A DNA stretch of 64,000 bases from IMG/VR virus record IMGVR_UViG_3300012983_000031, positions 156,296 through 220,295 of that record; one strand, written 5' to 3'. A program made the position numbers and the translations under genes. The stretch comes from a virus (lineage: Duplodnaviria; Caudoviricetes). Below are positions 1-64,000 of this stretch, one piece after another. Position 1 is the stretch's first letter. Each line of letters begins with the position of its first letter. The notes beneath the pieces were generated by a model. That model was not told the DNA's origin. It did not search any database and saw only the letters and a program-made list of their open reading frames with translations.

Positions 1-38
1 ATGAGATAAATAAAGCGAAAAGGAACCTGCTTTTAAAA

Positions 39-293
39 ATGAAGAAGATTCTTGCGCTTATTCTGATTGCTACATTCACATCCTGCATAGGATTGGTAGA
101 TTATGGATATGATTATCCTGTGATGCCTCCACCACCTCCAAGACCGATGGTGACCTATGTTACAAGAACATGCTATTCATGCAACGGATCTGGCAGAGTT
201 AGGTTAGTTGACAGATATGGAAGGGTTATGTCAAGACGTTGCCATAGCTGCGGAGGAACTGGAAGAGTTACAATTAAAAGTTCGAGATATTGA
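39..293 (+). CDS. Putative lipoprotein with DnaJ-type zinc-finger repeats
   Basis: MKK + hydrophobic stretch + FTSC lipobox-like Cys; Pro-rich linker; CYSCNGSG and CHSCGGTG (CxxCxGxG) motifs. Confidence 0.65.
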   Translation: MKKILALILIATFTSCIGLVDYGYDYPVMPPPPPRPMVTYVTRTCYSCNGSGRVRLVDRYGRVMSRRCHSCGGTGRVTIKSSRY

Positions 294-326
294 TTTTTGT
301 AGTCATAATTTAGATTTTTTGTTTTT

Positions 327-357
327 GGGTCGAACTTTTTTGTTCGATCCTTTTTTA
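327..357 (+). terminator. Intrinsic terminator
   Basis: GGGTCGAAC-loop-GTTCGATCC followed by T-tract. Confidence 0.7.
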
Positions 358-396
358 TTTAAAAGAAAAGTTGTATCTTTGCAACAAATTTAAAAT

Positions 397-606
397 ATGT
401 TTATAGTGATGGAAGATAATAAAAACACAAATGTCAGCTGTGGCGGATGCGGATGCGGATGTCTTTCGCTTATTGTCACATTTCTTTTAATTACATTTAC
501 AGTTACATGTTTGGTTAATTCATGCAAGAGAGGCTCTCTGTGGGAAGGATGTGTGGAGACAGCACACGAGTATTATCAGACGGCGGATAGTGTTTGGAAC
601 AAATAA
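397..606 (+). CDS. Small Cys/Gly-rich membrane protein
   Basis: CGGCGCGC then one hydrophobic helix; TATCTTTG -7 promoter element at 374-381. Confidence 0.65.
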   Translation: MFIVMEDNKNTNVSCGGCGCGCLSLIVTFLLITFTVTCLVNSCKRGSLWEGCVETAHEYYQTADSVWNK

Positions 607-627
607 TTTAAAAATAAAAAAACAATT

Positions 628-1062
628 ATGTTAAACATCAACGATTTAATTATGAAGGCGATGAAGGAACGCCAGGAGCGTACTGTCATCGACACTTACC
701 GTGCAATTAAGGCAAAGATTCTTGAGTTTAAGACACAAAAGAACGCACCAGTATATGATGAGGCTGCTGAAGTTAAGCTGCTCCAGAAGATGTTAAAGGA
801 ACGCCAGGAGTCAGCTAATATCTACAAAAGCAACGGAAGAACAGATCTTGCTGACAATGAACTTCAGCAGGCGGATGTTATTTCACAATTGATTCCAGAT
901 CTGCCAAGCGAATTAGATGTTGAGGAATATATAGTTTCTCATTATCCTGATTTAATAGAGCAAAAGAAGATGGGTGCTGTTATTAAAGATGTTAAGTCAG
1001 TTTTCCCGTTGGCTGATGGATCTGTTATCGCTAATGTTGTTAAGAAATATATAAAGAAATGA
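628..1062 (+). CDS. yqeY: GatB/YqeY domain protein
   Basis: AMK...KMLKERQESANIY..NGRTDLADNE...MGAVIKDV...ADG pattern of the YqeY family. Confidence 0.85.
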   Translation: MLNINDLIMKAMKERQERTVIDTYRAIKAKILEFKTQKNAPVYDEAAEVKLLQKMLKERQESANIYKSNGRTDLADNELQQADVISQLIPDLPSELDVEEYIVSHYPDLIEQKKMGAVIKDVKSVFPLADGSVIANVVKKYIKK

Positions 1063-1841
1063 TTATGTCTCAAAAAACCATTGCAGACGTTTTGCGCAAT
1101 TGTCCGTTGAACAAAAAATTGTATTCAACGGCATATGGTGATTTGCTTTTTAAGTACGTTAAGTTTGACGACATTGTAACATTTTCAAATGAACATAATA
1201 AAGAAATAATATTCGATAGGAATGGTTATCTTTGTTATGGCGAGGTTGTCTTTAGTTGCACAGTAAAAGGAATGAAAGATGGTGGCGGATTTGTAAAAAA
1301 AAGCGATTCGTGCCTGTTGTTCCCGTGCAGAGGTAATCATACATGGGAAAATTGGAGGTCTGTGTTATTCGATCAAGGAGACATTCTTTTTGATGATGTT
1401 AGAACCAATGATGCTTATCAATTTGTTGCCTATGATGATATTGGTTGGATCGAGGTAGAAAATTCAAAAGCTCAAATATTAAATATGCCAATCAGTCATT
1501 TTCGGTTTGCATCGTTTGATGAATGTGAAAAATTTTATAATGATTTCACAACATCTGATGATGTAAAAAAAGATGAACCATCATGTGATTTTGACAAAAC
1601 GAAATATTTCTGTAAGCAGGATGAAAGTGAACATGATCCTAAGTTCAAACCATACGATAAGGTTATCATTCGTAATAACGACAATGATAGCTGGAAAGCG
1701 ACATTCTATTCACATGGTGTGATGAATCCAAATGGAACAATTGAACACTATACAACTGGCTGCACATATTGTGGTTACTGGCAATGCTTACCTTATAATG
1801 ATCAAACAAAACATCTTATCGGAACAGCAAACAAACCATAA
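1059..1841 (+). CDS. Hypothetical phage protein
   Basis: 260-aa ORF overlapping previous stop; C-terminal FKPYDKV...CLPYN...HLIGT motif recalled from Bacteroidota phage proteins. Confidence 0.75.
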   Translation: MIMSQKTIADVLRNCPLNKKLYSTAYGDLLFKYVKFDDIVTFSNEHNKEIIFDRNGYLCYGEVVFSCTVKGMKDGGGFVKKSDSCLLFPCRGNHTWENWRSVLFDQGDILFDDVRTNDAYQFVAYDDIGWIEVENSKAQILNMPISHFRFASFDECEKFYNDFTTSDDVKKDEPSCDFDKTKYFCKQDESEHDPKFKPYDKVIIRNNDNDSWKATFYSHGVMNPNGTIEHYTTGCTYCGYWQCLPYNDQTKHLIGTANKP

Positions 1842-1847
1842 AACAAA

Positions 1848-2411
1848 ATGGTAAAGGATAGACTATATGTTTTTTGCTTTTCCCATGAGGACTTTAATGA
1901 CTACATGAGGATGTCAAACCTGTTCGAGTCACCTGATTCTGAAATGGCTGTTATATCCATATGCTCACAGAACGATGATGACCCGTTCCATTGGTTTCAG
2001 GAAAACCCATACGGAAATGTACTGAACATAGATTTTGATGATATGGATCCATCAATATGGTGGAGATCAAACATGTATGATATTCTTATGGATAAGTATC
2101 TTGATGGGAAAAATGTGGATGATGAATTTAAGTTTTATGTTGATGATTGCCAATCATGTGAATTACATGCGATGACATATAATCAGGCTGAAAAAATAAC
2201 AAATTACATACGAACTAATATAGATCTTGGAATAAGAAAATTTTTCATCCATTGCTCCGCTGGAGTCTCGCGATCCCAAGGTGTTGTCAGGTATATCATG
2301 GATACATATGGCAATGAGTTTCAGGTGATAACAAGAAAAGAAAATCCATGCATCACACCTAACATACACGTTGTCAGAATGCTTAAACGAGTTGATCGTT
2401 TCAAGAGATAA
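1848..2411 (+). CDS. Protein-tyrosine/dual-specificity phosphatase-like protein
   Basis: HCSAGVSRS = HCxxGxxRS P-loop; upstream IDFDD; downstream PN. Confidence 0.85.
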   Translation: MVKDRLYVFCFSHEDFNDYMRMSNLFESPDSEMAVISICSQNDDDPFHWFQENPYGNVLNIDFDDMDPSIWWRSNMYDILMDKYLDGKNVDDEFKFYVDDCQSCELHAMTYNQAEKITNYIRTNIDLGIRKFFIHCSAGVSRSQGVVRYIMDTYGNEFQVITRKENPCITPNIHVVRMLKRVDRFKR

Positions 2412-2434
2412 ATAAAAAAAAAATGTAATACGCA

Positions 2435-3337
2435 ATGGTACATAAACTCAATGAGCAACGCAGAATACATAAGGCTGTTCAGATTGTAACAACTGTGGGA
2501 AACAAAACGGCTAAAGCTGGAGATATTACTGCGGAAACGATATATAATTCTACTAAGAATGAAGCGCATAATGAAGCAATTAATAAAATCGCAAATTATG
2601 TTGTGTATGAACTAAAGAGAAATAAAAGAAAAACTGAGGCAGAAAAGAAACCAGTGCTGAAGAATGGTGACTATTTTGCAGTGGATGGTGGCGCGGTAGG
2701 GATATTCAAAGAATATAGTAACGACGGTTTTATATCTGCATACGCTATTGTTGACAATGAAGGAAGATTGTTCGCTTCACCAAACGGAACGCATACCGTT
2801 GAAGTTCGTAACGATAGCACACGATTTGCTTATAAGCATGAAATATCAATGATAAACAGCGAACTCCAGGAACATGGATATACATGGAAAGCTGACACAA
2901 AAGAATTAATATATGGAAGATGGACACCTAAGATGGGTGAACTCTATTATTATCTTCTCATAAAAGGAGCGTGCGAGTTCTTTGTTGCAGATGGTGAATG
3001 GAAGGATTCCGCAGCAGATAAGAACAGGAACGAGAACGGTAACTGCTTCATGACAAGACAGGATGCTGCTGCATGGATGAAGAAACTTAATGATGCAACA
3101 AAAGAAGTTCGTGAGGAAATGATGAACAAGGCGAACCCTTGGATTGGATATGTGCCGAAGGATGAGATCAAAGATGAGATTAAAGATGAGCCGATTGTTC
3201 CAAAGGATGAGTCAAAGGATGAGCCGATACAGGAACAGATTGAAGAAGAAACTCCAAAAACAACAGAAACAGATAATGTCGAAAAGAAAAGTAAAGTTGG
3301 CATACTTATCAATGCCTATCACAGGTTATTCGGTTGA
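2435..3337 (+). CDS. Hypothetical protein
   Basis: 300-aa ORF, acidic low-complexity tail with KDE repeats. Confidence 0.75.
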   Translation: MVHKLNEQRRIHKAVQIVTTVGNKTAKAGDITAETIYNSTKNEAHNEAINKIANYVVYELKRNKRKTEAEKKPVLKNGDYFAVDGGAVGIFKEYSNDGFISAYAIVDNEGRLFASPNGTHTVEVRNDSTRFAYKHEISMINSELQEHGYTWKADTKELIYGRWTPKMGELYYYLLIKGACEFFVADGEWKDSAADKNRNENGNCFMTRQDAAAWMKKLNDATKEVREEMMNKANPWIGYVPKDEIKDEIKDEPIVPKDESKDEPIQEQIEEETPKTTETDNVEKKSKVGILINAYHRLFG

Positions 3338-3590
3338 TGAAAGAATTAAACGGGCTGATATGCTGAAGGTCGCTCTGGCACATGAATACGACTGTGGCGT
3401 TATCAGCCCTTTTGATGCAGCACCGTATGATCCGAACAAGCCTTATGGACAATGCATGAAAGAATGTATTTCCAAATTGATTGATTGCGATATGGTTATA
3501 TTTGATAGCGGATGGTATAACTCCAACGGTTGCAGGATAGAAGCAGAGGTAGCAAGAGGATGTGAAAAGGAAATGATATTCTTGCACTGA
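3276..3590 (+). CDS. DUF4406 family protein (nucleoside 2-deoxyribosyltransferase-like fold)
   Basis: AYLSMPITG...SPF...LIDCD...GW..SNGCRIE..VA; start reassigned to ATG 3276. Confidence 0.8.
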   Translation: MSKRKVKLAYLSMPITGYSVDERIKRADMLKVALAHEYDCGVISPFDAAPYDPNKPYGQCMKECISKLIDCDMVIFDSGWYNSNGCRIEAEVARGCEKEMIFLH

Positions 3591-4435
3591 TGAATGATTA
3601 TCATTATAATATTGATGTCATGAAATATGTTGACAAGATGAAGCATTTCTGCCAGGTAAACGGAGTAAAGCTTAATCTTGTAAATCCTATAACGATACAG
3701 GATAAGCTTGCATGGCTAAACATTTATGATGAAAATCCGCTTAAGGTAAAATGTGCAGATAAAATTCATCTTCGTGATTATTCTTTAGATGTTCTCGGAG
3801 AAGATTTGTGCATTCCAATAATCAAAGTTTATGATAATGTGAATGATATAGATTGGAATGAATTACCGAACCAATTCGTTATCAAATGTAATCACGGTTC
3901 TGGTATGAACATTATTGTAAAGGATAAAAGCAAGTTGGATGTTAACAAAGCTGTTCGTCAACTAAATGTATGGATGAAAGATGATTTTTCTATGCGTAAC
4001 GGATTTGAAGCTCATTATCATGATATACCACATAAAATTTTTGTAGAGGAATATAAAGAATGTAACGGAACAATTCCATACGATTATAAGTTCCTGTGTT
4101 TCAATGGAGAACCAGTGTATGTTCAGTTGTTTGCTGAACGGTTTGGAAAAGATAGGCACATGAATTATTATGATATGGATTTCAATTATGTCAATCTCTG
4201 CAGAAGAGATTTCAAAAACAATCTGAAAGCGAACCACAAAAAGCCGATAAGATTTAATGACATGATCGAAATGGCAAGGAAACTGGCAAAGCCGTTCAAG
4301 TTCGTTCGCGTGGATCTTTATTGCATAGATGACAAGATATATCTTGGCGAACTGACATTTACCCCAGGGGCGTGCGTGTTCAAATACAAAAACGATATGG
4401 ATAACAAAAGGGTTGGAGATCTTCTTAATATATAA
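3590..4435 (+). CDS. TupA-like ATP-grasp protein
   Basis: ADK, FVIKCNHGSG, IFVEEY, DYKFLCFNG, FVRVDLY, GELTFTPG motifs of ATPgrasp_TupA. Confidence 0.9.
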   Translation: MNDYHYNIDVMKYVDKMKHFCQVNGVKLNLVNPITIQDKLAWLNIYDENPLKVKCADKIHLRDYSLDVLGEDLCIPIIKVYDNVNDIDWNELPNQFVIKCNHGSGMNIIVKDKSKLDVNKAVRQLNVWMKDDFSMRNGFEAHYHDIPHKIFVEEYKECNGTIPYDYKFLCFNGEPVYVQLFAERFGKDRHMNYYDMDFNYVNLCRRDFKNNLKANHKKPIRFNDMIEMARKLAKPFKFVRVDLYCIDDKIYLGELTFTPGACVFKYKNDMDNKRVGDLLNI

Positions 4436-4453
4436 AACAAAAACAGAAAAGAA

Positions 4454-6445
4454 ATGAACATTTATCTTACTGCGATAGCAAAAAACGAATACAAATACAT
4501 TTATGAATTTGTATCTCATCACATCAATATAGGGTTTGACAAAATCATAATATATGATAACAACGATCCGAATGGAGAGTCATATAATGATCTTCTTAAA
4601 GAATATTTAGATAACGGAAAGGTTGAGATAATTGATGTTCGTGGTAAAAAGTGTCAGCAGCTTATTGTATATCATGATGAATATATTCGTAATGCTAATG
4701 TTGACGGATGGATGTTCTTTCTTGATATTGATGAATTTATCATCATGCAGTCATGTGCTGACATTCATGAGTTCATGTCAAAGGAAATATTTAATGGATA
4801 TAACCAGATTCTTTTCAACTGGATGACAATGAGTGATGATAATAAAGTATATTATGAGCCGCTTCCTCTCCGTAAACGATTCAAGAGACCAGTGATGACA
4901 ATGGAGGGATCATTACTGTGCGACATGAATCGCCATGTAAAGTGTGCAGTTCGTTTGAATTGCGTTAAGAATATAATATTCTACACACCTCATAATGCTT
5001 TTAATGTTCTTCCAGTGTGTGACCCGTTGGGAAAGGAACTCCAGAACGGACCATTTAACTACAATCCAGATTATTCAGAAATTTTTATCAAACATTACCA
5101 TTATAAAACCATAGAGGAGTTTGTCACAAACAAGATGACAAAGGGATTCTCCGACGGTTCTTTCAACGAGTCAAATAAGTTTCAGGATTTTTTTGATAAA
5201 AATGATCTTACAGTTGAAAAGGCGAAATGGATGATTGATTACATATTCAAATTGCAAAATGGTTTGATACCGACAAATGTGTCAAACAATAAGGTTTCAT
5301 TATCTAATAGTAGCAAGATGAAACTTTTCATCAGACTATATTATAAATTCGAGGCTATATACACCTGTGCCGATTATATAGGCAGAGAGGATGACGCGCT
5401 CATCAAAAATCAATTTAACATTATTGTCAACAATGTTCTTGATGAGATAATGCCTATCATAAGATCGTTTTCAAATTTATTTGATAAGATTGAACCAGAA
5501 CTTGTTTACTTAAAAAATAATGTTATACCATATATCAATTCAAAATCAGATAACATTTCAACCGTTAAAAATGATATATTGTCATGGAGCTATAAATGGC
5601 GTTCGCTTATAAAGCTTGCTGAAAATCTTTATGGGGCAGAAAATGTTCCAGATGAAGACATAAAAAACCATGACAACATGTTGACGAGATTCAAGGTTGA
5701 TTTATACACCGTTTGCTGGAACGAAATAGATCTTCTTCCGTTTACCATTGATTATTGGAAACGATTTGTTAACCATGCGTATGTATTTGACAACGGATCG
5801 AATGATGGAACCATAGAGTATCTGAAACAATTCAAATGGATAACTGTTATACCATTTGAAACAGATGGAATAAATGATGAGGTTATGCTGTCTATAAAGA
5901 ATGAAATGTGGAAACATTCAAAAGGTTCTGCAGATTATGTTGTTGTGTGTGACATAGATGAATGCCTATATGCAAAGGATCTTGAAGCGGAACTTGTTTA
6001 CATGAATCATGCAAAACAATCTGTATGTCATCCAAGATGGTATAATATGATTGGTACAGAATTGTATGAACACCAAGAAGGTAAGTACCTTCATGAGATT
6101 ATGAGAAACTCGTATGAAGGGAACATTTATGATAAAGCACTTCTGTTCAACCCAAATTACATTACTGATATAAATTATGAACCTGGATGTCATGTTTGCA
6201 AACCTTCTCCACAAGATTATGATGTGTATAATGGAAATAGAATATTCTGTTTTCACTATTCACGGGCGTTCGGTGTAGATTATGCCATAAGAAAAACTCA
6301 TATAAACGGTAAACGCCTGTCCGAAACAAACAGGATAAAAGGATACGGAATACACTATACGTATTCTGATGAAAGAGTCAGAGAAGCGTATGAGAGAAAT
6401 TTACAGAAATCATTTGATGTAAATCCAATCATTGATGAAGAATAA
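4454..6445 (+). CDS. Two-domain glycosyltransferase (GT2-like Glyco_tranf_2_4/GT92-like domains)
   Basis: Two GT-A modules: AIAKNE..IYDNN..FLDIDEF..HY and VCWNE..FDNGSNDGT..VCDIDE..HY. Confidence 0.85.
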   Translation: MNIYLTAIAKNEYKYIYEFVSHHINIGFDKIIIYDNNDPNGESYNDLLKEYLDNGKVEIIDVRGKKCQQLIVYHDEYIRNANVDGWMFFLDIDEFIIMQSCADIHEFMSKEIFNGYNQILFNWMTMSDDNKVYYEPLPLRKRFKRPVMTMEGSLLCDMNRHVKCAVRLNCVKNIIFYTPHNAFNVLPVCDPLGKELQNGPFNYNPDYSEIFIKHYHYKTIEEFVTNKMTKGFSDGSFNESNKFQDFFDKNDLTVEKAKWMIDYIFKLQNGLIPTNVSNNKVSLSNSSKMKLFIRLYYKFEAIYTCADYIGREDDALIKNQFNIIVNNVLDEIMPIIRSFSNLFDKIEPELVYLKNNVIPYINSKSDNISTVKNDILSWSYKWRSLIKLAENLYGAENVPDEDIKNHDNMLTRFKVDLYTVCWNEIDLLPFTIDYWKRFVNHAYVFDNGSNDGTIEYLKQFKWITVIPFETDGINDEVMLSIKNEMWKHSKGSADYVVVCDIDECLYAKDLEAELVYMNHAKQSVCHPRWYNMIGTELYEHQEGKYLHEIMRNSYEGNIYDKALLFNPNYITDINYEPGCHVCKPSPQDYDVYNGNRIFCFHYSRAFGVDYAIRKTHINGKRLSETNRIKGYGIHYTYSDERVREAYERNLQKSFDVNPIIDEE

Positions 6446-6447
6446 CA

Positions 6448-7206
6448 ATGGCAAAGATAGTTATATATACTTGCATCATTGGAAAATATGATACACCATG
6501 CGATGACTTTGAAAAGCGTGAAGGATATGATTATAAATTGTATTCAGATATTGCAATAAATACGAACTCCTGGAATAGCTATATAATCAAGTTGGCGAAC
6601 TTAGATGAGCTTGGCGAGACGAAATGCCAGCGGTACATAAAGACGCATCCGTTCGAGTTTCTTAACGATTATGATGTTGTTGTGTATATTGACGCGAACA
6701 CAAGGATTGACGATAAGCTTTACAGATACATAGAGGCGAACATGGAAAATCCGATAACGTTTAAGGTTCACCCTAAAAGGAAATGTATATATGAGGAACT
6801 TAAAGAGTGCTGCATACGGATGAAAGAGGATCAAAAAATGTGCAATTTTCTTTATAGCAGGTATGAGAATGAGCGTTACCCAGCAAAAAATGGTTTGTTC
6901 GAGAATAATATAATCATATCACATCCAAAAGATCCTAACGTTCAGGAAATATTCAGGCGTTGGTGGGATGAGATAAACATGTATTCAAAAAGGGATCAGC
7001 TTTCTTTGAATTATGTTTTGTGGAAATATGATTTAAAAAAATATGTGCATGCTGCTGCGACAAAGGATTTCCCTCCACGGAAGCATCACCCGTTGGGTTC
7101 GTTAGTGATCGAGGACAAAGAATCAGATAAAAAACCAAAACAAAAATCAGAAAAAAAAGTGGCAGAATTTTTCGGAAAAAAAATTGAAATATTCTATAAA
7201 AAATAA
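6448..7206 (+). CDS. DUF616 (TOD1/MUCI70-like) glycosyltransferase-like protein
   Basis: YTCIIGKYD, YIDAN, HP.R.CIYEE, WW.EI...SKRDQLS.NYV. Confidence 0.85.
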   Translation: MAKIVIYTCIIGKYDTPCDDFEKREGYDYKLYSDIAINTNSWNSYIIKLANLDELGETKCQRYIKTHPFEFLNDYDVVVYIDANTRIDDKLYRYIEANMENPITFKVHPKRKCIYEELKECCIRMKEDQKMCNFLYSRYENERYPAKNGLFENNIIISHPKDPNVQEIFRRWWDEINMYSKRDQLSLNYVLWKYDLKKYVHAAATKDFPPRKHHPLGSLVIEDKESDKKPKQKSEKKVAEFFGKKIEIFYKK

Positions 7207-7409
7207 TTGAAAATTTTTTTTGAAATATTTTATAAAAAATAATTGGGAAAATTTTTTGAAAATTTTTTTGAAAAAAAATGAAAAATTTTTTAAAAATATT
7301 TTTTTATATAAAATAAAAGTTGTAACTTTGCAACAGAATTTAATAACATACAAGTAATGTTGCTTGCATTTTCGAAATACAAGTATATACGCTTTCAAAA
7401 AACATTTAT

Positions 7410-7670
7410 ATGAATAATATTTTATCGAAAGAACAGATAGATGTTTTTATAAAAACATATTGCGCTACACTTACAGGATTGTTTGCTGCAGATAAAAATA
7501 ACACCCTGTCGGTGCATGACGCGATTGATTGGGCGGCAAAAACAGCCATGTTCACTGTTGAACGCCTTACGGATCAAATTGGTCTTCTGTCAGCGCGTCA
7601 AATGATAGAGAACCTTAAGAATGTTGAACGTTCTAACAATCCAGATTATCCTAATGTGACAACAAGATAA
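7410..7670 (+). CDS. Hypothetical protein
   Basis: ORF downstream of TAACTTTG promoter element (7323-7330). Confidence 0.65.
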   Translation: MNNILSKEQIDVFIKTYCATLTGLFAADKNNTLSVHDAIDWAAKTAMFTVERLTDQIGLLSARQMIENLKNVERSNNPDYPNVTTR

Positions 7671-7779
7671 AAGTACTCCATAATTATATTTCAAATTGCT
7701 TCCGTGACATATCGGCGATATATTTAGACGACAGTTATAATTCTCCATATTCAACACAGCTGAATACATGTCACGGGTT

Positions 7780-7815
7780 TAGGGTCATCCTTCAAAAAAA
7801 GGTGACCCTTTTTTA
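7780..7815 (+). terminator. Intrinsic terminator
   Basis: AGGGTCATCC...GGTGACCCT + T-tract. Confidence 0.7.
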
Positions 7816-7868
7816 TTTGTGAATGATTCACAAAAAAGGATCGCCAGAGTGTAGCGATCCAATGTTCG

Positions 7869-8063
7869 TTAGATTAAGTTTCCACATGGTTTCCAATCTG
7901 CGATGAAAGTTTTAGAAATGGATTCTAACAATGGTGGAATCGGTTTCTGGAGTTCGCTGTTAACATTTGTTAACTTTTGAACCTCGGTTGTTTGTTTAAC
8001 ATCTGTTAACATTTCAGTGTTATCACCTATTAAAATATGTTTATAAATGTTAATTTGTTGCAT
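7869..8063 (-). CDS. Possible small protein
   Basis: Between a minus-strand -7 element (8088-8095) and a terminator (7831-7860); sequence is rich in TTAAC motifs so may be non-coding. Confidence 0.35.
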   Translation of the reverse strand: MQQINIYKHILIGDNTEMLTDVKQTTEVQKLTNVNSELQKPIPPLLESISKTFIADWKPCGNLI

Positions 8064-8354
8064 TGTATTTGGTAGTTAAATCTGTTGCAAAGTTACATCG
8101 AATATTTTATATAGAAAAGAAATTGTATGATGAATGTTCAATTTCACATTTGTTAACAAACGTGTTTGCGTTCAGTAATGTCAATGACATTACTTATTTT
8201 CGATAATGTCAATGACATTACCGAACTCCAGCGAACACCACACATCTCTCATCGTATGGGTGCCACGCATTTTGTAATGTCATTGTCATTACCAAAGTTG
8301 GATAAATAGAGAGATATACAAATGTGTATATTATATAATGAGTAGAAAATAAAG

Positions 8355-8750
8355 ATGGAAACAGAGATAAGTAAATATTGGAGAACTGAGTTAGGTCGTG
8401 AGTTCAGGGCAAAGATACTTAATAAGATAGGAATGTATGCGGAGAATCTTGGAGTTCTTGACGTTCTCGATGGTAGGAAATATCATGCAAGTTTTAACTT
8501 AAGTTCAGTAATAGCAACAATAATTCCGTTGAGTATGTCATGCAACATGTCTTCACGAAAGGTTTCGTTTGTCGCTTATATAAATGTTGACGGGCATGTG
8601 AATAAGTCTGGAGAATGGATTAGGGATAATATTGAACTTTTTGATACACAGTTAAATAAAATCAATACAGATATTGTTTGTGTTAACAGCCTTTTGATAT
8701 TACTCGACTGTTTGCATACCGCTGTGCAGACAAATAAAATAATAAAATGA
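8355..8750 (+). CDS. Hypothetical protein
   Basis: 131-aa ORF directly after the triple palindrome; GATAAATA at 8301-8308 upstream. Confidence 0.7.
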   Translation: METEISKYWRTELGREFRAKILNKIGMYAENLGVLDVLDGRKYHASFNLSSVIATIIPLSMSCNMSSRKVSFVAYINVDGHVNKSGEWIRDNIELFDTQLNKINTDIVCVNSLLILLDCLHTAVQTNKIIK

Positions 8751-8756
8751 TGGCAG

Positions 8757-8813
8757 TTAACAACATTTAACACAAAATATTTTGTAGTTACATATATTAT
8801 GCTTACCTTTGCA
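8757..8813 (+). promoter_or_regulatory. Bacteroidota sigma-A promoter for the phage sigma gene
   Basis: TTAACAACATTTAAC...TTTG...TACCTTTG (-7 at 8804-8811). Confidence 0.8.
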
Positions 8814-8843
8814 GATGAATTAAAAACAAAAGCAATTTGAATT

Positions 8844-9704
8844 ATGATTATCAACAAATCTTCGGATAGTGTTTACGTCAGGGGAAGACAGGAGGTTCTT
8901 TTCAGATACCTCAACATGTTCAGAAAGTATAAGCCCCTAACTTTTGAAAAGGAGAATGAGTACATCACCAGATACAAGGTTGATGGCGATTTGAATGCAA
9001 GGGACATGCTGATTAAGTGCAACCAGCGTTTCCTTTATTCTGCTGCGAAAAGGTTTTCAAGCGATGCGGAAACCATTCTCGACCTCATTGATGAGGGAAA
9101 CCTTGGTCTTATAGAAGCCATTGAAAAATTCGATTTCACCTTTGGCGTTCGTCTTCTTTCCTACGCACAGGCGTACATATCAAGAAATATGGTGAACTAC
9201 TTCTGTAACGACAGGATGATAACTCGACCGATGGATACAAAAATCGGTAGCCGTGTTGCTAACGAACGTAATATCTTTTACAGCATCTATCAGCGTGAGC
9301 CAACTTATGATGAACTTCGTGACATCCTTTACAAGAAATATGGCATTGACGTAAAGTCAGATGATGACCTTTCACAAAACAGAGTTGTTCGCATTGATGA
9401 TCCAGTTTTTGACGGTGAAAATTCATACACGGTTGAGAACACAGATGAATATCTTAACGCAACGAACTGCTACAACGATTACGACAAGACGATAGAGCAG
9501 GACAACACAAAGGCTATTGTTCTGGCGGCGTTGAACAAGATTAACCCGAAAGAGGCTGAAATCGTGAAGATGCGATACGGTATCGGTTATGATCACGAAT
9601 ACATGCCTTGGGAGATTGCAAGCGTGTACAATGTCACTGAAACCAGAATACACCAGATTGTGGCGAAGGCAACAAAGTCGCTCGAATATGTTATGACAGC
9701 ATAA
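8844..9704 (+). CDS. Phage-encoded RNA polymerase sigma-70 family factor
   Basis: Region 1.2 (YL..F.KYKPLTFEKE), region 2 (DLIDEGNLGLIEAIEKFD...LLSYA), region 4 HTH (RYGIG...EIASVYNVTETRIHQI). Confidence 0.92.
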   Translation: MIINKSSDSVYVRGRQEVLFRYLNMFRKYKPLTFEKENEYITRYKVDGDLNARDMLIKCNQRFLYSAAKRFSSDAETILDLIDEGNLGLIEAIEKFDFTFGVRLLSYAQAYISRNMVNYFCNDRMITRPMDTKIGSRVANERNIFYSIYQREPTYDELRDILYKKYGIDVKSDDDLSQNRVVRIDDPVFDGENSYTVENTDEYLNATNCYNDYDKTIEQDNTKAIVLAALNKINPKEAEIVKMRYGIGYDHEYMPWEIASVYNVTETRIHQIVAKATKSLEYVMTA

Positions 9705-9749
9705 TGATACAATAACATAATGTTTAATAAAAAAAATACAGAAACGATT

Positions 9750-10250
9750 ATGAGTCAAAAAAACAAACAAAGCAAAAGCAAGAAGCAGTATGCGGATAAT
9801 TTTTATTATCCGTTTGTGAACCCGAACATTACTTACGGATTCTACAAGACATCGGAAGGTGATATTCGCAAGTCGAAATTCATCAAACTAAGTTTTCAAA
9901 GGAAAGATATTTATCACGCCGAAAACTCAAAGAGCGTTGTGTGCAAACTCAAATGTTACCTTTCATTTAACGTTCCAGATTTTATGGTTACGGAAATGAT
10001 GAAATTCACATCCTTTGAGGTTACAGGTGTTGCAATCTGTTCGGATGATGACACATTTGAACTTAACAAGGGAAAACTTATTGCCAGCGCAAAGGCGGAA
10101 AACGAGGCTTATCGAGTGGCAAGAAACATGTTGAAGACGATGCTCCAACAGTATGAGAACTTCCTTATTGGAGTTCGATCCCAGTTGGATATGTTTGAGT
10201 CGTTCAGCAAACATAACAACGATTTCATTGAAAGAGTTGTCGCTGAATAA
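9750..10250 (+). CDS. Hypothetical phage protein
   Basis: ORF after the sigma gene; GVAICSDDDTF...GK.IA..KAE motif. Confidence 0.75.
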   Translation: MSQKNKQSKSKKQYADNFYYPFVNPNITYGFYKTSEGDIRKSKFIKLSFQRKDIYHAENSKSVVCKLKCYLSFNVPDFMVTEMMKFTSFEVTGVAICSDDDTFELNKGKLIASAKAENEAYRVARNMLKTMLQQYENFLIGVRSQLDMFESFSKHNNDFIERVVAE

Positions 10251-10366
10251 GATAAAGGGGGATCTGTGATTCCCCTTTTTATTTTTCCTTTGTTAACATA
10301 AATTAACAATAATAATTTGCTCATGTCAAATAAAGTTCGTATATTTGCATCAAATTTATATTGATT

Positions 10367-10777
10367 ATGGTTACAAAGGAAATGATTGAAGAACTGAAGA
10401 AACAGGCAAAAGAGAAACTGGCTTACAAAAAGGCTCATAGAAGGGAGTTGATTATTAAGCACTTACAAGAAATGATGCCTTTTGATGATGAGCATATTTC
10501 AACGCCGCCTATTATTGATAAGGAAACGTATGATGAATATGTCATTCCTAACTTCATAAGGTGCGGTGCTATACCATCTTCTCAACTTATTGTTGGAAGA
10601 AAATACTACGGCAGTTGCAGGAATGCGAGTGAAGCGGTCTGGCTCGGTGACAAGTTTGAATATAAGCGAACTAAATTCGGCTCAACATATACAGAGAAGA
10701 TTAACAACTTTGACAACGATGACGGTTACGATCTTTTCGTTCCAATTCGTGAAATAAAAACAGAAAATAATCCATAA
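10367..10777 (+). CDS. Hypothetical protein
   Basis: Follows terminator 10256-10285 and promoter (-7 at 10340-10347). Confidence 0.75.
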   Translation: MVTKEMIEELKKQAKEKLAYKKAHRRELIIKHLQEMMPFDDEHISTPPIIDKETYDEYVIPNFIRCGAIPSSQLIVGRKYYGSCRNASEAVWLGDKFEYKRTKFGSTYTEKINNFDNDDGYDLFVPIREIKTENNP

Positions 10778-10795
10778 TATTTTTTGAAAAATAAA

Positions 10796-11248
10796 ATGGT
10801 AAAGAATTTGAAAAAGGAACCGAAAGACGGTGACATTCTGGTGCTAAAGAATAATCATAATATAATTTACAAATACAACGGAAATTATAATGGTTATGCG
10901 TCGTTCAAATACAATGCGTTTCATGTAGCACTTTGCTTTTGGGGAGAAAATGATGTTCCTACGGTGACGCATAAGGAGCATGACACAGAGGTTGTTTCCT
11001 ACGGTGCTGAATGGGAGTTCGCAACTGATGAAGAAATAAAACGTTTTAATGAAGGTCTGGAACTTGCAACCGATCAAAAGTTTCGTGAACATGTTTATGA
11101 AAATGTGGATAATATTGCAGAGTTAATGACGGAACTTTATGAAATTGATACTGATGATGAAAGAATTAAAATCGTTCTGGACACAATAAAGTCAGGATGG
11201 ATTGAAAAAATAATTAAAGATAAAGATAATTTCAAAAAATTAAAGTAG
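10796..11248 (+). CDS. Hypothetical protein
   Basis: Co-oriented ORF in the cassette. Confidence 0.7.
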   Translation: MVKNLKKEPKDGDILVLKNNHNIIYKYNGNYNGYASFKYNAFHVALCFWGENDVPTVTHKEHDTEVVSYGAEWEFATDEEIKRFNEGLELATDQKFREHVYENVDNIAELMTELYEIDTDDERIKIVLDTIKSGWIEKIIKDKDNFKKLK

Positions 11249-11250
11249 TT

Positions 11251-11526
11251 ATGGAAAACGTTATTTATAACCAAGCATCCCAAACGTATATTGATACGAT
11301 TAGATCAATTAAGGAGGAATACAAAGAAACTATAAAGAAGATGGATGAAATCATCAAGGAAGCCTCCTTGAAGAAAGAGTTTTATGTTTCTTTTACAAAG
11401 AACAATTTCCCTACAATCGAAGAAGATGCAAAATATCTTAAGATGTATTACATAGCAATGGGGTTCAATGTTGATTATTACATAGCGGATGTTAAAGGAT
11501 CAACCCTTGTTATCAAGTGGAAATGA
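11251..11526 (+). CDS. Hypothetical protein
   Basis: Co-oriented ORF; terminator 11561-11590 follows. Confidence 0.7.
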   Translation: MENVIYNQASQTYIDTIRSIKEEYKETIKKMDEIIKEASLKKEFYVSFTKNNFPTIEEDAKYLKMYYIAMGFNVDYYIADVKGSTLVIKWK

Positions 11527-11781
11527 GTTCATTTCAATGTCTTTTATTTTTATAAGTTGGTGGGATCGCCGAAAGGCGATCCTTTTTTTGTTGATGCCGA
11601 GGCAGAAATCTGTCGTCAGGCGTGGTTTGATAATGTCAATGACATTACTTAAATTAAGTTGATGGAAAAATATTATTGATACGTTAACATCATTTAACCA
11701 AAATAATTTGTCAGTTCAATAATAAATTTGTAACTTTGCAACATAATTCAATAAAGTATAAACCAATAAAACAAAAACAGA

Positions 11782-12015
11782 ATGAAGAAAGTTATAATCA
11801 ATGCAAGTATGGCGAATGCGCTTGATAAGATTGCAACACGGTCAAAGATGAATGACTGGTTCATAATTCACACAGATGAAGAACATAACCTGTATGTGGA
11901 TGTGGATGATGTAATAACTTTGTTTGAAGGTGCAACAGAATTTGATCTATCTGCACTTAAAAGTATTGATGTATATAATATCATCGAACTTTTTTTGCGT
12001 ATTCATAAAAATTAA
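11782..12015 (+). CDS. Hypothetical protein
   Basis: Cassette promoter (-7 at 11731-11738) and A-rich leader. Confidence 0.7.
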   Translation: MKKVIINASMANALDKIATRSKMNDWFIIHTDEEHNLYVDVDDVITLFEGATEFDLSALKSIDVYNIIELFLRIHKN

Positions 12016-12026
12016 ATAGAAATAAT

Positions 12027-12164
12027 ATGGAAAAGATTTATATTGTGATAGATGAAATCAAACGCAGATTGAATAATCTTGAAAAATGTAATACGGATAA
12101 CCCTTTAATCAAACAGGATATTGGGTGCTATAAAAGTTTGCTTACGTTTATTAACTCCTTATAA
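12027..12164 (+). CDS. Small hypothetical protein (45 aa)
   Basis: MEKIYIVIDEIKRRLNNLE...; fills the gap with an A-rich leader; below ORF-track cutoff. Confidence 0.55.
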   Translation: MEKIYIVIDEIKRRLNNLEKCNTDNPLIKQDIGCYKSLLTFINSL

Positions 12165-12173
12165 AAATAAATT

Positions 12174-12511
12174 ATGGGTACAACATTTTTTCAGGCATCG
12201 ACGATTTTGAAACACAAATTTCAGATGTGTACAATTTCCTGAACAACTGCAAGGAAACTGTAATCAACTATCTACGCAGCAAGGGCGGAAAGATTGAACT
12301 TTCTCCAATAGAGCAAACGAACTTCAAATTTTGCTTTCAGGAAATGGAAGGATTCTACACCGTAAAATCAATCGAACTCGACAAATCAGACGGGTATGTA
12401 CTTATCGTTGAGTCAAAATCAGGCGACACATACATAATCGCAGAGGATATTTTTCACACCGATCTCTACATTCAATCAACGATTATTGATAAAATTTTGA
12501 AGGATAAATAA
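12174..12511 (+). pseudogene. Frameshifted paralog of the 24548-24898 protein
   Basis: ATG 12174 is out of frame with the body (12227-12511); one extra T in the T6 run 12186-12191 restores MGTTFFSGIDDFETQISDVYNF, resembling MDTVFKDLNHFKNGLDIVYYF. Confidence 0.55.
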
Positions 12512-12526
12512 CAAAAACATGTAACA

Positions 12527-12925
12527 ATGAAAGGCGATTTTAGTATTTATATGGATGACCAAACAAAATTGTTTGGAATATCTGACAGCGACGGAAACAT
12601 CATCGTTAACGCAAAATATGACTCTCTTAACGACATGGGAGAACTTTACACTATGCTCGTTCTTGGAGAAATAGATAAAATGTCAATTCCTGACAAGGAA
12701 CAATGGCTTGAAGATAACGAAATCGAAACGTTAAGAGTGTGTGAAAACTGTGGCAAACTGATGCACGAAGGGTACACGCTCGCTGGCGAACACGCTTGTT
12801 CAGATGAATGCGCAATCAATCTTTATGTTGACAGGAACGGAAACGTGCTGCCTAACGCAGAGGAACTGTTCAATGAGGACATCGAGAACAATGGTGATGA
12901 TTGCTACTGGACTGCATGGGAATGA
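12527..12925 (+). CDS. Hypothetical protein with CxxC...CxxxC zinc-binding motif
   Basis: RVCENCGK...ACSDEC; ends YWTAWE. Confidence 0.75.
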   Translation: MKGDFSIYMDDQTKLFGISDSDGNIIVNAKYDSLNDMGELYTMLVLGEIDKMSIPDKEQWLEDNEIETLRVCENCGKLMHEGYTLAGEHACSDECAINLYVDRNGNVLPNAEELFNEDIENNGDDCYWTAWE

Positions 12926-13227
12926 AAATAATTTAGTTTTAATATGTTTCATTTCTTGAAAGGATAAACTACGTTTCATAATGATAAAAAACATTTTACA
13001 TTTGCGGATCATCGAAAGATGATCCCTTTTTTTGTTGTGCTTCAATAAGTTAAAAATAAAATGCGTAAATATGGTAATGTCAATGACATTACTAAAACGC
13101 AAATCCTGGTGTTAACAAACGTTAAGAACCAATCACTGGAGTTCGACTTAACACCATTTAACAGAAATATTTTTGCCATGTCATTTTTTATTCCTACCTT
13201 TGCAGACGTTTTTCAAATTAATATAAT

Positions 13228-13842
13228 ATGGTACTTACAACAAAATTTATCGAAGACAATTTCAGAAGATTTAATGCAGATTATTTTGACGGAAAACTTA
13301 TAACACCTATGTTCGCAGTAAGCAATAAAAAGATGGCGTTCGGTACATTACAGGTTGGCAATAAAAGATCGACAAAAGAAGTCACATATAAAATGAGTGT
13401 ATCTGATTACTACATAAGAAGCGAACAGGATATTCAGAATACAATCCTTCACGAAATGATCCACCTTTACATAAGACAGAACGGTCTTCGTGAAAGGGGT
13501 GATGCGCATGGTAAACTTTTCCAGTCGATTGCTGATAAGATAAATAAGCATGGTTGGAATGTTACCACAAAAACATCATCCAAGAATCTTGTTCCAAAAA
13601 CAAAAACGCTTTATAATATGGTCGCATTCATTGATGCAAACGGAAAACCGTTTCTAATGCGATACAGCAGAACAAAAAAGTCTAACTTGATACGTTGGTT
13701 TATCAAACAGGGTGTTGACGACAATAGCGTTATATGGTTTGTTTCAGATAACATCCATTATGACGGCTTCCCTTTGTGTGTAAAAAGAATCAGGGGAAAG
13801 TACATCAGTGATGATGAATACAACGGCATTAAGAAAAGTTAA
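13228..13842 (+). CDS. SprT-like zinc metalloprotease domain protein
   Basis: F..FN..YF, TILHEMIH (HExxH), AHG..F motifs. Confidence 0.85.
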   Translation: MVLTTKFIEDNFRRFNADYFDGKLITPMFAVSNKKMAFGTLQVGNKRSTKEVTYKMSVSDYYIRSEQDIQNTILHEMIHLYIRQNGLRERGDAHGKLFQSIADKINKHGWNVTTKTSSKNLVPKTKTLYNMVAFIDANGKPFLMRYSRTKKSNLIRWFIKQGVDDNSVIWFVSDNIHYDGFPLCVKRIRGKYISDDEYNGIKKS

Positions 13843-13913
13843 CTAAAATATTTTGTTCAATACAAATAAAAGCGGTAACTTTGCAACAAAATAAAACTAA
13901 ACATAAAACAATT

Positions 13914-14258
13914 ATGGGAACAAAAGTTTATTTCATTGAATATACTGGAAACCACACAGGGACACAGTACAACGATGATTTGGTAGGCATTGCCTTAAGT
14001 ATGACAGACGCAATCAATCTTATGTTTGACATCATACAACATGATCGGGAACTGTACGGAAATTTCATCAGCACAAAAGAAATGATTGAAGAAGATCGAA
14101 AATATTTCCTGTCCGCTGGAAAAATGGATGAATATATCCGTTCGACAAAAGGTTACAGTTATACAGATGAAGCAGGAAACGTTAATAATGTATTGGGGTA
14201 TTTCAGTTTCCGTATAAAGGAAAAAGTTATCTTTATAGGTAAGTATCAGGAAGACTGA
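13914..14258 (+). CDS. Hypothetical protein
   Basis: Promoter -7 at 13876-13883; start reassigned to ATG 13914. Confidence 0.7.
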   Translation: MGTKVYFIEYTGNHTGTQYNDDLVGIALSMTDAINLMFDIIQHDRELYGNFISTKEMIEEDRKYFLSAGKMDEYIRSTKGYSYTDEAGNVNNVLGYFSFRIKEKVIFIGKYQED

Positions 14259-14267
14259 CCGATATCT

Positions 14268-14370
14268 TTAACATCATTTAACTAAAATAATTTGGTTATG
14301 TCAGAATAAGTTCATAACTTTGCATCATCAGAATAAAAAATAGTATTAACCAACAAAAACAAAAACAATT
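14268..14370 (+). promoter_or_regulatory. Representative cassette promoter and leader (one of >50 near-identical copies)
   Basis: TTAACATCATTTAACTAAAATAATTTGG-N-TAACTTTGCA then AATAGTATTAACCAACAAAAACAAAAAC-ATG; matches the Bacteroidota -33 TTTG / -7 TAnnTTTG consensus. Confidence 0.9.
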
Positions 14371-15285
14371 ATGGATAGTGAACTTATTTTCAACATGGCG
14401 GCGAACAAAACAGTTTCCGAGATTAACAAGATGTATAATTACAGGAAACTCATTGACGATGTGCTGCCAGAAGCAATCAGGATGTACCTGTCAAGAAACT
14501 TGATTGATACGAATGAAAATAAAAAACTGTATTGCAGCATTTGCCTTGAAGGTGATGCACAGGGTCTTTCGTCGCTTGAGTTGCCAGAGGTTAAATCAAT
14601 ATGGCAAGATCCAGAAGAAGGAATAATATGGCTCGACATCTACGGTGCTGAACAGCCAATAGAACTTGATGACATTTATCTCGAAGATCAACTTTTAATC
14701 GTTAACGAATTGAAGTTCGATGACAACAAAAATAAAATCCATTTCGTCAACGATAGAAGCGAAACACAACGTGGTGTTAAGTTGAATGACGGTCGTATCG
14801 TTTCATTGTATGATGAAAATAACCAGTTCTACCTCCGTTTCGATGATGTAATCGATCTTGAAAAAGGAATTATTGTTTCTGGCTCAAAAGGCGTTCACCA
14901 ACCAGAGTTGACAAAAGATGAACTCGCAAACGGTTACACTACGCTTAACAAACTCATTCGAGAAGGAAAGGCTGAAAAGGAAGAAGTTCATTGTTACGAT
15001 GAATGCAGTTATGATGCAAGTGTGTGGCTTAATGAATATGAAAATGATTCAGAATGTATTGACATTAATGAAATTATTGATTATTTTGCAGAACATGGGT
15101 TCAACGTTACCAAAGAAGCGTTGCAGCATAACATTGATGCGTGGAGTTCTGATTTCAAGTCAGGTTATCGTGATGATGAAAACGGCTATCATCTTTTTAC
15201 ACCGTGCGGCTGCAACAAACTTTCTTTCAAAGCAACATCACTTGATGCTAACTGCATCACATGGCAGTCAACATACGAAGTTTAA
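14371..15285 (+). CDS. Hypothetical protein (probably multi-module)
   Basis: 304-aa acidic ORF after a consensus promoter. Confidence 0.8.
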   Translation: MDSELIFNMAANKTVSEINKMYNYRKLIDDVLPEAIRMYLSRNLIDTNENKKLYCSICLEGDAQGLSSLELPEVKSIWQDPEEGIIWLDIYGAEQPIELDDIYLEDQLLIVNELKFDDNKNKIHFVNDRSETQRGVKLNDGRIVSLYDENNQFYLRFDDVIDLEKGIIVSGSKGVHQPELTKDELANGYTTLNKLIREGKAEKEEVHCYDECSYDASVWLNEYENDSECIDINEIIDYFAEHGFNVTKEALQHNIDAWSSDFKSGYRDDENGYHLFTPCGCNKLSFKATSLDANCITWQSTYEV

Positions 15286-15514
15286 CATTTTTTACTAACC
15301 AGAGGGTTGGGTTCGCCTGAAAAGGTTTCTGTTCTCAACCCTCATTATTAAAAAACATTATGGACATTTGAACGAACACGGCAAAAGTATTTTTGATAAA
15401 AGTTTTGACGATTAACATTTTTTAATCAAAATAATTTTGTCAGTTCAAATATTATCTGTAACTTTGCAACAGAAAAATAAAAAATAGTATCAACCAACAA
15501 AAACAAAAAGCAGT

Positions 15515-15796
15515 ATGACTACAACATTGGAAAATGGAACGAAAATCGTTTCGAGTGTACTTACAGAAGACCAGCATAACGCTGCCGTTGAAATCATTAA
15601 AAAGAACCTTCGCACGAACGGAAACTATACAGCCGTTGAAGCAGATGAAGAAATGGTGAAGGAGTGGGCTAAAAATTACAATGATGAAAGTGTTCTATTA
15701 AACGATGCACTTGAACATTACGGTGACGTTTTCACCCTGATGGATCAAATCTCCTATGGTTTCGCACAACCTCTTGGTGAATTTGTCGTTTATTAA
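15515..15796 (+). CDS. Hypothetical protein
   Basis: Consensus promoter (-7 at 15459-15466) and leader. Confidence 0.75.
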   Translation: MTTTLENGTKIVSSVLTEDQHNAAVEIIKKNLRTNGNYTAVEADEEMVKEWAKNYNDESVLLNDALEHYGDVFTLMDQISYGFAQPLGEFVVY

Positions 15797-15817
15797 TAAA
15801 CTAAAAATCATACAGTT

Positions 15818-16054
15818 ATGACAACAAAACAACTTATTGCCAGAGTCAAAAAGTACTTTCGTGTTAATGGTTCTATATCTCTAAAAGGTATGTCAGTTCA
15901 CGAAATGACACAAGGTATGGGAAAGATGATCAATCTCGACAGGCTTTGTGTGGATGATAACCAACTTGGAGTTATGGCTGTACAGAACTCATGGTTTATT
16001 CCTCTGGAAGAACTTACATTCAGCGAATTAAAGAACGTTCTAAAACATTTTTAA
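15818..16054 (+). CDS. Hypothetical protein
   Basis: Co-oriented cassette ORF. Confidence 0.7.
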   Translation: MTTKQLIARVKKYFRVNGSISLKGMSVHEMTQGMGKMINLDRLCVDDNQLGVMAVQNSWFIPLEELTFSELKNVLKHF

Positions 16055-16057
16055 GAA

Positions 16058-16546
16058 ATGAAAGTAGTAAAAAAGCATACAATATCTGATTTGACACACG
16101 AGAATCTCGTGGATTTGTTCGCAACCGCCCTGTATGGATCGTCTTACTTGTATGCGTATTATGACGATGTGTTCTACAACTCATTGCCAGATGACAAAAA
16201 GCAAGGTGATTGTCTTGAAGACAAACTTGCAGACACCCTTTTGAACGGCGGAGAAATTTATTTTCTCGACTCCTATGCAGAAGGTGAACTGTACGGCGAA
16301 CTCCAGAAAAAGGAAATTGTTGAAAGCGAGGATGGCTGCGAGGATGGCAAATACACTTTGACCTTGAAGGACATCATTGAAGGTCTGGAACATGCGGCGA
16401 ACGGAACGTATAAAAAATATAATGAGGATGAAGATTATGGTGAAACTGCGTTCGATTATTATGCCAAAGATTCCTCGGCATTTGATTTGACAGAAGCAGA
16501 CATTCTCATTCAAATCATCCTGTTTAATGAAGTCGTTTACGGATAA
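16058..16546 (+). CDS. Hypothetical phage protein
   Basis: Ends D...AD..IQ..LF.EVVYG; terminator 16587-16630. Confidence 0.8.
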   Translation: MKVVKKHTISDLTHENLVDLFATALYGSSYLYAYYDDVFYNSLPDDKKQGDCLEDKLADTLLNGGEIYFLDSYAEGELYGELQKKEIVESEDGCEDGKYTLTLKDIIEGLEHAANGTYKKYNEDEDYGETAFDYYAKDSSAFDLTEADILIQIILFNEVVYG

Positions 16547-16858
16547 GAATGAATGTGATATAAATAAGTCAAAGATCAATTAATGATGGGAAGGCTCCAC
16601 AGCGGTGGATAAAGCCTTCCCTTTTTTTTGTTGTGTATCAATAAGTTACAACAAAGATTAAGACTGAATAACGTTGACAGGGGGTACCCGCAAAGTAATG
16701 TCATTGACATTACCAGTTCTGAAATGGTTCCAAGTTGGAACCAATTAAATTCAAATTATTAACAAAATTTAACTAAAATAATTTTGCAGTTTCAAATATT
16801 GTTTGTAAATTTGCATCACGATTAAATAAAGTATAAACCAGCAAAAACAAAAATCATT

Positions 16859-17149
16859 ATGAGTAAGGTATTAAACAACACAGTCAGGTTCTACGGATAC
16901 GGCAACGAACTGACGATGAAGTTTTCCGACAGGGAAATGAAAGATCTCCGTTATTACACAATCCCGACTCGTGGTTATGACAGATCGAAATTGACATACG
17001 GCGAACTGTATAATTTCTCCCTGCACGCGTTTTGCAGTCATGAACTCCGCAATTCATCAAAGGGTGGAAGGCTTGCCGCCGCTTTTCCATATCACAAGAA
17101 CGAAAGGGTGATTTGGAACCTTGAACATCATTTTAATATAAACCAGTAA
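16859..17149 (+). CDS. Hypothetical protein
   Basis: Consensus promoter (-7 at 16806-16813). Confidence 0.7.
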   Translation: MSKVLNNTVRFYGYGNELTMKFSDREMKDLRYYTIPTRGYDRSKLTYGELYNFSLHAFCSHELRNSSKGGRLAAAFPYHKNERVIWNLEHHFNINQ

Positions 17150-17158
17150 ATCTTTTGA

Positions 17159-17365
17159 ATGATGAAACATCTTAATGTAATAGTGTTGGCGATAGGAATT
17201 ATATCATTCCTAATTCCAGTTGTATTTTCATACATCAGGCTTAACGAACCAATGGATGAAACGGTTTCAGCGACATTACTGATTATTGGTTCTGCTTTGA
17301 TTGTAATTTCTTATGTATGGACTATAATCGAAAAATCAAATGACATTAAAAAAAATGAGCAATAA
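17159..17365 (+). CDS. Small two-TM membrane protein
   Basis: Two hydrophobic helices. Confidence 0.7.
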   Translation: MMKHLNVIVLAIGIISFLIPVVFSYIRLNEPMDETVSATLLIIGSALIVISYVWTIIEKSNDIKKNEQ

Positions 17366-17558
17366 ACTGTTTATATGTAGCATATCTCTGATTTTCGCTT
17401 CGCTTTTGCTCGCTGCAATATCAGTTGTTCTTGCTATGCTGTTTGAACTGTATGAAATTTCAATCACAATCGCAATGATAGGTCTTATTTCTGAGGTAAT
17501 CGGTTTTGGGCTTTATATCGTCGCTTTGGTTAGAGATCCCTATTGTGATTTGTGGTGA
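17355..17558 (+). CDS. Small two-TM membrane protein
   Basis: Two hydrophobic helices; overlaps previous stop. Confidence 0.7.
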   Translation: MSNKLFICSISLIFASLLLAAISVVLAMLFELYEISITIAMIGLISEVIGFGLYIVALVRDPYCDLW

Positions 17559-17676
17559 AATTATTTTCAGCGGTTTAACATCATTTAACTAAAAGAATTT
17601 GGTGATGTCAAAATAAGTCCGTAACTTTGCAACATCAAAATAAAAAACAACCAACAAACAAAAAACAAAAGACATT

Positions 17677-18510
17677 ATGGAGAATTACAAAAAGACTTTG
17701 AAAGAATGTGGTTTCAATTACCTTGGCGGTCTTAAAAGATCAGCAAAGATGACGAAGTCGTTCAATCACAATGTAGCCACATACTGTGTGTACCTTGCAC
17801 CAGCAAACATGGCTGGGAGAACTAAAAAGGGAACAAGAATCAATGTGTGTCCTATGAGCACACACTGTAAGGAACTCTGCCTTAATTCCTCTGGACACAA
17901 TAAGGCTGACATCCTTTCGCATGGCAAAGAAAATTCCCGTCAGTCAGACATCAACAAGTGCCGTATCAAGAAAACGAAACTGTTCTACAACGACAGGGAT
18001 TTGTATATGGATATTCTTATCCATGAAATCACCCGTGATCGCAAATATGCACAGAACAACGGCATGGAATTTTCAGTTCGCCTCAACGGTACATCTGACC
18101 TTTCACCTGAAATCATGTGCAAAGATGGAAAGAACATTCTTGAAATCTTCCCTGATGTTCAGTTCTACGACTACACCAAAGTCCCAAACAGAATTAAACT
18201 GATGAAACTTTATCCTAATTATGACATCACATTTTCGTTCGATGGCTACAACTGGGATACATGCGAGGAATTTCTTAACAACGGCGGCAAGGTTGCTGTG
18301 GTGTTCGACAGCGAAAAGATGCCAGCATACTATAAGGGATATAAAGTAGTGGATGCAAACGAATATGATATGCGCTACCTCGATCCAAATGGTTGCATTA
18401 TGGGACTGGAATTTCATCCAATCGTAAAGGATGGAAAAGTGATGAAAGCACAGGATGTTGACGATCCGTTTGTCATTAAGACACAAAACAATCCTGATGT
18501 GAAATTCTGA
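17677..18510 (+). CDS. Gene product 88 (GP88)-like phage protein
   Basis: YLAPA, NVCP...C...CL..SG, VRLNGTSDL, VQFYDYTK, DMRYLD motifs. Confidence 0.7.
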   Translation: MENYKKTLKECGFNYLGGLKRSAKMTKSFNHNVATYCVYLAPANMAGRTKKGTRINVCPMSTHCKELCLNSSGHNKADILSHGKENSRQSDINKCRIKKTKLFYNDRDLYMDILIHEITRDRKYAQNNGMEFSVRLNGTSDLSPEIMCKDGKNILEIFPDVQFYDYTKVPNRIKLMKLYPNYDITFSFDGYNWDTCEEFLNNGGKVAVVFDSEKMPAYYKGYKVVDANEYDMRYLDPNGCIMGLEFHPIVKDGKVMKAQDVDDPFVIKTQNNPDVKF

Positions 18511-18618
18511 TAACAAAACTTACATAAAACCATAACTAAACATATACATTTTGTTTTTTTGTTGGTTGGGTCGGCTCGGTGCTCCTTATGGTTCGAGCCG
18601 ACCTGTTTTTTGCATCTT

Positions 18619-18730
18619 ATGAAATATGTTAACGAATGTTAACACCAGGAGGACAACTCTGGTAATGTCAATGACATTACTTGAAATTCGTCGCTGACGC
18701 GTTTTTTAATCGACACCTGTACAACTTACC
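18619..18730. repeat. ~110-bp intergenic repeat, inverted copy at 30285-30395
   Basis: AATATGTTAACGAATGTTAACACCAGGAGGACAACTCTG-palindrome-TTGAAATTCG...TTTTTTAATCGACACCTGT near-identical in reverse complement. Confidence 0.9.
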
Positions 18731-18874
18731 AGATGATAATCAATAATGCAGCAGACAAAGAATTTGATGCCGTTTAACGTACTTTAACACAATATATTTG
18801 TTTATTACAAATATTATCCGTAACTTTGCACCAGATTATAAATAAATCCGTGAGGATTAAATAACAATTTACTT

Positions 18875-19159
18875 ATGACAAAGACTGAAATAATGTACAG
18901 GATAACCGATACTTTCGGAAAACCTGCAAGCCCGCTACCAAAAAAATGTAAGATGCTGGGCGTAAGAGTGTTCGCAGATAGAACCATTCTGATTGACGGC
19001 AACAACCAATGCCGAAGGATTGAGTATTACACCAAAGACAAACTCGCCACAATACTTTATGAAATAGGAACTGACAAGGACAGGATCGATCTCCTGATGT
19101 CAAAGAATGTTTCACAAAAGATAGTGGATGACTATCAGAAGATAAAAAAGGATTGTTAA
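18875..19159 (+). CDS. Hypothetical protein
   Basis: Promoter -7 at 18821-18828; terminator 19202-19236. Confidence 0.7.
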   Translation: MTKTEIMYRITDTFGKPASPLPKKCKMLGVRVFADRTILIDGNNQCRRIEYYTKDKLATILYEIGTDKDRIDLLMSKNVSQKIVDDYQKIKKDC

Positions 19160-19308
19160 TAAATAATGATTGAATTTTTAATTATGAATAATGAGTGTTT
19201 TGCCGTGCAGTTCGTGAGAATAGTACGGCATTTTTACATTCTTTAACTAAAATAATTTGGTAATGTCACAATAAGTTCGTAACTTTGCATTATAAAATAA
19301 AAAACATT

Positions 19309-19500
19309 ATGAAACGAACAATAAAGCGAAAACAAAATCTGTACGATGTTGACTGCATATCCGAAGGAGGAGTGTGTTATGTTACACATTTGTTTTGTGA
19401 CTGGGATACAGTTAAATCATACAGGAGAATTGCACGAATGCTCGGCGAAACAATAAGATACGAGAAATCAGGAACTAAAGAATATACATACACATTATAA
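19309..19500 (+). CDS. Hypothetical protein
   Basis: Promoter -7 at 19280-19287. Confidence 0.65.
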   Translation: MKRTIKRKQNLYDVDCISEGGVCYVTHLFCDWDTVKSYRRIARMLGETIRYEKSGTKEYTYTL

Positions 19501-19524
19501 ACCAATTAAAAAACAACATCAACT

Positions 19525-19929
19525 ATGACACCAATTAAAATGAACAATGTGGCTAATTACGAAGCAATTTCCGTAACGCTTACACCAGAAAGATTCCCAA
19601 TCGCTTACAAGAACAAACTTGAAGAACTCATGGATGTTCAGGCGTTCGATACGATTGAAGAAGCGGAAGCGTGGATCAAGTCAACGCCGATTGAACTCGA
19701 ACTGTATTACGAAAACGGCTACGGGTTGTTCGGAGCAGAAGCGGAAGTAATCGAAGACGGATGGATCAGATCACCGTATTCAACAGCACCAGTTCTGGAT
19801 GATGACGAATATGAAATCGTCAAGAAGCAATCAGACCTGACAACGGATGAAATCGTCAATAAGGCGATTGAACTCGCACGTCAGCACAGATTGAGTGAGT
19901 TGAAGGATTTTGTATGCAACACAATCTAA
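19525..19929 (+). CDS. Hypothetical protein
   Basis: A-rich leader; terminator 19941-19971. Confidence 0.75.
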   Translation: MTPIKMNNVANYEAISVTLTPERFPIAYKNKLEELMDVQAFDTIEEAEAWIKSTPIELELYYENGYGLFGAEAEVIEDGWIRSPYSTAPVLDDDEYEIVKKQSDLTTDEIVNKAIELARQHRLSELKDFVCNTI

Positions 19930-20012
19930 AAAGGCATAAAAGGATTGAAGGTCATTCTTCAATCTTTTTTTGTGCGAATAAATAAATGGATAAAACAAAC
20001 ACCAGAAACAAT

Positions 20013-20231
20013 ATGGGAAATAGAACTATCAAAGATCTCTGTGGAAATGAATATTTCATACAGGAAGCAAAGGACAAAGGCGGAACATATCTTGAAGTTC
20101 ACGAAGTCGTAAACGTGGATGGAAAGAAAATGAAGACATATCTTTGCGAACTCGGAATGTCACTTAAGGATGATGACAACGAAATACTGGATGAAATAGA
20201 TGATTTGAAGGCGAAGTTCGTCAACGAATGA
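20013..20231 (+). CDS. Hypothetical protein
   Basis: No host-type promoter; AATAAATA upstream at 19977-19984. Confidence 0.6.
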   Translation: MGNRTIKDLCGNEYFIQEAKDKGGTYLEVHEVVNVDGKKMKTYLCELGMSLKDDDNEILDEIDDLKAKFVNE

Positions 20232-20471
20232 CACAGGCGAACGGCACAAACACATAATAACTGGATGATCGATTTCTCGATCATCTTTTTTTGTTCAATG
20301 GCAGAATCGGCATGGGGTGCCACCCTGTCGGTAATGTCAATGACATTACCAGACCTTCATCCCGTCGTCTTGGTTCGCTCTGGAGTTCGACAAAAAAACA
20401 AAAAGTCCGATCCTGTCATCACGACAGAACCGAACCACAAAATCTAAATACTAACTAAATTATCTAACCGA

Positions 20472-20927
20472 TTATTTTATCTTTACGAACTTTAACGTGT
20501 CGGAAACGTATTCACCATATTCATTCAGGTAATATGTCGATCCCTTTGGAATGATGCAATCGCAAATGAAATCATTCGCCATTGCCATCATCAGATAATG
20601 TTCCTTCATGTTATCATCAACTGTACAAAAACCATCACAATTACGAACTATCTTTTTGCATGAGTGAATACCGTAATTAATTTTATACTTTTTTTCGATC
20701 GGATTTTCAGGATAAATGTAATGGGGATAAATGTAATTGTCGTATGGATACTTGTAACTTTCCTCTGGAGTTTCAAGATAAGATGTGTTTGGCAAACTTT
20801 TCTTCCATTTATATGTACCGAAACATGGAGAAACCAAACCATAACTTGTACGGTGTAGAACCTTCTGCACCTTGATGTTCCTTTCAGCAACCTGTTTGAC
20901 AGGCTTGTTTTTTGTAACCCAACACAT
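20472..20927 (-). CDS. Hypothetical phage protein, MCW...IPKGS.YY family (paralog 1)
   Basis: Shares MCW, V.KVL, SP, GxHS, IC...IPKGS.YY.NE.GEYVS with 24988 and 25549. Confidence 0.8.
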   Translation of the reverse strand: MCWVTKNKPVKQVAERNIKVQKVLHRTSYGLVSPCFGTYKWKKSLPNTSYLETPEESYKYPYDNYIYPHYIYPENPIEKKYKINYGIHSCKKIVRNCDGFCTVDDNMKEHYLMMAMANDFICDCIIPKGSTYYLNEYGEYVSDTLKFVKIK

Positions 20928-21087
20928 AATATTATTTGATTTTAATTTGATGATGCAAAGTTAAAAATAATTTTTGAAGAATCCAAAAAATTTTTCTTAA
21001 AAAATATTAAAAAATTCTGGATTAAATTTTACAATTCGATCCAGAACCAAAAACGAAAATGTTTTTAACCTTGCCAAGTTGATATGA

Positions 21088-21630
21088 TTATTTATTTCCG
21101 AAAATGTTATACAGCCTAAATTTCTGGAACCAGAAACCTTTTGGAACCATGTTCTTTCCGTACTTGTTCTTTCCGTTTTCAAGAATGTGCCGTGAAACGA
21201 TTTCACCCTGAAACGAAAGTTTATGAATTTCAAATGTGTTCTTGTAATCATAATGGTAACTGTCAATCACAATCACACCATTATCAAGAACAATCTTGAA
21301 ATCATTTGATCCGTTTATACATTTCATCACGGCATTATACAATGAGTTGTTAAACTGATCACCCTCCATCCTTAAAGGATATATCGGCTTCTCATTCTCG
21401 CCTATGTATATCGAACCAGTAATGAGAACAGGATCGTTGTACGATTTTATGTTTTCAAGAAAATCCTTGATTATATACTTTCGTTCATCATATTTCCATG
21501 CTTTGAACGCAACACCGTTCTCCAAGTCTGGAGTTCGCTGTGAATCCATGCAGAACTTGACATAACTCTCATACGATAAGTTCAAGTTCTTTGTGTCGAT
21601 TAATGTTGTTAAACTGTTTAATTTTGGCAT
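21088..21630 (-). CDS. Hypothetical protein
   Basis: Minus-strand promoter (-7 at 21655-21662). Confidence 0.75.
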   Translation of the reverse strand: MPKLNSLTTLIDTKNLNLSYESYVKFCMDSQRTPDLENGVAFKAWKYDERKYIIKDFLENIKSYNDPVLITGSIYIGENEKPIYPLRMEGDQFNNSLYNAVMKCINGSNDFKIVLDNGVIVIDSYHYDYKNTFEIHKLSFQGEIVSRHILENGKNKYGKNMVPKGFWFQKFRLYNIFGNK

Positions 21631-21822
21631 ACTGTTATGTATTTTAATCTGATGCAAAGGTACGAATTATATTATAAACTGCCAAAAAATTTTAGTTAAA
21701 AAATGTGAAAAGTTTTGAAAAAAGATCTGGAAAAAATTCTGGAAAAAGTAATGTCATTGACATTACATCGCTGGCGAACTTCACCGATGACTCATATCCG
21801 AAACCTGACAAAATGTCATAAT

Positions 21823-21859
21823 AAAAAAAAGTTCGGCTACCTGTCACAGGCAACCGAAC
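21823..21859 (-). terminator. GTGA-loop family intrinsic terminator
   Basis: GTTCGGTTGCCTGTGACAGGTAGCCGAAC + T-tract; same hairpin at 48077-48112. Confidence 0.8.
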
Positions 21860-21908
21860 ACAATCACTATAACTTTATTATTATTATGAATACTTAAATA
21901 ACTTTAAT

Positions 21909-22661
21909 CTATTCCTCTATTTTTGGAACATCTTCTTCATCAATATACACATACGTTCCAAGTTCCTCGTCGTAACGGTAATCACATTCATACTCTGGAT
22001 GCGTTGAGAAATAAAGTTCATACGCACGCTTTGATTCACTATCTGGATATTCGCAATCCACAAGCACACCGCCCTCATACACGCCTGTACCAGTGTTGTA
22101 TGATGTATCTTCGTCAGCATAAACGAACTCCACACGAACGTCAGGGAACAACTCTGACAGTTTCTGTATAATCGGATCGGGGAAATTCCAAGCCGTTTCA
22201 AAATTCACCTCCGAAAGTTCGCCGTTTATGTCATACACGATGTTCGACTCTAAAGCGTTCCATTTCGTTCCCCAGTTATGGATTCTCCAACTGTACCAGT
22301 CTTTATGACCGAACTTCACGATGTTTTCCATGTACTTCTTTCCAAGTTCTATTGATGCCTTGAAAGATTCTGGATTATCTGCCTTCTGCTTTTCAATAGA
22401 CCTCATGAACTCAATTTCATCCTGATTCCAAGTGATCGGATGCTTTGCTTTCAAAAGAAGGTAACGCATACCAAAATCACCTTGAGTACCAGATGTGATG
22501 TTAAGTTCCTCTGGCATTGGAATAATCTTGTTGAAATCGAACACGCAGCCAACGATGTTGTTTTTGTCGTTGATCGTTTCTGTCTTGACTAATTCGTCAA
22601 GTTTCTTGATTTGCTCTTTGTCACCTGAAAACGAAAGGCGTACTCGGATATAATTTGGCAT
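21909..22661 (-). CDS. DUF1281/YubB (Api92-like) ferredoxin-like domain protein
   Basis: MPN, FDFNKIIPMPEEL, WYSWRI.NWGTKWNA, FETAW..P..I..KLSE.FP motifs. Confidence 0.75.
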   Translation of the reverse strand: MPNYIRVRLSFSGDKEQIKKLDELVKTETINDKNNIVGCVFDFNKIIPMPEELNITSGTQGDFGMRYLLLKAKHPITWNQDEIEFMRSIEKQKADNPESFKASIELGKKYMENIVKFGHKDWYSWRIHNWGTKWNALESNIVYDINGELSEVNFETAWNFPDPIIQKLSELFPDVRVEFVYADEDTSYNTGTGVYEGGVLVDCEYPDSESKRAYELYFSTHPEYECDYRYDEELGTYVYIDEEDVPKIEE

Positions 22662-22763
22662 AATTCTTTTTTTGATTTTGTTGGTTAATACTATTGTTTT
22701 TTAATTACGATGCAAAGTTACGAATAATATTTGAACTGGCAAAATTATTTTAGTTAAACGATG

Positions 22764-23258
22764 TTAACAAGGTGAAAAAATACGATCATGGACAAACTTG
22801 AACTCATATTTCGCCAAACTATCCCTGTAATCTTTCATCATGGCAATGTATTTGGATATTGGGCAAATGCTTCTGTGATCTGGCGTTCGCTTCTCATTAA
22901 AATAGAAGAACCAGATATGACCTAACCAGTCATTCGTGAAGAAATAATGACCGTCAAGCCTTTCCTTAATCACATCATACCCTGACATCAAATCAGCATT
23001 ATGAGAAAAAGAAAATGACATATCACACAAACGATTCTTTTCGTGATCGAAAACGATGTTCAAAATGTGATCGTTGTCGCAATAAATCTGATTAAAGATA
23101 CGAAGCATTTCTTCATCAAGAACACCAAAAGGTGCCTCATGAAATTCGTACTCGCTGCATCTGTGCGATATGTAACCCTCGGCGATAGAATGAGGAACGC
23201 CATCAAAACGAAACGATTTCCTAAGTTCTTCGTTCGTGCCTTCTGTGAAAATAGCCAT
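22764..23258 (-). CDS. Hypothetical protein
   Basis: Co-oriented cassette ORF. Confidence 0.7.
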   Translation of the reverse strand: MAIFTEGTNEELRKSFRFDGVPHSIAEGYISHRCSEYEFHEAPFGVLDEEMLRIFNQIYCDNDHILNIVFDHEKNRLCDMSFSFSHNADLMSGYDVIKERLDGHYFFTNDWLGHIWFFYFNEKRTPDHRSICPISKYIAMMKDYRDSLAKYEFKFVHDRIFSPC

Positions 23259-23262
23259 AATA

Positions 23263-23718
23263 TTATTTCTTTTTGTCAAACATTCTTTTTGCAATCCTGT
23301 TCATTTCAGCATAAGTCATTGAAGGTTTACCTTCCATCCTGAAATGCTCACCCTTGCCGTAATGTGGCGGAATGAGTTCGATGTGTTTAGCCTCCAATTC
23401 AAGCATCCTGCTTAAGCACCAGAGAATGACACCCATATCGAACGAAACATTATACAGGCATACATAATGATCATGCACCTCCGAATAAAAGGATGAAAGG
23501 GGCTTCTTGGCGTACCATGTGTTCTTAATTTCATCCTTAAGTTCGTCGTTTATCATATCGACAACTTTCAACATCATGTTCGCAATCTCATGTTCGCTGC
23601 CAGAAACCCAGCCGTAAACCTGACCGAAAAGATAACCGAGATCGCTAACTACATCCGTTCGCTTGTACCATCCCTTTGCATACAGGATGATGTCATTGTA
23701 TGGAAAATTCTTTATCAT
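23263..23718 (-). CDS. Hypothetical protein
   Basis: Promoter -7 at 23764-23771 and leader. Confidence 0.75.
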   Translation of the reverse strand: MIKNFPYNDIILYAKGWYKRTDVVSDLGYLFGQVYGWVSGSEHEIANMMLKVVDMINDELKDEIKNTWYAKKPLSSFYSEVHDHYVCLYNVSFDMGVILWCLSRMLELEAKHIELIPPHYGKGEHFRMEGKPSMTYAEMNRIAKRMFDKKK

Positions 23719-23821
23719 AACTGTTTTTGTTTTTGTTGGTTTGTACTTTATTTAATTGTTATGCAAAGTTACGAACTCCATCCGTAACAACCAAATAATT
23801 TTAGTTAAATGATGTTAATCG

Positions 23822-23907
23822 GATCAAAAAAGTTCGACCATGTCATCACGACAGAGCCGAACCAAAATAACAATCTTCAATTAATCATTAAAAATGGTCT
23901 ATACATG
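23822..23907 (-). ncRNA. Candidate small RNA (gene-less promoter-terminator unit)
   Basis: -7 element 23910-23917, ~45-nt U-rich body, GTGA-loop terminator 23826-23862; at most a 9-codon ORF. Confidence 0.6.
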
Positions 23908-24152
23908 TGCAAAGGTACGAACTTATTTTGAATCCGCCAAATAAATCAGGTTAAAATACGTTAAAGGAATATCATTTTCGTTACACTACGAAAATGGTCT
24001 GCGGGACAAAGTAATGTCATTGACATTACCGAACTCCTGCGGAAGGCGCACCATGTTGTCTGGAGTTCCTTATCGCACATAAAAAAGTTCGGCTACCTTC
24101 ACAGGCAACCGAACACAATTATTTAATTTCAAATAATAATGTACACAAATTC

Positions 24153-24551
24153 TTAAAAATTATTATGTAGATAATAAAGCCAATTCTGAATCTTTACAAA
24201 TGGAGTTTCCCTTATCTCGATGAATCTTATTTTCCACTTGTACGCCGTCTTTATGTCGTTAGCGTAAAGATACTTTTCCAGAGAATGAACGTTCGATCCT
24301 CCCTTGCCTATCCACAATCCAGGCTTGTGCGTATAGATGTAAACCAAGTTATCAATCACGATTACATCATTGACAGGATAATTTACGTTGTTGTGATACA
24401 TCCAAACAGAAATGTTCTCACAAACATGATCAACAATTTCCATATCCATCACCAAATCAGAAAGGAATCGGAGTAGCCAGAAATTTTTTTTATAACTACC
24501 AAGATGTTTTTTCAGGTAGTTCTTTATGTATTTCTTCACGAATTTGTTCAT
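24153..24551 (-). CDS. KH-domain protein resembling the ribosomal protein uS3 KH motif (paralog 1)
   Basis: IYTHKPGLWIGKGGSNVHSLEKYL = GxxG loop as in uS3 RPGIVIGKKG. Confidence 0.65.
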   Translation of the reverse strand: MNKFVKKYIKNYLKKHLGSYKKNFWLLRFLSDLVMDMEIVDHVCENISVWMYHNNVNYPVNDVIVIDNLVYIYTHKPGLWIGKGGSNVHSLEKYLYANDIKTAYKWKIRFIEIRETPFVKIQNWLYYLHNNF

Positions 24552-24898
24552 TGCTTCTTTGTGTTAATTGTGTTAAACACTTTGGTAACAATCATTTCCT
24601 CGATGATCAAATCGTGGTTGATGTCATCCCAATAGATGTCACGCTTCTGATTGTCTTCATCCACACTTTCCAGATAGAAACTTTTCTTGTCGTTCGTCAG
24701 GCGAATTGCAAGAGTCGTGAATGTTCCTTCAAGTTCAAGATAATCAAATCTGAACTCATCCTGTTCGTCTTCGTCAAGTTCGATGTCGCCAGTTTCCAGC
24801 AACCCGTCAACGATTGTGTGGAAGCACATGTCGTGAAAATAATAAACAATATCCAATCCGTTCTTGAAATGATTCAAATCCTTAAATACAGTATCCAT
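24548..24898 (-). CDS. Hypothetical protein
   Basis: Consensus promoter (-7 at 24947-24954); paralog of 12174-12511. Confidence 0.75.
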   Translation of the reverse strand: MDTVFKDLNHFKNGLDIVYYFHDMCFHTIVDGLLETGDIELDEDEQDEFRFDYLELEGTFTTLAIRLTNDKKSFYLESVDEDNQKRDIYWDDINHDLIIEEMIVTKVFNTINTKKQ

Positions 24899-24987
24899 AC
24901 TGCTTTTTGTTTTTGTTGGTTAATACTATTTTTTATTTTGATGATGCAAAGTTACGAACTTATTCTGACATCACCAAATTATTTTAG

Positions 24988-25542
24988 TTAAATGATGTTA
25001 ACCTTCATCTTTTTCTTGTACCATTTAAGCCAGTAGTTAATCGTATCATCAAACAAACTGTATGGTAATGTCGCTTTTTTCACCAACGAACGCCCGTAGT
25101 TGTTCTCTGGATCGTTGACTCCCAAGAACACAATCCTGTCAGAAACATATTCGCCGCATTCATTCATGTAATATGTCGATCCCTTCGGTATGACGAAATC
25201 ACAAATGAAATCATTATTTTCACATGAAAACATCATCACTTCATGCTCGCCATTCTTCGTGCTGCTCACGAACTTTGTATCTGTGCCGTAAGTTTTGCAA
25301 ACCTTTCTTTCAATATGTGCTGCGCTGTGAAAGCCGCCATCTATGCCTAACTTAATGTCGCTACGATCTACATATCGGATGTTTTCAGTTCGCACCTCAC
25401 CGACATACCAATTAAATGTTGAATATACAGGTGATGTTAAAAACTTTGAAAATTTGTTCAAAGTTAACACTTTCTTCACCATGATATTCTTCTTCGCAAA
25501 ATGCGGAACTGTATGTTTTGTCTTGTTTGTTATCCAGCACAT
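24988..25542 (-). CDS. MCW...IPKGS.YY family (paralog 2)
   Basis: Motifs shared with 20472 and 25549. Confidence 0.8.
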   Translation of the reverse strand: MCWITNKTKHTVPHFAKKNIMVKKVLTLNKFSKFLTSPVYSTFNWYVGEVRTENIRYVDRSDIKLGIDGGFHSAAHIERKVCKTYGTDTKFVSSTKNGEHEVMMFSCENNDFICDFVIPKGSTYYMNECGEYVSDRIVFLGVNDPENNYGRSLVKKATLPYSLFDDTINYWLKWYKKKMKVNII

Positions 25543-25548
25543 AATAAT

Positions 25549-26037
25549 TTATTTTTTGTGTAACACATTCTTCAAAATATGATCAATAAGATAATCATCA
25601 GCATAACGAATATCCACATGAACATCAGTGAACGTAATCTGGTTGGAAACGTAGCCGCCATATTCGTTAATGTAATATTCCGATCCCTTCGGTATAACGA
25701 ACGAACAAATAACATCCGAATACATTTTTCTGAACAAATAATCTTTGTTTCCTTTTTTGTTTACCTGATAAAAAGAATATATTCCTTGATCGGATAGGTG
25801 AACCTGAATTTCATGTGCACTATGGAATCCCTTATCAATGCAGTAGTTTCCATTTTCACTGTATATGCCACCTATTTTTGTTTTCTTCGTTTCACCTATT
25901 TTCCATCTGCAATCTACAACTGGTGATGAAAACGAATGACTTTTTATGTTATATTGAAGAACCTTCTTTACAGATATGTCTTCATCAGCGACATGCTTAA
26001 TGGGTATGCCGTTTAGTTTGTCAGTAGCCCAACACAT
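25549..26037 (-). CDS. MCW...IPKGS.YY family (paralog 3)
   Basis: Motifs shared with 20472 and 24988. Confidence 0.8.
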   Translation of the reverse strand: MCWATDKLNGIPIKHVADEDISVKKVLQYNIKSHSFSSPVVDCRWKIGETKKTKIGGIYSENGNYCIDKGFHSAHEIQVHLSDQGIYSFYQVNKKGNKDYLFRKMYSDVICSFVIPKGSEYYINEYGGYVSNQITFTDVHVDIRYADDYLIDHILKNVLHKK

Positions 26038-26055
26038 ACTAATCTTTTTTAACTG

Positions 26056-26247
26056 TTAAACATTACGAATCTTTGTCAGTACAGGCGTGAAAGTTGACTC
26101 CTCGATAACGTAATCGGAGGAACCATGCAAAGAATTTTTGTAATCAACGCATTCCTGCTTCTCTGGTGTCCAGTAAGTTACTGGCGAATATTCCCGTGGG
26201 GTAGAGAAGACCACACGGAAAATCGGTGTCATTGCTATTGGCATCAT
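26056..26247 (-). CDS. Hypothetical protein
   Basis: Co-oriented ORF; start reassigned. Confidence 0.6.
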   Translation of the reverse strand: MMPIAMTPIFRVVFSTPREYSPVTYWTPEKQECVDYKNSLHGSSDYVIEESTFTPVLTKIRNV

Positions 26248-26261
26248 AATACTATATGTTT

Positions 26262-26414
26262 TTAACTTTGATAATCCTCGCTCAAAGGTTCTGAATAAAC
26301 CCAAATCTTATCCACGATGTAACGCCTCGTGTTCTTGTGAAACACTTTCTTACCGAATATGTCAGTGAAATCATACACGGCGAACTTCGGCAGTTTAGAT
26401 ATTCTTCTTCTCAT
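26262..26414 (-). CDS. Small basic protein (50 aa)
   Basis: MRRRISKLPKF...; first gene after promoter (-7 at 26458-26465); below ORF-track cutoff. Confidence 0.6.
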   Translation of the reverse strand: MRRRISKLPKFAVYDFTDIFGKKVFHKNTRRYIVDKIWVYSEPLSEDYQS

Positions 26415-26515
26415 AAATGTTTTTTGTTGGTTAATATTATTTTTTATTTTGATGATACAAAGTTACGGACTTATTTTGAATCCACCAAATTATTTTAGTT
26501 AAATGATGTTAACAC

Positions 26516-26596
26516 AATAAAAATAGGATCGAACCTGTTTCACAACAGACTCGACCCGTCAAAAAATCTAATAATTTAATACCATGAAAAACACGT
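26516..26596 (-). ncRNA. Candidate small RNA (gene-less promoter-terminator unit)
   Basis: -7 element 26599-26606, body UUUUCAUGGUAUUAAAUUAUUAGAUUUUUUG, GTGA-loop terminator 26525-26557. Confidence 0.6.
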
Positions 26597-26870
26597 TGCA
26601 AAGTTACAATTTTTCCATGAAATAAAAAATAGGAAAATCCCTATTTCTTTTTCCAAAATAAAATTCAGTAAATTTTACAAAAATAAATTTACAAAAATTC
26701 ACAAAAACGAACTACAACCGCTGGCGTTCGTCATCAGTAATGTCAATGACATTACCAAACACCGCACCCGCGCTTTCACATTCGTTAACATATTCAATCA
26801 GGCACATAAAAAGGGATCGACCCCAAACAGGATCGACCCCCAGACCATGAGCGAAATATATCACACTTTA

Positions 26871-27533
26871 TCAATCTTCATATTCAATGTTCCAGCAGCA
26901 ACGTTTGTAACCTTCAAGACCCTCTACTGATTCCGCAACGGAAATGTTATCGAAAGCCCATTTGCCGACATACTTTGCGTTTGGCTTCGTCTTGAGTTTG
27001 CCATCTATTGTTACATCTGTACAATAATCACCGCCTCCCCTTCCGTTACCGAACGAACACAAGATGGGTAGTGGGTGAATGATCCACTTGTCAGGATCTT
27101 CATCAGGAAACTCAACATACTGCTTCTTTGTGTGGTTGATTGCATACTTGTATTTGAAATCCTGAAAATCACTTACACGATCACAGAGTTCATTATATTC
27201 TGGTGTCTTGCTGTCATCAGAATTTCCGTAAATGAAAACATCTGCCTCGTCGTACACATCAACGCCGCTGTCATCCTTCTTCGTAAGACGATGATGTGCA
27301 GTGCCGATCCGATCAGCGTAATCTCCGCACCAAACGAAGGGAACGCCAGTCTTTTCCGTATCATACAAATCAATCATTCTCAATGCAGCCATGACATAAT
27401 AATTGCCGACATAAGAGTGCTCCATCATCTTCGCCATGTTGCCGAAATCGTAAGGCGAAATGGTAGCCATGATGATGCTTTCTTCATCCTTGTAGTTCGG
27501 CTTAAGGATCACCGCCCTGTAATATTGTCCCAT
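26871..27533 (-). CDS. Conserved hypothetical phage protein
   Basis: MGQYY...KMMEHSY.GN...WCGDYAD...HPLPIL..GNGRGGGDY...G.WA.D. Confidence 0.8.
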   Translation of the reverse strand: MGQYYRAVILKPNYKDEESIIMATISPYDFGNMAKMMEHSYVGNYYVMAALRMIDLYDTEKTGVPFVWCGDYADRIGTAHHRLTKKDDSGVDVYDEADVFIYGNSDDSKTPEYNELCDRVSDFQDFKYKYAINHTKKQYVEFPDEDPDKWIIHPLPILCSFGNGRGGGDYCTDVTIDGKLKTKPNAKYVGKWAFDNISVAESVEGLEGYKRCCWNIEYED

Positions 27534-27567
27534 AATTGCTTTTGTTTTTGTTGGTTGATACCTGTTT

Positions 27568-27798
27568 TTATTTCTCGAATGTTATGCGAACGTTGGAAAT
27601 TTTCCTTTCCTTAAAATCAATCTCGAAATCGAGGTTTTCCTTAATCCAGTCATCAGGTCGCAATGAATCAAGCGTACCTTCATCTGGCAACTGATATGCA
27701 CCAATGAGTTCATCACCGTACCACATCTTAATTGTTCCTGTGGCATTCTTTTGAGCAAGTTTGTTCACCTGCGAAATGATTAATTCTTTTTTTGTCAT
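27568..27798 (-). CDS. Hypothetical protein
   Basis: Cassette ORF. Confidence 0.7.
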   Translation of the reverse strand: MTKKELIISQVNKLAQKNATGTIKMWYGDELIGAYQLPDEGTLDSLRPDDWIKENLDFEIDFKERKISNVRITFEK

Positions 27799-28142
27799 AA
27801 TCTATTACATTTTGAAAATCGTTTGAAAAATCGCCAATTCCATGCGGTACGATTATAATGTTTTTATTTATTGCTGCAAAGTTACGTACTTATTTTGACA
27901 TGACCAAATTATTTTTGTTAAACAATGTTAATACGAACTTCATACAACACTATTTAACATCCGTTAACGATAAGACGACTTATGGAGTTCGCCTCCTTGG
28001 TGGCAAGTAATGTCAATGACATTACCGAACTGCCTTCAACGGGCGACTGCCGTGAACATGCAAAAAAAATGCCAGACTACCCTCACGGGCAATCTGGCTC
28101 TCGTAAAATTCGATTCGATTATAAAAAAACTTAAAAAAATAA

Positions 28143-28625
28143 TTAATGTATTTCCTTTTCGGCATAAGTTACACAGGCATAAGCACCGCCATCACACGAA
28201 CGTATTTCAGAAATGCCTTCTTCATCCAAAAGTTCGTGTTCGTACTTGTCGCCGTTTTTAACGAACGTGTCTATGATGGAGTGGATCGCATCATTCTTTG
28301 CCTCTATCACCTTTTCCCTGCTACCGTAAACAGTCGCTTTCGCAGTAGGTGGGAATCCAGCGTAACTTTCAAGAACGTTGAGAACCCATACCTTGCTTTT
28401 ATCCGAATCAGGTATAGAAAGCAAACCTTCATCAATGGCATCAGTTATCATGTCCGATATGTCGGAAAGATGTTCGTCGATGCTGTCATCATCAATATAC
28501 TGGGCGTTCGGGCAATCACCCAAGAACTGATCAAACGAATCATAAACATAATAACCGCCTTGTTCGCTGCCGTTAAAGTGAGGATTGATCTTCACATCAC
28601 CGTAAATAGTGTTAATTGTCTTCAT
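28143..28625 (-). CDS. Hypothetical protein
   Basis: Cassette ORF overlapping upstream stop. Confidence 0.75.
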   Translation of the reverse strand: MKTINTIYGDVKINPHFNGSEQGGYYVYDSFDQFLGDCPNAQYIDDDSIDEHLSDISDMITDAIDEGLLSIPDSDKSKVWVLNVLESYAGFPPTAKATVYGSREKVIEAKNDAIHSIIDTFVKNGDKYEHELLDEEGISEIRSCDGGAYACVTYAEKEIH

Positions 28626-28990
28626 GCCTGTTTGTTTTTAATTGTTTCGTATAATGCGTTAAGAATCTCCAAAAGCGAATCAACAGAAAGAGAATCTATA
28701 AGTAGTTCTTCAATACACTTTGGTCGCAAAAATATACATGTACTGTCAGGATCGATCCCGTCTTCAAAAACAGGACTCCATACATGCAGACCAGTTACGG
28801 GAACAATCTTGCCGTTTATAATCGTTGCAACTGGCGTTCGCAAATTCACATCATACTCCATAACGTCTGAACAGTCGCCAGAATCAATTTCATTCAGGCA
28901 GATGTGAGTTATCATGTTCACCGTTTCTTTCCTCAAATCCTTGTATGAGTTAAGTATGTCACCCATCATCAGTTTAGTTTTCTCCTTCAT
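28622..28990 (-). CDS. Hypothetical protein
   Basis: Promoter -7 at ~29038. Confidence 0.75.
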   Translation of the reverse strand: MKEKTKLMMGDILNSYKDLRKETVNMITHICLNEIDSGDCSDVMEYDVNLRTPVATIINGKIVPVTGLHVWSPVFEDGIDPDSTCIFLRPKCIEELLIDSLSVDSLLEILNALYETIKNKQA

Positions 28991-29092
28991 TGTCTTTTGT
29001 TTTTGGCGGTTGATACTATTGTTTTTTAATCACGGTGCAAAGTTAAGAATAATATTTGACATAACCAAATTATTTTAGTTAAATGATGTTAA

Positions 29093-29440
29093 TCAAACCT
29101 TAACCTGACCGCCCTGCATATCCTTTACAACAATATTGAACCTGTCCATGTTCACATCCGTTCCAGTCTGCTCCCAATAGAAATGGCGAACGCCAAACAG
29201 AACCCTTTTCTTGAAATTGCAAACAAGGATCGCCAGATTATTCACATTACCGTAATCCGCCGAACTACCGAACATGATGATTTCCTTGTTAGGCAAATCA
29301 ACGCTGAACATGCCGCCGCCAAGAACATTTCGTTCCTCTTCGTCATTAACCAGATCCTTGTGGCGTTCCACCTTTCCGAACCTGAAATCAGGAGTGAAAC
29401 ATGAATCGTACAATACTACAAACTTATTGCGTTTTTCCAT
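29093..29440 (-). CDS. Hypothetical protein
   Basis: GGG.F...FGSSADYG motif. Confidence 0.7.
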   Translation of the reverse strand: MEKRNKFVVLYDSCFTPDFRFGKVERHKDLVNDEEERNVLGGGMFSVDLPNKEIIMFGSSADYGNVNNLAILVCNFKKRVLFGVRHFYWEQTGTDVNMDRFNIVVKDMQGGQVKV

Positions 29441-29646
29441 TATAAAATCACTTTTTTATGATTTACTAAATCCTCGATCCATCCTTCTTCGATTTCACCA
29501 AGCAAGGACAGATACCCCCTTGCCTCCGAAAGTGTCTTGAAATCCATGTACACCTTGTGACGGGCACGACCATCAAGATACTTCTCGCTGTGGAAATCTA
29601 TGTAATGAAGCCTGTATCTCATTTTGTCAATAATCTTATGTAACAT
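29440..29646 (-). CDS. Hypothetical protein
   Basis: Translationally coupled ORF. Confidence 0.6.
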   Translation of the reverse strand: MLHKIIDKMRYRLHYIDFHSEKYLDGRARHKVYMDFKTLSEARGYLSLLGEIEEGWIEDLVNHKKVIL

Positions 29647-29996
29647 CCGCTGAAAGCGGTTCCGTCATCGTTGTGTAATCTCTCTAAAACGTGAAAAGGA
29701 TAAAGGGATGCACGACCTTCACTTTGTCTTACAGCCTTGATAACCTGTTCTTTCGTCATTTTCATTACATCACTCTTTTTAAAGTAATCACGGTTAAACA
29801 CGGCAACCTTGTTATCACCGCTGACATCATCGTTCGGATTGTTGTCACCGAACTCGAAAGATTCAACGAGCCATCCGTAATTATCTGAAAGATAATCGGC
29901 TACCTCAAATTCATCCAGTGTGTCGGGAACTTCAACTTCAGTTGGAAGATCGACCTGTTCACCGTCTGTTTCCCATTTAATGTTTGAAATCCTCAT
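29619..29996 (-). CDS. Hypothetical protein sharing an N-terminal module with 40760-41149
   Basis: I.W...DLPTEVEV.D.L...ADYL...YGW.V.SF. Confidence 0.75.
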   Translation of the reverse strand: MRISNIKWETDGEQVDLPTEVEVPDTLDEFEVADYLSDNYGWLVESFEFGDNNPNDDVSGDNKVAVFNRDYFKKSDVMKMTKEQVIKAVRQSEGRASLYPFHVLERLHNDDGTAFSGCYIRLLTK

Positions 29997-30146
29997 AATG
30001 ATAATGTTTTTTGTTGGTTAATACTATTGTTTATTTGTTTGATGGTGCAAAGTTACGAACTTATTCTGACATCACCAAATTATTTTAGTTAAAGAATGTG
30101 AATTGGATCAAAAAAGTTTTCAGGAAAAAAATCTGAAAAACATTTC

Positions 30147-30186
30147 CAGAAAAAATTCAAGAAAAAATTCAAGAAAAAATTCAAGG
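30147..30186 (+). repeat. 12-bp A-tract tandem repeat
   Basis: (AGAAAAAATTCA) x3. Confidence 0.75.
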
Positions 30187-30470
30187 CAATTTCTGGAGTT
30201 CGATCAAAATAATATGTTAAACTTTATTAAAATTAATTTTTTGCCGCCAAATTCGCTCTCTGCTGCGTTTTATTTGTTGAGGCTGTAAGTTGCACAGGTG
30301 TCGATTAAAAAACGCACCAGCGGCGAATTTCAAGTAATGTCATTGACATTACCAGAGTTGTCCTCCTGGTGTTAACATTCGTTAACATATTCCATCAGCG
30401 CATGAAGAAAGGGATCGAACCAAATCGATCCCCCTCGCACATAAACACAAAAATGAATAAAAGAATTTCC

Positions 30471-31178
30471 CTAATAGTAGATGGTCTTCAAATCAGGATA
30501 GCATTCCTGCGTTTCATCAACCAGAACGACCTCGCTGATCTCTGTATTGATGTGACCTGCATCCGCATAATCTACACCATCCGCCGCCATCTTCTTCGCA
30601 ACTTCAAGTGCTTCATCGTCGCGGCCAGCATAGATGTACTCTGAATCTGGAATGAAATCTGGATCATCTTCTACGCTGAAATCAACACGGTAACATACGT
30701 TCACCTTCATCAGTTCGTCAGCCGAAAAGTTGAACAGAATTGGTTCCTTTGAATTGTCATGGATGTTAACCGCACCGAAAGGTTTACAGTCAACTCCGCC
30801 GATCCTAACGATTCGCCATACGTTCCTGTTATCGAAAACATGCTTGAACGAATCAGGAGTAGCGGTAACATAGTCGCCGACATTGAACCCCGAACACTGC
30901 TCGCTGAAATCAGCCTTATGCACGGTCAACGTGTAGTGCTCATTATTATACTCGCCAGAACGCCAGCATGAAAACATGTTCGGTGTATCAATGAAATCCT
31001 CGAACTGATCACATTCTGGATCCCAGAGCGAAAACGGCTCCTTTTTATATTTCTCCGCCATCTTGTGGAGTTCATTCTGCGCATCCTTCTCGCTGCCGTA
31101 CACACCGACAACGATGTTGACCACATCACCTGAAAGGTCGTTGACGAAATTCTCCACTAATACAAATACTTTTTTCAT
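30471..31178 (-). CDS. Hypothetical multi-module protein
   Basis: 235-aa ORF with consensus leader. Confidence 0.8.
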   Translation of the reverse strand: MKKVFVLVENFVNDLSGDVVNIVVGVYGSEKDAQNELHKMAEKYKKEPFSLWDPECDQFEDFIDTPNMFSCWRSGEYNNEHYTLTVHKADFSEQCSGFNVGDYVTATPDSFKHVFDNRNVWRIVRIGGVDCKPFGAVNIHDNSKEPILFNFSADELMKVNVCYRVDFSVEDDPDFIPDSEYIYAGRDDEALEVAKKMAADGVDYADAGHINTEISEVVLVDETQECYPDLKTIYY

Positions 31179-31223
31179 ACTGCTTTTTGTTTTTGTTGGT
31201 TGATACTATTTTTTATTTGGTAA

Positions 31224-31433
31224 TTATATACTATTTGACCTTTTTATTTCTTCTTTTGTTGCAAGACGGAATAACTTGCCTACTGATGCTTTCTCTTCTC
31301 CGAAATCATCATACATACATCCATCTTTATGGCAAACATATATTTTACCTTTTGTAAATGATGTGCCTAATTTTTTCCAGTTCTCTATACAAATGTATGA
31401 TTTACCTTTTTTTACTGTAATATTATTTTCCAT
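31224..31433 (-). CDS. Hypothetical protein
   Basis: FTKGKIY motif; ends FRLATKEEI. Confidence 0.7.
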   Translation of the reverse strand: MENNITVKKGKSYICIENWKKLGTSFTKGKIYVCHKDGCMYDDFGEEKASVGKLFRLATKEEIKRSNSI

Positions 31434-31743
31434 ACCTACTTTGACGTTTTGGATATAATTGTATATAGTTTCCTTTTATTTTGATGATGCAAAGTTACGA
31501 ACTTATTTTGACATCACCAAATTATTTTAGTTAAACAATGTTAATCGGATCAAATTAATTTCTGGAGTTCGCCCCAGTTCGCCCGTTAAGTAATGTCATT
31601 GACATTACCGAACTCCAAACAGATGAGGTTATATTTCTGTTATCTGGAGTTCGCACACAAAAAAGGTTCGGCTACCTGTAAAAGGTGACCGAACCAAAAT
31701 AAGATATTATAAAAAATGTTAAACTTTTGTGTATAATAATTTT

Positions 31744-32283
31744 TCAAACGTTGATGTCCTGCCATTGATCCGTCAGGTCTTCATTTGTGTCAATATCCTC
31801 TACCGATGTGGTTTCAACGTACTGGCATCCTGAATTTGGATCATACAGACTCATGTATTCAAACTTCAACTTCGCATCTTCAAGCGAACGCCCCTTAATC
31901 GTTACTTCCGAACGGAAAGTTACCCTGAAAAACGTTTCCTTTGATGGATTTCCGTTTCCCTTAAATGCTTGCAGGGTTTTCTGGAGTTCAATTTCGTCAT
32001 GTTGGTCATTAATGGCTTGCAGGATTCTCTGGAGTTCGACTTCGTCAAGTTTGTTGGCGAATATTTCTTCCCCGTCATCTACATTAACGACAATATTCCC
32101 GTTGCCAGTCAGCCAAACGTGGTTTAGCCTGTGGGTGTTTCCGAACGCATCTTCGATGTCGATGTCACTTCCGTGGAAATCAACCATTGAGTTGAGATCC
32201 TCCGTTCCGTTATAGTTGATGATCCTTGATGTTATGTCATTCATAAGATCCTCAAGCCGCTGTATGTCAAATGTACTTGTCAT
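31744..32283 (-). CDS. Hypothetical protein
   Basis: Cassette ORF. Confidence 0.75.
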   Translation of the reverse strand: MTSTFDIQRLEDLMNDITSRIINYNGTEDLNSMVDFHGSDIDIEDAFGNTHRLNHVWLTGNGNIVVNVDDGEEIFANKLDEVELQRILQAINDQHDEIELQKTLQAFKGNGNPSKETFFRVTFRSEVTIKGRSLEDAKLKFEYMSLYDPNSGCQYVETTSVEDIDTNEDLTDQWQDINV

Positions 32284-32513
32284 GCCTGTTGTATTTTAAT
32301 ATTCTTTATTACTCCCTTGTCGTTCGTCGTGTAGATGATTGACAGGATATTCTTTCCGTCTTTGGAGAAGCGGACTATGTTTCCGTCTATCTCTATATTG
32401 TAGTCGGTGAAAAGGTTCTGTGCAGTTTCGATGTTGTAACTGTTGATGTTTCCTTCAACCCCAAGCCCTACCCTATTGAGAATGTCGGTGATGAATGTCT
32501 TTAGTTCTTCCAT
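32280..32513 (-). CDS. Hypothetical protein
   Basis: Promoter -7 at 32541-32548. Confidence 0.7.
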   Translation of the reverse strand: MEELKTFITDILNRVGLGVEGNINSYNIETAQNLFTDYNIEIDGNIVRFSKDGKNILSIIYTTNDKGVIKNIKIQQA

Positions 32514-32591
32514 GTTGCTGTTATTTATTGTTTGGTGGTGCAAAGTTAAGCATAATGTTTTACACCACCAAACAATTTCAGTTAAATGTTG

Positions 32592-33077
32592 TTAACGAAC
32601 TCTGTCGAAAATCCTGTGTGCATTCACCCAGCCCTCGTTCTCGGTTTCCATGCCGTCGGATGAATAGTTGAAATCATCGCCGAACGCCTTCTTAAAGCAG
32701 AGAAGCGTGAGGCACACAGCCACATCATAAGGCTTTTCAGCGGTCTTGCAGAAATTGAAACTGTAATCTTCTGGATCATCCAAAAGGATTGCGCACGTTT
32801 CGTGAGAAAAATCGTTAACGCCGTCATCGTAGCCGTTGAACCACACCTTTGTGTCGCTGAACTCTGGTTCGCCTGTACCCATTCCGCCTGCGAGCCTCAA
32901 CGGGATCAGTTCCTTAACGTACTTCATCTTTTCGCTGTCGTACACATCAGTTTCAACCCTTTCAGGTAACTTTGCGAGGCACTTTTTAAGCAGTTTGACT
33001 GCTTTCTTGAACTTCGTTTCACCATCCTTGATGTCCTTTGGATTCATTGTGAACTTCCAATAATGCGTGTAACCCAT
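32592..33077 (-). CDS. Conserved hypothetical phage protein
   Basis: MGYTHYW...FNG...HET...FCKTA.KPYD.AV...SSDG. Confidence 0.8.
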   Translation of the reverse strand: MGYTHYWKFTMNPKDIKDGETKFKKAVKLLKKCLAKLPERVETDVYDSEKMKYVKELIPLRLAGGMGTGEPEFSDTKVWFNGYDDGVNDFSHETCAILLDDPEDYSFNFCKTAEKPYDVAVCLTLLCFKKAFGDDFNYSSDGMETENEGWVNAHRIFDRVR

Positions 33078-33511
33078 AATCGTAATGTTTTTTGTTGGTT
33101 AATACTATTTTTTATTTTGATGATGCAAAGTTACGGACTTTATATGACATAACCAAATTATTTTAGTTAAAGAATGTTAACTGGATCGATCTTTTTTCAC
33201 TCGCTGTCATACAGGATATAAATTATTTTTTCACAGACGGTAGTGTCTTGCTTCTGCCACAGTGAATGATTGATCAAAAATAAGGATGATTCAGTTTTTA
33301 GGATCATCCTTATTCATTGTTCGGTTTTGTTTTCTTACTCGTATTGGCTGTTCACTTCTTCAAGCCAGTCCTCATTGACGAGATAACTGCCTGATTCTGC
33401 CGTGGCGATCACATTGTCGTCGTAGCCTTCTTCTTCAAATAGATTGGAAAGGTCTTGGCTTTCTGGCCAGTCAATTTTAATCCATGCCACAATGTTTACG
33501 TTTTTTAATTG

Positions 33512-33802
33512 TTAATAATTGTTTTCCTCATCATCCTCCTCGACAATGGAGTAGTAACGGCTGTCGTATTCATAGGATCTCGTTCCGTCATCCTGTGTTG
33601 ACGTGAAATAAGGTTTCCAACATCTGACAAGCCCCCAGTTGTTGAATGATGTGTCATAGTCCTCATTGAAGAAACGAAGCAGTAGATTTTGTGCATCCTT
33701 CAATGTCATTCCCTTTGCAAGTGTGATAGTTGTCTTGCCGTTGAAATGTATGTCCCTCTGTGCAATGTAAGGGTTGGTCTGTCCTATAATCTTGTAACTC
33801 AT
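33512..33802 (-). CDS. Hypothetical protein
   Basis: TN.YIA.RD..FNGK...YDSRYY motifs. Confidence 0.75.
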   Translation of the reverse strand: MSYKIIGQTNPYIAQRDIHFNGKTTITLAKGMTLKDAQNLLLRFFNEDYDTSFNNWGLVRCWKPYFTSTQDDGTRSYEYDSRYYSIVEEDDEENNY

Positions 33803-33823
33803 AATGCTTTATGCTTTATATTG

Positions 33824-34102
33824 TCAATACATGGATCGTTCAAGTTTAGCCTTTAATGCCGTCAGAATGTCACCCTGAATGTTATCTGGAAGATCCTCTA
33901 TCTTGTAGATAGGATCGATTTCGTCATCAAAATCGATGTCCCTATAATCATAGCAGTATAAAATACCATTGATGATTTCAACCGTATTGGCGACTGAACA
34001 TTCATCATCCGTGTATGATGCGAGATCGATCAGGTACGGAAGGTTAACCATCCTTGCACTGTGTGATTGCAGAATCGACTTTATCTTTTCAAATTTATTC
34101 AT
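33824..34102 (-). CDS. Hypothetical protein
   Basis: Promoter -7 at 34130-34137. Confidence 0.7.
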   Translation of the reverse strand: MNKFEKIKSILQSHSARMVNLPYLIDLASYTDDECSVANTVEIINGILYCYDYRDIDFDDEIDPIYKIEDLPDNIQGDILTALKAKLERSMY

Positions 34103-34190
34103 AATGCTTTTTGTTTTTTGATTACAGTGCAAAGTTACGACTATTATATGACATCACCAAATTATTTTAGTTAAATGATGTTAAACCATT

Positions 34191-34496
34191 TTATTTAAGA
34201 CAAAGCGTGTTGAGTAATTCCCTGACCTTTTCCTGATCATCATTTGATCTTGTGCCGACATGCCATTCAATAGCCTCATCGTCATCAAAGTAACTATACT
34301 CCTTCCAGTCATAGATAGTGAACCGAAGGTTGTCATCACTGATGACATCCCATTCCCTTGTCGATTTGTTACCATAATCATCTGGCTTGTAGTAATTAGG
34401 TTCAAGACCCAACTTGCTTCTGATTTCATCAGTTGATGCAAAGATAGTCAAGCCGTGATGTGATGTGCCTAAAACGGCGGAAACGTCTGTTCTCAT
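34191..34496 (-). CDS. Hypothetical phage protein
   Basis: K...EW...FTIYDWKE...WHVG motif. Confidence 0.75.
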   Translation of the reverse strand: MRTDVSAVLGTSHHGLTIFASTDEIRSKLGLEPNYYKPDDYGNKSTREWDVISDDNLRFTIYDWKEYSYFDDDEAIEWHVGTRSNDDQEKVRELLNTLCLK

Positions 34497-34798
34497 AATT
34501 CAATATTTAATAATGTTATTTTATTATAGTGCAAAGGTACGGACTTTATATGACATAACCAAATTATTTTAGTTAAAAGGTGTTAACACGAACTTCAGTG
34601 AACCTTATTTAACATCAGTTAATAATACTGTGACTTCTGGAGTTCGCCTCCTGTGATCTGGCGGTAATGTCAATGACATTACTTGGCAGGCAGCATCCTA
34701 CGATTCTGGTGATAATCTGGCGTTACAACACAAAAAGGGATCAACCCCGAAGGATCGATCCCGCCAAGCAATACGAAAAAAGAAATTTAATATGTAAA

Positions 34799-35506
34799 TC
34801 AAGAATGTTGCTTCCAAGAGTTGACAAGATCATCTATCAACTTCGCCTGCTCCATCGTTATGTCAGTAACCGTGTAGTTGAAAGTAGGCGGTATTTCCGA
34901 TAGTGTCATCGTCTTTTCGTCAAGAACAAGCCCGTTTGCATCGACTGCGTTCATGAACTCCATTATTTCCTCTGACGTTGATGGTCGCATGTCATCAGAT
35001 TCATCCAAGTTCGCAAAGTTGTTGCAAGGCTCGAACATGAGTTCGTCGTTTGGTCTGTAATATTCTGCGAGCGTTGTAACCTTGTCACCATTCATCTTGT
35101 TGAATATGAAAACACCGTCATTATCAGTGATGAAATCCCCGTGCCTTGCATCATTGATTGTCCACTTGTGGAATTTGCTTTCACATTCGTTGACTTCCAT
35201 GCACTTGCACGTTTCGGCGAAATCGTCAGAGAAATAATTTGCGTTTGACCTGCCTGTAATCTTGACGATCTCCCGTGGTTCGATTCCATCATTGGTGACG
35301 ATAATGTCATACAGGTTGAACTTGTGGTAATGGCAATGCCTGCTGCCAACCAAAAGCGTATCGTTTTTATCCAAGGCGGCGATTTCTGCCGAACTGCCAT
35401 CCGTGAAAGAATAGAACGTGTCGTTCACCGCTGATATTGTATGGAACGTAACTGTTTTATCAGTTATCATGGCGATCTTATCGCCTTCATTAAATCTGTG
35501 TGCCAT
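34799..35506 (-). CDS. Hypothetical protein
   Basis: WTINDARHGD and RPST.EE motifs. Confidence 0.8.
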   Translation of the reverse strand: MAHRFNEGDKIAMITDKTVTFHTISAVNDTFYSFTDGSSAEIAALDKNDTLLVGSRHCHYHKFNLYDIIVTNDGIEPREIVKITGRSNANYFSDDFAETCKCMEVNECESKFHKWTINDARHGDFITDNDGVFIFNKMNGDKVTTLAEYYRPNDELMFEPCNNFANLDESDDMRPSTSEEIMEFMNAVDANGLVLDEKTMTLSEIPPTFNYTVTDITMEQAKLIDDLVNSWKQHS

Positions 35507-35510
35507 AACT

Positions 35511-35726
35511 TTATTTGTTCTTTGTTAATTGTTTCTTATCCATTATCCCATGAGCCATCAGGCACATCAGGAGTTCGTTTTTTGGCTCAACACCGTAATA
35601 AAACTGGTTGAGAAGAAGATTTATGTAGCCTTTAAGCGTTGTTTGATCATTCCTGTGCTCTTCCATCCACCTGATTCCAACGTTGTAGGCTTCATTTCGT
35701 AAATTCATTAATTCCTGTCTATCCAT
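35511..35726 (-). CDS. Hypothetical protein
   Basis: Promoter -7 at ~35748; start reassigned. Confidence 0.7.
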   Translation of the reverse strand: MDRQELMNLRNEAYNVGIRWMEEHRNDQTTLKGYINLLLNQFYYGVEPKNELLMCLMAHGIMDKKQLTKNK

Positions 35727-36022
35727 ATTGTTTTCTGTTTGGTGATGCAAAGTTACTGACTTTATTTGAAACAGCAAAATTTTCCATGTTAATTTTTGTG
35801 AAAATAATGAAAATATTTTTTGGAAAAAATTCTGGAAAATAATCTGGAAAATTTTTTGAAAAAAATAATAATGCAAATTCAGTAAGCGAACGCCACCGAT
35901 CACATCATCCTATGGAAATACATGAGATTTTTCTTGACACACTACACAGATTATATGAGTGCCTTACCCATATTGCCATGATGAACTTTAGATGATGAAA
36001 TCCTGTCATTGAATCACTGGCT

Positions 36023-36370
36023 TCAGCCGATCCAGTCAATCCTGCTGTACTCCATGCAGAAATGGTCGAAGAACTCCTTGCTCCACCTCGTGAAGAATAT
36101 GTAATCGTCACGCATTATCTTGTAGAGTGGGAAATCCTTTTCCTCACATAAGGTTTCCTTGATCGTCTTGTTGAGAAGATCCATAAAGACCTTGAACATC
36201 TTCTCCCTGTCACTTTCCTCGCCAGAGAACATCCTGACGAACTCCCGATGCTGGTTCATCAAATCATGGATGTCATTCACCGCCTTGTAAATGGGGTAGC
36301 GGTAATCCTGCATACATTCGTATGCGTCTATCAGTTCGTTGAACGCTGGTATGTAACATACTGTTGACAT
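36023..36370 (-). CDS. Hypothetical protein
   Basis: Promoter -7 at 36420-36427. Confidence 0.7.
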   Translation of the reverse strand: MSTVCYIPAFNELIDAYECMQDYRYPIYKAVNDIHDLMNQHREFVRMFSGEESDREKMFKVFMDLLNKTIKETLCEEKDFPLYKIMRDDYIFFTRWSKEFFDHFCMEYSRIDWIG

Positions 36371-37039
36371 AATTCATTTCTCCTTTCATTGCTGTATTAC
36401 TTTTGTTTTTAATCTGATACAAAGTTACGAACTCCATCCGTAACCACCAAATCTTTTTTCCTAAAAAATGTTAAATCGAAACAGGATTTATATGAAATGT
36501 ATATGAGAAGGACAATTTATTTCCTAATATGATAAATGTGAACTCCAGACATCACGTCATTACCTTATATTATAATTCAGGATCAAATTAATTTCTGGAG
36601 TTCGCCATTAACATTTGTTAACATACTTCGGCAGATGATGATGCACGCGTCGGTCATCAGGTAATGTCAATGACATTACTTACTGGGGGTACCCCCTTCC
36701 TTGGGTACTGGTCAAAGCCTTGGGTTCACCTCCTTGAACTGTTGGTAATGTCAATGACATTACTTCTGGATCCGTGAAAGCATCTTGGTCATGGATTTAC
36801 TTGGACATATATGCACTTCTGGAGTTCGGCAGTGTCCCTGATCTGTTGGTAATGTCAATGACATTACTTGGCTGGCGACGCGTGCCAGATCCTGGTGTTA
36901 AAAAATGTTAAATGATGTTAACAAAAAAACAGGGACTACCCTCACGGGCAATCCCTGCAAACAACTTTAGTAAAAAATATAATCAAGACAAAAAGGTCAT
37001 TCTTTAGTCATCATGGAAGGAAGCACCTTCTTCATTTAC

Positions 37040-37426
37040 TTAACATACATTCTGTGCCTGTTCGAGGATTAATTTCGCCGACTTCTGGAGTTCGCCAGAT
37101 ATGAACCTGTTTGCTATTTCATCCGCCTGTTGGAAAATAGCATCCGCAAACTTCTGCATCTGCTTCTCCGAACGCCTGCCTACTTCTTTCAGGAAAACGT
37201 AATATCCCTGATGCTCCATCTTACCGTCATACATAACGCTGTAACTGTGCTCCTTGATGTTTATAGGTGTGACATAGCATGTGATGCCACGCCTCTGGAT
37301 CGCATCGCTGAAAACAGAGTGACCGCCAATATTGTGTTTAACCTCGATACGGATTGTGTTCGCCTTGAACCCCTTTCCGTCATCCACAGGATTCTCTAAC
37401 TTGATGTCTTTAATAAATTCCTTCAT
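37040..37426 (-). CDS. Hypothetical protein
   Basis: Cassette ORF. Confidence 0.75.
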   Translation of the reverse strand: MKEFIKDIKLENPVDDGKGFKANTIRIEVKHNIGGHSVFSDAIQRRGITCYVTPINIKEHSYSVMYDGKMEHQGYYVFLKEVGRRSEKQMQKFADAIFQQADEIANRFISGELQKSAKLILEQAQNVC

Positions 37427-37429
37427 GCT

Positions 37430-37735
37430 TCAAATGTCTTTATAAGTTAATTCTATTTCTGGAAAAAGTAATTGCGCTGAAAGCGATATGCCTGTCATCA
37501 AAGGATAGTACGCATTCTCTGGCGAACGAACATCATCCCCATGGGACAGATGATAGGATTTCCTGATCCCCTTCATGAAACACACATCCACATCATCCCC
37601 TTCAAGCCAAGCATAGAACCTGCACCTGTTGCCTTCCAGACCGAACGAACGTTCAACCCTTTTGTTTTCGACGAGTTCCCTTGCAAGTTCTATTTCTGGA
37701 GTTCCCGTTAAATCGTATATGCTAACACTTTTCAT
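37430..37735 (-). CDS. Hypothetical protein
   Basis: Cassette ORF. Confidence 0.7.
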   Translation of the reverse strand: MKSVSIYDLTGTPEIELARELVENKRVERSFGLEGNRCRFYAWLEGDDVDVCFMKGIRKSYHLSHGDDVRSPENAYYPLMTGISLSAQLLFPEIELTYKDI

Positions 37736-37983
37736 GCGAAATCCTGATATAGATCATGGTATATTGCATCAATTACCTTTTGAGGCAGTTTGCAGAGTGA
37801 TGCTGTTCCGTAGCCGTTCCTGCCCTCGAATGAGAGTGCGACTATTGTCTTGCCGTTGTCTGTCAGGGCGTAGTACTTTCCGCAAGCGGCTGAAAGTTGA
37901 ACGCTTCCACAATCCCTAACGACTTCGTTGATGAAGGAAAGTTTCTTGTTTTCCTTGCCTGATGTCAAACCAATCTTCTTCAT
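37732..37983 (-). CDS. Hypothetical protein
   Basis: Cassette ORF. Confidence 0.7.
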   Translation of the reverse strand: MKKIGLTSGKENKKLSFINEVVRDCGSVQLSAACGKYYALTDNGKTIVALSFEGRNGYGTASLCKLPQKVIDAIYHDLYQDFA

Positions 37984-38006
37984 AATTCATATTTGTTTTT
38001 AGTTGT

Positions 38007-38180
38007 TTATCCTTTTGAGAATATTACTGATATGTCCCCCTGTTCGTTGAATGCGTAGAGAGTCTTCGGTGATTCAGTCAGTCGGTAACGTTTGAACGCC
38101 TCACGATAATCTTCAAACTGTTCCTGTATGTTGCCGAAATCAGCGTGAAGCGTGTAACGTACATATTTTCTCTTTGCCAT
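38007..38180 (-). CDS. Small hypothetical protein (57 aa)
   Basis: MAKRKYVRYTLHADFG...; first gene after promoter (-7 at 38222-38229); below ORF-track cutoff. Confidence 0.65.
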   Translation of the reverse strand: MAKRKYVRYTLHADFGNIQEQFEDYREAFKRYRLTESPKTLYAFNEQGDISVIFSKG

Positions 38181-38432
38181 AGTCGTTGTTTTTTATGATT
38201 ACTTATTTTTTTAATTCATTGCAAAGTTACGTACTTATTCTGACATCACCAAATTATTTTAGTTAAATGATGTTAAACTGGTGAAAATAATTTCAGCATC
38301 TTCTGGAGTTCGCCCTCTGCATCCTGTGGTATTCCTGATATGTCATTGTCGGGAACCCGTTGCTGGATCTTGGCACGTTGGTGATGTATTCATCCCATAG
38401 ATGTTTTGGTGGCATAGTGATCTTGTATTATG

Positions 38433-38708
38433 TTAATAATATATGTTCTTTGATATTAATCTACTCTTTTTCCAGTGTTCCATCTTCTCGTTAACGTCTT
38501 TCGTCAGGTAGTCAACACATTCATAATATGTCGGAAACCTATACTTGCACAGTAACGTTCCGTAACCGTAATCACGATCATCATAAACATATTCTATCCA
38601 TATCTTAAATAACCAAAGATTCAGAAAAAGTTCTTCTGCATGATATTCGCTGTGACCATCAGCGAACGTCTTCTTTACGATGCGAAATGTCTTGTTACCT
38701 ATCTTCAT
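38433..38708 (-). CDS. Hypothetical protein
   Basis: FRIVKK...Y motif similar to 62966 protein. Confidence 0.7.
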   Translation of the reverse strand: MKIGNKTFRIVKKTFADGHSEYHAEELFLNLWLFKIWIEYVYDDRDYGYGTLLCKYRFPTYYECVDYLTKDVNEKMEHWKKSRLISKNIYY

Positions 38709-38760
38709 AATTATATTGTTTTTTGTTTGATGATGCAAAGGTACGACTATTATTTGAAAC

Positions 38761-38856
38761 TACCAAATATATTTCGTTAAAGAATGTTAATTTGATCAAG
38801 ATAATTTCTGATGACCAAGACGACTCACCGACATGGAGTAATGTCATTGACATTAC
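38761..38856. repeat. ~95-bp direct repeat (second copy 40123-40218)
   Basis: TACCAAATATATTT.GTTAAAGAATGTTAATTTGATCAAGATAATTT.TGATGACCAAGACGACTCACCGACA...palindrome. Confidence 0.9.
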
Positions 38857-38961
38857 TTTTCTGGCTATTAACTTCAGCATACTCGTCCGCCATGAACAAA
38901 AATAAAAAAGGATCGATCCATTATGTTCTGGATCGATCCCATTTCATGTTATGTATGTTTG

Positions 38962-39249
38962 TCAGCAAGCCTTGACTGCAAGACAGGCATACTGTCCTTT
39001 CAGTTTGATGTTGATATGGAATACCTTGCCATCGAGTTTGATCTTCACTCCGAAAGGACGTTTTGTCGATGAAACAAGTTGAATGCCATAGTCTGGAAAA
39101 TTCTTGTTGATTGAATTGAAGATCACCTTGCCGTATTCATTGATGTCCTCGTACTGGCTTTCATCACGCCATCTGTCATACAGGTTGAAGAAACAGTTGT
39201 CAATATTTTCATTGTTGATGATCGCTGATAATTTTTCGTAAGTAGTCAT
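38962..39249 (-). CDS. Hypothetical protein
   Basis: LY.RW.DE..YED...Y and TKRPFG motifs. Confidence 0.75.
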   Translation of the reverse strand: MTTYEKLSAIINNENIDNCFFNLYDRWRDESQYEDINEYGKVIFNSINKNFPDYGIQLVSSTKRPFGVKIKLDGKVFHINIKLKGQYACLAVKAC

Positions 39250-39272
39250 AATGCTTTTTGTTTTTTTATATG

Positions 39273-39632
39273 TTAATTAGTAATCTCTCCAGTTTCTTTA
39301 AGTTGATCGATCATCCAGTCATATCCCAAGAAGCCTTCGGATTTCTTGTCAGCCTCTTTAGACTCTGATTTCGTGACAAGCCTTACATTTACGTTTGCCA
39401 CCCATCCGTCGCCAAAGTCATGTTGAAAGTTACCCTCGTTCAATTTAGGGTAAATATTCTTGCCGTACCTGAATCCACGGCATGATCTCGTGTATTTCCT
39501 ACCCTCGCCCGTCCATCTGTTGTTCCAAGTGTTGAACCTCGGCATGGTAAGGGTGAAAAGAATATGATCCTTCTTCTCTGGCTTTATTTCAGTAAGTTTG
39601 TATAACTTTCCGTCTATTTCTATTGTCTTCAT
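39273..39632 (-). CDS. Hypothetical protein
   Basis: F.L.MP...W...W.GE, FGDGW.A, S.GF.GYDWMI motifs. Confidence 0.75.
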   Translation of the reverse strand: MKTIEIDGKLYKLTEIKPEKKDHILFTLTMPRFNTWNNRWTGEGRKYTRSCRGFRYGKNIYPKLNEGNFQHDFGDGWVANVNVRLVTKSESKEADKKSEGFLGYDWMIDQLKETGEITN

Positions 39633-39648
39633 AATCTGATTGATTTAC

Positions 39649-40068
39649 TCATTTAACAAAATGTGCGATGTCGAAATATATTTCAACAAAGCATTTATTT
39701 CCAATCATGCTCATTTCAAATACTATTCCTCCGCTGAAAGAACCGTATTCAGTCTTACCTCTCTTGATGATTTCATAAAGACCGTGATTTAGCCGTTCCC
39801 TCATACTGTCGATCATCTGTTCCTTCGTTGGTATTTCCTCCTTTGATCCATTGCTCCATGTCCAATCATTATCTTTCATGAATTTAAGCACAATATCAAA
39901 GTCAAAAGCACTCACCTCCTCATCAAATGCCTTGTTAAAGTTCCTCATGATGTTGATTTCATGACCAATCTTTAGGTCATTCATGTACTCGCTATCAAGT
40001 ATCTCATTAAGTTTCTTGATGTCAGACTCATGAAACTTACGCCATGTAGTGTTGATTTTGTATCCCAT
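39649..40068 (-). CDS. Hypothetical protein
   Basis: Promoter -7 at ~40098; start reassigned. Confidence 0.75.
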   Translation of the reverse strand: MGYKINTTWRKFHESDIKKLNEILDSEYMNDLKIGHEINIMRNFNKAFDEEVSAFDFDIVLKFMKDNDWTWSNGSKEEIPTKEQMIDSMRERLNHGLYEIIKRGKTEYGSFSGGIVFEMSMIGNKCFVEIYFDIAHFVK

Positions 40069-40325
40069 TGTCTTTAATGTTTTTGTTATTACTGGTGCAA
40101 AGTTAGTGACTTTATGTGACATTACCAAATATATTTTGTTAAAGAATGTTAATTTGATCAAGATAATTTATGATGACCAAGACGACTCACCGACAGGAAA
40201 TAATGTCATTGACATTACAACGCGGGACGAGGATATTTGAGTTTCTACTTATCAGGTTCGTATATAACAAAAAAATCGATCCCCAAGTTAATGGAGATCG
40301 ATCCGTGTCAAGTGTTGTGGCTATG

Positions 40326-40739
40326 TTAATAATCATTCGCTATGGTGTAAAGTGCAAGGTTGACTTTGACCCAGTTGCTGTTATTGACAGTCGATTCTAT
40401 GATCCTGATTCTGTATTCAGTATCGGATTTACTGTTAATATATTTGTTGAGGCTTTCAATATCCTCGCCACGTTTGCCTATCCAGATTCCTGGCCGATCT
40501 GTGACAAGATATATCACATCATCTATGACGAAAAGATCATTGAACTGTCTATTCTGCTTATTGTTTTTAGTCATCCACAATGCGAAATAGATGCAGATGT
40601 TTTCAGTCTGTTTCTTATCCTCTGCAATGGATGCAAGCCAACGGTAGAAAAGATAGTTTTTCTGATACTCGCTTCTCGAATTTTTATTCAAAAAATTTTT
40701 TAGAAATCTTTTCAGATATTTCTTTAAAATATTTTCCAT
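40326..40739 (-). CDS. KH-domain protein resembling the uS3 KH motif (paralog 2)
   Basis: LVTDRPGIWIGKRGEDIESLNKYI vs uS3 [20 protein letters not shown]. Confidence 0.7.
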   Translation of the reverse strand: MENILKKYLKRFLKNFLNKNSRSEYQKNYLFYRWLASIAEDKKQTENICIYFALWMTKNNKQNRQFNDLFVIDDVIYLVTDRPGIWIGKRGEDIESLNKYINSKSDTEYRIRIIESTVNNSNWVKVNLALYTIANDY

Positions 40740-40759
40740 AATTATTCCTGTTTTATTTT

Positions 40760-41149
40760 TCAGAAAAGTTTGTCAAACTTGTCAAGTATGACATAAGAAA
40801 TTGCCTTCTGCAAGTTGCCGTCACCAGCCTCCTTATATTCAGCGACAATCTCATCAGCCAATGCTTCCGCAACCTCATCTACAAACTTACCGAAAAGATT
40901 CCAACCGCTTGATGCGAACAGATCGATCACCTGTTGACGGATATTGTCATCATCATTATTCTCATCATCCTGTTTCAGGTTCTGTCTAAAAGGAATGGCG
41001 AATGAATCTACGCACCAACCGTATGTTTCAGTCAGATAATCAGCAATCTGATCCGCTGTGAGATCATCAGATACCTCTACTTCTGTAGGAAGGTCATCTG
41101 GAACAGTGCCGCTGTCTGAACAATCCCAAATAATGTATGTAATTTTCAT
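40760..41149 (-). CDS. Hypothetical protein sharing an N-terminal module with 29619-29996
   Basis: DLPTEVEVSDDLTADQIADYLTETYGWCVDSF. Confidence 0.75.
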   Translation of the reverse strand: MKITYIIWDCSDSGTVPDDLPTEVEVSDDLTADQIADYLTETYGWCVDSFAIPFRQNLKQDDENNDDDNIRQQVIDLFASSGWNLFGKFVDEVAEALADEIVAEYKEAGDGNLQKAISYVILDKFDKLF

Positions 41150-41293
41150 AAGATTTTTTGTTTTAATAGTTAATGATATTTTTTATTTTCTATGCAAAGG
41201 TATGAATAATATTTGATATGTGCAAGCAATTAACATACTTTAACCTGAACTTTTTTATTCCCTGTGATAGTTATACCTGATATGATCTCGTAA

Positions 41294-41776
41294 TCAATAC
41301 ATTCCTTCTGGTGCTTCAAGAGCAAGACCTAATTCAATAAGATTGCGAAAATCAAAATGATGGGAAAGAAGCCAATCAATAACATTTAAGTTTAATTTGA
41401 AACTATAAGAGTTATCAGTAAGGTGATGTGTAAAAACTAATATCCCATAATCTTCAAACCCAATATTCTTTGAATCTGCTGGAATATAGATAGAACATAT
41501 TTCTTTCAACTCTTTTTTTTCCTCCTCCGTCATGCTTGACATGGGTCGGAGATAGGGTTTACAATTAATAAGAGGATATGAAATTACGCTACTATAAAAA
41601 CCATAATGCCAAACAGTGACTCGTTTCTTTAATGCAGACGTGCCATAATTATCAATTTCTCTTAAATCATAAGCATCTGTATATTTACCTTTAGAATATT
41701 CTATTGCTACTTTAACTCCATAAGGCAACCTTGCTGAAAGGTCTATCAATACAAGTTGTTTTTCTTTTTGTGCCAT
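41294..41776 (-). CDS. DLSARLPYGV-family phage protein (paralog)
   Basis: DLSARLPYGV...KPYLRPMSSMT...IDWL..HFD.R.LI..GLALEAPEGMY shared with 58668, 60151, 60761. Confidence 0.8.
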   Translation of the reverse strand: MAQKEKQLVLIDLSARLPYGVKVAIEYSKGKYTDAYDLREIDNYGTSALKKRVTVWHYGFYSSVISYPLINCKPYLRPMSSMTEEEKKELKEICSIYIPADSKNIGFEDYGILVFTHHLTDNSYSFKLNLNVIDWLLSHHFDFRNLIELGLALEAPEGMY

Positions 41777-42062
41777 AATTATTCCTCCCAATAATAAATG
41801 ATTTAACTTTTTACTCTGCAAAGTTAAACATAATATTTGTAACCAGCAAATTAAATTAGTTAAACAAGGTTAACACGAACTCCAGTGAATCTTATTTAAC
41901 ATCAGTTAACGATCCAGTGATCAATGGAGTTCGCCTTCTGCGATCTGGCGGTAATGTCAATGACATTACTTGACAGGCGAGGCACTTCAGTCTTGACTGC
42001 CATCAGGATATGTTGCAACAATAAAAAAGCCGATCCTTCAATTTAGAAGAATCGGCTGTTAA

Positions 42063-42296
42063 CTAAAGAATCCTTACTGGTTCGCTGTCGTAGGTCATTT
42101 CATTTCCAGTCCATTGCTTGACCGTTCCTTTCGGCAGTATCGTTCCTTTGCTGTATTTTTCATCTATGCAGGAGATCTCCCACATCCTGCCCCACTTGAC
42201 TTCTAAAGGAAGGTTCGGAAAAGTCCTGTAAGGTTTCTCAGGAAAGATGCGTTCATTACCGTGTCCGTCAACGGCTACCCAAGTTTCAGTTTTCAT
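42063..42296 (-). CDS. Hypothetical phage protein
   Basis: WVAVD..G.E.IF...P.R...LPKGT...G.E.T...EPV. Confidence 0.75.
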   Translation of the reverse strand: MKTETWVAVDGHGNERIFPEKPYRTFPNLPLEVKWGRMWEISCIDEKYSKGTILPKGTVKQWTGNEMTYDSEPVRIL

Positions 42297-42352
42297 GATT
42301 AATCCTTATTTAAGTTTTAGTCAATCGCTTTGCTTTTTTGAAAAAACATCAG

Positions 42353-43189
42353 TTAAATATCTCCGAGCAAGTCGTTATAGCATCTGCCACAAAGAAATCT
42401 GTAATGTGTTATACAATTTATATCGGCATCGTATGGATCAATCACATAACTTGCAGGCTCACCGCATACAGAACAGAAACCAGCAGTATGCTTTCGTTCC
42501 TCCAGTTCTCTTTTTTCCATTTCAACCTTTTCCCTATATGCTGAAATCTGTTTTGCAAACTCTGTCTTTTGTGCATCAGTCCAGTCATAACTACTGGATA
42601 GATCGATCACGCCAACTGCAAACAAATCATCATACACGCCAAACCTGTTTGTGCTTAAACCAACATTTATAGTATGCTCTGGTATAATTTCACACGGATT
42701 ACCGCAACGGCATATAATGTAATCCTTATCCTTCTTGAACTTGAAGCCAGTAATATCAACTGGAGGTAGGTTCTCACCATATTCTGTGTAAGGCTTAACC
42801 CATTCCTTATAGAATTTGTTTCTTGTCTTGCAGTGTTTAGTTATGACCTCTGGTGCAGGATCACCCTTATGGTAAAATACTGATCTTCCATCCCTTGTAA
42901 ACAAAAGCATCCACTCACCATCAATAACCATGTCCTCATTATGGGAAGAATGATCCCACTTGTCGCCGAAAAAGAACCGACCTATCTTAAAACGCTCCGT
43001 ATCATTAAAGCAATGTATAATACACCCATTACGTTTCATTATATAAGTAGGTGAATATCCCTTTGCTGTCGATACGGGATCAGCATCATAATCATAAGGA
43101 TCAATCCCAAGTTCTGTTTCAGGATCATATCCGCCTCTATAAAACTGGAAAAAACCCAAACGTGAATTGTAACGTACACTTTGTTTCAT
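42353..43189 (-). CDS. Hypothetical protein with C-terminal CxxC..CxxC zinc finger
   Basis: CSVCG...DPY.ADI...LCGRCY. Confidence 0.8.
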   Translation of the reverse strand: MKQSVRYNSRLGFFQFYRGGYDPETELGIDPYDYDADPVSTAKGYSPTYIMKRNGCIIHCFNDTERFKIGRFFFGDKWDHSSHNEDMVIDGEWMLLFTRDGRSVFYHKGDPAPEVITKHCKTRNKFYKEWVKPYTEYGENLPPVDITGFKFKKDKDYIICRCGNPCEIIPEHTINVGLSTNRFGVYDDLFAVGVIDLSSSYDWTDAQKTEFAKQISAYREKVEMEKRELEERKHTAGFCSVCGEPASYVIDPYDADINCITHYRFLCGRCYNDLLGDI

Positions 43190-43516
43190 AATATGTAATG
43201 TTTAATTGTTTGATGATGCAAAGTTACGAACTTTATTTGTAACCACCAAATTAAATTAGTTAAAATGTGTTAACGCGAACTTCATGCAACACAGTTTAAC
43301 ATAAGTTAACGATCCAGTGATCGCTGGAGTTCGCCTTCGTGATCAGGATGTAATGTCAATGACATTACTTGGCAGGTACCCCGCATAAGATTCCTGAAAA
43401 AGATTCTGAGAAAAAACACAAAAAAACCGAGCAGAAAGTCTGCCCGATTTTTCAAGAAAGTTTTTGGAAAAAAATCTGGTTTTATTTTTGTAAAAAATCC
43501 TGAATTATTTCTGCGA

Positions 43517-43738
43517 TTAATCCAGCATAGAATTTCTGAAATCTTTTATTTCGTCATCCGATAGAAACCCATGTTTTCCTACGAACATTTTAAGCCACGA
43601 TTCAGCCTTGTCAATGATGTCGTTCGCCCCAGCAAGGTAACTGTCACGTAAAATGATCCACTTGTCGTTGAATATGCTTTTTCCGTTAGCGAACTCCATT
43701 GCTTTCCTTTTAAGCCCGTTACTCTTTTTTCCAGCCAT
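43517..43738 (-). CDS. Hypothetical protein
   Basis: YLAGA motif; start reassigned. Confidence 0.65.
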   Translation of the reverse strand: MAGKKSNGLKRKAMEFANGKSIFNDKWIILRDSYLAGANDIIDKAESWLKMFVGKHGFLSDDEIKDFRNSMLD

Positions 43739-43739
43739 G

Positions 43740-44276
43740 TCAGTCACAGGGATGAAAGTTAGGCAATGCTTCAAGAGCCTCCGTATTAACAGGGGTTGCT
43801 TGGAGTTCGTTTATTGCAACTGCATCGTCATCAGTGCAGTTAGCCTTGTCGTCGCAACACAGGTGCTTTGATGATTTGGTTGAGGCTTCATGCTCAATTA
43901 CTTCCCTTGCTATATTAAGCAGTTCATCAGTCCATTCGCAGATGCTATCATTAGACGGAACATCATCATGACCGTAGGCGGAATGCATACATTCTGAAAC
44001 GGCGTGCCAGAACTTCTTCCTCATTAACACATCCTCGTCAGTCACCCAGAGATCAAAAGACTTAGAGGTATTATCTGGATAGTAATCGCCATCCAATGTG
44101 TAGCGTTCAACACTTTCCGTGTCTGAATTATTGTGCTGAACGACAGCAACAATAGGAAACTCGTTACATTGAAGATCCCACTTGATAATCTCGACAGGAT
44201 TTCCTTCGCCAGTAACAACTTGAAGAGATTTGTCTTCAATTTGTTTCCTGTATTTGATGTTAAATCTTTCCCTCAT
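43740..44276 (-). CDS. Hypothetical protein
   Basis: V.T..G.PV.II.WD...PI.A...DL motif. Confidence 0.75.
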   Translation of the reverse strand: MRERFNIKYRKQIEDKSLQVVTGEGNPVEIIKWDLQCNEFPIVAVVQHNNSDTESVERYTLDGDYYPDNTSKSFDLWVTDEDVLMRKKFWHAVSECMHSAYGHDDVPSNDSICEWTDELLNIAREVIEHEASTKSSKHLCCDDKANCTDDDAVAINELQATPVNTEALEALPNFHPCD

Positions 44277-44846
44277 ATTCGTATATGCGTTTTTTAATTA
44301 AACAATTCAGGTGCAAAGGTAAGCATAATATATGAAACCGCAAAATTATTTAAGTTAAATAGTGTTAAGCGAACTCCAGATATTTCCAAGACGAAAGATG
44401 ATTGGCTGGCAGTAAAAGGTAATGTCATTGACATTACTCACGGATCGTGAAGGCGGATTGCGATCTGCCAGTTTTTTATCTTGGAGTTCATAAAATATGC
44501 GAAATCCAGATAACAGAAATATAACCTCATCTCTTTAGCGTTCTGTAATGTCAATGACATTACTTGCCCTCAAGAAGGCGCATACATCTCTTCAGCGTGA
44601 ATAGTTGACTGATCTCTGGAGTTCGCTTATATATATTGTACCCGTTCATTTTCAAATATTATTATGAGAAAAGTTTTGCGTTAATTTTTGAGATGGTTTC
44701 CTGTAATAATCATGAAAATAATCTGAAAAAAGTTTTGGAGTTTTAACATCATTTAACCAAAATAATTTTGCCAATTAAAATATTGTCCGTACCTTTGCAC
44801 CAGATTAAGAAACAAAAGTATTAACCAACAAAAAACATTAATGATT

Positions 44847-45389
44847 ATGGCAACAGTATTTGGAATCACGTTCAACTCACAGAACGAATTTGACATCAAC
44901 AAAAATTTCGACTGCATCAGTTCAATGGAAGATGGAGAAGAAGAAACAACGTTCCGCACGAAGAAGGTGTATCATCATGACGACGATCCTGACATCAGGT
45001 TTGATTACAGGTATGTCATAACGGCATGGACATCGGATCAGAACACTACGTACTATGCTCTGTATCTCATTCCAGAGTTCAGTTCAATCAGCGAACGCCA
45101 CCAGCAAGAAATAATCGATTTCTGTGGATGTGACACTCCTAACATCAGCGACATCATGAGTTACGGTGCTGATATTATAATGGGTGCAGAAACATACGAC
45201 GGGGAATACAGTCAGGATGTTGTGGACAATATCGCACAGGTCATCGACACAATCGACTCATTGATTGGATTCTATCTTGACAAATACCAAAACAGAATCG
45301 GTACGACAGGATGGGATATGTTGGAAGACTACATCAATGATGTGAACTGGATGACCGCCACTATGGAACGGTACAAAAAACAGGCATAA
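44847..45389 (+). CDS. Hypothetical protein
   Basis: Consensus promoter (-7 at 44790-44797); ends GFYLD...NRIG.TGWD. Confidence 0.8.
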   Translation: MATVFGITFNSQNEFDINKNFDCISSMEDGEEETTFRTKKVYHHDDDPDIRFDYRYVITAWTSDQNTTYYALYLIPEFSSISERHQQEIIDFCGCDTPNISDIMSYGADIIMGAETYDGEYSQDVVDNIAQVIDTIDSLIGFYLDKYQNRIGTTGWDMLEDYINDVNWMTATMERYKKQA

Positions 45390-45785
45390 CCATTTTGTTT
45401 TATTAATACTTCTTTTGTTGTTAGGGGGCAACGGGCTTTAAGTTCGTTCGCCCCTTTTCTTGTGTGCATAAGAACCGACAGGGGACAGAGGAGAATGGAG
45501 GCGACAGCCAAGTAATGTCACTGACATTACAGCCTGATTAAGGAGGCGAACCCAAGGCTTTGGTCAGTACCCAAGCACGAGATGTAAACAGTAAGTAATG
45601 TCACTGACATTACCGCCAGATCACAGGATGAGCAATCAGGGTTCCGTGGCGTTCGTTCAGATCAAATTATTTTCACGAATTTAACATTGTTTAACTAAAA
45701 TATTTTGGAGGTTACAAATAAAGTTCGTACCTTTGCATCAGATTAAGAAACAAACAAGTATTAACAAATTAAAACAAAATGCCTT

Positions 45786-46280
45786 ATGAAAAAGAACAAC
45801 AAGAAAATCTGGACTATCTGGGATAACAACCAGTCCTATGACGAATGGAAGGAAAATATGATTAACGATGGTTACGAAGATGAGGAACTTTCGTATGACT
45901 TCTTCTGCGATGATTTGTCAGAGCAACTTAACTGTGAACGCCTTAACCTTAATATAAATGTTGATGGGTATATCGTGGTGTTCGCAAATATGGGTTTATG
46001 GAACGGCAAACACAACGGGGCAGGAATTATCGGAACGAACGTGAAGGATATTCTTTACTCGGAATGCGACTACGTTCATTGGTATTGCGACAGGTACAAC
46101 GTTCGCTGCGATGCTGCACATCATGACGGCACAAACCACTACCTTTACCGTGTGGCAAAGGATAAGGAAACAGCGGAGAGGCTTATTGACAAAATCGTTT
46201 ATAATGGTATAACGGAAGAACAGTTTCGCAAGGCAACTCGGAGTCTGCGACCTTATATCGCAAAGGTGTACGGATGGTGA
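45786..46280 (+). CDS. Hypothetical protein
   Basis: GLWNG, HHDGTNHYLYR, VYGW motifs. Confidence 0.8.
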   Translation: MKKNNKKIWTIWDNNQSYDEWKENMINDGYEDEELSYDFFCDDLSEQLNCERLNLNINVDGYIVVFANMGLWNGKHNGAGIIGTNVKDILYSECDYVHWYCDRYNVRCDAAHHDGTNHYLYRVAKDKETAERLIDKIVYNGITEEQFRKATRSLRPYIAKVYGW

Positions 46281-46381
46281 ACGAACTCCAGCAACAGGAA
46301 TAAGGACAGTCAGAAATGACTGCCCTTTTTTTGTGACTTATTGACAAGAATGCGGATGACATCATCTCTGAGGATCAGGGA

Positions 46382-46575
46382 ATAATGTCATTGACATTAC
46401 AGACGGCGCGACGTGCATGGTCATCTCTTGGAGTTCGTTGCCAAGATAACGATAAGGATCCTTTTTCCAGGGAGTAATGTCAATGACATTACAGATGACA
46501 CGACGTGCATGGACATCTCTGCCAAGGCAACGCTAAGGATCCTTCTCGTCCTGAAAATAATGTCAGTGACATTAC
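46382..46575 (+). repeat. Degenerate tandem repeat (~85-90 bp) built on the palindrome
   Basis: palindrome-AGA.G.C.CGACGTGCATGG.CATCTCT...GCCAAG...AACG.TAAGGATCCTT twice, then a third palindrome. Confidence 0.85.
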
Positions 46576-46731
46576 CTCCAGATCACGGGACACTGCCGAA
46601 CTCCAGAGGTTGCCTTGAAATTAATTTCACCAGTTTAACGTTGTTTAACGAAAATATTTTGGTGGTTATAAATAAAGTTCGTACCTTTGCATCAGTTAAA
46701 GAAAGTATTAACTACTAAAACAAATGGCATT

Positions 46732-47142
46732 ATGAAACTAAATCAGCAGTTCAAAAACGTCTTCACTTATGCAGCAGGCATTCAAAAATGGTGCAGCGAC
46801 CAGTATGAACTTGTAGGAAAGGAACTTAAGCATTCGTTCTGCGAGGCGTTCGCAATCTGCGACTGGAACGGAACAACGCACCAAAAGTTCGACAAAATAA
46901 TCGACACCTGCAATAGGCTGCTTAATGAATACAAGGATGACTATAAGGCATTCACGGAAATCGTGGTATCTGTCAACCTACTGGCGTTCGCAAATGATCA
47001 ACTCATCAATCAGGATATTGAAGACAGGGAGGAAATCATGAATTTCTACTCAGACCTTTTTTACAAGTTGAAGGATGAGTTCTACAAGCAATATGAAAAT
47101 AACGAAGAAGCGTGTGACTACTTCTTTGAAATGACAGATTAA
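46732..47142 (+). CDS. Hypothetical protein
   Basis: Promoter -7 at 46682-46689; ends YFFEMTD. Confidence 0.8.
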   Translation: MKLNQQFKNVFTYAAGIQKWCSDQYELVGKELKHSFCEAFAICDWNGTTHQKFDKIIDTCNRLLNEYKDDYKAFTEIVVSVNLLAFANDQLINQDIEDREEIMNFYSDLFYKLKDEFYKQYENNEEACDYFFEMTD

Positions 47143-47525
47143 GGTTCAAAATAGATAGGCATTTGTAATTTTTCGTGTTAGCGTGGGGCACTTTCGTCGT
47201 GATGACGGGAGTGCTCATTTTTTATTTACATCAGGCGAACTCCAGAAATCCGACAGATCCTGATTTACCATCTCGTGATCTGTGGTAATGTCAATGACAT
47301 TACTTCAGGGGTACCCTCCTCGTAAAGTATCCGATTGATTTTCAGCAAGATAACTGGAATAAAATATGAATAAAAACCAAAAATAATTTGTGATATTTTT
47401 TGATCCAGATCTACAGGATATTCAAGAATAAAAAATGTTTTTTATTTTCACATTATTTAACGCCAAATATTTGGATATGTCATGTGAAGTTCGTACCTTT
47501 GCATAGAACTTATAAAAATAGACAA

Positions 47526-47765
47526 ATGGATAATACATTTAACATCGGTTCGATTCACTCGGTTATTCAGAATAATCCTGACGGAACACGTGACCAAGTT
47601 TACATGAAGGTCGTTCCCAAAGTGAAGCGTACATGCGTGGGTTGCTACATGTTCAGAAGGTTTCATCGCAACGTGTCTGATAGACTTTGCAGGATGTGCA
47701 TAGCCACCTACACGAAGACAGGAAACGATGTTCAGTTAGAATATGTCGAAACAAAATACCAGTAA
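47526..47765 (+). CDS. Cys-rich small protein (tandem paralog A)
   Basis: M.NTFNIG...DG...CVGCY...CRMC. Confidence 0.7.
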   Translation: MDNTFNIGSIHSVIQNNPDGTRDQVYMKVVPKVKRTCVGCYMFRRFHRNVSDRLCRMCIATYTKTGNDVQLEYVETKYQ

Positions 47766-47784
47766 CCAATAAAACATTTACATT

Positions 47785-48021
47785 ATGGAAACTTTCAACA
47801 TCGGACAGATTATTTCCTACGTTCAATCAGCGGTGGATGGTTCAAATGAAAAGATTTATCTTGAATGCGTTGAGAACAATGAAGAATCTTGCAGGGGATG
47901 CTACGTCGGCAAGCCAAGATGCAAGGCTAACAAGAAAGCAATATGCCAGAGGTGTCAGGCTACGCAGCAAGACATCGCCCAGTCCATCAAGTTCTCTCTG
48001 CATCACATACTATATGAATAA
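47785..48021 (+). CDS. Cys-rich small protein (tandem paralog B)
   Basis: METFNIG...DG...CRGCY...CQRC. Confidence 0.7.
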   Translation: METFNIGQIISYVQSAVDGSNEKIYLECVENNEESCRGCYVGKPRCKANKKAICQRCQATQQDIAQSIKFSLHHILYE

Positions 48022-48076
48022 ATTTGTTTCATACATAAATGTTAATTTTCATTTTAGTGAGTTTTTAGCGAGTGGA

Positions 48077-48112
48077 GTTCGGTTGCCTGTGACAGGTAGC
48101 CGAACTTTTTTT
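48077..48112 (+). terminator. GTGA-loop family intrinsic terminator
   Basis: GTTCGGTTGCCTGTGACAGGTAGCCGAAC + T7. Confidence 0.8.
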
Positions 48113-48448
48113 GTGGCGAACTCCAGTGATTCCTTGGGCTCGTCTTAACTTTCATTAACATAACACAGACAGGAACGCAACCGTTAATCTCAGAATCGTC
48201 AGATGCCCGACAGTAGGTAATGTCACTGACATTACAGACGGCGAAGGCGATCTGAACCTACTGCCACAACCCGCCGAGATCTTCAGATGCCTGACAGAAA
48301 GTAATGTCACTGACATTACATCCTGATCGCAGGATGTTATCATCAGGATAAGAATCGTTATACTGTTAATATTTTTTAGCATAAATAATTTTGCCAGTTC
48401 AAATATTATTCGTAACTTTGCATCATCAAAAATAAAAACAGTATAATA

Positions 48449-48640
48449 ATGGTAACAAATGAATTTAAGGTAGGTGATAAAGTCAAGTTCGGAGCATATG
48501 GATACTTCGACATGGATAAACCATATACTATTATCGAAATCAAAAACACGCTCAATATGCTTGGTGGCATCGTGTATATGCTTGAAGATGAAGACGGGCA
48601 TACTGTCACCGCATACAAAGACGAGATAGTGAAATACTAA
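48449..48640 (+). CDS. Small beta-barrel-like protein
   Basis: FKVGDKV start; consensus promoter. Confidence 0.7.
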   Translation: MVTNEFKVGDKVKFGAYGYFDMDKPYTIIEIKNTLNMLGGIVYMLEDEDGHTVTAYKDEIVKY

Positions 48641-48918
48641 TATGCCATTTAGATTTTTTGTTGGAGGCTCGCACCCATACCCTTGGGTTCGAGTCTTTTT
48701 TATGCAATTATGCGAACTCCAAGGAACCTCATCATCTCTGGGTGATCTTGTTGTAATGTCAGTGACATTACTTGATGGACGACGGATCCAATCCTTGGTT
48801 AGCATAGGCTTGCTACATTTAGTTAAATAATGTAAACACAATGAAGAAATATGGATATTCGTTTTGTTATTTCAAATATTATTCGTACCTTTGTACCGAA
48901 TTAAAAAACTATATAGCA

Positions 48919-49233
48919 ATGGGTTTATATAAGAATAATAAGTCAGCAAAGGTCGGCACTGAAATTGAGTGCCCAGTTTGTCATAAAAGATTTATCAAAA
49001 AGTCTTATCAACAAGCCTTTTGCTGTAAGGATTGCAAAGAGAAATTTTGGAATCGCACAAGAAAGTCCAATGGATATTTCCGTAGGTACAATGCTGAACA
49101 CCCAGAAAGATTGGAACGAGTAGGAATCAATACTGAAATGGATGCAAACTTATGCTTGGGTGATGATGAGTGTGAAAGCCTTGCACAAATTACATTAGAT
49201 GAAAGTTGTAAATATGATAATTGTTTCTTCTAA
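48919..49233 (+). CDS. Zinc-finger protein
   Basis: ECPVCHKRF....QAFCCKDC. Confidence 0.75.
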   Translation: MGLYKNNKSAKVGTEIECPVCHKRFIKKSYQQAFCCKDCKEKFWNRTRKSNGYFRRYNAEHPERLERVGINTEMDANLCLGDDECESLAQITLDESCKYDNCFF

Positions 49234-49549
49234 AATATTTTAATGAAATAAACCCATAGGGACTATATATACTTCGTTACAGGGTTGGGTTCGGTTGTAC
49301 ATCGCAACTGAACCTTTCTTTTTTATTCTGACAACGAGTACAATCGCACGCGTCGCCCATCAGGTAATGTCAATGACATTACCTCCTGATCGCGAGATGG
49401 TAAATCAGGATCTGTCGGATTCACTGGAGTTCGTTAAATAATGTTAAACACATTCATTTTGTCGGGAAATCCTTTGGATATGTCACAGGAAACCACTAAC
49501 TTTGTACCACAATTCAAAAGAGTATTAACCAATTAAAAAACAAAGCATT

Positions 49550-49735
49550 ATGAAAAAGGTAAACATTCAAGTGACACTTAACATTGTCGCCATTGTCGAA
49601 GATAGTTATGAGGATGCAGGTGTAGATAACATCTTAGATTGCATCGAAATCACAGCCAACGGAGATGAAGAATTTGTCAAAGTCGAATCATGCGAAATTG
49701 AAAATTTCCACTCAACTGATGTTGAAAAGTATTAA
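49550..49735 (+). CDS. Small acidic protein
   Basis: Promoter and leader upstream. Confidence 0.7.
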   Translation: MKKVNIQVTLNIVAIVEDSYEDAGVDNILDCIEITANGDEEFVKVESCEIENFHSTDVEKY

Positions 49736-49755
49736 CCAATTAAAAAACAAAAAAT

Positions 49756-50145
49756 ATGAAAAAGGAGTATTACTTAATCAACGTAATCGGCAAGGATGGA
49801 TATTCGTTTGTCGTATATGGATGCTTTAAGGATGATGAAGATGCTATTGAACAGGCACAAAAACGTTCCTTGTTCCAAGACGAAGAAGATGCGGACAGGG
49901 CTTGTGCGGAAATTGCATCGGATGAAGATGTAAGGCATTTCAGAGAGTGTGAATGCCTCTTTGACTTGACCAGCGGATCGAAGACAGTTTCAGTCGAGTT
50001 CTACTATGAGAACGGACAGTACGGAATCTATGCAGCAGGCAGCAGCGACAGCGGAATTACAGTCAATGGAAACACACCAGAAGAATGTGCGAAAAATTTC
50101 TATCCGTATCTCAAAGATTATCTGACAAATTTATGCAGGATATAA
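49756..50145 (+). CDS. Hypothetical protein
   Basis: Own copy of the GTATTAACCAATTAAAAA leader. Confidence 0.75.
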   Translation: MKKEYYLINVIGKDGYSFVVYGCFKDDEDAIEQAQKRSLFQDEEDADRACAEIASDEDVRHFRECECLFDLTSGSKTVSVEFYYENGQYGIYAAGSSDSGITVNGNTPEECAKNFYPYLKDYLTNLCRI

Positions 50146-50274
50146 TCCGAAAATTTTCTTGACATTTTTTAACAAAAAAAGTTGGAAAAAAATTTGGATA
50201 TTATTTTGAAAGTTCGTAACTTTGCATCATCAAACAAACAACAATAGTATTAACCAACAAAAAACTAAAACATT

Positions 50275-50538
50275 ATGGCACGTAAAATTTTCTCTAACGG
50301 ATGTTTCGCAGAAGCACACGAAATCATCATCAACGGCAAAAAGCAATGGCGTTGGGTAGTTACATCTTTCGAGGATGACACGTTTGAAAACGGCGAGAAC
50401 ATCATCGTGAACGAAAAGGGCAAAAAGGAAGAAGACCTTTTCCCACAGGAAGACGAACCTACAATCGAGGAAAACATCGACTACTTGCTTAATGATGACC
50501 TCTATGCAGGAATAACAGAATTTGAAGACAGATATTAA
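50275..50538 (+). CDS. Small acidic protein
   Basis: Consensus promoter (-7 at ~50217). Confidence 0.75.
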   Translation: MARKIFSNGCFAEAHEIIINGKKQWRWVVTSFEDDTFENGENIIVNEKGKKEEDLFPQEDEPTIEENIDYLLNDDLYAGITEFEDRY

Positions 50539-50795
50539 AAGATAGTTTCTTTCTCTGCTCATAATTTTACTTCGGCAGGTGCTCGGACTGAAAAGTTCGG
50601 GCACTCGCTTTTTTGTGGCGAACAACCCAGTTATACGTGGATCCGTCGCCAGTCAAGTAATGTCACTGACATTACACACCAGATCACCAGCGGGAATGGA
50701 TCCATCAAGGTGGAGTTTGTACACACAAAAAATGTTCGGCGAACTTCACAGCCAGCCGAACACAACTCAAATTTTCAAACTTAAATTATTCAAAA

Positions 50796-50954
50796 TCAAT
50801 CATCTATACAATAATCTTGTCGAATATCCTGTCGTAAATTGCGACAACCAGTTTCAATCGAACCATTATCTGATGTGCAGGTAGCACCGTATTGCATCAC
50901 ACGCAGTATTGCACCCATTAGACCAGACTTTCCTGTACATCCTTTTGTTTTCAT
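50796..50954 (-). CDS. Small hypothetical protein
   Basis: Promoter -7 at 50982-50989; terminator ~50727-50762. Confidence 0.6.
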   Translation of the reverse strand: MKTKGCTGKSGLMGAILRVMQYGATCTSDNGSIETGCRNLRQDIRQDYCIDD

Positions 50955-51404
50955 ACTGTTATATGTTTTTGTAATTCGGTACAAAGTTACGGCTTTTATT
51001 TGAAACAACCAAACGTTAAAACGTTAAAATACGTTAAACGAATGCAATGATAACATTCTTTAGCATATACGTTAAACTCAGGTTCATCGACGCATATCCT
51101 GATAGTAATGTCAATGACATTACATCCTGATCACAAGATGGTAACATCAGGATTATACTGATAAGCATTGAAGTCCCTTGAGGAGGATACAGCAAAGGAA
51201 TGTCAATGACATTACACCAGCTCACGACGGGTTTGCTGATCCATCTTCTGGAGTTCGGCGAACTTCATATGCAACCGAACCCACCATATAAAATTACGAT
51301 ATTCAAATTATCTTTGTTAAAGAAATCACTTTAACACATCGCTGACCATACGTACCCGACATACGTGACCGATTCATAACAGCTCCGTAATGTCAGTGAC
51401 ATTA

Positions 51405-51734
51405 CTACTGGGGTGCCTCCTCTTCAGACACTGCGGAGAAAAACGGATTGTACTTAAGTGACTTGATGATGTTTTCAAGATACAGGCACTCGTCCAAGAA
51501 TCCATTCACCTCATCATGTGACAGACTGAACCATTCGTTACTGACCCTCGACATCGCATGACGAGCGTGAAGCATCTTCTCCATACGGAACGGGTGGCTT
51601 GTCCTGTGGTGAGCGACCATGCTAATTTCGTTGGCGTTGCCTGTCTGCAACTTCTTTATACGACCTTCGATAGACCCTCTCGTCACGCCTATCTTGTAAT
51701 ACTCGCCATCCGTTAGAAGATAAACATATCCCAT
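51405..51734 (-). CDS. T5orf172/GIY-YIG-superfamily nuclease-like protein
   Basis: GYVYLL...YKIGVT....RIKKLQTGN...EKMLH...EWF. Confidence 0.85.
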   Translation of the reverse strand: MGYVYLLTDGEYYKIGVTRGSIEGRIKKLQTGNANEISMVAHHRTSHPFRMEKMLHARHAMSRVSNEWFSLSHDEVNGFLDECLYLENIIKSLKYNPFFSAVSEEEAPQ

Positions 51735-52200
51735 GTAATTATTGAGGTTGCTTTTTGAGTTCGCACTATTTATTCGAGTCGATAGTTCTCTGGAGATCGT
51801 CATCATAATGTCAGTGACATTACTTCGGATTATCCAGCTGGAAAATTCAGGAATAATTCTTCGTAAAAATCTTGGAAAAAAGTTGATAAAAAAGCTGAAG
51901 CTTTTTCCAAAAATAAATATAAGGGTGATTGCGGATAATCACCCGAATTTCTTTTCTGTTTTTTCATAATTGTTTTTGGAGAGTGGATGTGGTTCGAGAG
52001 GATAGCATCCATTTTTCGTCAATGGGACTCTGATGGCAGGTTTGCTTTTCAGGCTGTAATGTCAACGACATTACCTGACGACCGACGAGATTGAGCGGTG
52101 TTAAATACCTGTCGGTTGTGAACAAAAAAAATCAAGAGCGAACTTCACAGCCAGCCCTTGATGCTCAATAACCTAAATACTATGATAGAAAAAAAAGATA

Positions 52201-52611
52201 CTACGCAATCGATTTAACTCTGCCCTCATACGCCTTGACTATCTTTGCCAATTCCGCATCACAGGCATCGTACAATTCATCATAATCATCGTACTCATTC
52301 CGCAGTTCATCAAACCTGTTTACAAAATCTTGCGGTTCTCCGTCAATTTCCTTGTAGTACACAATCTCGAATCCGTCATAGTCGAACGACAATGTGTACG
52401 CATATTCAAGGTTGAACCAACCCTTGCAGAGTTTAACGAAGAACTCTGGTGCTTTACGTTGTGTGTAAGCGAACACAAGAAGAATGTTATCAGCCTCACG
52501 CTTTAATTTGAATGAATCAAGATTACCTACGAAATCAGCGGTAGTCATCATCCTGTCGATGTTTGCTGGTGTTCCAACAAATGCAATCACGCTGCTAATG
52601 GTCGCTGACAT
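52201..52611 (-). CDS. Hypothetical protein
   Basis: Promoter -7 at 52658-52665. Confidence 0.75.
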   Translation of the reverse strand: MSATISSVIAFVGTPANIDRMMTTADFVGNLDSFKLKREADNILLVFAYTQRKAPEFFVKLCKGWFNLEYAYTLSFDYDGFEIVYYKEIDGEPQDFVNRFDELRNEYDDYDELYDACDAELAKIVKAYEGRVKSIA

Positions 52612-53388
52612 AATTCCATTAAGTTTTAATTGGTTAATACTTCCTTTAATTATGGTACAAAGTTACTATTTTTCGCTGACCCTACCAAATAAAACGCAAA
52701 CAAATTTAAGGTCATTAACAAACTTTAACGAACTACATTGGAATGCTCATACGCCCGTGAAGGCGTTGAAGTAATGTCAGTGACATTACCTGACGCTATT
52801 GTTACCTTCTTTTGCAAATCATTGATTATCAATACGTTATATACATTTTTACATCTCATTTTCGTGATAAGATAGATACGGTGCTAACCAGAAAGTTAAT
52901 ACATTAATTTACCTGTTCCATCTGAACACTCATTAGTTGTAACAGGAGTTGTTCGAGTCTGTCGCGGGAAGTAATGTCACTGACATTACCGAACGATCTC
53001 CCGCAGGTTTTCTTAGGAAACTTATGAAAAAAAATCCAAGAAAAATACACAAGAAAAGTTGAGATTTTTTTCAGTAAAAATTTCAAGAAAAATCTTGGAA
53101 AAAATACAAGGAATACAATGAACTCATCTTGGCTTCCTCACAGCATTGTAATGTCAATGACATTACTCAGCTCGGAACTGTGCAGATTGGCTGCACAGTA
53201 ATACCTGGTACTCAGCAAGACATAGTAATTACCATCGCGTGATCTGGTGGTAATGTCACTGACATTATATCCCGATCAGGATCGATCGACAGGCATCGAT
53301 GGTCTTCTCTTGGGTTCGCTTGACACAAGCAAAAAGGACACCGAACTTATGTCCGATGTCCTACCGACTTTTGCGGCATTACTGCCGA

Positions 53389-53856
53389 TTATTGATATGC
53401 TTTCCTGTACAATGCCCAATATACTGACAACGTGTCGTTTAATGATATGTTAGACGGAAGCATAGGGTACACCTCATTCTTAATGATGATTGTTGCAAAA
53501 TCTCCGCTAACCTGCACGCTCCGAACTGCAACAACTTTGTGGCGATAAAGGATTCTCGGCATTTCAACATCCGATTCAAATTTAAGTGTGGACGATTCCC
53601 CATCATTGACACCGAACCTGTTTACAAGACCGATTATCTCATTTACAATATCATCCTGCATATCGTTGATTTCCTCAAAATACACGCAGGGCTGCTTCTT
53701 CACGTTCACTACCTTTATATCCTTTTCGGGATAGTAGTTCACACCCACCTTGCAGAACGTTCCGTTTTCGTTCGTGATGATGTCGGTGATTACACCTTCA
53801 TCCAGATAGAGATTGCACTTTGCAATTACACTCATTCCAATTTCCAAATTCTTCAT
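53389..53856 (-). CDS. Hypothetical protein
   Basis: Promoter -7 at 53903-53910 and consensus leader. Confidence 0.75.
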   Translation of the reverse strand: MKNLEIGMSVIAKCNLYLDEGVITDIITNENGTFCKVGVNYYPEKDIKVVNVKKQPCVYFEEINDMQDDIVNEIIGLVNRFGVNDGESSTLKFESDVEMPRILYRHKVVAVRSVQVSGDFATIIIKNEVYPMLPSNISLNDTLSVYWALYRKAYQ

Positions 53857-54351
53857 AATTCCATTTGTTTTTTGTTGGTTAATACTCTTTTGAATTGTGG
53901 TACAAAGTTAGTGAATTTTTATGGCATATCCAAAGGATTTAACGACAAAATGAAGGTATTTAACATTATTTAACAAACGGTATAAACAGAAGAGAAAGGA
54001 TGTGCCAGCCGAGTAATGTCATCGACATTACATCCTGAACCCGCACGTGTGGAGCGGCTCACCAAGGGATTCCGTGAAGCGTCATCATAATGTCAGTGAC
54101 ATTACATCCTGAACTGCTGCTGTATCCTCTCTTGACGAGAAGGTTCATGCGACAACCCAATCTACGGCAGCACAATCGTCTGCCTTGTACAGTTGTTAAT
54201 GTCAGTGACATTATTGGATCGGCAAGATAGCGAGGATTAACTCGTGTCGTGCGCAGATAAATATTTGGAATCGAGATCCATCGCGGCGAAGTTAATGTCA
54301 GTTACATTACCGCCAGATCACGGGATTCCTTCTGCTGGAAAGAATTATACA

Positions 54352-54447
54352 AAAAAATCAGCGGCTACCCTCACGAGCAACCGCTGACAAAAAATGTTGA
54401 TATGAGCAAAATAAAAATCCCTTAATTCATTATTCTTTTTAATTGTG
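54352..54447 (-). ncRNA. Candidate small RNA (gene-less promoter-terminator unit)
   Basis: -7 element 54451-54458; only ATG-AAT-TAA mini-ORF; body GGGAUUUUUAUUUUGCUCAUAUCAACAUUUUUUG; GTGA-loop terminator 54358-54387. Confidence 0.6.
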
Positions 54448-54914
54448 ATACAAAGTTACGGATTTCCTATGACATATACAAGAAAAACACAAACGAAATT
54501 AAGGTCATTAACAAACTTTAACGCACAGCATTGACCACCGAAATCTTCAGATGCCCGACAGCAGGTAATGTCAGTGACATTACTCAGCTCTCAGTTTCGA
54601 GTTGATTTCCATCACCGATTTCTCGTAAAAAACTTCCAAGAAAATCTCGGAAAAAAATCAAAAAAGTTTCAAGAAAAATTTCCAAGAAAAAAATGGAAAA
54701 ATTCATGCGGAAAAATCCAAAGTAATGTCGCTGACATTAAACGCTGGAAAGTATAGCAGAAGTCACTGTCCAAGCAAACAGAACGCAACAGGAGGTAATG
54801 TCGCTGACATTACAAGACGACCGAATAGGGCGGATACTAATCCGTCCTTACACAAAAAATGGGATTGCCCCTTGCGGAACAATCCCACGAAACAATTCTT
54901 ACATATATGAAAAC

Positions 54915-55469
54915 CTAACTAATCTCATAATCTTCTCCGTCAAAACTGATGGACACGATATTGTCAAAATCCACGTTGTTGGGGATAATCTGCTTGCCGA
55001 CCAACAGGCCTGCCTCGCTCTGCTTTGCAGATTCCTTGTGTTCGGGACTATATTCTTTAATGCTTTCCAACTCGCTATCGGTTGCAGGCCGTCCGTCCAC
55101 GAAATAAGAGTAACGAGTGGCGACACCATTCTTCACATAGCAACGTACATACAACTTGCCGTTGTGCTCGATAACTTTGCCCTTTACGAGCCAGGACCCC
55201 CATTTCAGACCCTCGCTCTCAAAAGTTGCAGTAGAGCCGTCAGCCACAAGTGCTTCATTCACTCTCTTCTCATAAGAGCCGCCAAAATCATAGGTGCTCT
55301 CCGCTTCTTTCTCAACTAAATGGTCAGCGACCCACGAACTGCCTTCCTTATGGTAGAAAGGGTTGTTCGTCTTATTCATCTTTGCCTCAGAACGGCTGAT
55401 GATGGTTAATTCCTCAGTTGTGGTGCTTTCAAGCAACTTTACCAAATCATTCTTACTGATAGTTTTCAT
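54915..55469 (-). CDS. Hypothetical phage protein
   Basis: KMNKTNNPF...Y..RVN...WG.W...HNGK.Y motifs. Confidence 0.8.
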   Translation of the reverse strand: MKTISKNDLVKLLESTTTEELTIISRSEAKMNKTNNPFYHKEGSSWVADHLVEKEAESTYDFGGSYEKRVNEALVADGSTATFESEGLKWGSWLVKGKVIEHNGKLYVRCYVKNGVATRYSYFVDGRPATDSELESIKEYSPEHKESAKQSEAGLLVGKQIIPNNVDFDNIVSISFDGEDYEIS

Positions 55470-55858
55470 AATTGTAAGTGGTTTAAGTTAATACTATTGT
55501 TTCCTAAATCTGTTGCAAAGTTACGGAAAATATTTGATATAAACAAGGCCTGAGGGCAACTTTTTTAAGCCATTTAACATTTTTTAACAATCTGTACGGC
55601 AGACCACTCCGCCGTGTCGGACAGTGGTGTAATGTCATTGACATTACTCGCCGATCACGAGATGGAAGACGACCTTATCTTCCAACGAATCGCTACCTTT
55701 ACTTAATTCCAAGACAACCAGTTTGGATCGCTCTGTAATGTCACCGACATTACTCTGGACGAGAAGCAGAAGTACCTGTCGGAGTACCTGCCACAAAAAA
55801 GTTGAGGCTCGCATCACTGCGAACCCCAACCACAAATTATCCCAAAATAAAGATTCCT

Positions 55859-56071
55859 TTACAAATTTGATAGCATCCACACCACCGCTGCGACTATCAG
55901 CACCACTATTAAAATCCAGAACAAGCCAGAGCAGATGCTTACTAATGCGGCAAATATACCCTCCACCGAAATACCGAACAACCAAAACAACTCTTTCAGA
56001 ACGAACCACAACATAGGCAGAACGAACACCAAGAGAAAGAGGCAGATGAATGTCTTAAATAAAAATTTCAT
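55859..56071 (-). CDS. Small membrane protein
   Basis: Almost entirely hydrophobic; promoter at ~56099. Confidence 0.7.
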   Translation of the reverse strand: MKFLFKTFICLFLLVFVLPMLWFVLKELFWLFGISVEGIFAALVSICSGLFWILIVVLIVAAVVWMLSNL

Positions 56072-56506
56072 ATCAGTTACATTTATTGGTTGATGTTGCA
56101 AAGTTACGGCTTTTTTCTGACACCGCAAAATTTTCAGTGTTAAAAAAATTAAACAACCGAAATTTTTTTTCACACGAACAACCCAAATCTCAGAAGGGCT
56201 TCACAATAATGTCACCGACATTACTCACTGGAAAAAACAACCCCTCGGTTGCCGAAGCCACCTCTATGAAGGCGGTCAATCTTACGGGCATAATGTCAGT
56301 GACATTACCCGATGGAAAAAAGGTTCCTTAGCGTTGCCTTAACGAGAGATGTTCATGCACGTCGCGCCGTCTGTAATGTCACTGACATTACTCCCTGGAA
56401 AACCAACAAGTCTTGTCTTCAGCACACGTTCAATGAACAAAAAAGTTCGGCTACCCTCACGGGCGACCGAACTCCGAATAACCTAAAACCTATTATGCGT
56501 AAATGT

Positions 56507-56668
56507 CTATATCTTCTTTATGTCAAGCGGACACTCCGACAACACGTTTAATGCCTTTCCGCACTTTCCGCAGATGTAAGTAGGCATCCAATCCGACAAA
56601 CTGCCGTATTTCGCTGACCGCTTGGTGTAAAAGGGGCAACCCCTTGATATGCAGATGCTCTTTAACAT
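56507..56668 (-). CDS. Small Cys-rich protein
   Basis: C....CP...CGKCG...CP; promoter at ~56696. Confidence 0.6.
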   Translation of the reverse strand: MLKSICISRGCPFYTKRSAKYGSLSDWMPTYICGKCGKALNVLSECPLDIKKI

Positions 56669-57208
56669 ATATCCTTGTCTTTTTGTTTTATAGTGCAAAG
56701 TTACGGCTTTTCCGTGACATACCGAAATTTTCCGTGTTAAAAAAACTTAAACCGCAAAACTTTTTTTCACGCAGCACGGCAACGCAGCAGTGCCTCCGCC
56801 TGCCAAGTAATGTCAGCGACATTACGAAGCAATGTCCATCGATTTCCGCCATTGGACATGGAAGCCAATGAGATGCTCATCAACCCGTGAACCAATCCAA
56901 GTAATGTCATCGACATTACGAAGCAATGTCCCCGCTTTTTCCGCCATTAAGAAAATTATTTATGTCAAAAATTGTTAAATAGGTGTTAAGAAACGTGAAC
57001 AAGGATTTTAACATTTTTTACGTTAAGGAATTTTGCCATATCAAATTTTTTTCGTATGTCTGTATATACGATGACATCAAACCGTGAACCTCTCAAAGTA
57101 ATGTCAGTGACATTACACAAGGGCAAGCACGAGCACGAACGTCGTTGTCAGCAAAAAAAAAGGCGACCCGCTTGGGTTCGCCATTAAATACAAGATTAAA
57201 AAATACTC

Positions 57209-57442
57209 TTACTCACCGAATATGTCGGAACTTAATTCATCGAGCAAGTCCGACACGTCATCGAGCCATCCGCTCCTCGCAAGCGTTCCCAACGCAGCCA
57301 TAGGGAAGAATATCAGCGAGAATCCAAGCAGAGGACTGATGCTGAATGTGCTGTCAGCCGCTATGATGCCGAACATGAACACCAAAACCATTAAAAGCAT
57401 TACCAGCAACTTGAAACTTTTATACAACATAAGTGCGTGCAT
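57209..57442 (-). CDS. Small two-TM membrane protein
   Basis: Two hydrophobic helices, acidic tail; promoter -7 at ~57484. Confidence 0.7.
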   Translation of the reverse strand: MHALMLYKSFKLLVMLLMVLVFMFGIIAADSTFSISPLLGFSLIFFPMAALGTLARSGWLDDVSDLLDELSSDIFGE

Positions 57443-58667
57443 AAGAATCTACTTTTTTAGTTAAACTATTTATGTTATCTTATGCAAAGTTACGAACTTC
57501 ATGGCAAACACGCAATAGGTAAATTCCTATTTCACAAATATTAACATAAGGATGCGGCAGAACAGCAAGAATCTTGATGCTGTAAGTAATGTCAGTGACA
57601 TTATGTAAGCAAAAATGATGACTTTGCTTACACACTTTTGAAAAACCTCGGAACTTTTTTTGCAAGAGGTGTCATTTTGATAGGTGAACTGCAATTTTTG
57701 CTTACAATATGTCAAAACGCACGTTTATACGCCGAAAACGCTGGGCAACAGGGGGTAATGTCAGTGACATTATCACCAGATCACCCAGAAACACCCCTAA
57801 ATGACCAATATTTGATGGCATATATGGAAGGTATATGATATATGGTGCCTACGCATATCATGCCAAAAACATTATCAAATTCAGCACGTGCGGACATATT
57901 TTATATCTGATAACGAAATCGTCACCGAAGAATTTTTATTGCGATACGGAAAGGAATGCGGAAAGGGATACGGAAGTTCGTTCGGAAATACGTACTGATT
58001 CTGCTACCGAAAGTGTTAACAAATGTTAAACGGAAATTGATACTACTCCAAGCAAACAGAAGTAAACGGTAGGTAATGTCAATGACATTACTGAAGCTGC
58101 AAAGACGACGCGATTCAGTAGAGGGGGTTCTGAATTGGCTCAGAAACGGACCTTGGAAAGGGGCCGATTTTTTGGGTTCGGGAGAGGGGGACCGAGGGGG
58201 ACCTTTGATCCCGTAAGCGAACTCCAGGAATCAGATTAAAATTAATTCTATTATTTTTCCCCCACTTTTCCCCACTAAGTATCGAACTCCAGTAATTACT
58301 TATGTTCTTATATTTTTGGATCTTCAACATTATTAATAATGTTGTAATATTTTTTCAAGATAATTTAGAATTATTTCTTGTGTTCGTTATCATGTATTAT
58401 TTTTTGTATTTCAGTTAATTATCTGTCATTTTAATATTTTTTTTCTTTATTGTATATCATTCTTGTGTTGAAATATATTATTTTTCTTTTCAGAGATCGA
58501 ACTCCAGGAATTGGTTAGTTATAGTTGTTTATCTATTCGTTCGAACTCCAGTTGTTTATTGTTTGTTCACATATTTTTTTTCATGTTTTGCTTAAAAAGT
58601 CATTTATTTATTTTTCTATATGGATTAAAAGTAGTATCTTTGCGTCGCGAATTAATTTTTGTTTATT

Positions 58668-59138
58668 ATGGAAAGAATTGATAGGGATTTATTGTTAAGG
58701 GATTTATGTTCCCGTATTCCTTACGGTGTTGTATGTGAGGGTTATTACATGGAGGAATCTGGTTATGGTGTTCCTTATGGCAGTCGTGATCGTATAGTTG
58801 GCAATGTTGACGGCATTGATCATATTGGTTTTGATGATGGTGAGGTATATGTGATAATTGATGGTATTCCCTGTGAGTTATCTGATGTTCGTTGTTTTTT
58901 GCGTTCGATGGATTCGATGGATGATGAAGAACGTAAATGTTTAAAGACGTTGGTTAGTGAAGATTTATCCGAGTTTGGAAAATTCATTAAAGACGGTCAT
59001 GGTTTATCTCATGATGGGCTGTACATGTTTGATAAGCAAAGGCAGCTTGATTGGCTACTTAAAAACCATTTCGATTTCAGTGGTATAATAGATAAAGGTT
59101 TGGCGTTAGAAGCCCAAAATGGTATGTATAGCAAATAA
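58668..59138 (+). CDS. DLSARLPYGV-family phage protein (paralog)
   Basis: LLRDLCSRIPYGV...LRSMDSM...LDWL..HFD..G.I..GLALEA..GMY. Confidence 0.8.
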   Translation: MERIDRDLLLRDLCSRIPYGVVCEGYYMEESGYGVPYGSRDRIVGNVDGIDHIGFDDGEVYVIIDGIPCELSDVRCFLRSMDSMDDEERKCLKTLVSEDLSEFGKFIKDGHGLSHDGLYMFDKQRQLDWLLKNHFDFSGIIDKGLALEAQNGMYSK

Positions 59139-59493
59139 AATTATTTTAATTTTATGTCTGTCATTGAATGTTGCATAATGCTTTGTATTGCGATTGCTGT
59201 ATGTTTCGTTTGCGCGATAATATTTTTTTGTAATTCTAAGGATCATGTTTAGTATATATAACATTTTGATTGTGGTTGTTGTTGCTTACGCGATAAGGCA
59301 TTTTCTCAAAAGTATGAATGAGGATTAGGATATGGTCATTATGATTTGGATCCGATAGCGTAATCGTTGGTGAATTCAGCAGGGCTGCAGCGTTATTAAC
59401 ACAATTTAACAGAAATAATTTTCTCATTTGAAATAAAAGTTGTAACTTTGCAACAGGATTTTAAAAAGTAATAATTAAAAACGATTAAATCAT

Positions 59494-59775
59494 ATGGCAA
59501 AGTACACATGTATGGATTGTATCAACTATCAGCCGCCGAAGACGGTGTTTGATTGTTTTGAAGATATTGGTGGCGGCGTTTTTGTTCCGAAGGACAAGCG
59601 TATTGATCATCGTTGTGAAAAGTGTCCTGCTGCGTTTGCGAAGTTCTGGAAGGAGAACGGCAGTAAGAATCGAAAGGATATAGTGTTTGATTTGGAATGC
59701 TTCGATCCAAATGAATTCTTAAAGAGAACGGATAAGTTAATTAAGTTATCAGAAAAAATATTGAATAGGTTATGA
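59494..59775 (+). CDS. Cys-containing hypothetical protein
   Basis: Promoter -7 at 59443-59450. Confidence 0.7.
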   Translation: MAKYTCMDCINYQPPKTVFDCFEDIGGGVFVPKDKRIDHRCEKCPAAFAKFWKENGSKNRKDIVFDLECFDPNEFLKRTDKLIKLSEKILNRL

Positions 59776-60173
59776 AACAGGAAGAATTAAAAGAGTTCAC
59801 AAAACTTTATAGGATATTCGAAAAAAACTGTGATCGTGTATGCAACATTTTATCCAAATACGATGAATATCCTGATTATTACGATTTGGGCTTTGCTGAT
59901 AATTTCAGATTGGCTGATTCGAATAAAGAAGTAATATGTGAAGGTGATGAATATTGGAGTTATGGTGGTCACGAACATCATACAGGCTATTTCGATGCTT
60001 CTTATCTCACTTTATCTGATGAAGAATTAAATGCTATTGCAAAAAATAAAATGGAGGAATACTTGAGAAAGGTTCAGAAGCGGAAAGAAGAAGCAAAGAA
60101 AGAGCAGAATGATATAGACTATAAGAAATATTTAGAGCTTAAAAATAAGTTTGAAAATGAATCAGAAAGATAA
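59772..60173 (+). CDS. Hypothetical protein with C-terminal coiled coil
   Basis: Ends Y.ELK.KFE. Confidence 0.75.
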   Translation: MKQEELKEFTKLYRIFEKNCDRVCNILSKYDEYPDYYDLGFADNFRLADSNKEVICEGDEYWSYGGHEHHTGYFDASYLTLSDEELNAIAKNKMEEYLRKVQKRKEEAKKEQNDIDYKKYLELKNKFENESER

Positions 60174-60537
60174 AGAACTCGTATTAAAGGATTTGAGCGC
60201 AAGGTTGCCTTACGGGGTAAAAATAGTTAATATTATGTCGGGGCATGTATTAGTCCTCACATCGCAACTTTATGCAACCGTTGCTATTGAAAACTTTAGA
60301 CCGTATCTCCGTCCAATGTCAAGCATGACTAAGGAAGAAAAGAAGAAATACTACGATCTTTGTGATATTGCAGAGGTGGGGTATTATGAATTTGGTGAGT
60401 TGGTTTCTGGATTTAATAATTATGATACAGTGGAGTCTATTGATTATCTTAATTCAATACATGTAGACTATCGTGGACTTATAGAAAAAGGTCTTGCTAT
60501 TAAAGTAACAGAAGAAAATAATCCTTATAAAACTTAA
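60151..60537 (+). CDS. DLSARLPYGV-family phage protein (paralog)
   Basis: KDLSARLPYGV...RPYLRPMSSMT...DYRGLIEKGLAI. Confidence 0.8.
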   Translation: MKMNQKDKELVLKDLSARLPYGVKIVNIMSGHVLVLTSQLYATVAIENFRPYLRPMSSMTKEEKKKYYDLCDIAEVGYYEFGELVSGFNNYDTVESIDYLNSIHVDYRGLIEKGLAIKVTEENNPYKT

Positions 60538-60542
60538 CTGTC

Positions 60543-60728
60543 ATGACACAGGAAGAAATAAATGATAGAATGGAAGCTTGCCCTTGGAGGGAGCGTCCAC
60601 GAGGATATGAATATGTTTGCACAAGATACTTTGGCACTTATGTTCCCTGTGACGGATGTTGCGGATGGGTTGTTGATTATCCAAGGCTTAAAGAATTAGA
60701 AAAACAATATAAGCAAAAGAAACAATGA
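60543..60728 (+). CDS. Small Cys-rich protein
   Basis: CPW...C...CDGCC. Confidence 0.65.
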   Translation: MTQEEINDRMEACPWRERPRGYEYVCTRYFGTYVPCDGCCGWVVDYPRLKELEKQYKQKKQ

Positions 60729-60760
60729 AGTTTATTGAAAATGAATAAAACCGAACTGAC

Positions 60761-61150
60761 ATGACACAGGAATACAAAGAACTGCTACTTAAAGACCTTT
60801 CAACAAGGTTGCCGTATGGAGTGAAAGGTATTATAACATACAACGGAGATAAAGATATCTTCACCGTGAAAGGTATTTCTAATGTCTTATTTCTATCTGA
60901 CGCTGAATGTTGTCATGTTGATGATTTTAAGCCATATCTCCGTTCAATTGATGATATGACAGAGGAAGAGAAAAAATATTTGATGTCTTTGAAATACCAG
61001 CCATCTGCATTAAAGTGGAAGAATTTAATTATAAGTTCACAAGAAATCATTGATTGGCTTAACAGAAAGATGTTTGATTACAGGGATCTTATACCACTTG
61101 GTTTGGCGTTAGAAGCACCTGAAAGAATGTATAACGTAAATGAAAAATAA
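60761..61150 (+). CDS. DLSARLPYGV-family phage protein (paralog)
   Basis: KDLSTRLPYGV...KPYLR...FDYRDLIPLGLALEAPE.MY. Confidence 0.8.
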   Translation: MTQEYKELLLKDLSTRLPYGVKGIITYNGDKDIFTVKGISNVLFLSDAECCHVDDFKPYLRSIDDMTEEEKKYLMSLKYQPSALKWKNLIISSQEIIDWLNRKMFDYRDLIPLGLALEAPERMYNVNEK

Positions 61151-61325
61151 CTATGATCAAAAAATTAATAAAAAGTTTTCGTGACTCAGGTGAAGGATGC
61201 GTCTATGATGTATATTATGACACAAATACTGGGCGTTATTCTCAACGAAGAAGAGGTAGAGATGAACAGGATATTGATGAAAGTTCTTGGCACGTACAAG
61301 GAATGATTAGATAATTTGAATAACT

Positions 61326-61655
61326 ATGGCAACAATTAAAAACCAAACTGACAATATGAAAACAGGTATTGAACTAATTGCTGAAGAAAGGCAAAGACAA
61401 ATTGAAGTTGAAGGTTGGACAAAAGAGCATGACGCAGAACATACTAACGATTCTTTAGCTCTTGCCGCTGTATGTTATGCCTTACCAAGCGAACTCCGCC
61501 GTTACTCTTATTGCCCTTTAATAAAAGAAAGAGTTCCTGATTTTTGGCCTTGGGGTAAAGATTGGTGGAAACCTTGCCCAGAAGATAGAATTAGGGAATT
61601 GACGAAAGCTGGATCGCTTATTGCTGCTGAAATTGATAGGTTACAAATGAAATAA
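61326..61655 (+). CDS. Conserved phage protein (IAEERQRQ family)
   Basis: IAEERQRQI..EGW..EHD...LA.AA.CYA...WPW...WWKP...RELTKAG.LIAAEIDRL. Confidence 0.8.
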   Translation: MATIKNQTDNMKTGIELIAEERQRQIEVEGWTKEHDAEHTNDSLALAAVCYALPSELRRYSYCPLIKERVPDFWPWGKDWWKPCPEDRIRELTKAGSLIAAEIDRLQMK

Positions 61656-61783
61656 AATTATGAAAGTGATGCGATGCAAGAAACTTGGAGGTAGAGAAGT
61701 TCCACGTAGTTGTCATGTTCTCAACGGAAGAAAAAATTATTGTAAAGATTTATTTATAGCTATTGAAGCATCAAAAGGAATAT

Positions 61784-62050
61784 ATGAAACTAAATAATTG
61801 TAAAGTCTATAAAGCATACTGGTGGGAGGAATTGCTCGCTAATATTCTACCATACTATCTTCCATTTATTAACAAGAGAAGAAGGGTTAGAACCAGACGA
61901 AAGTATAAAAATAAATGGAAAAATAGATTTATGACTGATATGACTAATTTGTTAAAAGAAGCATATCCCAATAAGAAACCTAACTTCAAAACAGTTAATC
62001 CAGATTGGTTTGAAACTGATTACAGTTGGAAAATAACAAATGAAAAATAA
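61784..62050 (+). CDS. Hypothetical basic protein
   Basis: Co-oriented ORF. Confidence 0.55.
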   Translation: MKLNNCKVYKAYWWEELLANILPYYLPFINKRRRVRTRRKYKNKWKNRFMTDMTNLLKEAYPNKKPNFKTVNPDWFETDYSWKITNEK

Positions 62051-62145
62051 AAGGAATATGGAAATAAAATCACATACAGACATTCCTCAGAGCGAGACTT
62101 TAAGAAATGGTTAAAACAATTTTATTTAAAAGGAAAGGAAAGAAT

Positions 62146-62571
62146 ATGATTACAGAAGATTATGTTAGTTTTGAAACTGCAAAACTCTTGAAGGAAAAGG
62201 GGTTTAATGATAAAGGCAGATATGGGTATAATTCTGAAGGCAATGTATGTGAGCCTATTGTCGGTTGGAAAAAAGTATCTCCATTTTATCCTCGTCCAAC
62301 TCACCAAATGGCAATGAAGTGGCTGAGAGAAGTGCATAATATTGATGTTGATATTGAACCAGCTGTCGGTATGCTAGGAGTCAAAGTATATATTCCTTTT
62401 ATTAGTACATATAAGTCACGTGAAGATGATCCATCAAAAGTACGTCAATTAAGAAGAGGAATATATTATAAGGATGATAAGGGAATTATCCCAGCATTAC
62501 AGCATTTTGATTCTTACGAAGAAGCTTGTGAAGTAGCATTAAAATATTCACTTGAGAACTTAATTAAATAA
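62146..62571 (+). CDS. YVSFETAKLLKEKGF-family phage protein (paralog A)
   Basis: YVSFETAKLLKEKGF...PT..MAMKWLREVHNI...YEEACE.ALKYSLENLI. Confidence 0.8.
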   Translation: MITEDYVSFETAKLLKEKGFNDKGRYGYNSEGNVCEPIVGWKKVSPFYPRPTHQMAMKWLREVHNIDVDIEPAVGMLGVKVYIPFISTYKSREDDPSKVRQLRRGIYYKDDKGIIPALQHFDSYEEACEVALKYSLENLIK

Positions 62572-62573
62572 CG

Positions 62574-62963
62574 ATGGCAACAATTATAGAATATTATGTA
62601 AGTTTTGAAATTGCAAAACTACTCAAAGAGAAAGGGTTTAATGAGAAAGTCATTTGTTATTATGATGATGGAGGCTCATTGAATTTAAATAAGTTTGTTG
62701 AATTTCAATGTTGTAATCAAGGATACGGAAGTGGTGTATTTGCTGCCCCAACTCTTATAATGGCAATGAAGTGGTTGAGGGAAGTTCACAATATCTTTAT
62801 TGAAATTAGGGTAAGTATAGACCTTAATGGTAATTATCATTATAGTTATTCTATTCTTAATAAAGAATGCAAATATGTAAGACAAGGATATACTGATTTT
62901 GATTGGGATTATGAAGATGCTTGTGAAGCAGCTATTAAATACAGTCTTGAAAATTTAATTTAA
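62574..62963 (+). CDS. YVSFETAKLLKEKGF-family phage protein (paralog B)
   Basis: Same motifs as 62146. Confidence 0.8.
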   Translation: MATIIEYYVSFEIAKLLKEKGFNEKVICYYDDGGSLNLNKFVEFQCCNQGYGSGVFAAPTLIMAMKWLREVHNIFIEIRVSIDLNGNYHYSYSILNKECKYVRQGYTDFDWDYEDACEAAIKYSLENLI

Positions 62964-62965
62964 CT

Positions 62966-63172
62966 ATGGCAAAATATAGAATAGTGAAAAGAGAATATCC
63001 TAATGGACAGATAGATTACGAAGTCCAAAAAAAGATATTAGGTTTATTCTGGTGGAATTTTGAAAACGTAGATGCCATAACAACGGGTATTTACGATACT
63101 CTTGATGATGCTGAAATGGCAATTAAAATGCATAAAGAAAAAACTAAAAAAATAGTTATTGACGTAAAATGA
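62966..63172 (+). CDS. Hypothetical protein
   Basis: KYRIVK...Y.VQKK..G.FW motif. Confidence 0.7.
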   Translation: MAKYRIVKREYPNGQIDYEVQKKILGLFWWNFENVDAITTGIYDTLDDAEMAIKMHKEKTKKIVIDVK

Positions 63173-63516
63173 AAGCATACACAGATTTAGAACAGTCAAA
63201 GAAGTTAGCAGAGATACTTCCAATAGAAACTGCGGATATGAGATTTTGCTTTAGTCACACATTAGGTGGCAGAATAACAGGACATTATCCTATGATAGGT
63301 AGAGAACCTTCTATGGGGACTATCCCTTGTTGGAGTCTTGCAGCATTGATTGATGTTCTGCCAGCAATTAAAGGCGGCAAACCAATAATAGTACTTGATG
63401 ACAACTATATTACATATCCACTCATAAATGATTTACATACTAAATCAGACAATGACAATCTTATTGATGCGACTTACGATATGATTATACGTTTGAACGA
63501 ATTAAATTTGTTGTGA
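63169..63516 (+). CDS. Hypothetical phage protein
   Basis: T.LEQSKKL.EILP.ETADM...PCWSLAAL..VLP. Confidence 0.8.
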   Translation: MKAYTDLEQSKKLAEILPIETADMRFCFSHTLGGRITGHYPMIGREPSMGTIPCWSLAALIDVLPAIKGGKPIIVLDDNYITYPLINDLHTKSDNDNLIDATYDMIIRLNELNLL

Positions 63517-63649
63517 TTATGGATGAATATGATAGAGGTTATTATGATGCTCTTAAATGGGTATATGACCACACTGGTGGAGATAACTATAAATTATCAG
63601 TGAAAGCTAAGATGCAAGACATCATTAGAATATTAAATTTAGATTGATT

Positions 63650-63871
63650 ATGACTAATATTAAAATTGTAAGAAGATTGGCAAGAGGACAATATGAAGAA
63701 GGAACTGAACCAGAAGTATATGACATATACTTTGACGTTGGTCTATTTAGTCCACTTATAAAGAATTGGAAAATTGATAAATCTGCTTTAACAAGAAAAG
63801 AGGCTATTAAGCATCTTATGCCTTGGCTTTTAGATACAGCAAATAATAAGATTTATGTAACCACTGAATAA
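63650..63871 (+). CDS. Hypothetical protein
   Basis: Co-oriented ORF. Confidence 0.6.
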   Translation: MTNIKIVRRLARGQYEEGTEPEVYDIYFDVGLFSPLIKNWKIDKSALTRKEAIKHLMPWLLDTANNKIYVTTE

Positions 63872-63884
63872 ACTGAGTTTAATT

Positions 63885-64000
63885 ATGAAAAAAGGAATTG
63901 ATTTAATTGCCGAAGAACGACAAAGGCAGATTAATAAAGGTTATGATGCCAATCATGATTCGCAACATGATTTTAGAGAATTAACGAACGCAGCAAGAAC
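63885..64000 (+). CDS. IAEERQRQ-family protein, truncated by window edge
   Basis: MKKGIDLIAEERQRQINKGY...HD; paralog of 61326. Confidence 0.75.
   Translation, partial: MKKGIDLIAEERQRQINKGYDANHDSQHDFRELTNAAR

Follow-up and report, generated by a model that had tools for sequence, protein, structure and literature searches.

Translation in Bacteroidota starts on unstructured A-rich leaders without Shine-Dalgarno (SD) pairing, and because of this mode of initiation an abundant U-rich RNA carrying CAU could be a potent and cheap inhibitor. Regulatory elements at the 3' ends of transcripts are known from other bacteria. In CpxQ, SroC and DapZ, enterobacterial small RNAs (sRNAs) derived from 3' UTRs, processing releases a regulatory seed that lies immediately 5' of the terminator of the mRNA itself, and in hok mRNA the 3' end inhibits translation by folding back onto the 5' start region (fbi/tac pairing). 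Among the closest described systems are also FopS and GibS, Bacteroides sRNAs collected in Rfam as RF04319. FopS blocks initiation on SD-less mRNAs by pairing with their start regions, one of its members is derived from a 3' UTR, and a FopS sequence has been reported in a Bacteroides phage (PMC11697453). The original prediction was right about this pairing of FopS with start regions, and it saw in the 3' UTRs of the phage studied here a possible set of antisense RNAs directed at translation starts.

The window, i.e., the whole stretch of 64,000 nucleotides analyzed, comes from a Bacteroidota jumbo phage of 220 kb (Bacteroides-type) and represents its early-gene region. It contains ca. 45 cassettes, each with a sigma-A-type promoter (the host type of Bacteroidota), a conserved A-rich leader, a small ORF, a U-rich 3' UTR and a terminator, and hairpin terminators are far denser here than in the remaining genome. 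The ca. 45 hairpins, found downstream of stop codons, have a dG of -11 to -24 kcal/mol and are each followed by a T-run, as expected for intrinsic terminators, which they also resemble in the G+C stem and the GNRA-type or similar loop. The difference lies in the flank, T-rich and with an excess of CATA in the phage but A-rich in the Bacteroides sample. Across the UTRs the unpaired probability predicted in silico was 0.64–0.69, with the stable hairpin directly 3'. FopS shares this layout of a single-stranded 5' stretch (in the UTRs, a predicted one) with CAU and a Rho-independent terminator directly after it. The UTR segments, however, have no promoter of their own, and their T-run comes 3' of the CAT, where its pairing partner would be the leader, whereas the U-run of FopS is located 5' of the CAU and pairs with Lys codons past the AUG.

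All 14 CAT triplets (ATG on the opposite strand) listed in the original prediction were found in place, all of them flanked by a stop codon on one side and by a G+C hairpin with a T-run on the other, and the six UTRs named as exceptions (16546, 19159, 20440, 53380, 55830, 57190) do lack CAT. To the first group belong, on the + strand, the modules at 11527..11583 (CAT at 11530, terminator 11562-11583), 47143..47216 (CAT at 47160, terminator 47186-47216), 48022..48107 (CATs at 48030, 48034 and 48050, terminator 48075-48107) and 50539..50609 (CATAAT at 50560, terminator 50574-50609). Also on this strand, the 3' UTR of a GP88-family gene (18511..18604, terminator 18568-18604) has four CATs, the last one at 18547 and followed by TTTGTTTTTTTGTTGGTT, and gives a weak antisense match to the leader HMM (E=6), as does the module at 45390..45455 (CAT at 45391, terminator 45424-45455, E=4.2). 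The - strand modules with an ATG on the + strand are 24087..24152 (ATG at 24139, terminator 24087-24114), 30411..30470 (30453, 30411-30432), 31665..31743 (31716, 31665-31695) and 54859..54914 (54907, 54859-54888), together with two at 52131..52200 and 56443..56506 that are described below with the FopS-like elements.

The excess of CAT is real. In 33 stop-to-hairpin segments of the window (mean length 40 nt) we found 37 CATs, against 18.5 in mononucleotide and 24.7 in dinucleotide shuffles (p ~0.002 for the latter), and at least one CAT was present in 24 segments where 17.6 were expected. ATG was at its expectation (22 vs. 22), and the sole outliers in the full set of 64 trinucleotides were ATA (z 4.0) and CAT (z 3.6). 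Longer enriched words were CATA (20 vs. 7.5), CATAA and CATAAT, and also TACAT and ACATA, which often cluster with CATA inside a single UTR. The excess was specific to the sense strand and to this compartment; neither 5' leaders nor the 60 nt past the terminators nor coding sequence showed it. CATA density was maximal 1–12 nt past the stops of early genes, with no such peak at the other genes of the phage. The pattern was replicated in seven related phage loci and in 82 non-redundant UTRs from eight related phages (in the latter CAT 81 vs. 59.9, CATA 46 vs. 19.5, CATAAT 11 vs. 2.1), and it survived the removal of redundant and of FopS-like UTRs; 17 3' UTRs of Bacteroides oleiciplenus were A-rich and had no CAT excess. 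The excess in the phages is modest, amounting to some 11 of the 82 UTRs, and CAT is missing altogether from about a third of UTRs.

These words resemble an inverted start in that CATAAT exactly complements ATTATG, which is the most frequent early start context and the hexamer at which 37% of the phage's early genes and 15% of genes in the Bacteroides sample start. TCATAA and CATAAT, both complementary to ATTATG(A), are the hexamers with the strongest enrichment, and the flanks of CAT at -3..-1 were more start-like than other positions in the same UTRs (z 3.8). The remaining features attributed to the mirrored starts did not hold up. An A at -3 is present in 10 of the 14 listed examples, but in an unselected count it was found in only 18 of 37 cases in the window and in 33 of 79 among the non-redundant UTRs, in line with a UTR T content of ~0.40. 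The supposed A-rich leader upstream of the antisense ATG likewise reflects nothing but the T-rich composition of the UTRs read in complement. Scored with a leader matrix from which the ATG had been left out, the UTRs did no better than shuffles (z 0.25), and antisense searches with the leader HMM returned only weak matches (E>4).

We found a single candidate in the window for a dedicated start-codon-targeting sRNA of FopS-like type. It is a putative stand-alone gene at 26517-26594 on the - strand, with a -7 box (TAACTTTGCAAC) 5 nt upstream, then GUGUUUUUCAUGGUAUUA, 18 of 18 nucleotides identical to the FopS seed, and then a terminator. It aligns over the full length of the RF04319 model with 37.4 bits, which is below the gathering score of 56 (E 0.068 window-wide, 5.7e-5 genome-wide). 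None of the UTR modules reached the gathering score, the best giving 17.5, 17.2 and 13.4 bits (E 0.4–2.4), and the R1/R1' seed GUGUUUUUCAU(A/G)GUAUUA, searched with up to three mismatches, had its sole match in the stand-alone gene and was absent from the UTR modules. Membership of the UTR segments in the FopS family was thus rejected. Similarity of the UTRs to the 5' part of FopS was overall no better than in shuffles (mean z 0.02), with p<=0.02 in only about 5 of 110 modules.

A few UTRs share blocks with FopS-type sRNAs (294-326, 20437-20471, 48641-48663, 52163-52200 and 56475-56506), and these modules may descend from FopS-type genes captured as terminators. The module at 294..350 (+; CAT at 304, CATAATTTAGATTTTTTG, hairpin 327-350) contains TTTAGATTTT, a block common to the UTRs 48641-48663 and 20437-20471 and matched with one mismatch by ATTAGATTTT in the FopS-like RNA. 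The first of these two belongs to the module 48641..48697 (+; CAT at 48646, CATTTAGATTTTTTG, terminator 48664-48697) and the second to 20404..20471 (-; terminator 20404-20436), which has no CAT and carries the FopS-like block TAGTATTTAGATTTT. The module 52131..52200 (-; + strand ATG at 52182, terminator 52131-52162) reads TCATAGTATTTAGGTTATT in the sense direction, a FopS-like sequence, and scored 17.5 bits against the FopS model (E 0.38; FopS 5'-part similarity p=0.035), and 56443..56506 (-; + strand ATG at 56495, sense CATAATAGGTTTTAGGTTATT, terminator 56443-56474) scored 17.2 bits.

Complementarity centered on start codons was the core of the original prediction, and for the genes of the phage itself it did not exceed the controls. 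Duplex energies (RNAduplex) between the UTRs and 188 phage start regions averaged -7.17, compared with -7.03 +/- 0.10 for dinucleotide shuffles, pairing with internal coding windows was stronger (-8.04), and local alignments gave no excess over shuffles either (z 0.9). With Bacteroides oleiciplenus as a stand-in host genome, exact 7- and 8-mer complementarity of the UTRs to start windows was modestly higher than that of shuffles (z 2.2–2.5). Individual long matches do occur, such as that of the UTR 294-326, whose best predicted partner is the start of a sigma factor at 8844 (dG -23.3, alignment p<0.02), but they are about as numerous as chance gives in 33–102 tests.

There was no general preference of a UTR for the start of its own gene or of the next one. 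The own start ranked at 0.44 by energy and 0.485 by alignment, and by alignment it was the top partner in 3 of 102 UTRs, the chance level; a weak own-start signal was seen in register (percentile 0.594, p 0.008), and unanchored alignment showed no such preference. A 3'-terminal element complementary to its own start, as in hok, is clear in two cases, the window cassette ending at 54915, whose UTR (54859..54914) is among the few with the own start as best partner (own dG -16.3, rank 0.00), and GP88 of the relative L014, whose 3' end matches its own start with a score of 19.5 vs. 14 for the best other start. Since the own start is not the preferred partner of the own 3' end, hok-type fold-back was rejected as a general feature of these UTRs.

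The reading that we prefer, with a probability of roughly 40%, takes the flagged segments for U-rich, unstructured stretches bordering, on the 5' side, the ordinary intrinsic terminators of the ca. 45 early cassettes; they carry a genuine anti-start word with at most a low-specificity, class-wide damping effect, and a few modules may derive from FopS. The word is (U)CAUAA(U), present beyond what T-rich composition gives and complementary to the AUUAUG(A) of early genes and of many Bacteroides genes. If it acts at all, it would most likely be as a low-specificity pairing site covering SD-less start regions of the AUUAUG class, either within the completed mRNA itself (in cis) or in trans, through 3' fragments that the hairpin protects, and the outcome would be a class-wide damping of translation instead of a set of gene-specific antisense RNAs. 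Damping of this generic sort is possible. A word of 6 nt is too short and cannot provide target specificity, and a gene-specific antisense set or targeted arsenal is not supported. Here the contrast with CpxQ, SroC and DapZ is clear, since the seeds of these sRNAs are conserved, their targets are defined and they depend on Hfq, whereas the phage UTRs have a 6-nt word and no conservation signal.

The arsenal in its strong form, in which each early transcript would yield a processed, stable sRNA occluding the start of a specific host gene (defense, receptor) or phage gene, we consider highly doubtful. The strand-specific anti-start bias seen in the CAT and CATA counts, the FopS-type layout of a predicted single-stranded stretch and terminator (PMC11697453) and the FopS-like gene in the same window are the parts of that proposal that stand, and long matches like that of 294-326 with the sigma-factor start or of L014 GP88 with its own start would fit it as well. 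Specific targeting does not stand, given a start-centered complementarity that for phage genes stays within composition-matched controls, a weak excess (z ~2.3) confined to the stand-in Bacteroides genome and isolated matches at about chance number. Moreover, CAT is not preferentially conserved, with full conservation in 45% of comparisons between orthologs vs. 46% for other triplets, and whole UTRs have been replaced between relatives whose upstream proteins share 84% identity. A related version, with the UTRs as a distributed set of FopS-like 3'-derived sRNAs, in which hairpin-protected CAUAAU fragments and the stand-alone FopS-like RNA would together blanket AUUAUG starts, is rather unlikely; if true, it could stop the synthesis of host SusC-type transporters or receptors, or set the time at which the phage early class is shut off.

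The bias could also be a by-product without pairing function, if the UTR-terminator modules are mobile and were once sRNA genes or inverted leader and start fragments, supplied by frequent cassette inversion and recombination and now slowly decaying. We regard this as a serious candidate, although on balance unlikely. It agrees with the terminator hairpins forming repeat families while the UTRs upstream of them differ, with the blocks shared among modules and with FopS, with the four flips of gene orientation in the window and with CAT being no more conserved than its surroundings. The excess of CAT over ATG and of T over A is the signature of reverse-complemented coding or leader DNA, and near-copies of leader plus start are found in reverse complement in three window UTRs (54889-54914, 45390-45423 and 18511-18567) and in L014 GP88. 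Yet no reverse-complement promoters were found beside these supposed inverted leaders, their antisense HMM matches are as weak as mentioned, and the bias is common to UTRs that mostly have no sequence kinship and remains without the redundant and FopS-like ones. Quite unlikely, in our estimate, is a motif acting in the sense RNA, (U)CAUA(A) or UACAU being the site of a nuclease or RNA-binding protein that might speed up early-mRNA turnover or release the hairpin fragment, with the likeness to mirrored starts a coincidence. The joint enrichment and clustering of CATA, TACAT and ACATA, the peak of CATA density within 12 nt of the stop without a set spacing to the hairpin, and the absence of target specificity would all suit such a site; that CATAAT and TCATAA, the hexamers with the highest enrichment, exactly complement the consensus start argues against it, as does the lack of a candidate protein, nuclease or distance rule.

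Even as a by-product alone, the bias documents an unusual terminator flank, U-rich and with an excess of CATA, that helps the annotation of such phages, and the stand-alone gene would still be a further case of a phage FopS-type sRNA bearing the exact seed of the host. If the pairing is true, the UTR modules would be a source of natural translation-blocking modules. And if the 3' ends of early transcripts do exploit SD-less initiation, they would constitute a new level of timing control in major gut bacteria, both between phage and host and within the phage.

The 3′ UTRs of the early-gene cassettes are U-rich, unstructured terminator flanks that hold a reproducible excess, specific to this compartment, of sequence complementary to the consensus start. 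Reading all gene ends together with a motif scan provided ca. 45 cassettes in the window, which is the final 64 kb of one virus record of 220,295 bp. They are built of a Bacteroidota-type promoter, a conserved A-rich leader ending in ...AATAGTATTAACCAACAAAAACAAAAAGCAnT, the ATG with a small ORF, a 3′ UTR of 20–60 nt, and a G+C hairpin, whose loop is often of the GNRA type, with a T-run after it. Of 43 genomic copies of the promoter (TTTG-N17-21-TAnnTTTGC), 39 lie in the window or the preceding 4 kb, and a gene coding for a sigma-70-family factor is located at 8844–9704. Often present in the cassettes are also GCGAACTCCAG and the palindrome GTAATGTCAnTGACATTAC. The palindrome has 59 perfect copies, all of them within the early-cassette region (8176–58092 of the window), usually in the gap separating a terminator from the promoter that follows; it is probably an operator for a phage-specific regulator. 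The terminator hairpins fall into sequence families, e.g., GTTCGGYTRCC-loop-GGYRRCCGAAC at 21831–21859, 24087–24114, 31665–31695, 48075–48107 and 56443–56474, followed by T-runs and often by GCGAACTCCAG, with unrelated UTRs upstream, and these modules seem to have been duplicated or to be mobile. We found no close relative among the deposited phages by megablast, only distant protein links to the Prevotella Lak phages. Searching viral contigs with the palindrome and GP88 recovered no relatives, and the palindrome gave only single chance matches in metagenomes.

Genes were called by a codon-usage score and terminators by ViennaRNA, which provided 33 stop-to-hairpin segments in the window (mean 40 nt; A.32, C.13, G.14, T.41). 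CAT appeared 37 times in them, compared to 18.5 expected from mononucleotide and 24.7 from dinucleotide shuffles (p ~0.002), whereas ATG was at expectation. All 14 CAT/ATG triplets listed in the original prediction are located where it had placed them, and the six UTRs described as devoid of CAT are indeed so. Among the 64 trinucleotides only ATA (z 4.0) and CAT (z 3.6) stood out, and the longer words enriched were CATA (20 vs. 7.5 expected), CATAA, ATAAT, TACAT and CATTT. The excess was specific to the UTRs and to their strand. It was missing from the leaders, the 60 nt past the terminators and coding 40-mers, ruling out a general trait of noncoding DNA. The density of CATA was maximal 1–12 nt past the stops of early genes, with no such peak at the other genes of the phage, and beyond the early region ca. 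13 terminator flanks had, by direct count, ca. 8 CAT in ca. 450 nt, the background density. A role of CATAA as in-frame back-up stop could be discarded, the TAA being found 5, 7 and 6 times in the three frames. By inspection, the UTRs contained neither a Bacteroidota −7 box (TAnnTTTG) nor a reverse-complement promoter.

The GP88-family protein encoded at 17677–18510 has many metagenomic homologues, and we took 20-kb loci from seven related phages carrying them. Their cassettes have the same design, with another palindrome, TTAATCTCAnTGAGATTAA, in the equivalent position. Despite UTRs that were mostly unalignable with those of the window, the CAT/CATA bias was seen again. In the pooled set of 82 non-redundant UTRs from eight phages there were 81 CAT vs. 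59.9 expected (z 3.9), 46 CATA vs. 19.5 (z 7.2), 22 CATAA vs. 7.2, 11 CATAAT vs. 2.1 and 10 TCATAA vs. 2.4, and 54 of the 82 had at least one CAT (42.8 ± 3.7 expected). Sense ATG was mildly depleted (37 vs. 47 expected, z −2.2), which would fit avoidance of re-initiation past the stop. In three of these loci the terminators after a DUF1281_C-family gene matched Rfam RF02838, Enterococcus sRNA 55 (L016 11940–11994, L023 13959–14006 and L018 11840–11885), one of them above the gathering score (45.5 bits), probably a generic hairpin likeness.

At true early starts the sequence is ...A(−3)T(−2)T(−1)ATG A, and ATTATG is found at the head of 37% of 293 early genes; CATAAT and TCATAA thus complement the consensus start exactly. 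Next to CAT, the three flanking bases were more start-like than those found elsewhere in these UTRs (z 3.8). The A-rich leader that had been read on the opposite strand turned out to be composition only (z 0.25 for a leader matrix without ATG), and A at −3, found in 18 of 37 cases in the window and in 33 of 79 among the non-redundant UTRs, is as frequent as their T content predicts; the count of 18 of 23 given originally reflects selection by eye, the figure being 10 of 14 among its listed examples. As for inverted copies of the conserved leader in the UTRs, an HMM that recovers every true leader at E < 0.003 gave only weak antisense matches in nhmmer (E 4–22; 45385–45411, 18547–18567 and 48654–48664).

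Bacteroides oleiciplenus YIT 12058, reached through a GP88 homologue, was used as a stand-in that may not be the host of the phage, and 200 kb of one genome provided 17 stop-to-hairpin segments, a sample of limited power. These were A-rich (A.42, T.28), with no excess of CAT or CATA (z 1.2 and 0.2), and therefore, within the limits of a small number of segments from a stand-in, the U-rich and CATA-rich phage flanks are not simply the local terminator style. ATTATG is favored at B. oleiciplenus starts too (15%). Counts of exact 7- and 8-mer complementarity between the phage UTRs and the start windows of this genome were modestly above shuffles (z 2.5 and 2.2), and such k-mers were 4.6 times commoner against start than internal windows, mostly because U-rich sequences pair with A-rich ones.

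The original prediction had named a Bacteroides small RNA family, FopS, pairing with start regions, and this is correct: the 14 paralogous sRNAs, made of a single-stranded 5′ seed and a terminator, prevent initiation at the start regions of susC, one member is derived from a 3′ UTR, and a FopS sequence was noted in a Bacteroides phage by the same authors, who studied FopS-10 in a Bacteroides in-vitro translation system (PMC11697453). At Rfam gathering thresholds there were zero matches in the window. The best permissive match to FopS (RF04319), a stand-alone gene and not a 3′ UTR, lies near the flanks at 26517–26594 (−), with 37.4 bits, below the gathering score (E 0.068 for the window, 5.7e-5 genome-wide). 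The family consensus and one of the 12 B. oleiciplenus copies over the Rfam threshold agree with it at every position of its opening 18 nt, GUGUUUUUCAUGGUAUUA. There is a −7 box upstream and a terminator at the end, and the RNA is predicted to fold into a largely open 5′ part plus the terminator (z −3.6). The gene suggests a host among the Bacteroidaceae and a putative repression of SusC-type start regions. In some UTRs there are blocks in common with this gene as well as with host FopS; TTTAGATTTT has exactly three occurrences in the window, all on the sense strand in 3′ UTRs, and TAGTATTTAGRTT is exact in two UTRs. Overall, the likeness of the UTRs to the FopS 5′ part was no greater than that of shuffles (z 0.02; 5 of 110 at p ≤ 0.02), and homology to FopS as the source of the entire bias was ruled out, CAT and CATA keeping z values of 4.2 and 6.8 after removal of the FopS-like UTRs. 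Leaders complementary to FopS were not seen; instead, the conserved early leader contains the 9-mer ATAGTATTA, in the same sense as nt 10–18 of FopS, with eight copies in the window (0.9 expected; leaders at 14340, 22686, 24921, 30019, 33100 and 50244), all from one paralogous leader family. Two further promoter-to-terminator units with no ORF >9 codons, at 23822–23941 (−) (two hairpins, z −3.5) and 54357–54470 (−), of about 85 and 100 nt, had no Rfam match and are candidate phage sRNAs.

Start-centered complementarity to phage genes above shuffled controls was not seen. With RNAduplex, the 33 UTRs gave −7.17 kcal/mol on 188 phage start windows vs. −7.03 ± 0.10 for shuffled UTRs (minima per UTR −16.8 vs. 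−16.1 ± 0.35), internal coding windows paired more strongly than starts (−8.04 kcal/mol), and local alignment of the antisense UTRs to starts gave z 0.9. The UTR at 294–326 was best complementary to the start of the sigma factor gene (8844; region 8813–8855), with a dG of −23.3 kcal/mol, top of the 188 starts. Pairing in cis with the own leader or that of the next gene was ruled out as a general rule (ranks 0.44 and 0.49). An anchored in-register comparison gave a weak preference for the own start (percentile 0.594, p 0.008) that was lost at shifted registers and not reproduced by unanchored alignment of the pooled loci, ORF end included, where the own-start rank was 0.485 and the own start was top partner in 3 of 102, the chance level. 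The strongest own-start cassettes were the GP88 gene of one related locus (L014) and, in the window, the cassette that ends at 54915. In the former an inverted repeat of ~24 nt connects the start region with the stop and 3′ UTR (~9985–10015 and 10826–10855), with an own-start alignment score of 19.5 vs. 14 for the best other start, resembling a candidate hok-like fold-back. A local hairpin between ORF end and UTR was ruled out (MFE z 0.04), and the UTRs are predicted to be mostly unpaired.

A diversified arsenal with specific targets is not supported. Among alignable orthologous UTR pairs (50–97% identity) CAT was retained completely in 39 of 87 instances (45%) vs. 46% for other triplets, and this crude test with non-independent pairs offers no indication that the triplet is under selection. 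Since the tests of conservation and specificity were negative, two rivals to a functional antisense role stay serious, namely that the anti-start bias is an evolutionary by-product or that the motif is a sense-strand site for a protein or nuclease. The most economical functional reading would be a generic anti-start element of low specificity that works either in cis or through 3′ fragments, and the flanks may descend in part from FopS-type modules.

Follow-up and report, generated by a model that had tools for sequence, protein, structure and literature searches.

A 19-bp palindrome repeated 62 times along one 50-kb arm of a jumbo phage, a putative docking site for a phage protein

Several families of short repeated DNA sites are known to act over large parts of a replicon. 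The matS/MatP, SBS/SlmA and NBS/Noc systems serve cellular chromosome organisation or division control, with about 20-70 sites distributed over hundreds of kilobases. The OB sites of KorB (plasmid RK2) and the parS sites of ParB are palindromes distributed across a replicon, with promoters lying at variable distances of tens to hundreds of bp, an arrangement that allows repression to be exerted globally and from afar. Stoperators have a length of about 13 bp, are asymmetric, oriented with transcription and bound by the monomeric repressor of a temperate phage, while in the PeSL (promoter-early stem-loop) cassettes of T4-type phages the PeSL itself is both promoter and terminator. Finally, Cluster O mycobacteriophages carry 17-bp dyad repeats (TGTTCGGnnnCCGAACA), for which a dimeric binder has been predicted (PMC4351075).

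The array described here belongs to the genome of a large rumen phage, the IMG/VR record IMGVR_UViG_3300012983_000031 (220,295 bp), which is only about 60% complete. The window is the whole stretch of 64,000 nucleotides that was analysed, corresponding to positions 156,296 to 220,295 of that record, and coordinates below are those of the window unless otherwise stated. By analogy, the nearest counterparts of the array are the Cluster O repeats and the stoperators.

Anatomy of the array and its place among transcription units

The repeated element is a 19-bp palindrome, GTAATGTCA-n-TGACATTAC (hereafter PAL), with a 9-1-9 geometry. A scan with the query GTAATGTCAnTGACATTAC, allowing up to two mismatches, retrieved 62 copies between 8175 and 58091 (22 in 8175-43368 and 40 in 44419-58091), exactly at the starts, from 8175 to 58073, listed in an initial annotation made from the letters alone; 100 dinucleotide shuffles used as control gave no match. 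Thirty-nine copies are exact, 19 have one mismatch and four have two, and no decayed copies, that is, with three or four mismatches, were found anywhere in the 220,295-bp record. The initial annotation had seen no copy outside 8175-58091, and this was borne out when the full record was scanned: all 62 copies fall at 164.4-214.4 kb in record coordinates (50 kb of the 220 kb) and the remaining 170 kb or so contains none. The motif is therefore confined to one domain instead of being spread evenly through the genome. Outside the array, only seven isolated half-sites occur in the record, a number judged compatible with chance.

The arms were initially described as near-invariant around a variable centre, and the count of half-sites agrees. 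Positions -8 to -2 are invariant in 123-124 of the 124 half-sites, position -9 is G in 87% and position -1 is A in 94% of them, and the centre base is free (A 23, G 14, T 13, C 12). The sequence information ends sharply at +-9, the flanks beyond being almost uninformative, which together with the invariant arms and free centre indicates a discrete site and not a longer repeat. Part of the copies possess in addition a weaker outer arm, GATCWG, located 3 bp beyond the core, with which the dyad reaches about 37 bp. The half-site centres lie 10 bp apart, or one helical turn. PAL is symmetric, with no strand bias in its centre base or flanks, and the variants within the window are mostly single-arm changes with no compensation.

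All copies are intergenic, as first reported, since the few ORF calls that they overlap are short or opposite-strand ORFs that also hold promoters or terminators. PALs are typically found 37-54 bp downstream of intrinsic terminators and about 95-135 bp upstream of the -7 box of the next promoter. The one-copy rule between a terminator and the following promoter proposed by the initial annotation holds as far as 44 kb. A copy is present in 23 of the 27 promoter-upstream gaps of at least 150 bp and, as scored, in one of the 15 shorter gaps, the latter figure being too low by at least one because the PAL at promoter 11731 is masked by a spurious ORF. PAL is not itself an intrinsic terminator, given that no T-run follows it and that separate canonical terminators are found nearby.

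A typical boundary module occupies 11563-11785 on the + strand, with a terminator (11563-11589), PAL (11630-11648), a tandem TTAAC element (11684-11698), the -7 box TAACTTTGCA (11731-11740) and an ATG at 11782. In a longer spacing class, exemplified on the - strand by 41817-42056, the terminator (42023-42056) and PAL (41951-41969) are followed by an inverted TTAAC pair (41886-41910), the TTAAC pair of the promoter (41850-41873) and its -7 box (41817-41826). Copies had also been assigned to every strand-switch junction. This was verified at 20331 and at 44419/44545, while at 50657 and 57586-58073 the gene calls are uncertain. The first of these is a convergent junction devoid of promoter (20264-20440), where PAL (20331-20349) lies between a + strand terminator (20264-20292) and a - strand terminator-like hairpin with an A-run (about 20391-20433). 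The second is a divergent junction (44312-44799), where the PALs at 44419 and 44545 are enclosed by a - strand promoter (-7 box 44312-44321) and a + strand promoter (-7 box 44790-44799). Where neighbouring PALs lie within 260 bp of each other, their spacing shows helical phasing (R=0.65 at 10.5-10.6 bp, Rayleigh p ~2e-5), and the phasing persists when 23 independent spacer families are considered (R=0.62, p ~1.4e-4). It is not universal, however, as pairs about 48 bp (4.5 turns) apart exist in relatives.

The left edge of the domain is marked by a cluster of three PALs (8175, 8203 and 8274; 8175-8292), flanked by a leftward host-type promoter (-7 box 8086-8095) and by the phage-type promoter motif GATAAATAG. 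The latter is immediately upstream of the first operon of the domain (8355-10250, + strand), which comprises a 131-aa ORF (8355-8750), a sigma-70-family sigma factor (8844-9704) and a 176-aa ORF (9720-10250). The domain matches the arm of the genome in which host-type (Bacteroidota sigma-A) promoters are used: 46 of the 51 TA[AC]CTTTGCA boxes and 53 of the 54 TTAACn5TTAAC elements are situated at 140-220 kb of the record, and 42 of the 43 GATAAATA motifs at 0-170 kb.

Lineage-specific versions of the site in relatives

The sigma factor served to find eight distinct syntenic relatives representing four site types. The sigma operon, kept in all of them, is where the PAL domain has its left limit. 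In syntenic relatives whose sigma factor is 55-60% identical, the same 9-1-9 palindrome is found at matching positions, each lineage having its own sequence, such as TTAATCTCAnTGAGATTAA, GTTATYTCAnTGARATAAC or TTAATTTCAnTGAAATTAA. T-8, A-6, T-5, T-3, C-2 and A-1 are common to the sites of the relatives, with positions -9, -7 and -4 being lineage-specific. The relatives share the terminator-PAL-promoter order and their copies occupy syntenic gaps, with correspondence of positions over about 10 kb; one to three PALs lie at the place matching the left-edge cluster and none to the left of the sigma operon. The occurrence of palindromes of identical geometry yet lineage-specific sequence at matching positions is the new observation of this study.

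The specificity of the site has been switched even between phages with 85% identical sigma factors, which is typical of phage-encoded specificity and would be unusual for a host regulator. In the relative designated L172, a C-type half is paired with a T-type half in 18 of 22 sites, and in L174 C, G and T half-sites are mixed. Such mixed halves, together with the uncompensated variants of the window, suggest that the two halves are read independently and by sequence.

The predicted binding protein and alternative explanations

The sequence pattern argues for protein recognition. The uncompensated arms and the sharp information edge at +-9 point to a dimeric sequence-specific protein and not to a hairpin, and the initial suggestion of dimeric-protein sites is further favoured by the dyad, the spacing of the half-sites by one turn and the lineage versions. 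With 62 copies marking the boundaries of early gene cassettes and relatives carrying their own versions, a phage protein that would control or organise the 50-kb arm most likely docks at the palindrome. The PALs would probably constitute an operator-like array for a phage-encoded dimer at transcription-unit boundaries, working as insulator, roadblock or block silencer.

In the model that we propose, one dimeric DNA-binding protein would bind each PAL through the half-site G-TAATGTC-A, and the bound dimers would act at unit boundaries and not on promoters. They could serve as roadblocks or insulators, stopping read-through between cassettes. They might also link sites that are close together and helically phased; production of the PAL-binding protein would then switch, or turn off, the entire host-transcribed arm en bloc, the phage sigma-factor operon with it. 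Since some 100 bp at least separate the sites from the -7 box, dimers bound there could not occlude RNA polymerase, and an effect on initiation would need looping or spreading. The initial proposal was of a protein that would coat the whole domain and might compact, tether or shield it. Such coating fits less well than boundary, roadblock or looping control, since the sites are discrete (about one per 0.3-1.6 kb) and found where transcription units meet.

The cognate protein was sought in several ways. No HTH, RHH or ParB family was recognised among the 98 window ORFs with Pfam, PHROGs or NCBIfam, in agreement with the initial remark that no obvious cognate protein is visible in the window. 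In the rest of the record, none of these families was present among the 25 listed per output for 97 ORFs of 55-330 aa (Pfam, PHROGs), nor among the 25 listed for the 59 smallest ORFs (Pfam). Searches of the whole 220-kb record for ParB_N (PF02195; E<=1, with control genomes matching) and for HTH_3 were both negative. Structure prediction for the two best candidates by position, the 131-aa and 176-aa proteins, revealed no DNA-binding fold, the 176-aa protein beside sigma yielding weak Rad52-like fold matches (E 0.04, low-confidence model). A further candidate by position is the 180-aa basic ORF at 21088-21630 (- strand; region 21088-21766), which has PAL 21748 upstream and whose homologues in relatives evolve fast and are bordered on both sides by clusters of two to three PALs. 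The binder is most likely phage-encoded, with a fold missed by current family libraries; with about 60% of the genome in the record, its gene may lie in the missing part, and it may also be a host protein.

This last option leads to the view that PALs are multiple operator copies of a host regulator, nucleoid protein or defence sensor, meant for recruiting or titrating it. It would accommodate both the failure to find a phage-encoded binder in the incomplete record and the coincidence of the domain with the part read by host RNA polymerase. However, neither metagenome contigs nor the GTDB matches listed offered a host operator signal. The exact 19-mer had no match in IMG/VR and occurs only as single copies in 13 metagenome contigs, unrelated to the phage except for one 30-bp match at a PAL copy. 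The 17-mer core gave, among the GTDB matches listed, single hits in scattered genomes, mostly inside long ORFs and with no taxon enriched. Considering also the switch of site sequence between close phages, a host-factor site seems quite improbable. We hold a nucleic-acid structure to be improbable to the same degree, be it an RNA hairpin involved in stability, processing or termination, or a DNA cruciform or hairpin acting as N4-type promoter or in priming or as an origin. Each copy can form an 8-9-bp stem with a 3-nt loop (-6.9 to -9.4 kcal/mol, z ~-3.3 to -4.6), the dyad symmetry is retained in all lineages and the position just past terminators places the element inside read-through transcripts. 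Against this, compensatory variation is missing within every genome, where one sequence is common to all copies and variant copies alter one arm only; in 7 of the 22 L172 sites the transcribed strand would carry a C-A mismatch in the middle of the stem, and in L174 C, G and T halves occur together. Moreover, the same element is used at convergent and divergent junctions whatever the strand, no T-run follows it, and its flanks contain no conserved signal, including none like the initiation region that N4-type hairpin promoters have at a fixed distance for a virion RNA polymerase, while the symmetric arms of an N4-type promoter would fire both ways.

The possibility that PALs are recombination sites, that is, crossovers for cassette inversion, exchange or insertion served by a site-specific enzyme or by a short-homology/annealing protein, had been raised initially as an alternative. 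Compared with the relative L173, cassettes of the window have changed orientation or place, and PALs are found where they join; the 180-aa and DUF1281_C genes, for example, are on the - strand past PAL 20331/21748. The terminator-PAL-terminator order at junction 20331 is what an inversion between two PALs would produce. In addition, the gene of the T5orf172/MUG113 (GIY-YIG-superfamily) nuclease family at 51405-51806 (- strand) is exactly bracketed by PALs at 51387-51405 and 51805-51823, and the Rad52-like matches mentioned above might hint at an annealing protein. Nevertheless, PALs occupy nearly every unit boundary, so that they would flank any rearrangement that keeps cassettes intact. Families of integrases, resolvases or Y1 transposases were not recognised among the 98 window ORFs, and none exceeded threshold in the record. 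Tyrosine recombinases act with a 6-8-bp overlap and serine recombinases with a 2-bp overlap, to which the 1-bp centre is unsuited; an integron attC or site-specific recombination core was rejected on the same grounds. Positions syntenic over about 10 kb show stability rather than churning, and recombination alone leaves the helical phasing, the strict invariance and the lack of decayed copies unexplained. As a primary function it is thus unlikely, although it may occur as a side effect, given the PALs at rearrangement junctions. Less probable still is a selfish REP/BIME- or MITE-like repeat spread by a dedicated transposase and devoid of phage function, in spite of the intergenic location after terminators, the regularly spaced clusters and the lineage-specific sequence. 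The Y1/RAYT transposase family (PF01797) reached only 14.9 bits, below cut-off and with an internal stop. The copies lack flanking homology and target duplications, keep syntenic positions in diverged relatives and show no decay. REP/BIME elements with a RAYT were consequently discarded, since REPs are asymmetric and carry a GTAG/CGTC tag (PMC3733652), whereas PAL has no such tag and is perfectly palindromic.

Returning to the phage-encoded dimer, a stronger version of the model can be put forward only tentatively. In a clade of Bacteroidota jumbo phages, a protein of unrecognised fold might dock at every early-unit boundary and loop the arm into insulated blocks. It is equally speculative that the whole 50-kb arm with its sigma operon is switched as one through bridging of phased sites. 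If true, the array would be a prokaryotic-virus analogue of insulator elements. Site and protein specificity would diverge fast between lineages, keeping co-infecting relatives from regulating one another, and would in this way be the counterpart of immunity specificity in a lytic phage.

Comparison with known systems

The sites of matS/MatP, SBS/SlmA and NBS/Noc resemble PAL in being short, dimer-bound palindromes (predicted to be so in PAL) whose distribution defines one domain. Unlike PAL, they have no link to terminator-promoter gaps, and no homologous binder was detected in the phage record. PeSL cassettes share with the PAL arm the small early-gene units with their own promoter and terminator, the repeated border DNA and the modular shuffling, but PAL is a separate invariant 19-bp element between terminator and promoter. 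KorB/OB and ParB/parS are likewise scattered palindromes at variable promoter distances; PAL differs by its far higher copy number and its restriction to one arm. Both systems were rejected for the part of the genome in the record (about 60%), where no ParB_N gene was found. To our knowledge, the PAL sequence is unrelated to OB or parS-type sites.

Cluster A stoperators (PMC6550527, PMC9283540) are, like PAL, dozens of short sites distributed across transcription units and co-evolving by lineage (with repressor specificity in the case of stoperators), and in both cases action after initiation, as an elongation block, has been proposed. Yet PAL is symmetric, orientation-free and located after intrinsic terminators, and no repressor or lysogeny genes were seen; its symmetry and the lack of strand bias rule out a stoperator of the Cluster A type. 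The Cluster O repeats (PMC4351075) and PAL have in common a copy number above 30 per genome, a variable centre between invariant inverted arms, a higher density toward one genome end, a location mostly off promoters, a predicted dimeric binder and phages that are not obviously temperate. They differ in sequence and geometry (7-3-7 versus 9-1-9), and about one third of the Cluster O copies lie in or near coding sequence, whereas all PALs are intergenic, in terminator-promoter gaps. In contrast to the Cluster O repeats, PAL stays within a single 50-kb promoter regime of its jumbo phage and is documented in lineage-specific versions.

Sequence and extent of the palindrome array

A scan of the window with GTAATGTCAnTGACATTAC, allowing up to two mismatches, retrieved 62 copies of the 19-bp palindrome (PAL, two 9-bp arms around a centre base), 39 of them exact, 19 with one mismatch and four with two, while the shuffled window sequence gave no match at the same tolerance. 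The pattern scan reproduced exactly all 62 starts listed in the initial annotation. The window is the final 64 kb of a 220,295-bp IMG/VR record, whose completeness is estimated by CheckV at ~60%, and the 62 copies all fall within 164.4-214.4 kb of that record. The remaining ~170 kb carry none, meaning that the proposed restriction of PAL to a single domain extends to the whole record, where copies with three or four mismatches are also absent. Seven isolated half-sites were found in the record outside the PAL block, a number judged consistent with chance.

When the 124 half-sites were profiled, counting outward from the PAL centre, positions -8 to -2 (TAATGTC) proved invariant, with G at -9 in 87% and A at -1 in 94% of the cases, the centre base being free. 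Since the flanks beyond ±9 carry almost no information, PAL is best described as a discrete 19-bp element and not as the core of a longer repeat; a tandem-repeat search found no long unit repeat surrounding the copies. A weak outer arm lengthens the dyad: 20 of 124 half-flanks have a GATC starting precisely 9 bp out from the core (~0.6 expected from the intergenic GATC density), and 35 of 124 have a CWG starting 6 bp out. The 0-156 kb portion of the record encodes EcoRI-type and D12-class (Dam-like) adenine methyltransferases and, given the GATC present in many outer arms, methylation could modulate binding at PALs.

Neighbouring PALs keep a common helical phase when separated by less than 260 bp (R=0.65 at 10.5-10.6 bp, mean phase ~0, Rayleigh p ~2e-5), and phasing was retained after homologous spacers had been collapsed to 23 families (R=0.62, p ~1.4e-4). 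The inter-PAL spacers of ~64 nt form families (36680-36744, 45531-45594, 46401-46556 and 56309-56372), whose members are found again, with reversed orientation, in both the + and the - strand arm of the PAL-dense region. They are not tRNAs, as the tRNA search was empty and Rfam returned three sub-threshold matches only. One Rfam match, to the Bacteroidetes FopS sRNA family at 26517-26594 on the - strand, stays below threshold with 37.4 bits (gathering score 56; E 0.068).

Promoter regimes and placement at unit boundaries

The record derives from a myovirus, with tail sheath, baseplate and head genes together with an anaerobic NrdD, the sheath protein sharing 43% identity with its counterpart in the Prevotella Lak megaphages, which are the closest named phages. 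Its 50-kb PAL block is made of many small cassettes and holds ~50 promoters with the Bacteroidota -7 box (TAnnTTTG; here TA[AC]CTTTGCA). About 33 bp upstream of this box, nearly every host-type promoter presents a tandem TTAACn5TTAAC (window 8757-59410; e.g. 11684-11698 and 16759-16773), possibly an UP-like element or else a site for a second factor. Such tandems are concentrated at 160-220 kb of the record (53 of 54 copies) and the TA[AC]CTTTGCA boxes are confined to 140-220 kb, whereas a putative phage-type motif, GATAAATA, has 42 of its 43 copies at 0-170 kb, among structural and replication genes. These opposite ranges indicate that the PAL domain is the arm read from host-type promoters, which we infer to be the early arm.

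Other short elements accompany this arrangement. At the junction of the two regimes lies the sigma operon, where an GATAAATAG motif (8301-8309) directly follows the third PAL of the left-edge cluster (8175, 8203 and 8274); at the same spot, relatives carry GATAAATAGGTATGATATA and a host-type promoter. The record contains 41 copies of the 10-mer CGAACTCCAG / CTGGAGTTCG, which is over-represented between the genes of the domain (e.g. 8222-8231 and 20372-20381), with four copies in the gene-free 0.5 kb to the right of the last PAL (58218-58550) and an occurrence inside a 64-aa ORF (7869-8063). Periodic A-tract repeats of 12-13 bp (TTCTGGAAAAAA-like) are found upstream of several promoters (21708-21749, 30119-30185, 35821-35866 and 54650-54691).

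Between 8 and 44 kb, the order terminator-PAL-promoter described in the initial annotation holds, each gap running from the gene stop through an intrinsic terminator, 37-54 bp, PAL, 35-90 bp and the TTAAC pair to the -7 box. In 16 of 24 cases, a distance of 95-134 bp separates the -7 box from the centre of the promoter-proximal PAL, with clusters at ~102-116 and 124-134 bp; in some gaps, an extra inverted TTAAC copy gives rise to the longer class (~132-134 bp versus ~102-116 bp). Promoters placed directly after the preceding gene have no PAL. As scored, PAL was present in 23 of 27 upstream gaps of at least 150 bp versus one of 15 shorter ones, at least one short-gap copy (next to the promoter at 11731) having been missed because a spurious ORF call hid it from the count. 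Two of the strand switches reported to carry copies were also borne out: a single PAL at 20331 is enclosed by a pair of convergent terminators, away from any promoter, and two copies (44419 and 44545) separate divergent promoters. Taken with the gap counts, these two junctions indicate that PAL marks the boundaries of transcription units and not promoters. Between 44 and 58 kb the cassettes are reduced to single small genes with two to five PALs per gap, amounting to 40 copies in 13.7 kb.

Lineage-specific site types and alternative roles

Megablast of 22 kb against INPHARED gave no match, the exact 19-mer was absent from IMG/VR, and in JGI metagenomes the exact motif appeared only as single copies in 13 contigs that share nothing else with the phage save one 30-bp match at a PAL copy. 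The possibility that PAL is the operator of a common host regulator was examined through 17-mer matches in GTDB genomes; the matches listed are singletons, most of them within long ORFs, and do not concentrate in any taxon, which argues against such an operator.

Syntenic relatives were instead reached through sigma-factor homologues (55-60% identical) in metagenome contigs, and in all of them a palindrome is present that keeps the 9-1-9 geometry but differs in sequence from that of the window. The site is TTAATCTCAnTGAGATTAA in L161, L168, L169, L170 and L173, the same with some G or T at -4 in L163 and L174, GTTATYTCAnTGARATAAC in L159 and L172, and TTAATTTCAnTGAAATTAA in L166. Positions -8, -6, -5, -3, -2 and -1 are common to all lineages, while -9, -7 and -4 are lineage-specific, and the outer arms of the relatives read CCAGGAT/ATCCTGG. 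With a density of ~1 per kb, sites in relatives occupy the same gaps (upstream of the 131-aa/sigma operon, downstream of the 102-aa and of the 140-aa gene, and on either side of GP88), in the same terminator-PAL-promoter order and with none left of the sigma operon. The array first noticed in the window, confirmed by the pattern scan, is extended by these relatives. Site specificity changes quickly, as L159 and the TTAATCTCA lineage have distinct site types despite sigma factors that are 85% identical; a covariation screen for L159-specific columns did not discriminate. Relatives found through the tail sheath (L014-L024, G001 and G002) were discarded as PAL bearers, having 0-1 site like the structural part of this genome, and the Lak-B2 megaphage is also without the palindrome family. 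Neither the window motif nor those of the relatives were found in the literature searched.

Two features of the relatives concern gene content. Just left of its sigma operon, L166 has an IS607-like pair (2447-5104) made up of a serine recombinase with MerR/HTH domains and a Cas12f/TnpB-like protein, and a HicA toxin gene is found inside the PAL domain in L173 (16214-16408) and L174 (18781-18975), adjoining a conserved 57-aa gene also present in the window (38007-38180).

A 19-bp dyad could act as a nucleic acid structure, and the predicted PAL hairpin has -7 to -9 kcal/mol. Within each genome, however, the copies share one sequence without compensatory pairs, and variant copies have only one arm changed. 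In L172, a C-type half is joined to a T-type half, in whichever order, at 18 of 22 sites and only three are homotypic, making the site effectively asymmetric there, while halves of C, G and T type occur together in L174. Such sequence patterns argue against recognition of a structure and indicate that each half is read on its own, by its sequence, as by a dimeric protein, favouring the type of site originally proposed. The absence of a T-run in the flanks excludes PAL as a terminator, and that of a conserved start region makes an N4-type hairpin promoter unlikely.

Crossover points for cassette shuffling had been offered as the other explanation. When the window is compared with its relatives, cassettes are indeed inverted or moved with PALs at the junctions, and the 133-aa T5orf172/MUG113 nuclease-family gene (GIY-YIG superfamily; 51405-51806, - strand) is bracketed exactly by two copies (51805 and 51387) that overlap its start and stop codons, so PALs may serve incidentally in this way. 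As a primary role, crossover is opposed by the presence of PALs at nearly all boundaries anyway, by site positions that remain syntenic over ~10 kb, by the lack of any recombinase among the genes found and by a 1-bp centre that does not fit known recombinase chemistry. We therefore do not think that recombination is what PALs primarily serve.

The putative binder and the probable operator array

None of the 98 window ORFs belongs to an HTH, RHH or ParB family according to Pfam, PHROGs and NCBIfam, in agreement with the initial remark that no cognate protein is visible there. In the rest of the record, no such family appeared among the best 25 families per output for 97 ORFs of 55-330 aa (Pfam and PHROGs), nor among the best 25 listed for the 59 smallest ORFs (Pfam). 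ParB_N and HTH_3 are absent from the whole record, Y1_Tnp (Y1 transposase) stayed below threshold, and PDB profile searches with four conserved small families gave no match. A WYL_2 protein was rejected as binder, being a 93-aa stand-alone domain in the structural region. With ~40% of the genome absent from the record, the binder gene may lie in the missing part.

The first operon at the left domain edge encodes a 131-aa protein (8355-8750), a sigma-70-family sigma factor and a 176-aa protein. The 131-aa protein, whose gene follows the left-edge cluster and invariably precedes that of the sigma factor, is confidently modelled by AF2 as helix, six strands and helix (pLDDT 82), and may be a sigma partner; no PDB match of the model was convincing, and weak Foldseek matches to the sigma-S assembly factor Crl received no support from VIA-align (best Z 4.7). 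The basic 176-aa protein (9720-10250), encoded after the sigma gene, has a low-confidence AF2 model (pLDDT 64; beta sheet and long C-terminal helix) whose top, weak fold matches are to the RAD52 N-terminal domain, so that it may be a single-strand annealing protein; its homologue search returned one sequence only, near-identical (99%). By position, a basic 180-aa protein (21088-21630, - strand), whose gene has PAL clusters to its left and right in relatives, is a candidate for the binder; an Atlas search with it gave nothing informative. The 64-aa ORF divergent from the left-edge cluster (7869-8063) was dismissed, not being conserved in relatives.

Altogether, we consider it fairly probable that PALs are an array of operators, placed where early transcription units meet, for a protein that binds as a dimer and is probably encoded by the phage. 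Bound dimers would act there as roadblocks, insulators or loop anchors, and the sigma operon would be included in their control. Next to nothing is known of how large Bacteroidota phages, distantly related to the Lak megaphages of Prevotella, time their early genes, and here the unit boundaries of the host-transcribed arm are all marked by one invariant site. With its four types at syntenic positions, this site provides a direct and clean experimental handle, which could reveal a new DNA-binding family. Should PALs be roadblocks or loop anchors, they would offer compact, orthogonal insulator parts for Bacteroides or Prevotella genetics.

Global operators of the KorB/OB type work in a similar manner, the difference being that no ParB-family gene was found in the record of this phage. 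The closest known cases are the Cluster A stoperators (PMC6550527, PMC9283540), from which PAL departs in its symmetry and lack of orientation, and the 17-bp dyad repeats of unknown function in Cluster O mycobacteriophages (PMC4351075). A roadblock or loop-anchor role for PAL would also explain in functional terms the dyad repeats that have long been puzzling in other phages, Cluster O among them.

Follow-up and report, generated by a model that had tools for sequence, protein, structure and literature searches.

A promoter–terminator cassette without a reading frame in a jumbo phage with Bacteroidota-type promoters: a candidate gene for a small non-coding RNA

In the pR'-6S RNA-tR' unit of phage lambda, genes are directly preceded by a constitutive promoter that drives a short, terminated RNA. 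Phages of the T4 type have regulatory cassettes known as PeSLs, for promoter-early stem-loops (Arbiol et al. 2010, PMC2839356; Comeau et al. 2014, PMC4122927). Phage-encoded trans-acting sRNAs have also been described, such as PreS/LPR1 of lambda (bioRxiv 10.1101/2024.10.31.621285), and phage-derived sRNAs have been reviewed (PMC12197685). In Bacteroides, the sRNA FopS combines a single-stranded 5' seed with a Rho-independent terminator; it is made from canonical promoters, RbpB binds to it, and the translation starts of susC are repressed by it (PMC11697453). A FopS sequence has already been noted in a Caudovirales phage (Ruttiger et al. 2025, PMC11697453).

The locus described here, cassette 1, belongs to a large phage of gut Bacteroidales that is uncultured, and lies in a window of 64,000 nt (bases 156296–220295 of a 220-kb IMG/VR record, CheckV completeness 60%). 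It consists of a promoter and a terminator that frame no gene of ordinary size. We read it, tentatively, as a stand-alone gene for a non-coding RNA of ~83 nt without known relatives, although sequence alone cannot decide between a small regulatory RNA gene and the scar of a lost gene.

Architecture of the region and of cassette 1

From about 8.7 to 56 kb of the window, nearly every gene forms its own cassette, in the order Bacteroidota-type promoter, A-rich leader, ORF, T-rich 3' UTR, and GC-rich hairpin with a T-run. The promoter elements are TTTG at –33 and TAnnTTTG at –7. A search for TTTG-N17-23-TAnnTTTG gave 48 matches in the window, versus 4.65 ± 1.9 expected (all shuffles ≤9); 46 of these are promoters of the repeated modules, the other two being chance matches outside modules. 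The whole 220-kb record holds 61 matches, nearly all within 160–215 kb, and the same pattern found no plus-strand promoter between 19287 and 44767. The two boxes belong to an extended promoter module of ~65 bp, GATCC-TTAAC-N5-TTTAAC-NAAAATAA-TTTGG-N17-CGTAACTTTGCA, and module families are 60–92% identical; the module promoter usually lies 25–480 nt 3' of a GC-rich hairpin with a T-run.

The function of the flanking genes is mostly unassigned by Pfam or PHROG, and no tRNA or tmRNA was found in the window. Three minus-strand genes of phrog_13450 (20472–20927, 24988–25542 and 25549–26037) are paralogous and have in common a 90-nt block with 69–82% identity, which is evidence for cassette duplication within the region. 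The terminators of the phage resemble those of the host, including the GUGA-type loops of FopS terminators. In one host terminator (L067; G353:C4:207689–207731), the loop and the core of the stem, CCTGTCGTGATGAC, are identical to those of the terminator of cassette 1 (T2) and of the one at 20405.

An initial annotation had seen in cassette 1, on the minus strand, a promoter with TTTGG at –33 and a –7 box, followed by a hairpin and a T6 run, and all these coordinates and sequences proved correct (Table 1). The promoter module, P1, stands exactly where the promoter of the next cassette is expected, and it is the sole one of the 46 module promoters that is not followed by an A-rich leader and an ORF. 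What lies between P1 and T2 is ~45 nt of unique U-rich sequence, the body, beginning at about 23908: similarity to other promoter modules stops near +3, and similarity to terminator modules begins 6 nt before the stem. The first 40 transcribed nucleotides have the lowest A content (0.35) and the highest T content (0.42) of the 46 promoters; the leaders of the other 45 cassettes are A-rich, 19–78 nt long and devoid of a Shine-Dalgarno sequence. The module of the next gene, P2, adjoins the T-run of T2, six bases on from the hairpin, with no spacer or palindrome between them.

On the other side of P1, the spacer that separates it from the terminator of the upstream gene (T1) contains a 19-bp palindrome that recurs genome-wide. 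This spacer is also crossed by a 39-aa ORF; it aligns with other spacers, in which indels break that ORF, and is therefore non-coding. A 40-aa plus-strand ORF gave no Pfam match. The KH-like protein encoded upstream may be an RNA-binding protein, here located beside a candidate RNA gene.

The annotation had also allowed a single, nine-codon ORF, and indeed no other ORF fits between P1 and T2; none of 30 aa or more begins before P2. It would be very surprising if this were a micro-protein gene, with the peptide MYRPFLMIN translated from a nearly leaderless mRNA. The ATG lies 2–4 nt from the start site expected for P1, but each of the other 45 cassettes has the leader described above, no similar peptide is encoded elsewhere in the genome, and nine codons easily arise by chance. 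The micro-ORF is probably not a gene.

Table 1. Features of cassette 1 and its surroundings, and of a third ORF-less cassette (window coordinates)
Feature	Position	Strand	Details
Upstream KH-like gene, 132 aa	24153–24551	–	KH_2 near threshold: E = 3.8e-4, 20.7 bits vs cut-off 22
Terminator T1 of the 132-aa KH-like gene	24081–24114	–	hairpin 24114–24087 + T6, –19.1 kcal/mol
Inter-cassette spacer, ordinary	23972–24080	–	19-bp palindrome GTAATGTCAATGACATTAC at 24030–24012; small hairpin 23996–23973
39-aa ORF across the T1–P1 spacer	24080–23961	–	not conserved in paralogous spacers; no Pfam match
Promoter module P1	23910–23971	–	TTAAC boxes 23964–23960 and 23955–23950
P1 core boxes	23941–23937 (–33); 23917–23910 (–7)	–	TTTGG (–33); TACCTTTG (–7)
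Predicted transcript, ~83 nt	23826–23908	–	start A23908 or A23906, from promoter geometry; end in T-run
Micro-ORF MYRPFLMIN + stop, nine codons	ATG 23906 to TGA 23877	–	nearly leaderless
Predicted stem-loop SL1, AU-rich	23869–23899	–	RNA nt 10–40, 12 pairs incl. 3 G-U
Terminator T2	23826–23863	–	hairpin GGTTCGGCTCTGTCGTGATGACATGGTCGAACT 23863–23831, 13 pairs, one 1x1 internal loop; T6 23831–23826
Promoter module P2 of next gene	23764–23825	–	begins GATCCG-ATTAAC; –33 23795–23791, –7 23771–23764
Downstream gene, 151 aa, function unassigned	23263–23718	–	typical A-rich leader, 45 nt
Third ORF-less cassette	54358–54465	–	one-mismatch promoter CTTG...TAACTTTG

Integrity of the signals, predicted fold and competing readings

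With a leave-one-out matrix P1 scored 53 bits (rank 25 of 35), inside the range of the gene-driving promoters, and no high-information position has been lost, nor has either TTAAC box, the –33 box or the –7 box. Compared with P26458, its nearest paralogue, it differs at 3 of 32 core positions and at 9 of 24 positions of the less informative upstream part. Such a pattern, with the upstream part diverged and the core kept, suggests a promoter that still serves a gene, here one whose product would be the RNA.

T2 is 88% identical to its nearest paralogue, the terminator at 20405–20449. The hairpins differ at four positions: two make up a compensatory change from U-A to C-G, one turns U-G into U-A, and one breaks a pair. 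The compensatory change and the replacement of G-U by A-U are likewise consistent with an RNA gene, in which the RNA would be under selection.

The stability of T2 (–14.6 to –16.7 kcal/mol, with one internal mismatch) places it among the weaker terminators here, most of which reach –17 to –24 kcal/mol; T2 abuts P2, so that read-through would enter the 151-aa gene. P1 and a leaky T2 might then act in cis on that gene, as a tandem promoter combined with an attenuator or insulator: transcription reading through T2, perhaps helped by a phage antiterminator as in the pR'-6S RNA-tR' unit of lambda, would supplement that from P2 or set its timing. We regard this as highly doubtful. The 151-aa gene has a full promoter of its own, no other full module promoter in the 220 kb is stacked in this way on the promoter of the next gene, and the 45-nt body shows no alternative antiterminator pairing with the stem of T2 in the fold. 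Moreover, the other RNA cassette that is placed so tightly (cassette 2, below) has a seed of the trans-acting (FopS) type.

The 83-nt predicted RNA (23908–23826) folds with a free energy of –23.5 kcal/mol (z = –3.7). Its 5' end stays free for 9 nt; there follow SL1, an AU-rich hairpin of 12 pairs (nt 10–40), a U-rich linker of 5 nt and the terminator. SL1 alone reaches –6.8 kcal/mol, versus –3.1 ± 1.6 kcal/mol for shuffles (p = 0.027), and because its pairing requires G-U it is limited to the minus-strand RNA (opposite strand, –1.3 kcal/mol). This predicted strand-specific hairpin would favour an RNA gene. The same may be said of the exact module limits of the unique sequence, of the lack of any A-rich leader remnant, and of a U-rich start like that of the FopS-like RNA of cassette 2.

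The initial annotation had named, as its own alternative, a cassette that lost its gene. In such a scar, an illegitimate deletion would have removed the ORF and brought the promoter up against what had been the 3' UTR and terminator of the gene; the short RNA would still be made, but without function. Accessory cassettes are shuffled in this hyperplastic region, whose gene order is unlike that of relatives, and the body matches the 3' UTRs of this phage in composition and length (25–55 nt, T 0.4–0.55), with stops in all three frames (TAATGATTAATTGA). In addition, P26458 heads an operon with phrog_13450 paralogues and the paralogue of T2 ends another such gene, as if P1 and T2 had once framed a phrog_13450 gene.

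However, recombination between modules deletes a gene cleanly and leaves no empty cassette (PeSL model, PMC2839356). An illegitimate deletion, on the other hand, must have begun within ~5 nt of the transcription start, leaving no trace of the A-rich leader; judging from leader lengths, we estimate that this applies to about 1 in 10 of the deletions leaving so short a remnant. A scar also has to accommodate a promoter and a hairpin that are intact despite 10–15% divergence from their nearest paralogues, as well as the strand-specific hairpin of the body. Comparison within the genome detected no coding remnant in cassette 1, be it a C-terminal peptide of a lost gene or the C-terminus of a paralogue. 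The 3' UTR-like body and the three-frame stops keep the scar under consideration, as a possible but rather unlikely origin of cassette 1.

The annotation had further proposed that the RNA itself is the product. The intact signals, the exact module limits, the hairpin and the FopS-like layout speak for this, and we retain it with some reserve, as the tentative reading stated at the outset. In such a non-coding RNA gene, host RNA polymerase would start at the host-type P1, alongside ~45 early gene cassettes, and the transcript would expose a 9-nt single-stranded 5' end, followed by the AU-rich stem-loop and the U-rich linker, before transcription stops at T2. By analogy with the FopS-like cassette, the RNA may act in trans, its 5' part (with CAU at nt 2–4 and 13–15) pairing with the translation-start region of an mRNA, probably one of the host. 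Like the genes here, cassette 1 probably arrived by recombination between the promoter modules that now flank 'body + terminator'. As to its synthesis, we infer that an RNA of ~80 nt is probably made under every reading listed, a dead promoter excepted.

A FopS-like neighbour, relatives and targets

Cassette 2 (26594–26517, minus strand; region 26517–26625) matched the Rfam FopS family RF04319 with 37.4 bits (E = 5e-4), below the gathering score of 56, yet its first 18 nt are exactly those of the consensus seed. The 21-nt FopS seed itself occurs exactly at 25 loci of Bacteroidales genomes, rumen ones included. Given this seed and the RF04319 match, the phage therefore has at least one credible sRNA gene.

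The terminator of cassette 2 adjoins P26458, the nearest paralogue of P1. The two cassettes, 2.7 kb apart, have the same layout, namely a terminator, a palindrome spacer, a promoter, a U-rich RNA of ~80 nt, a terminator and then, at once, the promoter module of the next gene. The tight junction of terminator and promoter (≤40 nt, no palindrome) is found in both RNA cassettes (2/2), as against 3 of ~27 other terminators. This match in layout lends support, by analogy, to an RNA gene in cassette 1.

Cassette 1 itself stands outside the FopS family because the seed test failed: the seed R1/R1' (positions 1–21, GUGUUUUUCAUGGUAUUAGAU) was not found in it, and its 5' end reads ACAUGUAUAGACCAUUUUUAA. 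The RF04319 covariance model gave no match at E ≤ 10 in a 161-nt search over cassette 1, and a FopS HMM (nhmmer) gave none at E ≤ 100. The terminator and the length of ~83 nt do fit FopS, but a hairpin is predicted at nt 10–40 (–6.8 kcal/mol). Body nt 18–38 (TTAATGATTAATTGAAGATTG) aligned with the post-seed stretch of host FopS with a local score of 23 versus 15.1 ± 2.3 (p = 0.008), the best value when compared with 50 natural pre-terminator controls. When a covariance model was built from the body and terminator of FopS, cassette 1 obtained 14.5 bits and rank 5, and several ordinary gene terminators scored higher. The local alignment had suggested a FopS scaffold, but neither the HMM nor the purpose-built covariance model singled cassette 1 out. 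The weak post-seed resemblance, which we count for an RNA gene, is not specific.

We surveyed the 220-kb record for intergenic –7 boxes with a strong terminator no more than 130 nt further on; this census yielded three ORF-less cassettes: cassette 1, 26606–26517 and 54458–54358. The last retains a piece of typical A-rich leader (20 nt) and then reads ATG-AAT-TAA; a T-rich sequence and a strong terminator (–22.3 kcal/mol) follow, and a truncated gene is a more natural reading there than for cassette 1. It indicates that truncations occur in the region, which is a point for a scar at cassette 1 as well.

Rfam searches with cassette 1 gave a best E of 0.5. This match, to the L20 leader, is spurious, being produced by the AU-rich stretch and the terminator, and so are the miRNA and snoRNA matches. 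No homologue of cassette 1 was found in GenBank phages, and the exact 22-mer of the body was absent from 185,579 species genomes. When the 85-nt unit (the predicted RNA with the two preceding bases) was searched by BLAST in 401 Bacteroidales genomes, 147 genomes had matches at E ≤ 0.1, nearly all of them on the AT-rich nt 16–48. The reversed sequence matched in 94 of the 401 genomes with an equal best score; the apparent enrichment is barely above this control, and we dismissed these apparent host homologues as low-complexity background. Twenty-three matches covered the CAU, among them two apparent M-V-Y gene starts, which turned out to be inside long ORFs, and one genuine start, that of infA.

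The body had been described as antisense to an ATG at 23894. That ATG is real; it is, however, simply the complement of the CAU at RNA nt 13–15, on a strand without a promoter. The broader antisense model put forward with it fared no better than chance. Against the 357 translation starts of the phage itself, the best duplex had –19.4 kcal/mol, no better than the –21.3 ± 2.4 kcal/mol of shuffled bodies, and complementarity in the sample of 401 Bacteroidales genomes was at background.

Host target prediction, suggested as a check, also stayed at background in this sample, with a single match at chance level. In 1 of the 401 genomes, RNA nt 12–29 are perfectly complementary (18 nt) to the map–infA junction and the infA start codon, TTAATCATTAAAAATGGC (L161; G219:C11:3381–3398); two family mates match at 16/18, and about three exact 18-mers are expected in that search space. 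Neither the phage translation starts nor the sample of 401 Bacteroidales genomes contained a target whose complementarity exceeded chance. As a lead, translation starts of the host, the map–infA junction for example, might be a class of target for the RNA.

The downstream 151-aa gene has homologues with 64–99% identity (proteins P0001–P0011, ENA/Logan). Two short JGI metagenome contigs (L013 and L015), with 64–68% protein identity, have an unrelated ordinary ORF, ORF X, directly upstream of the homologue of this gene, and the cassette is missing there; cassette 1 is therefore not old at this position. ORF X has no homologue in this phage genome. The gene order differs between the phage and these contigs, which are short and without modules.

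Searches of IMG/VR with the flanking proteins, protein alignment, a 663-aa protein and exact DNA patterns returned only relatives at 33–45%, organised differently, or nothing. Two complete distant relatives are similar to the promoter part only and not to the RNA body. A looser promoter pattern matched mostly unrelated 12-kb elements in IMG/VR. Among these, ~70 contigs of ~12 kb (L075–L148, mostly from sample 3300045988) carry the same extended promoter-plus-leader module near one or both ends, in inverted orientation, the copies having 73–78% identity over 100–120 nt. To judge from their appearance, these contigs are small linear elements of one family, bounded by terminal inverted repeats, and have their promoter type in common with the jumbo phage.

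We count against an RNA gene the lack of a homologue and of a target in these searches, the 3' UTR-like composition of the body and the absence of the cassette from the 64–68% relatives. A scar would suit an RNA for which the searches returned no homologue or target, and relatives in which an unrelated ORF stands beside the 151-aa gene.

Comparison with known systems

If the RNA is functional, a lytic-type jumbo phage of gut or rumen Bacteroidales would have at least two independently transcribed regulatory RNAs, one copying a host family (FopS-like) and one, that of cassette 1, without known relatives. The phage sRNAs known so far come mainly from temperate coliphages, and riboregulation in Bacteroidota runs without Hfq. 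PeSL-like promoter/terminator modules could then hold RNA payloads besides ORFs. If cassette 1 is a scar, it would be a small and ordinary by-product of cassette turnover, and a warning that a promoter and a terminator without an ORF are insufficient to call an sRNA in such regions.

A more general proposal is that the phage holds host-style regulatory RNAs on an interchangeable chassis (a host promoter, a 40-nt payload and a host-type terminator, just before a gene promoter), with the canonical FopS seed in one copy and a new seed in cassette 1, and that payloads against host mRNAs are swapped by the module recombination that shuffles genes. We offer this as a speculation and consider it distinctly unlikely.

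With the pR'-6S RNA-tR' unit of lambda, cassette 1 has in common a short terminated RNA directly 5' of genes. It differs in that the downstream gene has its own promoter, and neither an antiterminator nor a qut-like site is known here.

The likeness to PeSLs extends over the whole region, where a composite of terminator stem-loop, AT-rich upstream element and strong host-type early promoter is repeated dozens of times. As with PeSLs, these modules lie in hyperplastic intergenic spaces between small genes of unassigned function, keep the genes transcriptionally separate from one another and provide homology through which genes could be inserted, deleted or shuffled. The order promoter module, body plus terminator, promoter module is the one expected from integration of a small circle by recombination within the promoter module. 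By analogy, the modules may work like PeSL cassettes with a Bacteroidota promoter type. Their promoter is of the Bacteroidota type (–33/–7) and not a sigma-70 promoter, they also have the 19-bp palindrome, and a promoter plus terminator without a gene is present here whereas PeSL–PeSL recombination does not yield that. No match to the T4 superfamily marker Gp23 (Pfam PF07068) was obtained in the 220-kb record (60% complete), and a signal was lacking from the control genomes too.

Like trans-acting sRNAs of the lambda PreS/LPR1 type, the RNA of cassette 1 would be a short transcript of the phage, bounded by a promoter and an intrinsic terminator of its own and lacking an ORF, for which we propose regulation of host mRNAs by base pairing. 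Those sRNAs are measured transcripts with validated targets, mostly from temperate coliphages, whereas cassette 1 is known from its sequence, and the host of this phage has no Hfq.

The comparison with the FopS and GibS sRNAs of Bacteroides (RF04319 and RF04182; PMC11697453) is the most detailed. The defining 5' seed of FopS, GUGUUUUUCAUGGUAUUA, is missing from cassette 1, and the 5' part of cassette 1 holds the predicted 12-pair hairpin and is thus not fully single-stranded. On the other hand, a length of ~70–80 nt, a canonical TTTG/TAnnTTTG promoter, a U-rich 5' part with CAU and a single Rho-independent terminator with a GUGA-type loop are common to both. In terms of these features, cassette 1 is built along the general lines of FopS/GibS-type Bacteroides sRNAs and of trans-acting phage sRNAs of the lambda PreS/LPR1 type.

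Follow-up and report, generated by a model that had tools for sequence, protein, structure and literature searches.

Why should a large phage keep, between the gene for a 220-aa protein (27533-26871) and the next gene (26414-26262), a 455-nt spacer that has a promoter and a terminator of its own? The genes surrounding this spacer are all on the minus strand. The window, by which we mean the whole 64,000-nt stretch of DNA that was analysed, forms the final 64 kb of a 220-kb IMG/VR record estimated by CheckV to be ~60% complete, and the carrier is a large uncultured phage of gut-type Bacteroidales. Our answer, to which we give a probability of about 0.7, is that the spacer holds a self-contained gene for a small RNA (sRNA) of ~76 nt that belongs to the FopS/GibS family. 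To judge from its letters, 26594-26517 on the minus strand is a genuine and well-formed, though diverged, sRNA gene of the FopS family, and the phage probably uses its host's own regulatory code in infection. The function that we propose for the RNA in this phage draws on homology and on the anatomy of the locus. The kind of RNA is already known; hardly any study has dealt with it in phages, and among gut phages the design found here, with the seed alone, recurs widely.

Anatomy of the proposed RNA gene

The features of the locus, in the order in which the minus strand is read, are as follows.

26812-26841, minus strand: terminator of the upstream 220-aa gene (26871-27533), 13 pairs, 7 of them G-C; upstream edge of the sRNA cassette
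26737-26755, no strand assigned: copy of a 19-bp palindrome, one of 62
26599-26606, minus strand: primary-sigma -7 box of the Bacteroidota type, TAACTTTG in a TTG-TAACTTTG-CAAC core, with a weak -33 element
26574-26594, minus strand: 5' seed of the RNA, nt 1-21, equivalent of FopS R1', with the start at 26594 placed by homology
26558-26573, minus strand: U-rich linker with the 11-mer TTAGATTTTTT (26571-26561), not conserved in host FopS
26526-26557, minus strand: intrinsic terminator hairpin of 14 bp (6 G-C) with a GUGA tetraloop, from the predicted fold
26517-26525, minus strand: U-rich tail, predicted 3' end
26440-26513, minus strand: conserved promoter/leader module of ~74 nt belonging to the next cassette (-7 box 26465-26458; gene 26414-26262)

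The sequence-only reading had seen here a -7 box, a short body, a hairpin and a T-rich tail, and had called the -33 element weak. The letters and coordinates that it gave for the box (TAACTTTG, 26606-26599, minus strand) are correct, the body, the hairpin (26557-26526) and the tail (26525-26517) lie where it had placed them, and we agree on the -33 element. The putative RNA start lies 4 nt beyond the -7 box, a gap equal to that in bacterial FopS genes, and an A/T-rich stretch separates the box from the palindrome copy (26755-26737) that precedes it on the minus strand. The TTG-TAACTTTG-CAAC core recurs at further promoters of the phage, at 7323+, 59443+ and 374+. An A/T-rich upstream region combined with this core marks a second class of promoter in the window, comprising 7323+, 374+, 59443+ and the sRNA promoter.

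The predicted transcript runs from about 26594 to 26517 on the minus strand, giving a length of ~74-78 nt (~76 nt), and contains no meaningful ORF. The ~40-nt body between the putative start and the hairpin is predicted to be unstructured, and the RNA as a whole to consist of an open 5' part followed by the terminator, with a folding energy of -19.8 kcal/mol (z = -3.6) that none of 200 shuffled sequences equalled. For nt 1-21 the predicted mean unpaired probability is 0.64, compared with 0.67-0.77 for the seeds of host FopS RNAs. The promoter module of the next cassette begins 13 nt past the sRNA terminator stem.

What is the role of the 11-mer in the linker? The sequence-only reading had noticed its recurrence, and exact copies of TTAGATTTTTT are indeed present at 310-320 (+) and 48649-48659 (+). 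That reading had, however, taken the UUAGAUUUUUU segment to be a shared seed, and here we differ, as the other copies are sense-oriented pre-terminator motifs and the seed identified by homology is nt 1-21 (26594-26574). The exact copies of TTAGATTTTTT and a near copy at 20447-20437 (-) each precede a terminator stem by 3-7 nt and read in the direction of the transcript; the stems behind them (327+, 48667+ and 20436-) are of the type GGGTCGA...TTCGATCC. Because its copies are sense-oriented and sit just 5' of terminator stems, TTAGATTTTTT is, on its placement, a terminator-proximal module and represents neither target sites nor a seed. When one mismatch is allowed it occurs 14 times, against 7.9 ± 2.8 expected, a count reached by 3 of 100 shuffles. 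A tRNA or tmRNA identity was considered for the TTCGATCC-like arm and rejected; ARAGORN found neither.

The window has other repeated or unusual elements. The 19-bp palindrome, GTAATGTCA-N-TGACATTAC, is present in 62 copies (with at most 2 mismatches) between window positions 8175 and 58091, usually ~85-140 nt upstream of cassette promoters; the remaining 156 kb of the genome have no copy, and no exact match was found in IMG/VR. A 74-nt promoter/leader module (TTAACATCATTTAAC ... TTTGG ... TAACTTTG followed by an A-rich leader) stands before small gene cassettes in some 25-35 copies between ~10300 and ~54500. Just past the terminator of the 220-aa gene, and running through the palindrome, is a relatively G+C-rich ATG ORF of 31 codons (26712-26807, minus strand) without a Pfam hit, which may be a cassette remnant. 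Two further ORF-less promoter-terminator units lie at 23822-23945 and 54352-54500, both on the minus strand, and for neither was a homologue found in Rfam (E < 0.5) or, by blastn, among GenBank phages; the terminator at 23863 and the one in the FopS-like gene share ~65% identity. Two paralogous small proteins (24153-24551 and 40326-40739, both minus strand) give sub-threshold matches to KH_2, at 20.7 and 18.1 bits against a cut-off of 22, and are possible RNA-binding proteins, encoded in the nearer case ~2 kb from the sRNA gene.

Relation to the FopS family

FopS RNAs are encoded by 14 genes in Bacteroides thetaiotaomicron (Ruttiger et al. 2025, PMC11697453). The genes have canonical sigma-ABfr promoters, and each RNA opens with a single-stranded seed, R1' (nt 1-21), and has one hairpin, the terminator (PMC11697453). 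Experiments have established that the seed pairs beside the start codon of susC-like mRNAs and blocks their translation, the targets including PUL72 and at least seven other PULs (PMC11697453). This repression is relieved by the RNA-binding protein RbpB, which binds the 5' single-stranded portion of FopS and of GibS, with a footprint of ~55 nt on FopS and an enriched motif of 41 nt (PMC11697453).

A comparison with covariance models of Bacteroides sRNA families, which the sequence-only reading had proposed, gives a full-length match. The Rfam FopS model, RF04319, aligns with 26594-26517 (minus strand) over model positions 1-71, the full model, at 37.4 bits, below its curated gathering threshold of 56 bits. 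The E-value of this match is 5.3e-4 for a 501-nt region, 0.068 for the 64-kb window searched with all 4227 Rfam families, and 5.7e-5 for the whole 220-kb record searched with RF04319 alone. An Rfam scan of the window at curated thresholds gave no matches at all, FopS surfacing only in a permissive scan, and a B. thetaiotaomicron genome used as a control scored above the RF04319 cut-off, as expected. No second FopS copy was found with RF04319 in the 220-kb record, where the next best score is 18 bits.

The resemblance is concentrated in the seed. Nucleotides 1-21 agree with the Rfam FopS consensus at 20 of 21 positions, the sole difference being A for G at nt 19. Among species-representative genomes, the exact 21-mer (21/21) is present at 25 loci in Bacteroidales, which belong to Muribaculaceae, Tannerellaceae, Coprobacter, Bacteroidaceae, Candidatus Caccoplasma and unnamed Bacteroidales. 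Nearly all of these loci are canonical FopS genes, in which a TAnnTTTG box is followed by 4-6 nt, the seed, a middle segment, a terminator with a GNRA loop and a U run, and one Muribaculaceae copy also has the TTTG-CAAC junction of the phage. In an alignment of 15 bacterial and viral copies, nt 1-18 of the RNA are invariant and little else is. We estimate from base composition that the exact 21-nt segment would be expected by chance ~1e-6 times in 220 kb, counting both strands. It is the full-model match to RF04319, together with the identity of the seed, that leads us to assign the element to the FopS family.

Canonical FopS genes with A at nt 19 are found in Muribaculaceae, Tannerellaceae, Coprobacter, Candidatus Caccoplasma and rumen Bacteroidaceae. 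The presence of FopS in these taxa goes beyond the Bacteroidaceae range given in PMC11697453, and the genomes concerned apparently have only ~3 copies each.

A permissive blastn search of GenBank phages with the spacer gave a single match, 41 nt at 92.7% identity in MT836368.1, which spans the -7 box and the transcript start. The element that this entry carries within 7484-8724 is a bona fide FopS, matching RF04319 at 78.8 bits, and has the same layout as in the phage: promoter, short RNA and GUGA terminator. Although labelled 'Bacteriophage sp.', MT836368.1 looks bacterial in our own judgement from its ORF list, a large membrane-protein ORF being adjacent to the element.

Host FopS and the phage RNA part company at nt ~22-27, beyond which no similarity is left. 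The linker and hairpin of the phage RNA are 65-68% identical to terminator modules of the phage (20436- and 23863-; scores 13-18), compared with 56-59% for the 3' halves of host FopS (scores 0-6), and the 3' half of the RNA looks slightly more like the phage's own terminator modules than like host FopS. Judged by these comparisons, the host-like part is essentially the seed alone; it stands exactly at the expected start site of a promoter in the phage's style, and the terminator behind it is in that style too.

Targets, other phages and a proposed role

Can the seed be expected to recognise the mRNAs that FopS does? Against the start regions of 11 full-length SusC-like genes, whose starts were chosen by eye in a Bacteroides MAG that has FopS genes with an identical seed of its own, the mean pairing energy of the seed is -12.2 kcal/mol, compared with -6.8 ± 0.85 for shuffled seeds, none of 300 of which reaches it, a result that is a property of the shared seed and not of the phage copy specifically. 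For ORFs with signal-peptide-like N-termini the corresponding values are -9.7 and -7.1, and the excess is much smaller than in the SusC set for other bacterial ORFs (-8.5 against -7.3) and for the phage's own ORFs (-8.0 against -7.0). The predicted excess for SusC agrees with the published FopS target class, within a small sample of hand-picked starts. No targets were apparent in the phage itself: the best duplex over 244 start regions (-18.0) is no better than those of shuffled seeds (-20.0 ± 2.2), and no second seed site with up to 5 mismatches was found on either strand of the phage genome. Near-perfect antisense sites in three bacterial genomes proved to be FopS genes themselves. The sequence-only reading had suggested a stand-alone trans-acting sRNA, with a 5' part antisense to the AUG-AAA starts of envelope or receptor mRNAs, and this proposal gains support from the RF04319 match, the seed identity and the published FopS mechanism.

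The exact 18-nt seed is present in at least 113 IMG/VR contigs, and the matches listed form 23 groups by their 3' sequence. Among the groups listed, a few are canonical FopS genes (three above the Rfam threshold), a few are the antisense of genuine gene starts, and most consist of the seed and a group-specific hairpin without a -7 box. Several of the copies listed directly adjoin tRNA genes (L020, L023, L085, L099 and L051), which suggests release by tRNA processing, and some have tape-measure or terminase genes a few kb away. A single sub-threshold FopS-like copy, at 35.7 bits, is present in each of two CheckV-complete phages (196 and 200 kb); no proteins shared with the present phage were detectable in the stretches compared.

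181904-181965: FopS-like element in the first of these complete phages (G004)
175177-175238: FopS-like element in the second (G005)

Some individual cases may be mentioned. In viral contig L021 a Hatchet ribozyme match lies ~2.5 kb from the FopS-like element, and viral contig L080, which ends in a canonical FopS gene, also has a group I intron match (86.8 bits, 7610-7844). In BX-TP2, an induced phage of Bacteroides xylanisolvens, an unannotated FopS/GibS-like gene lies near the end of the record (PQ571285.1, ~44780-44850). This gene, which comprises a promoter, a seed with the GibS-type A at nt 12 and a terminator, adjoins a DNA methyltransferase gene and could be host DNA at a prophage border.

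No relatives covering the locus were found by megablast and tblastn against GenBank phages, by a protein-pattern scan of IMG/VR, by exact and gapped DNA patterns in IMG/VR and JGI metagenomes, or with the 19-bp palindrome as probe. The upstream 220-aa protein has a 94%-identical copy on a contig of 1.1 kb that stops short of the sRNA, and a 45%-identical homologue on a 322-kb metagenomic scaffold (L166) from a distant jumbo relative. Behind the gene for this homologue, at 6697-7146, the scaffold has a GGATCGATCC-type terminator and then an A/T-rich spacer of 450 nt, similar to the one described here and with a host-type promoter, in which no FopS-like element was found.

How might such an RNA act? 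Because its gene sits in an array of host-promoter cassettes, host RNA polymerase would be expected to transcribe it early in infection. The 5' seed would then pair with the start-codon regions of host mRNAs, chiefly those for SusC-like TonB-dependent transporters, and would block their translation, as bacterial FopS does. The benefit to the phage is a matter for speculation: it might lie in reduced synthesis of abundant outer-membrane transporters that are possible receptors, in rewired glycan use, or in translation and export capacity set free. The phage RNA may also escape the RbpB antagonism that lifts FopS repression, because only ~22-27 nt of the ~41-55-nt RbpB-bound part are kept.

We suggest, tentatively and at less than even odds, that the copying of FopS seeds could be a widespread takeover strategy of Bacteroidales phages. 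Many unrelated lineages would each have one seed-led sRNA with a lineage-specific 3' part, which would shut down SusC-like transporters (possible receptors) or polysaccharide-utilisation programmes, perhaps beyond relief by the host. The lineages would include this jumbo phage, the complete 196-200-kb phages, tailed phages with the seed near structural genes, and those that embed it in tRNA arrays. Relief by the host is perhaps impossible because most of the RbpB-bound segment has been lost.

Could the element instead be an inert relic, a fragment of host FopS that recombined between a phage promoter and a phage terminator, with little or no RNA made and no role? A host-like part of only ~22-27 nt, a weak -33 element and the lack of the element in the distant relative are all as would be expected of a relic, and the repeated promoter and terminator modules and palindromes of the region favour shuffling. 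The host-like part is, however, exactly the functional seed, without a mismatch to natural variants. It begins at the expected start, 4 nt past the -7 box as in bacteria, a strong terminator follows at the normal distance, and the same seed has been kept by many unrelated phages with different 3' parts; a relic is unlikely. It is quite unlikely, too, that the RNA is mainly a protein decoy, titrating host RbpB or another FopS partner rather than pairing with mRNAs. This idea derives some force from the binding of RbpB to the 5' single-stranded portion of FopS and GibS (PMC11697453), and from the fact that the phage encodes no RRM_1 protein, but only about half of the RbpB footprint (~55 nt) or motif (41 nt) is kept in the phage RNA, and the affinity of RbpB is low-micromolar even for genuine FopS (PMC11697453).

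Two other explanations dispense with a trans-acting RNA. The promoter-terminator pair could be a cis element, an insulator or a transcriptional-interference device for the neighbouring cassette, with the FopS letters incidental; the next promoter module begins just 13 nt past the hairpin, and the two other ORF-less promoter-terminator units in the window have no homology to known RNAs. Such a device would leave unexplained why 21 nt agree exactly with the seed of a bacterial sRNA, when ~1e-6 chance occurrences are estimated for this genome, and we consider it very unlikely. A small-protein gene is extremely improbable. Suitable ORFs do exist, of 13 codons at 26585-26626 (+) and, with a TTG start, of 30 codons at 26601-26509 (-), but there is no plus-strand -7 box upstream, the minus-strand ORF would cross the terminator hairpin, and the same letters in bacteria belong to established non-coding RNAs for which sORFs have been excluded (PMC11697453).

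We return to a FopS-family sRNA gene as the preferred reading. In dominant gut bacteria, FopS RNAs hold a central place in the control of glycan uptake at the post-transcriptional level. If the reading is true, it would provide a clear Bacteroidota case of a virus that uses a host sRNA code, via a host-type early promoter, and would tie infection to the SusC-like transporters of the outer membrane, candidate receptors that are abundant on the cell surface. That more than 100 viral contigs share this seed, in many contexts, suggests a general phenomenon that has so far received no more than a one-line remark in the literature. The hypothesis that arises is of a seed-dependent fall in SusC synthesis upon infection or upon ectopic expression of the RNA.

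Comparison with known systems

The remark in question is a single sentence on one 'Caudovirales' metagenomic contig with a FopS sequence, accompanied by the suggestion that phages spread the gene (PMC11697453). That contig resembles the present phage in having a FopS-like sequence on phage DNA; it differs in that it represents one BLAST hit to a near full-length FopS, presented without a phage function or seed-only variants being described. Our literature search found no study of phage-borne FopS-like RNAs, and a 2026 review contains neither 'phage' nor 'bacteriophage'.

Bacterial FopS and the phage RNA have much in common. Both are specified by ORF-less genes with a sigma-ABfr-type -7 box, and both RNAs begin with the same seed, which in the phage agrees with the consensus at 20/21 positions and with natural variants at 21/21. 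In both a single-stranded 5' part leads into one Rho-independent terminator with a GNRA-type loop, and the lengths are similar, the phage RNA being slightly longer (~76 nt, compared with 65-70 nt for FopS). The two differ in copy number (one in the 220-kb, ~60%-complete phage record, compared with 12-15 on Bacteroides chromosomes). The conserved middle segment of FopS, part of the 41-nt RbpB-associated motif, is absent from the phage RNA, which has a U-rich linker instead, and its terminator belongs to the phage's type and not to that of host FopS.

GibS of B. thetaiotaomicron (RF04182), described by Ryan et al. 2020 (as cited in PMC11697453), shares with the phage RNA the R1 seed at its extreme 5' end. 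With the phage element the RF04182 model aligns in its R1 part only and scores 23.3 bits, where the threshold is 115. Unlike the phage RNA, GibS is ~145 nt long, with a second seed, R2, additional hairpins and a different promoter motif.

Further afield, several sRNAs of enterobacterial phages and prophages act on host mRNAs or sRNA networks, among them IpeX, which represses a porin, DicF and the anti-sRNA AgvB. The likeness is that a short RNA from a mobile element reprograms envelope or metabolic genes of the host by base pairing. These RNAs are unrelated in sequence, are mostly Hfq-dependent, and belong to temperate elements of Proteobacteria, whereas the phage RNA described here copies the seed of a host sRNA family and belongs to a phage of Bacteroidota.
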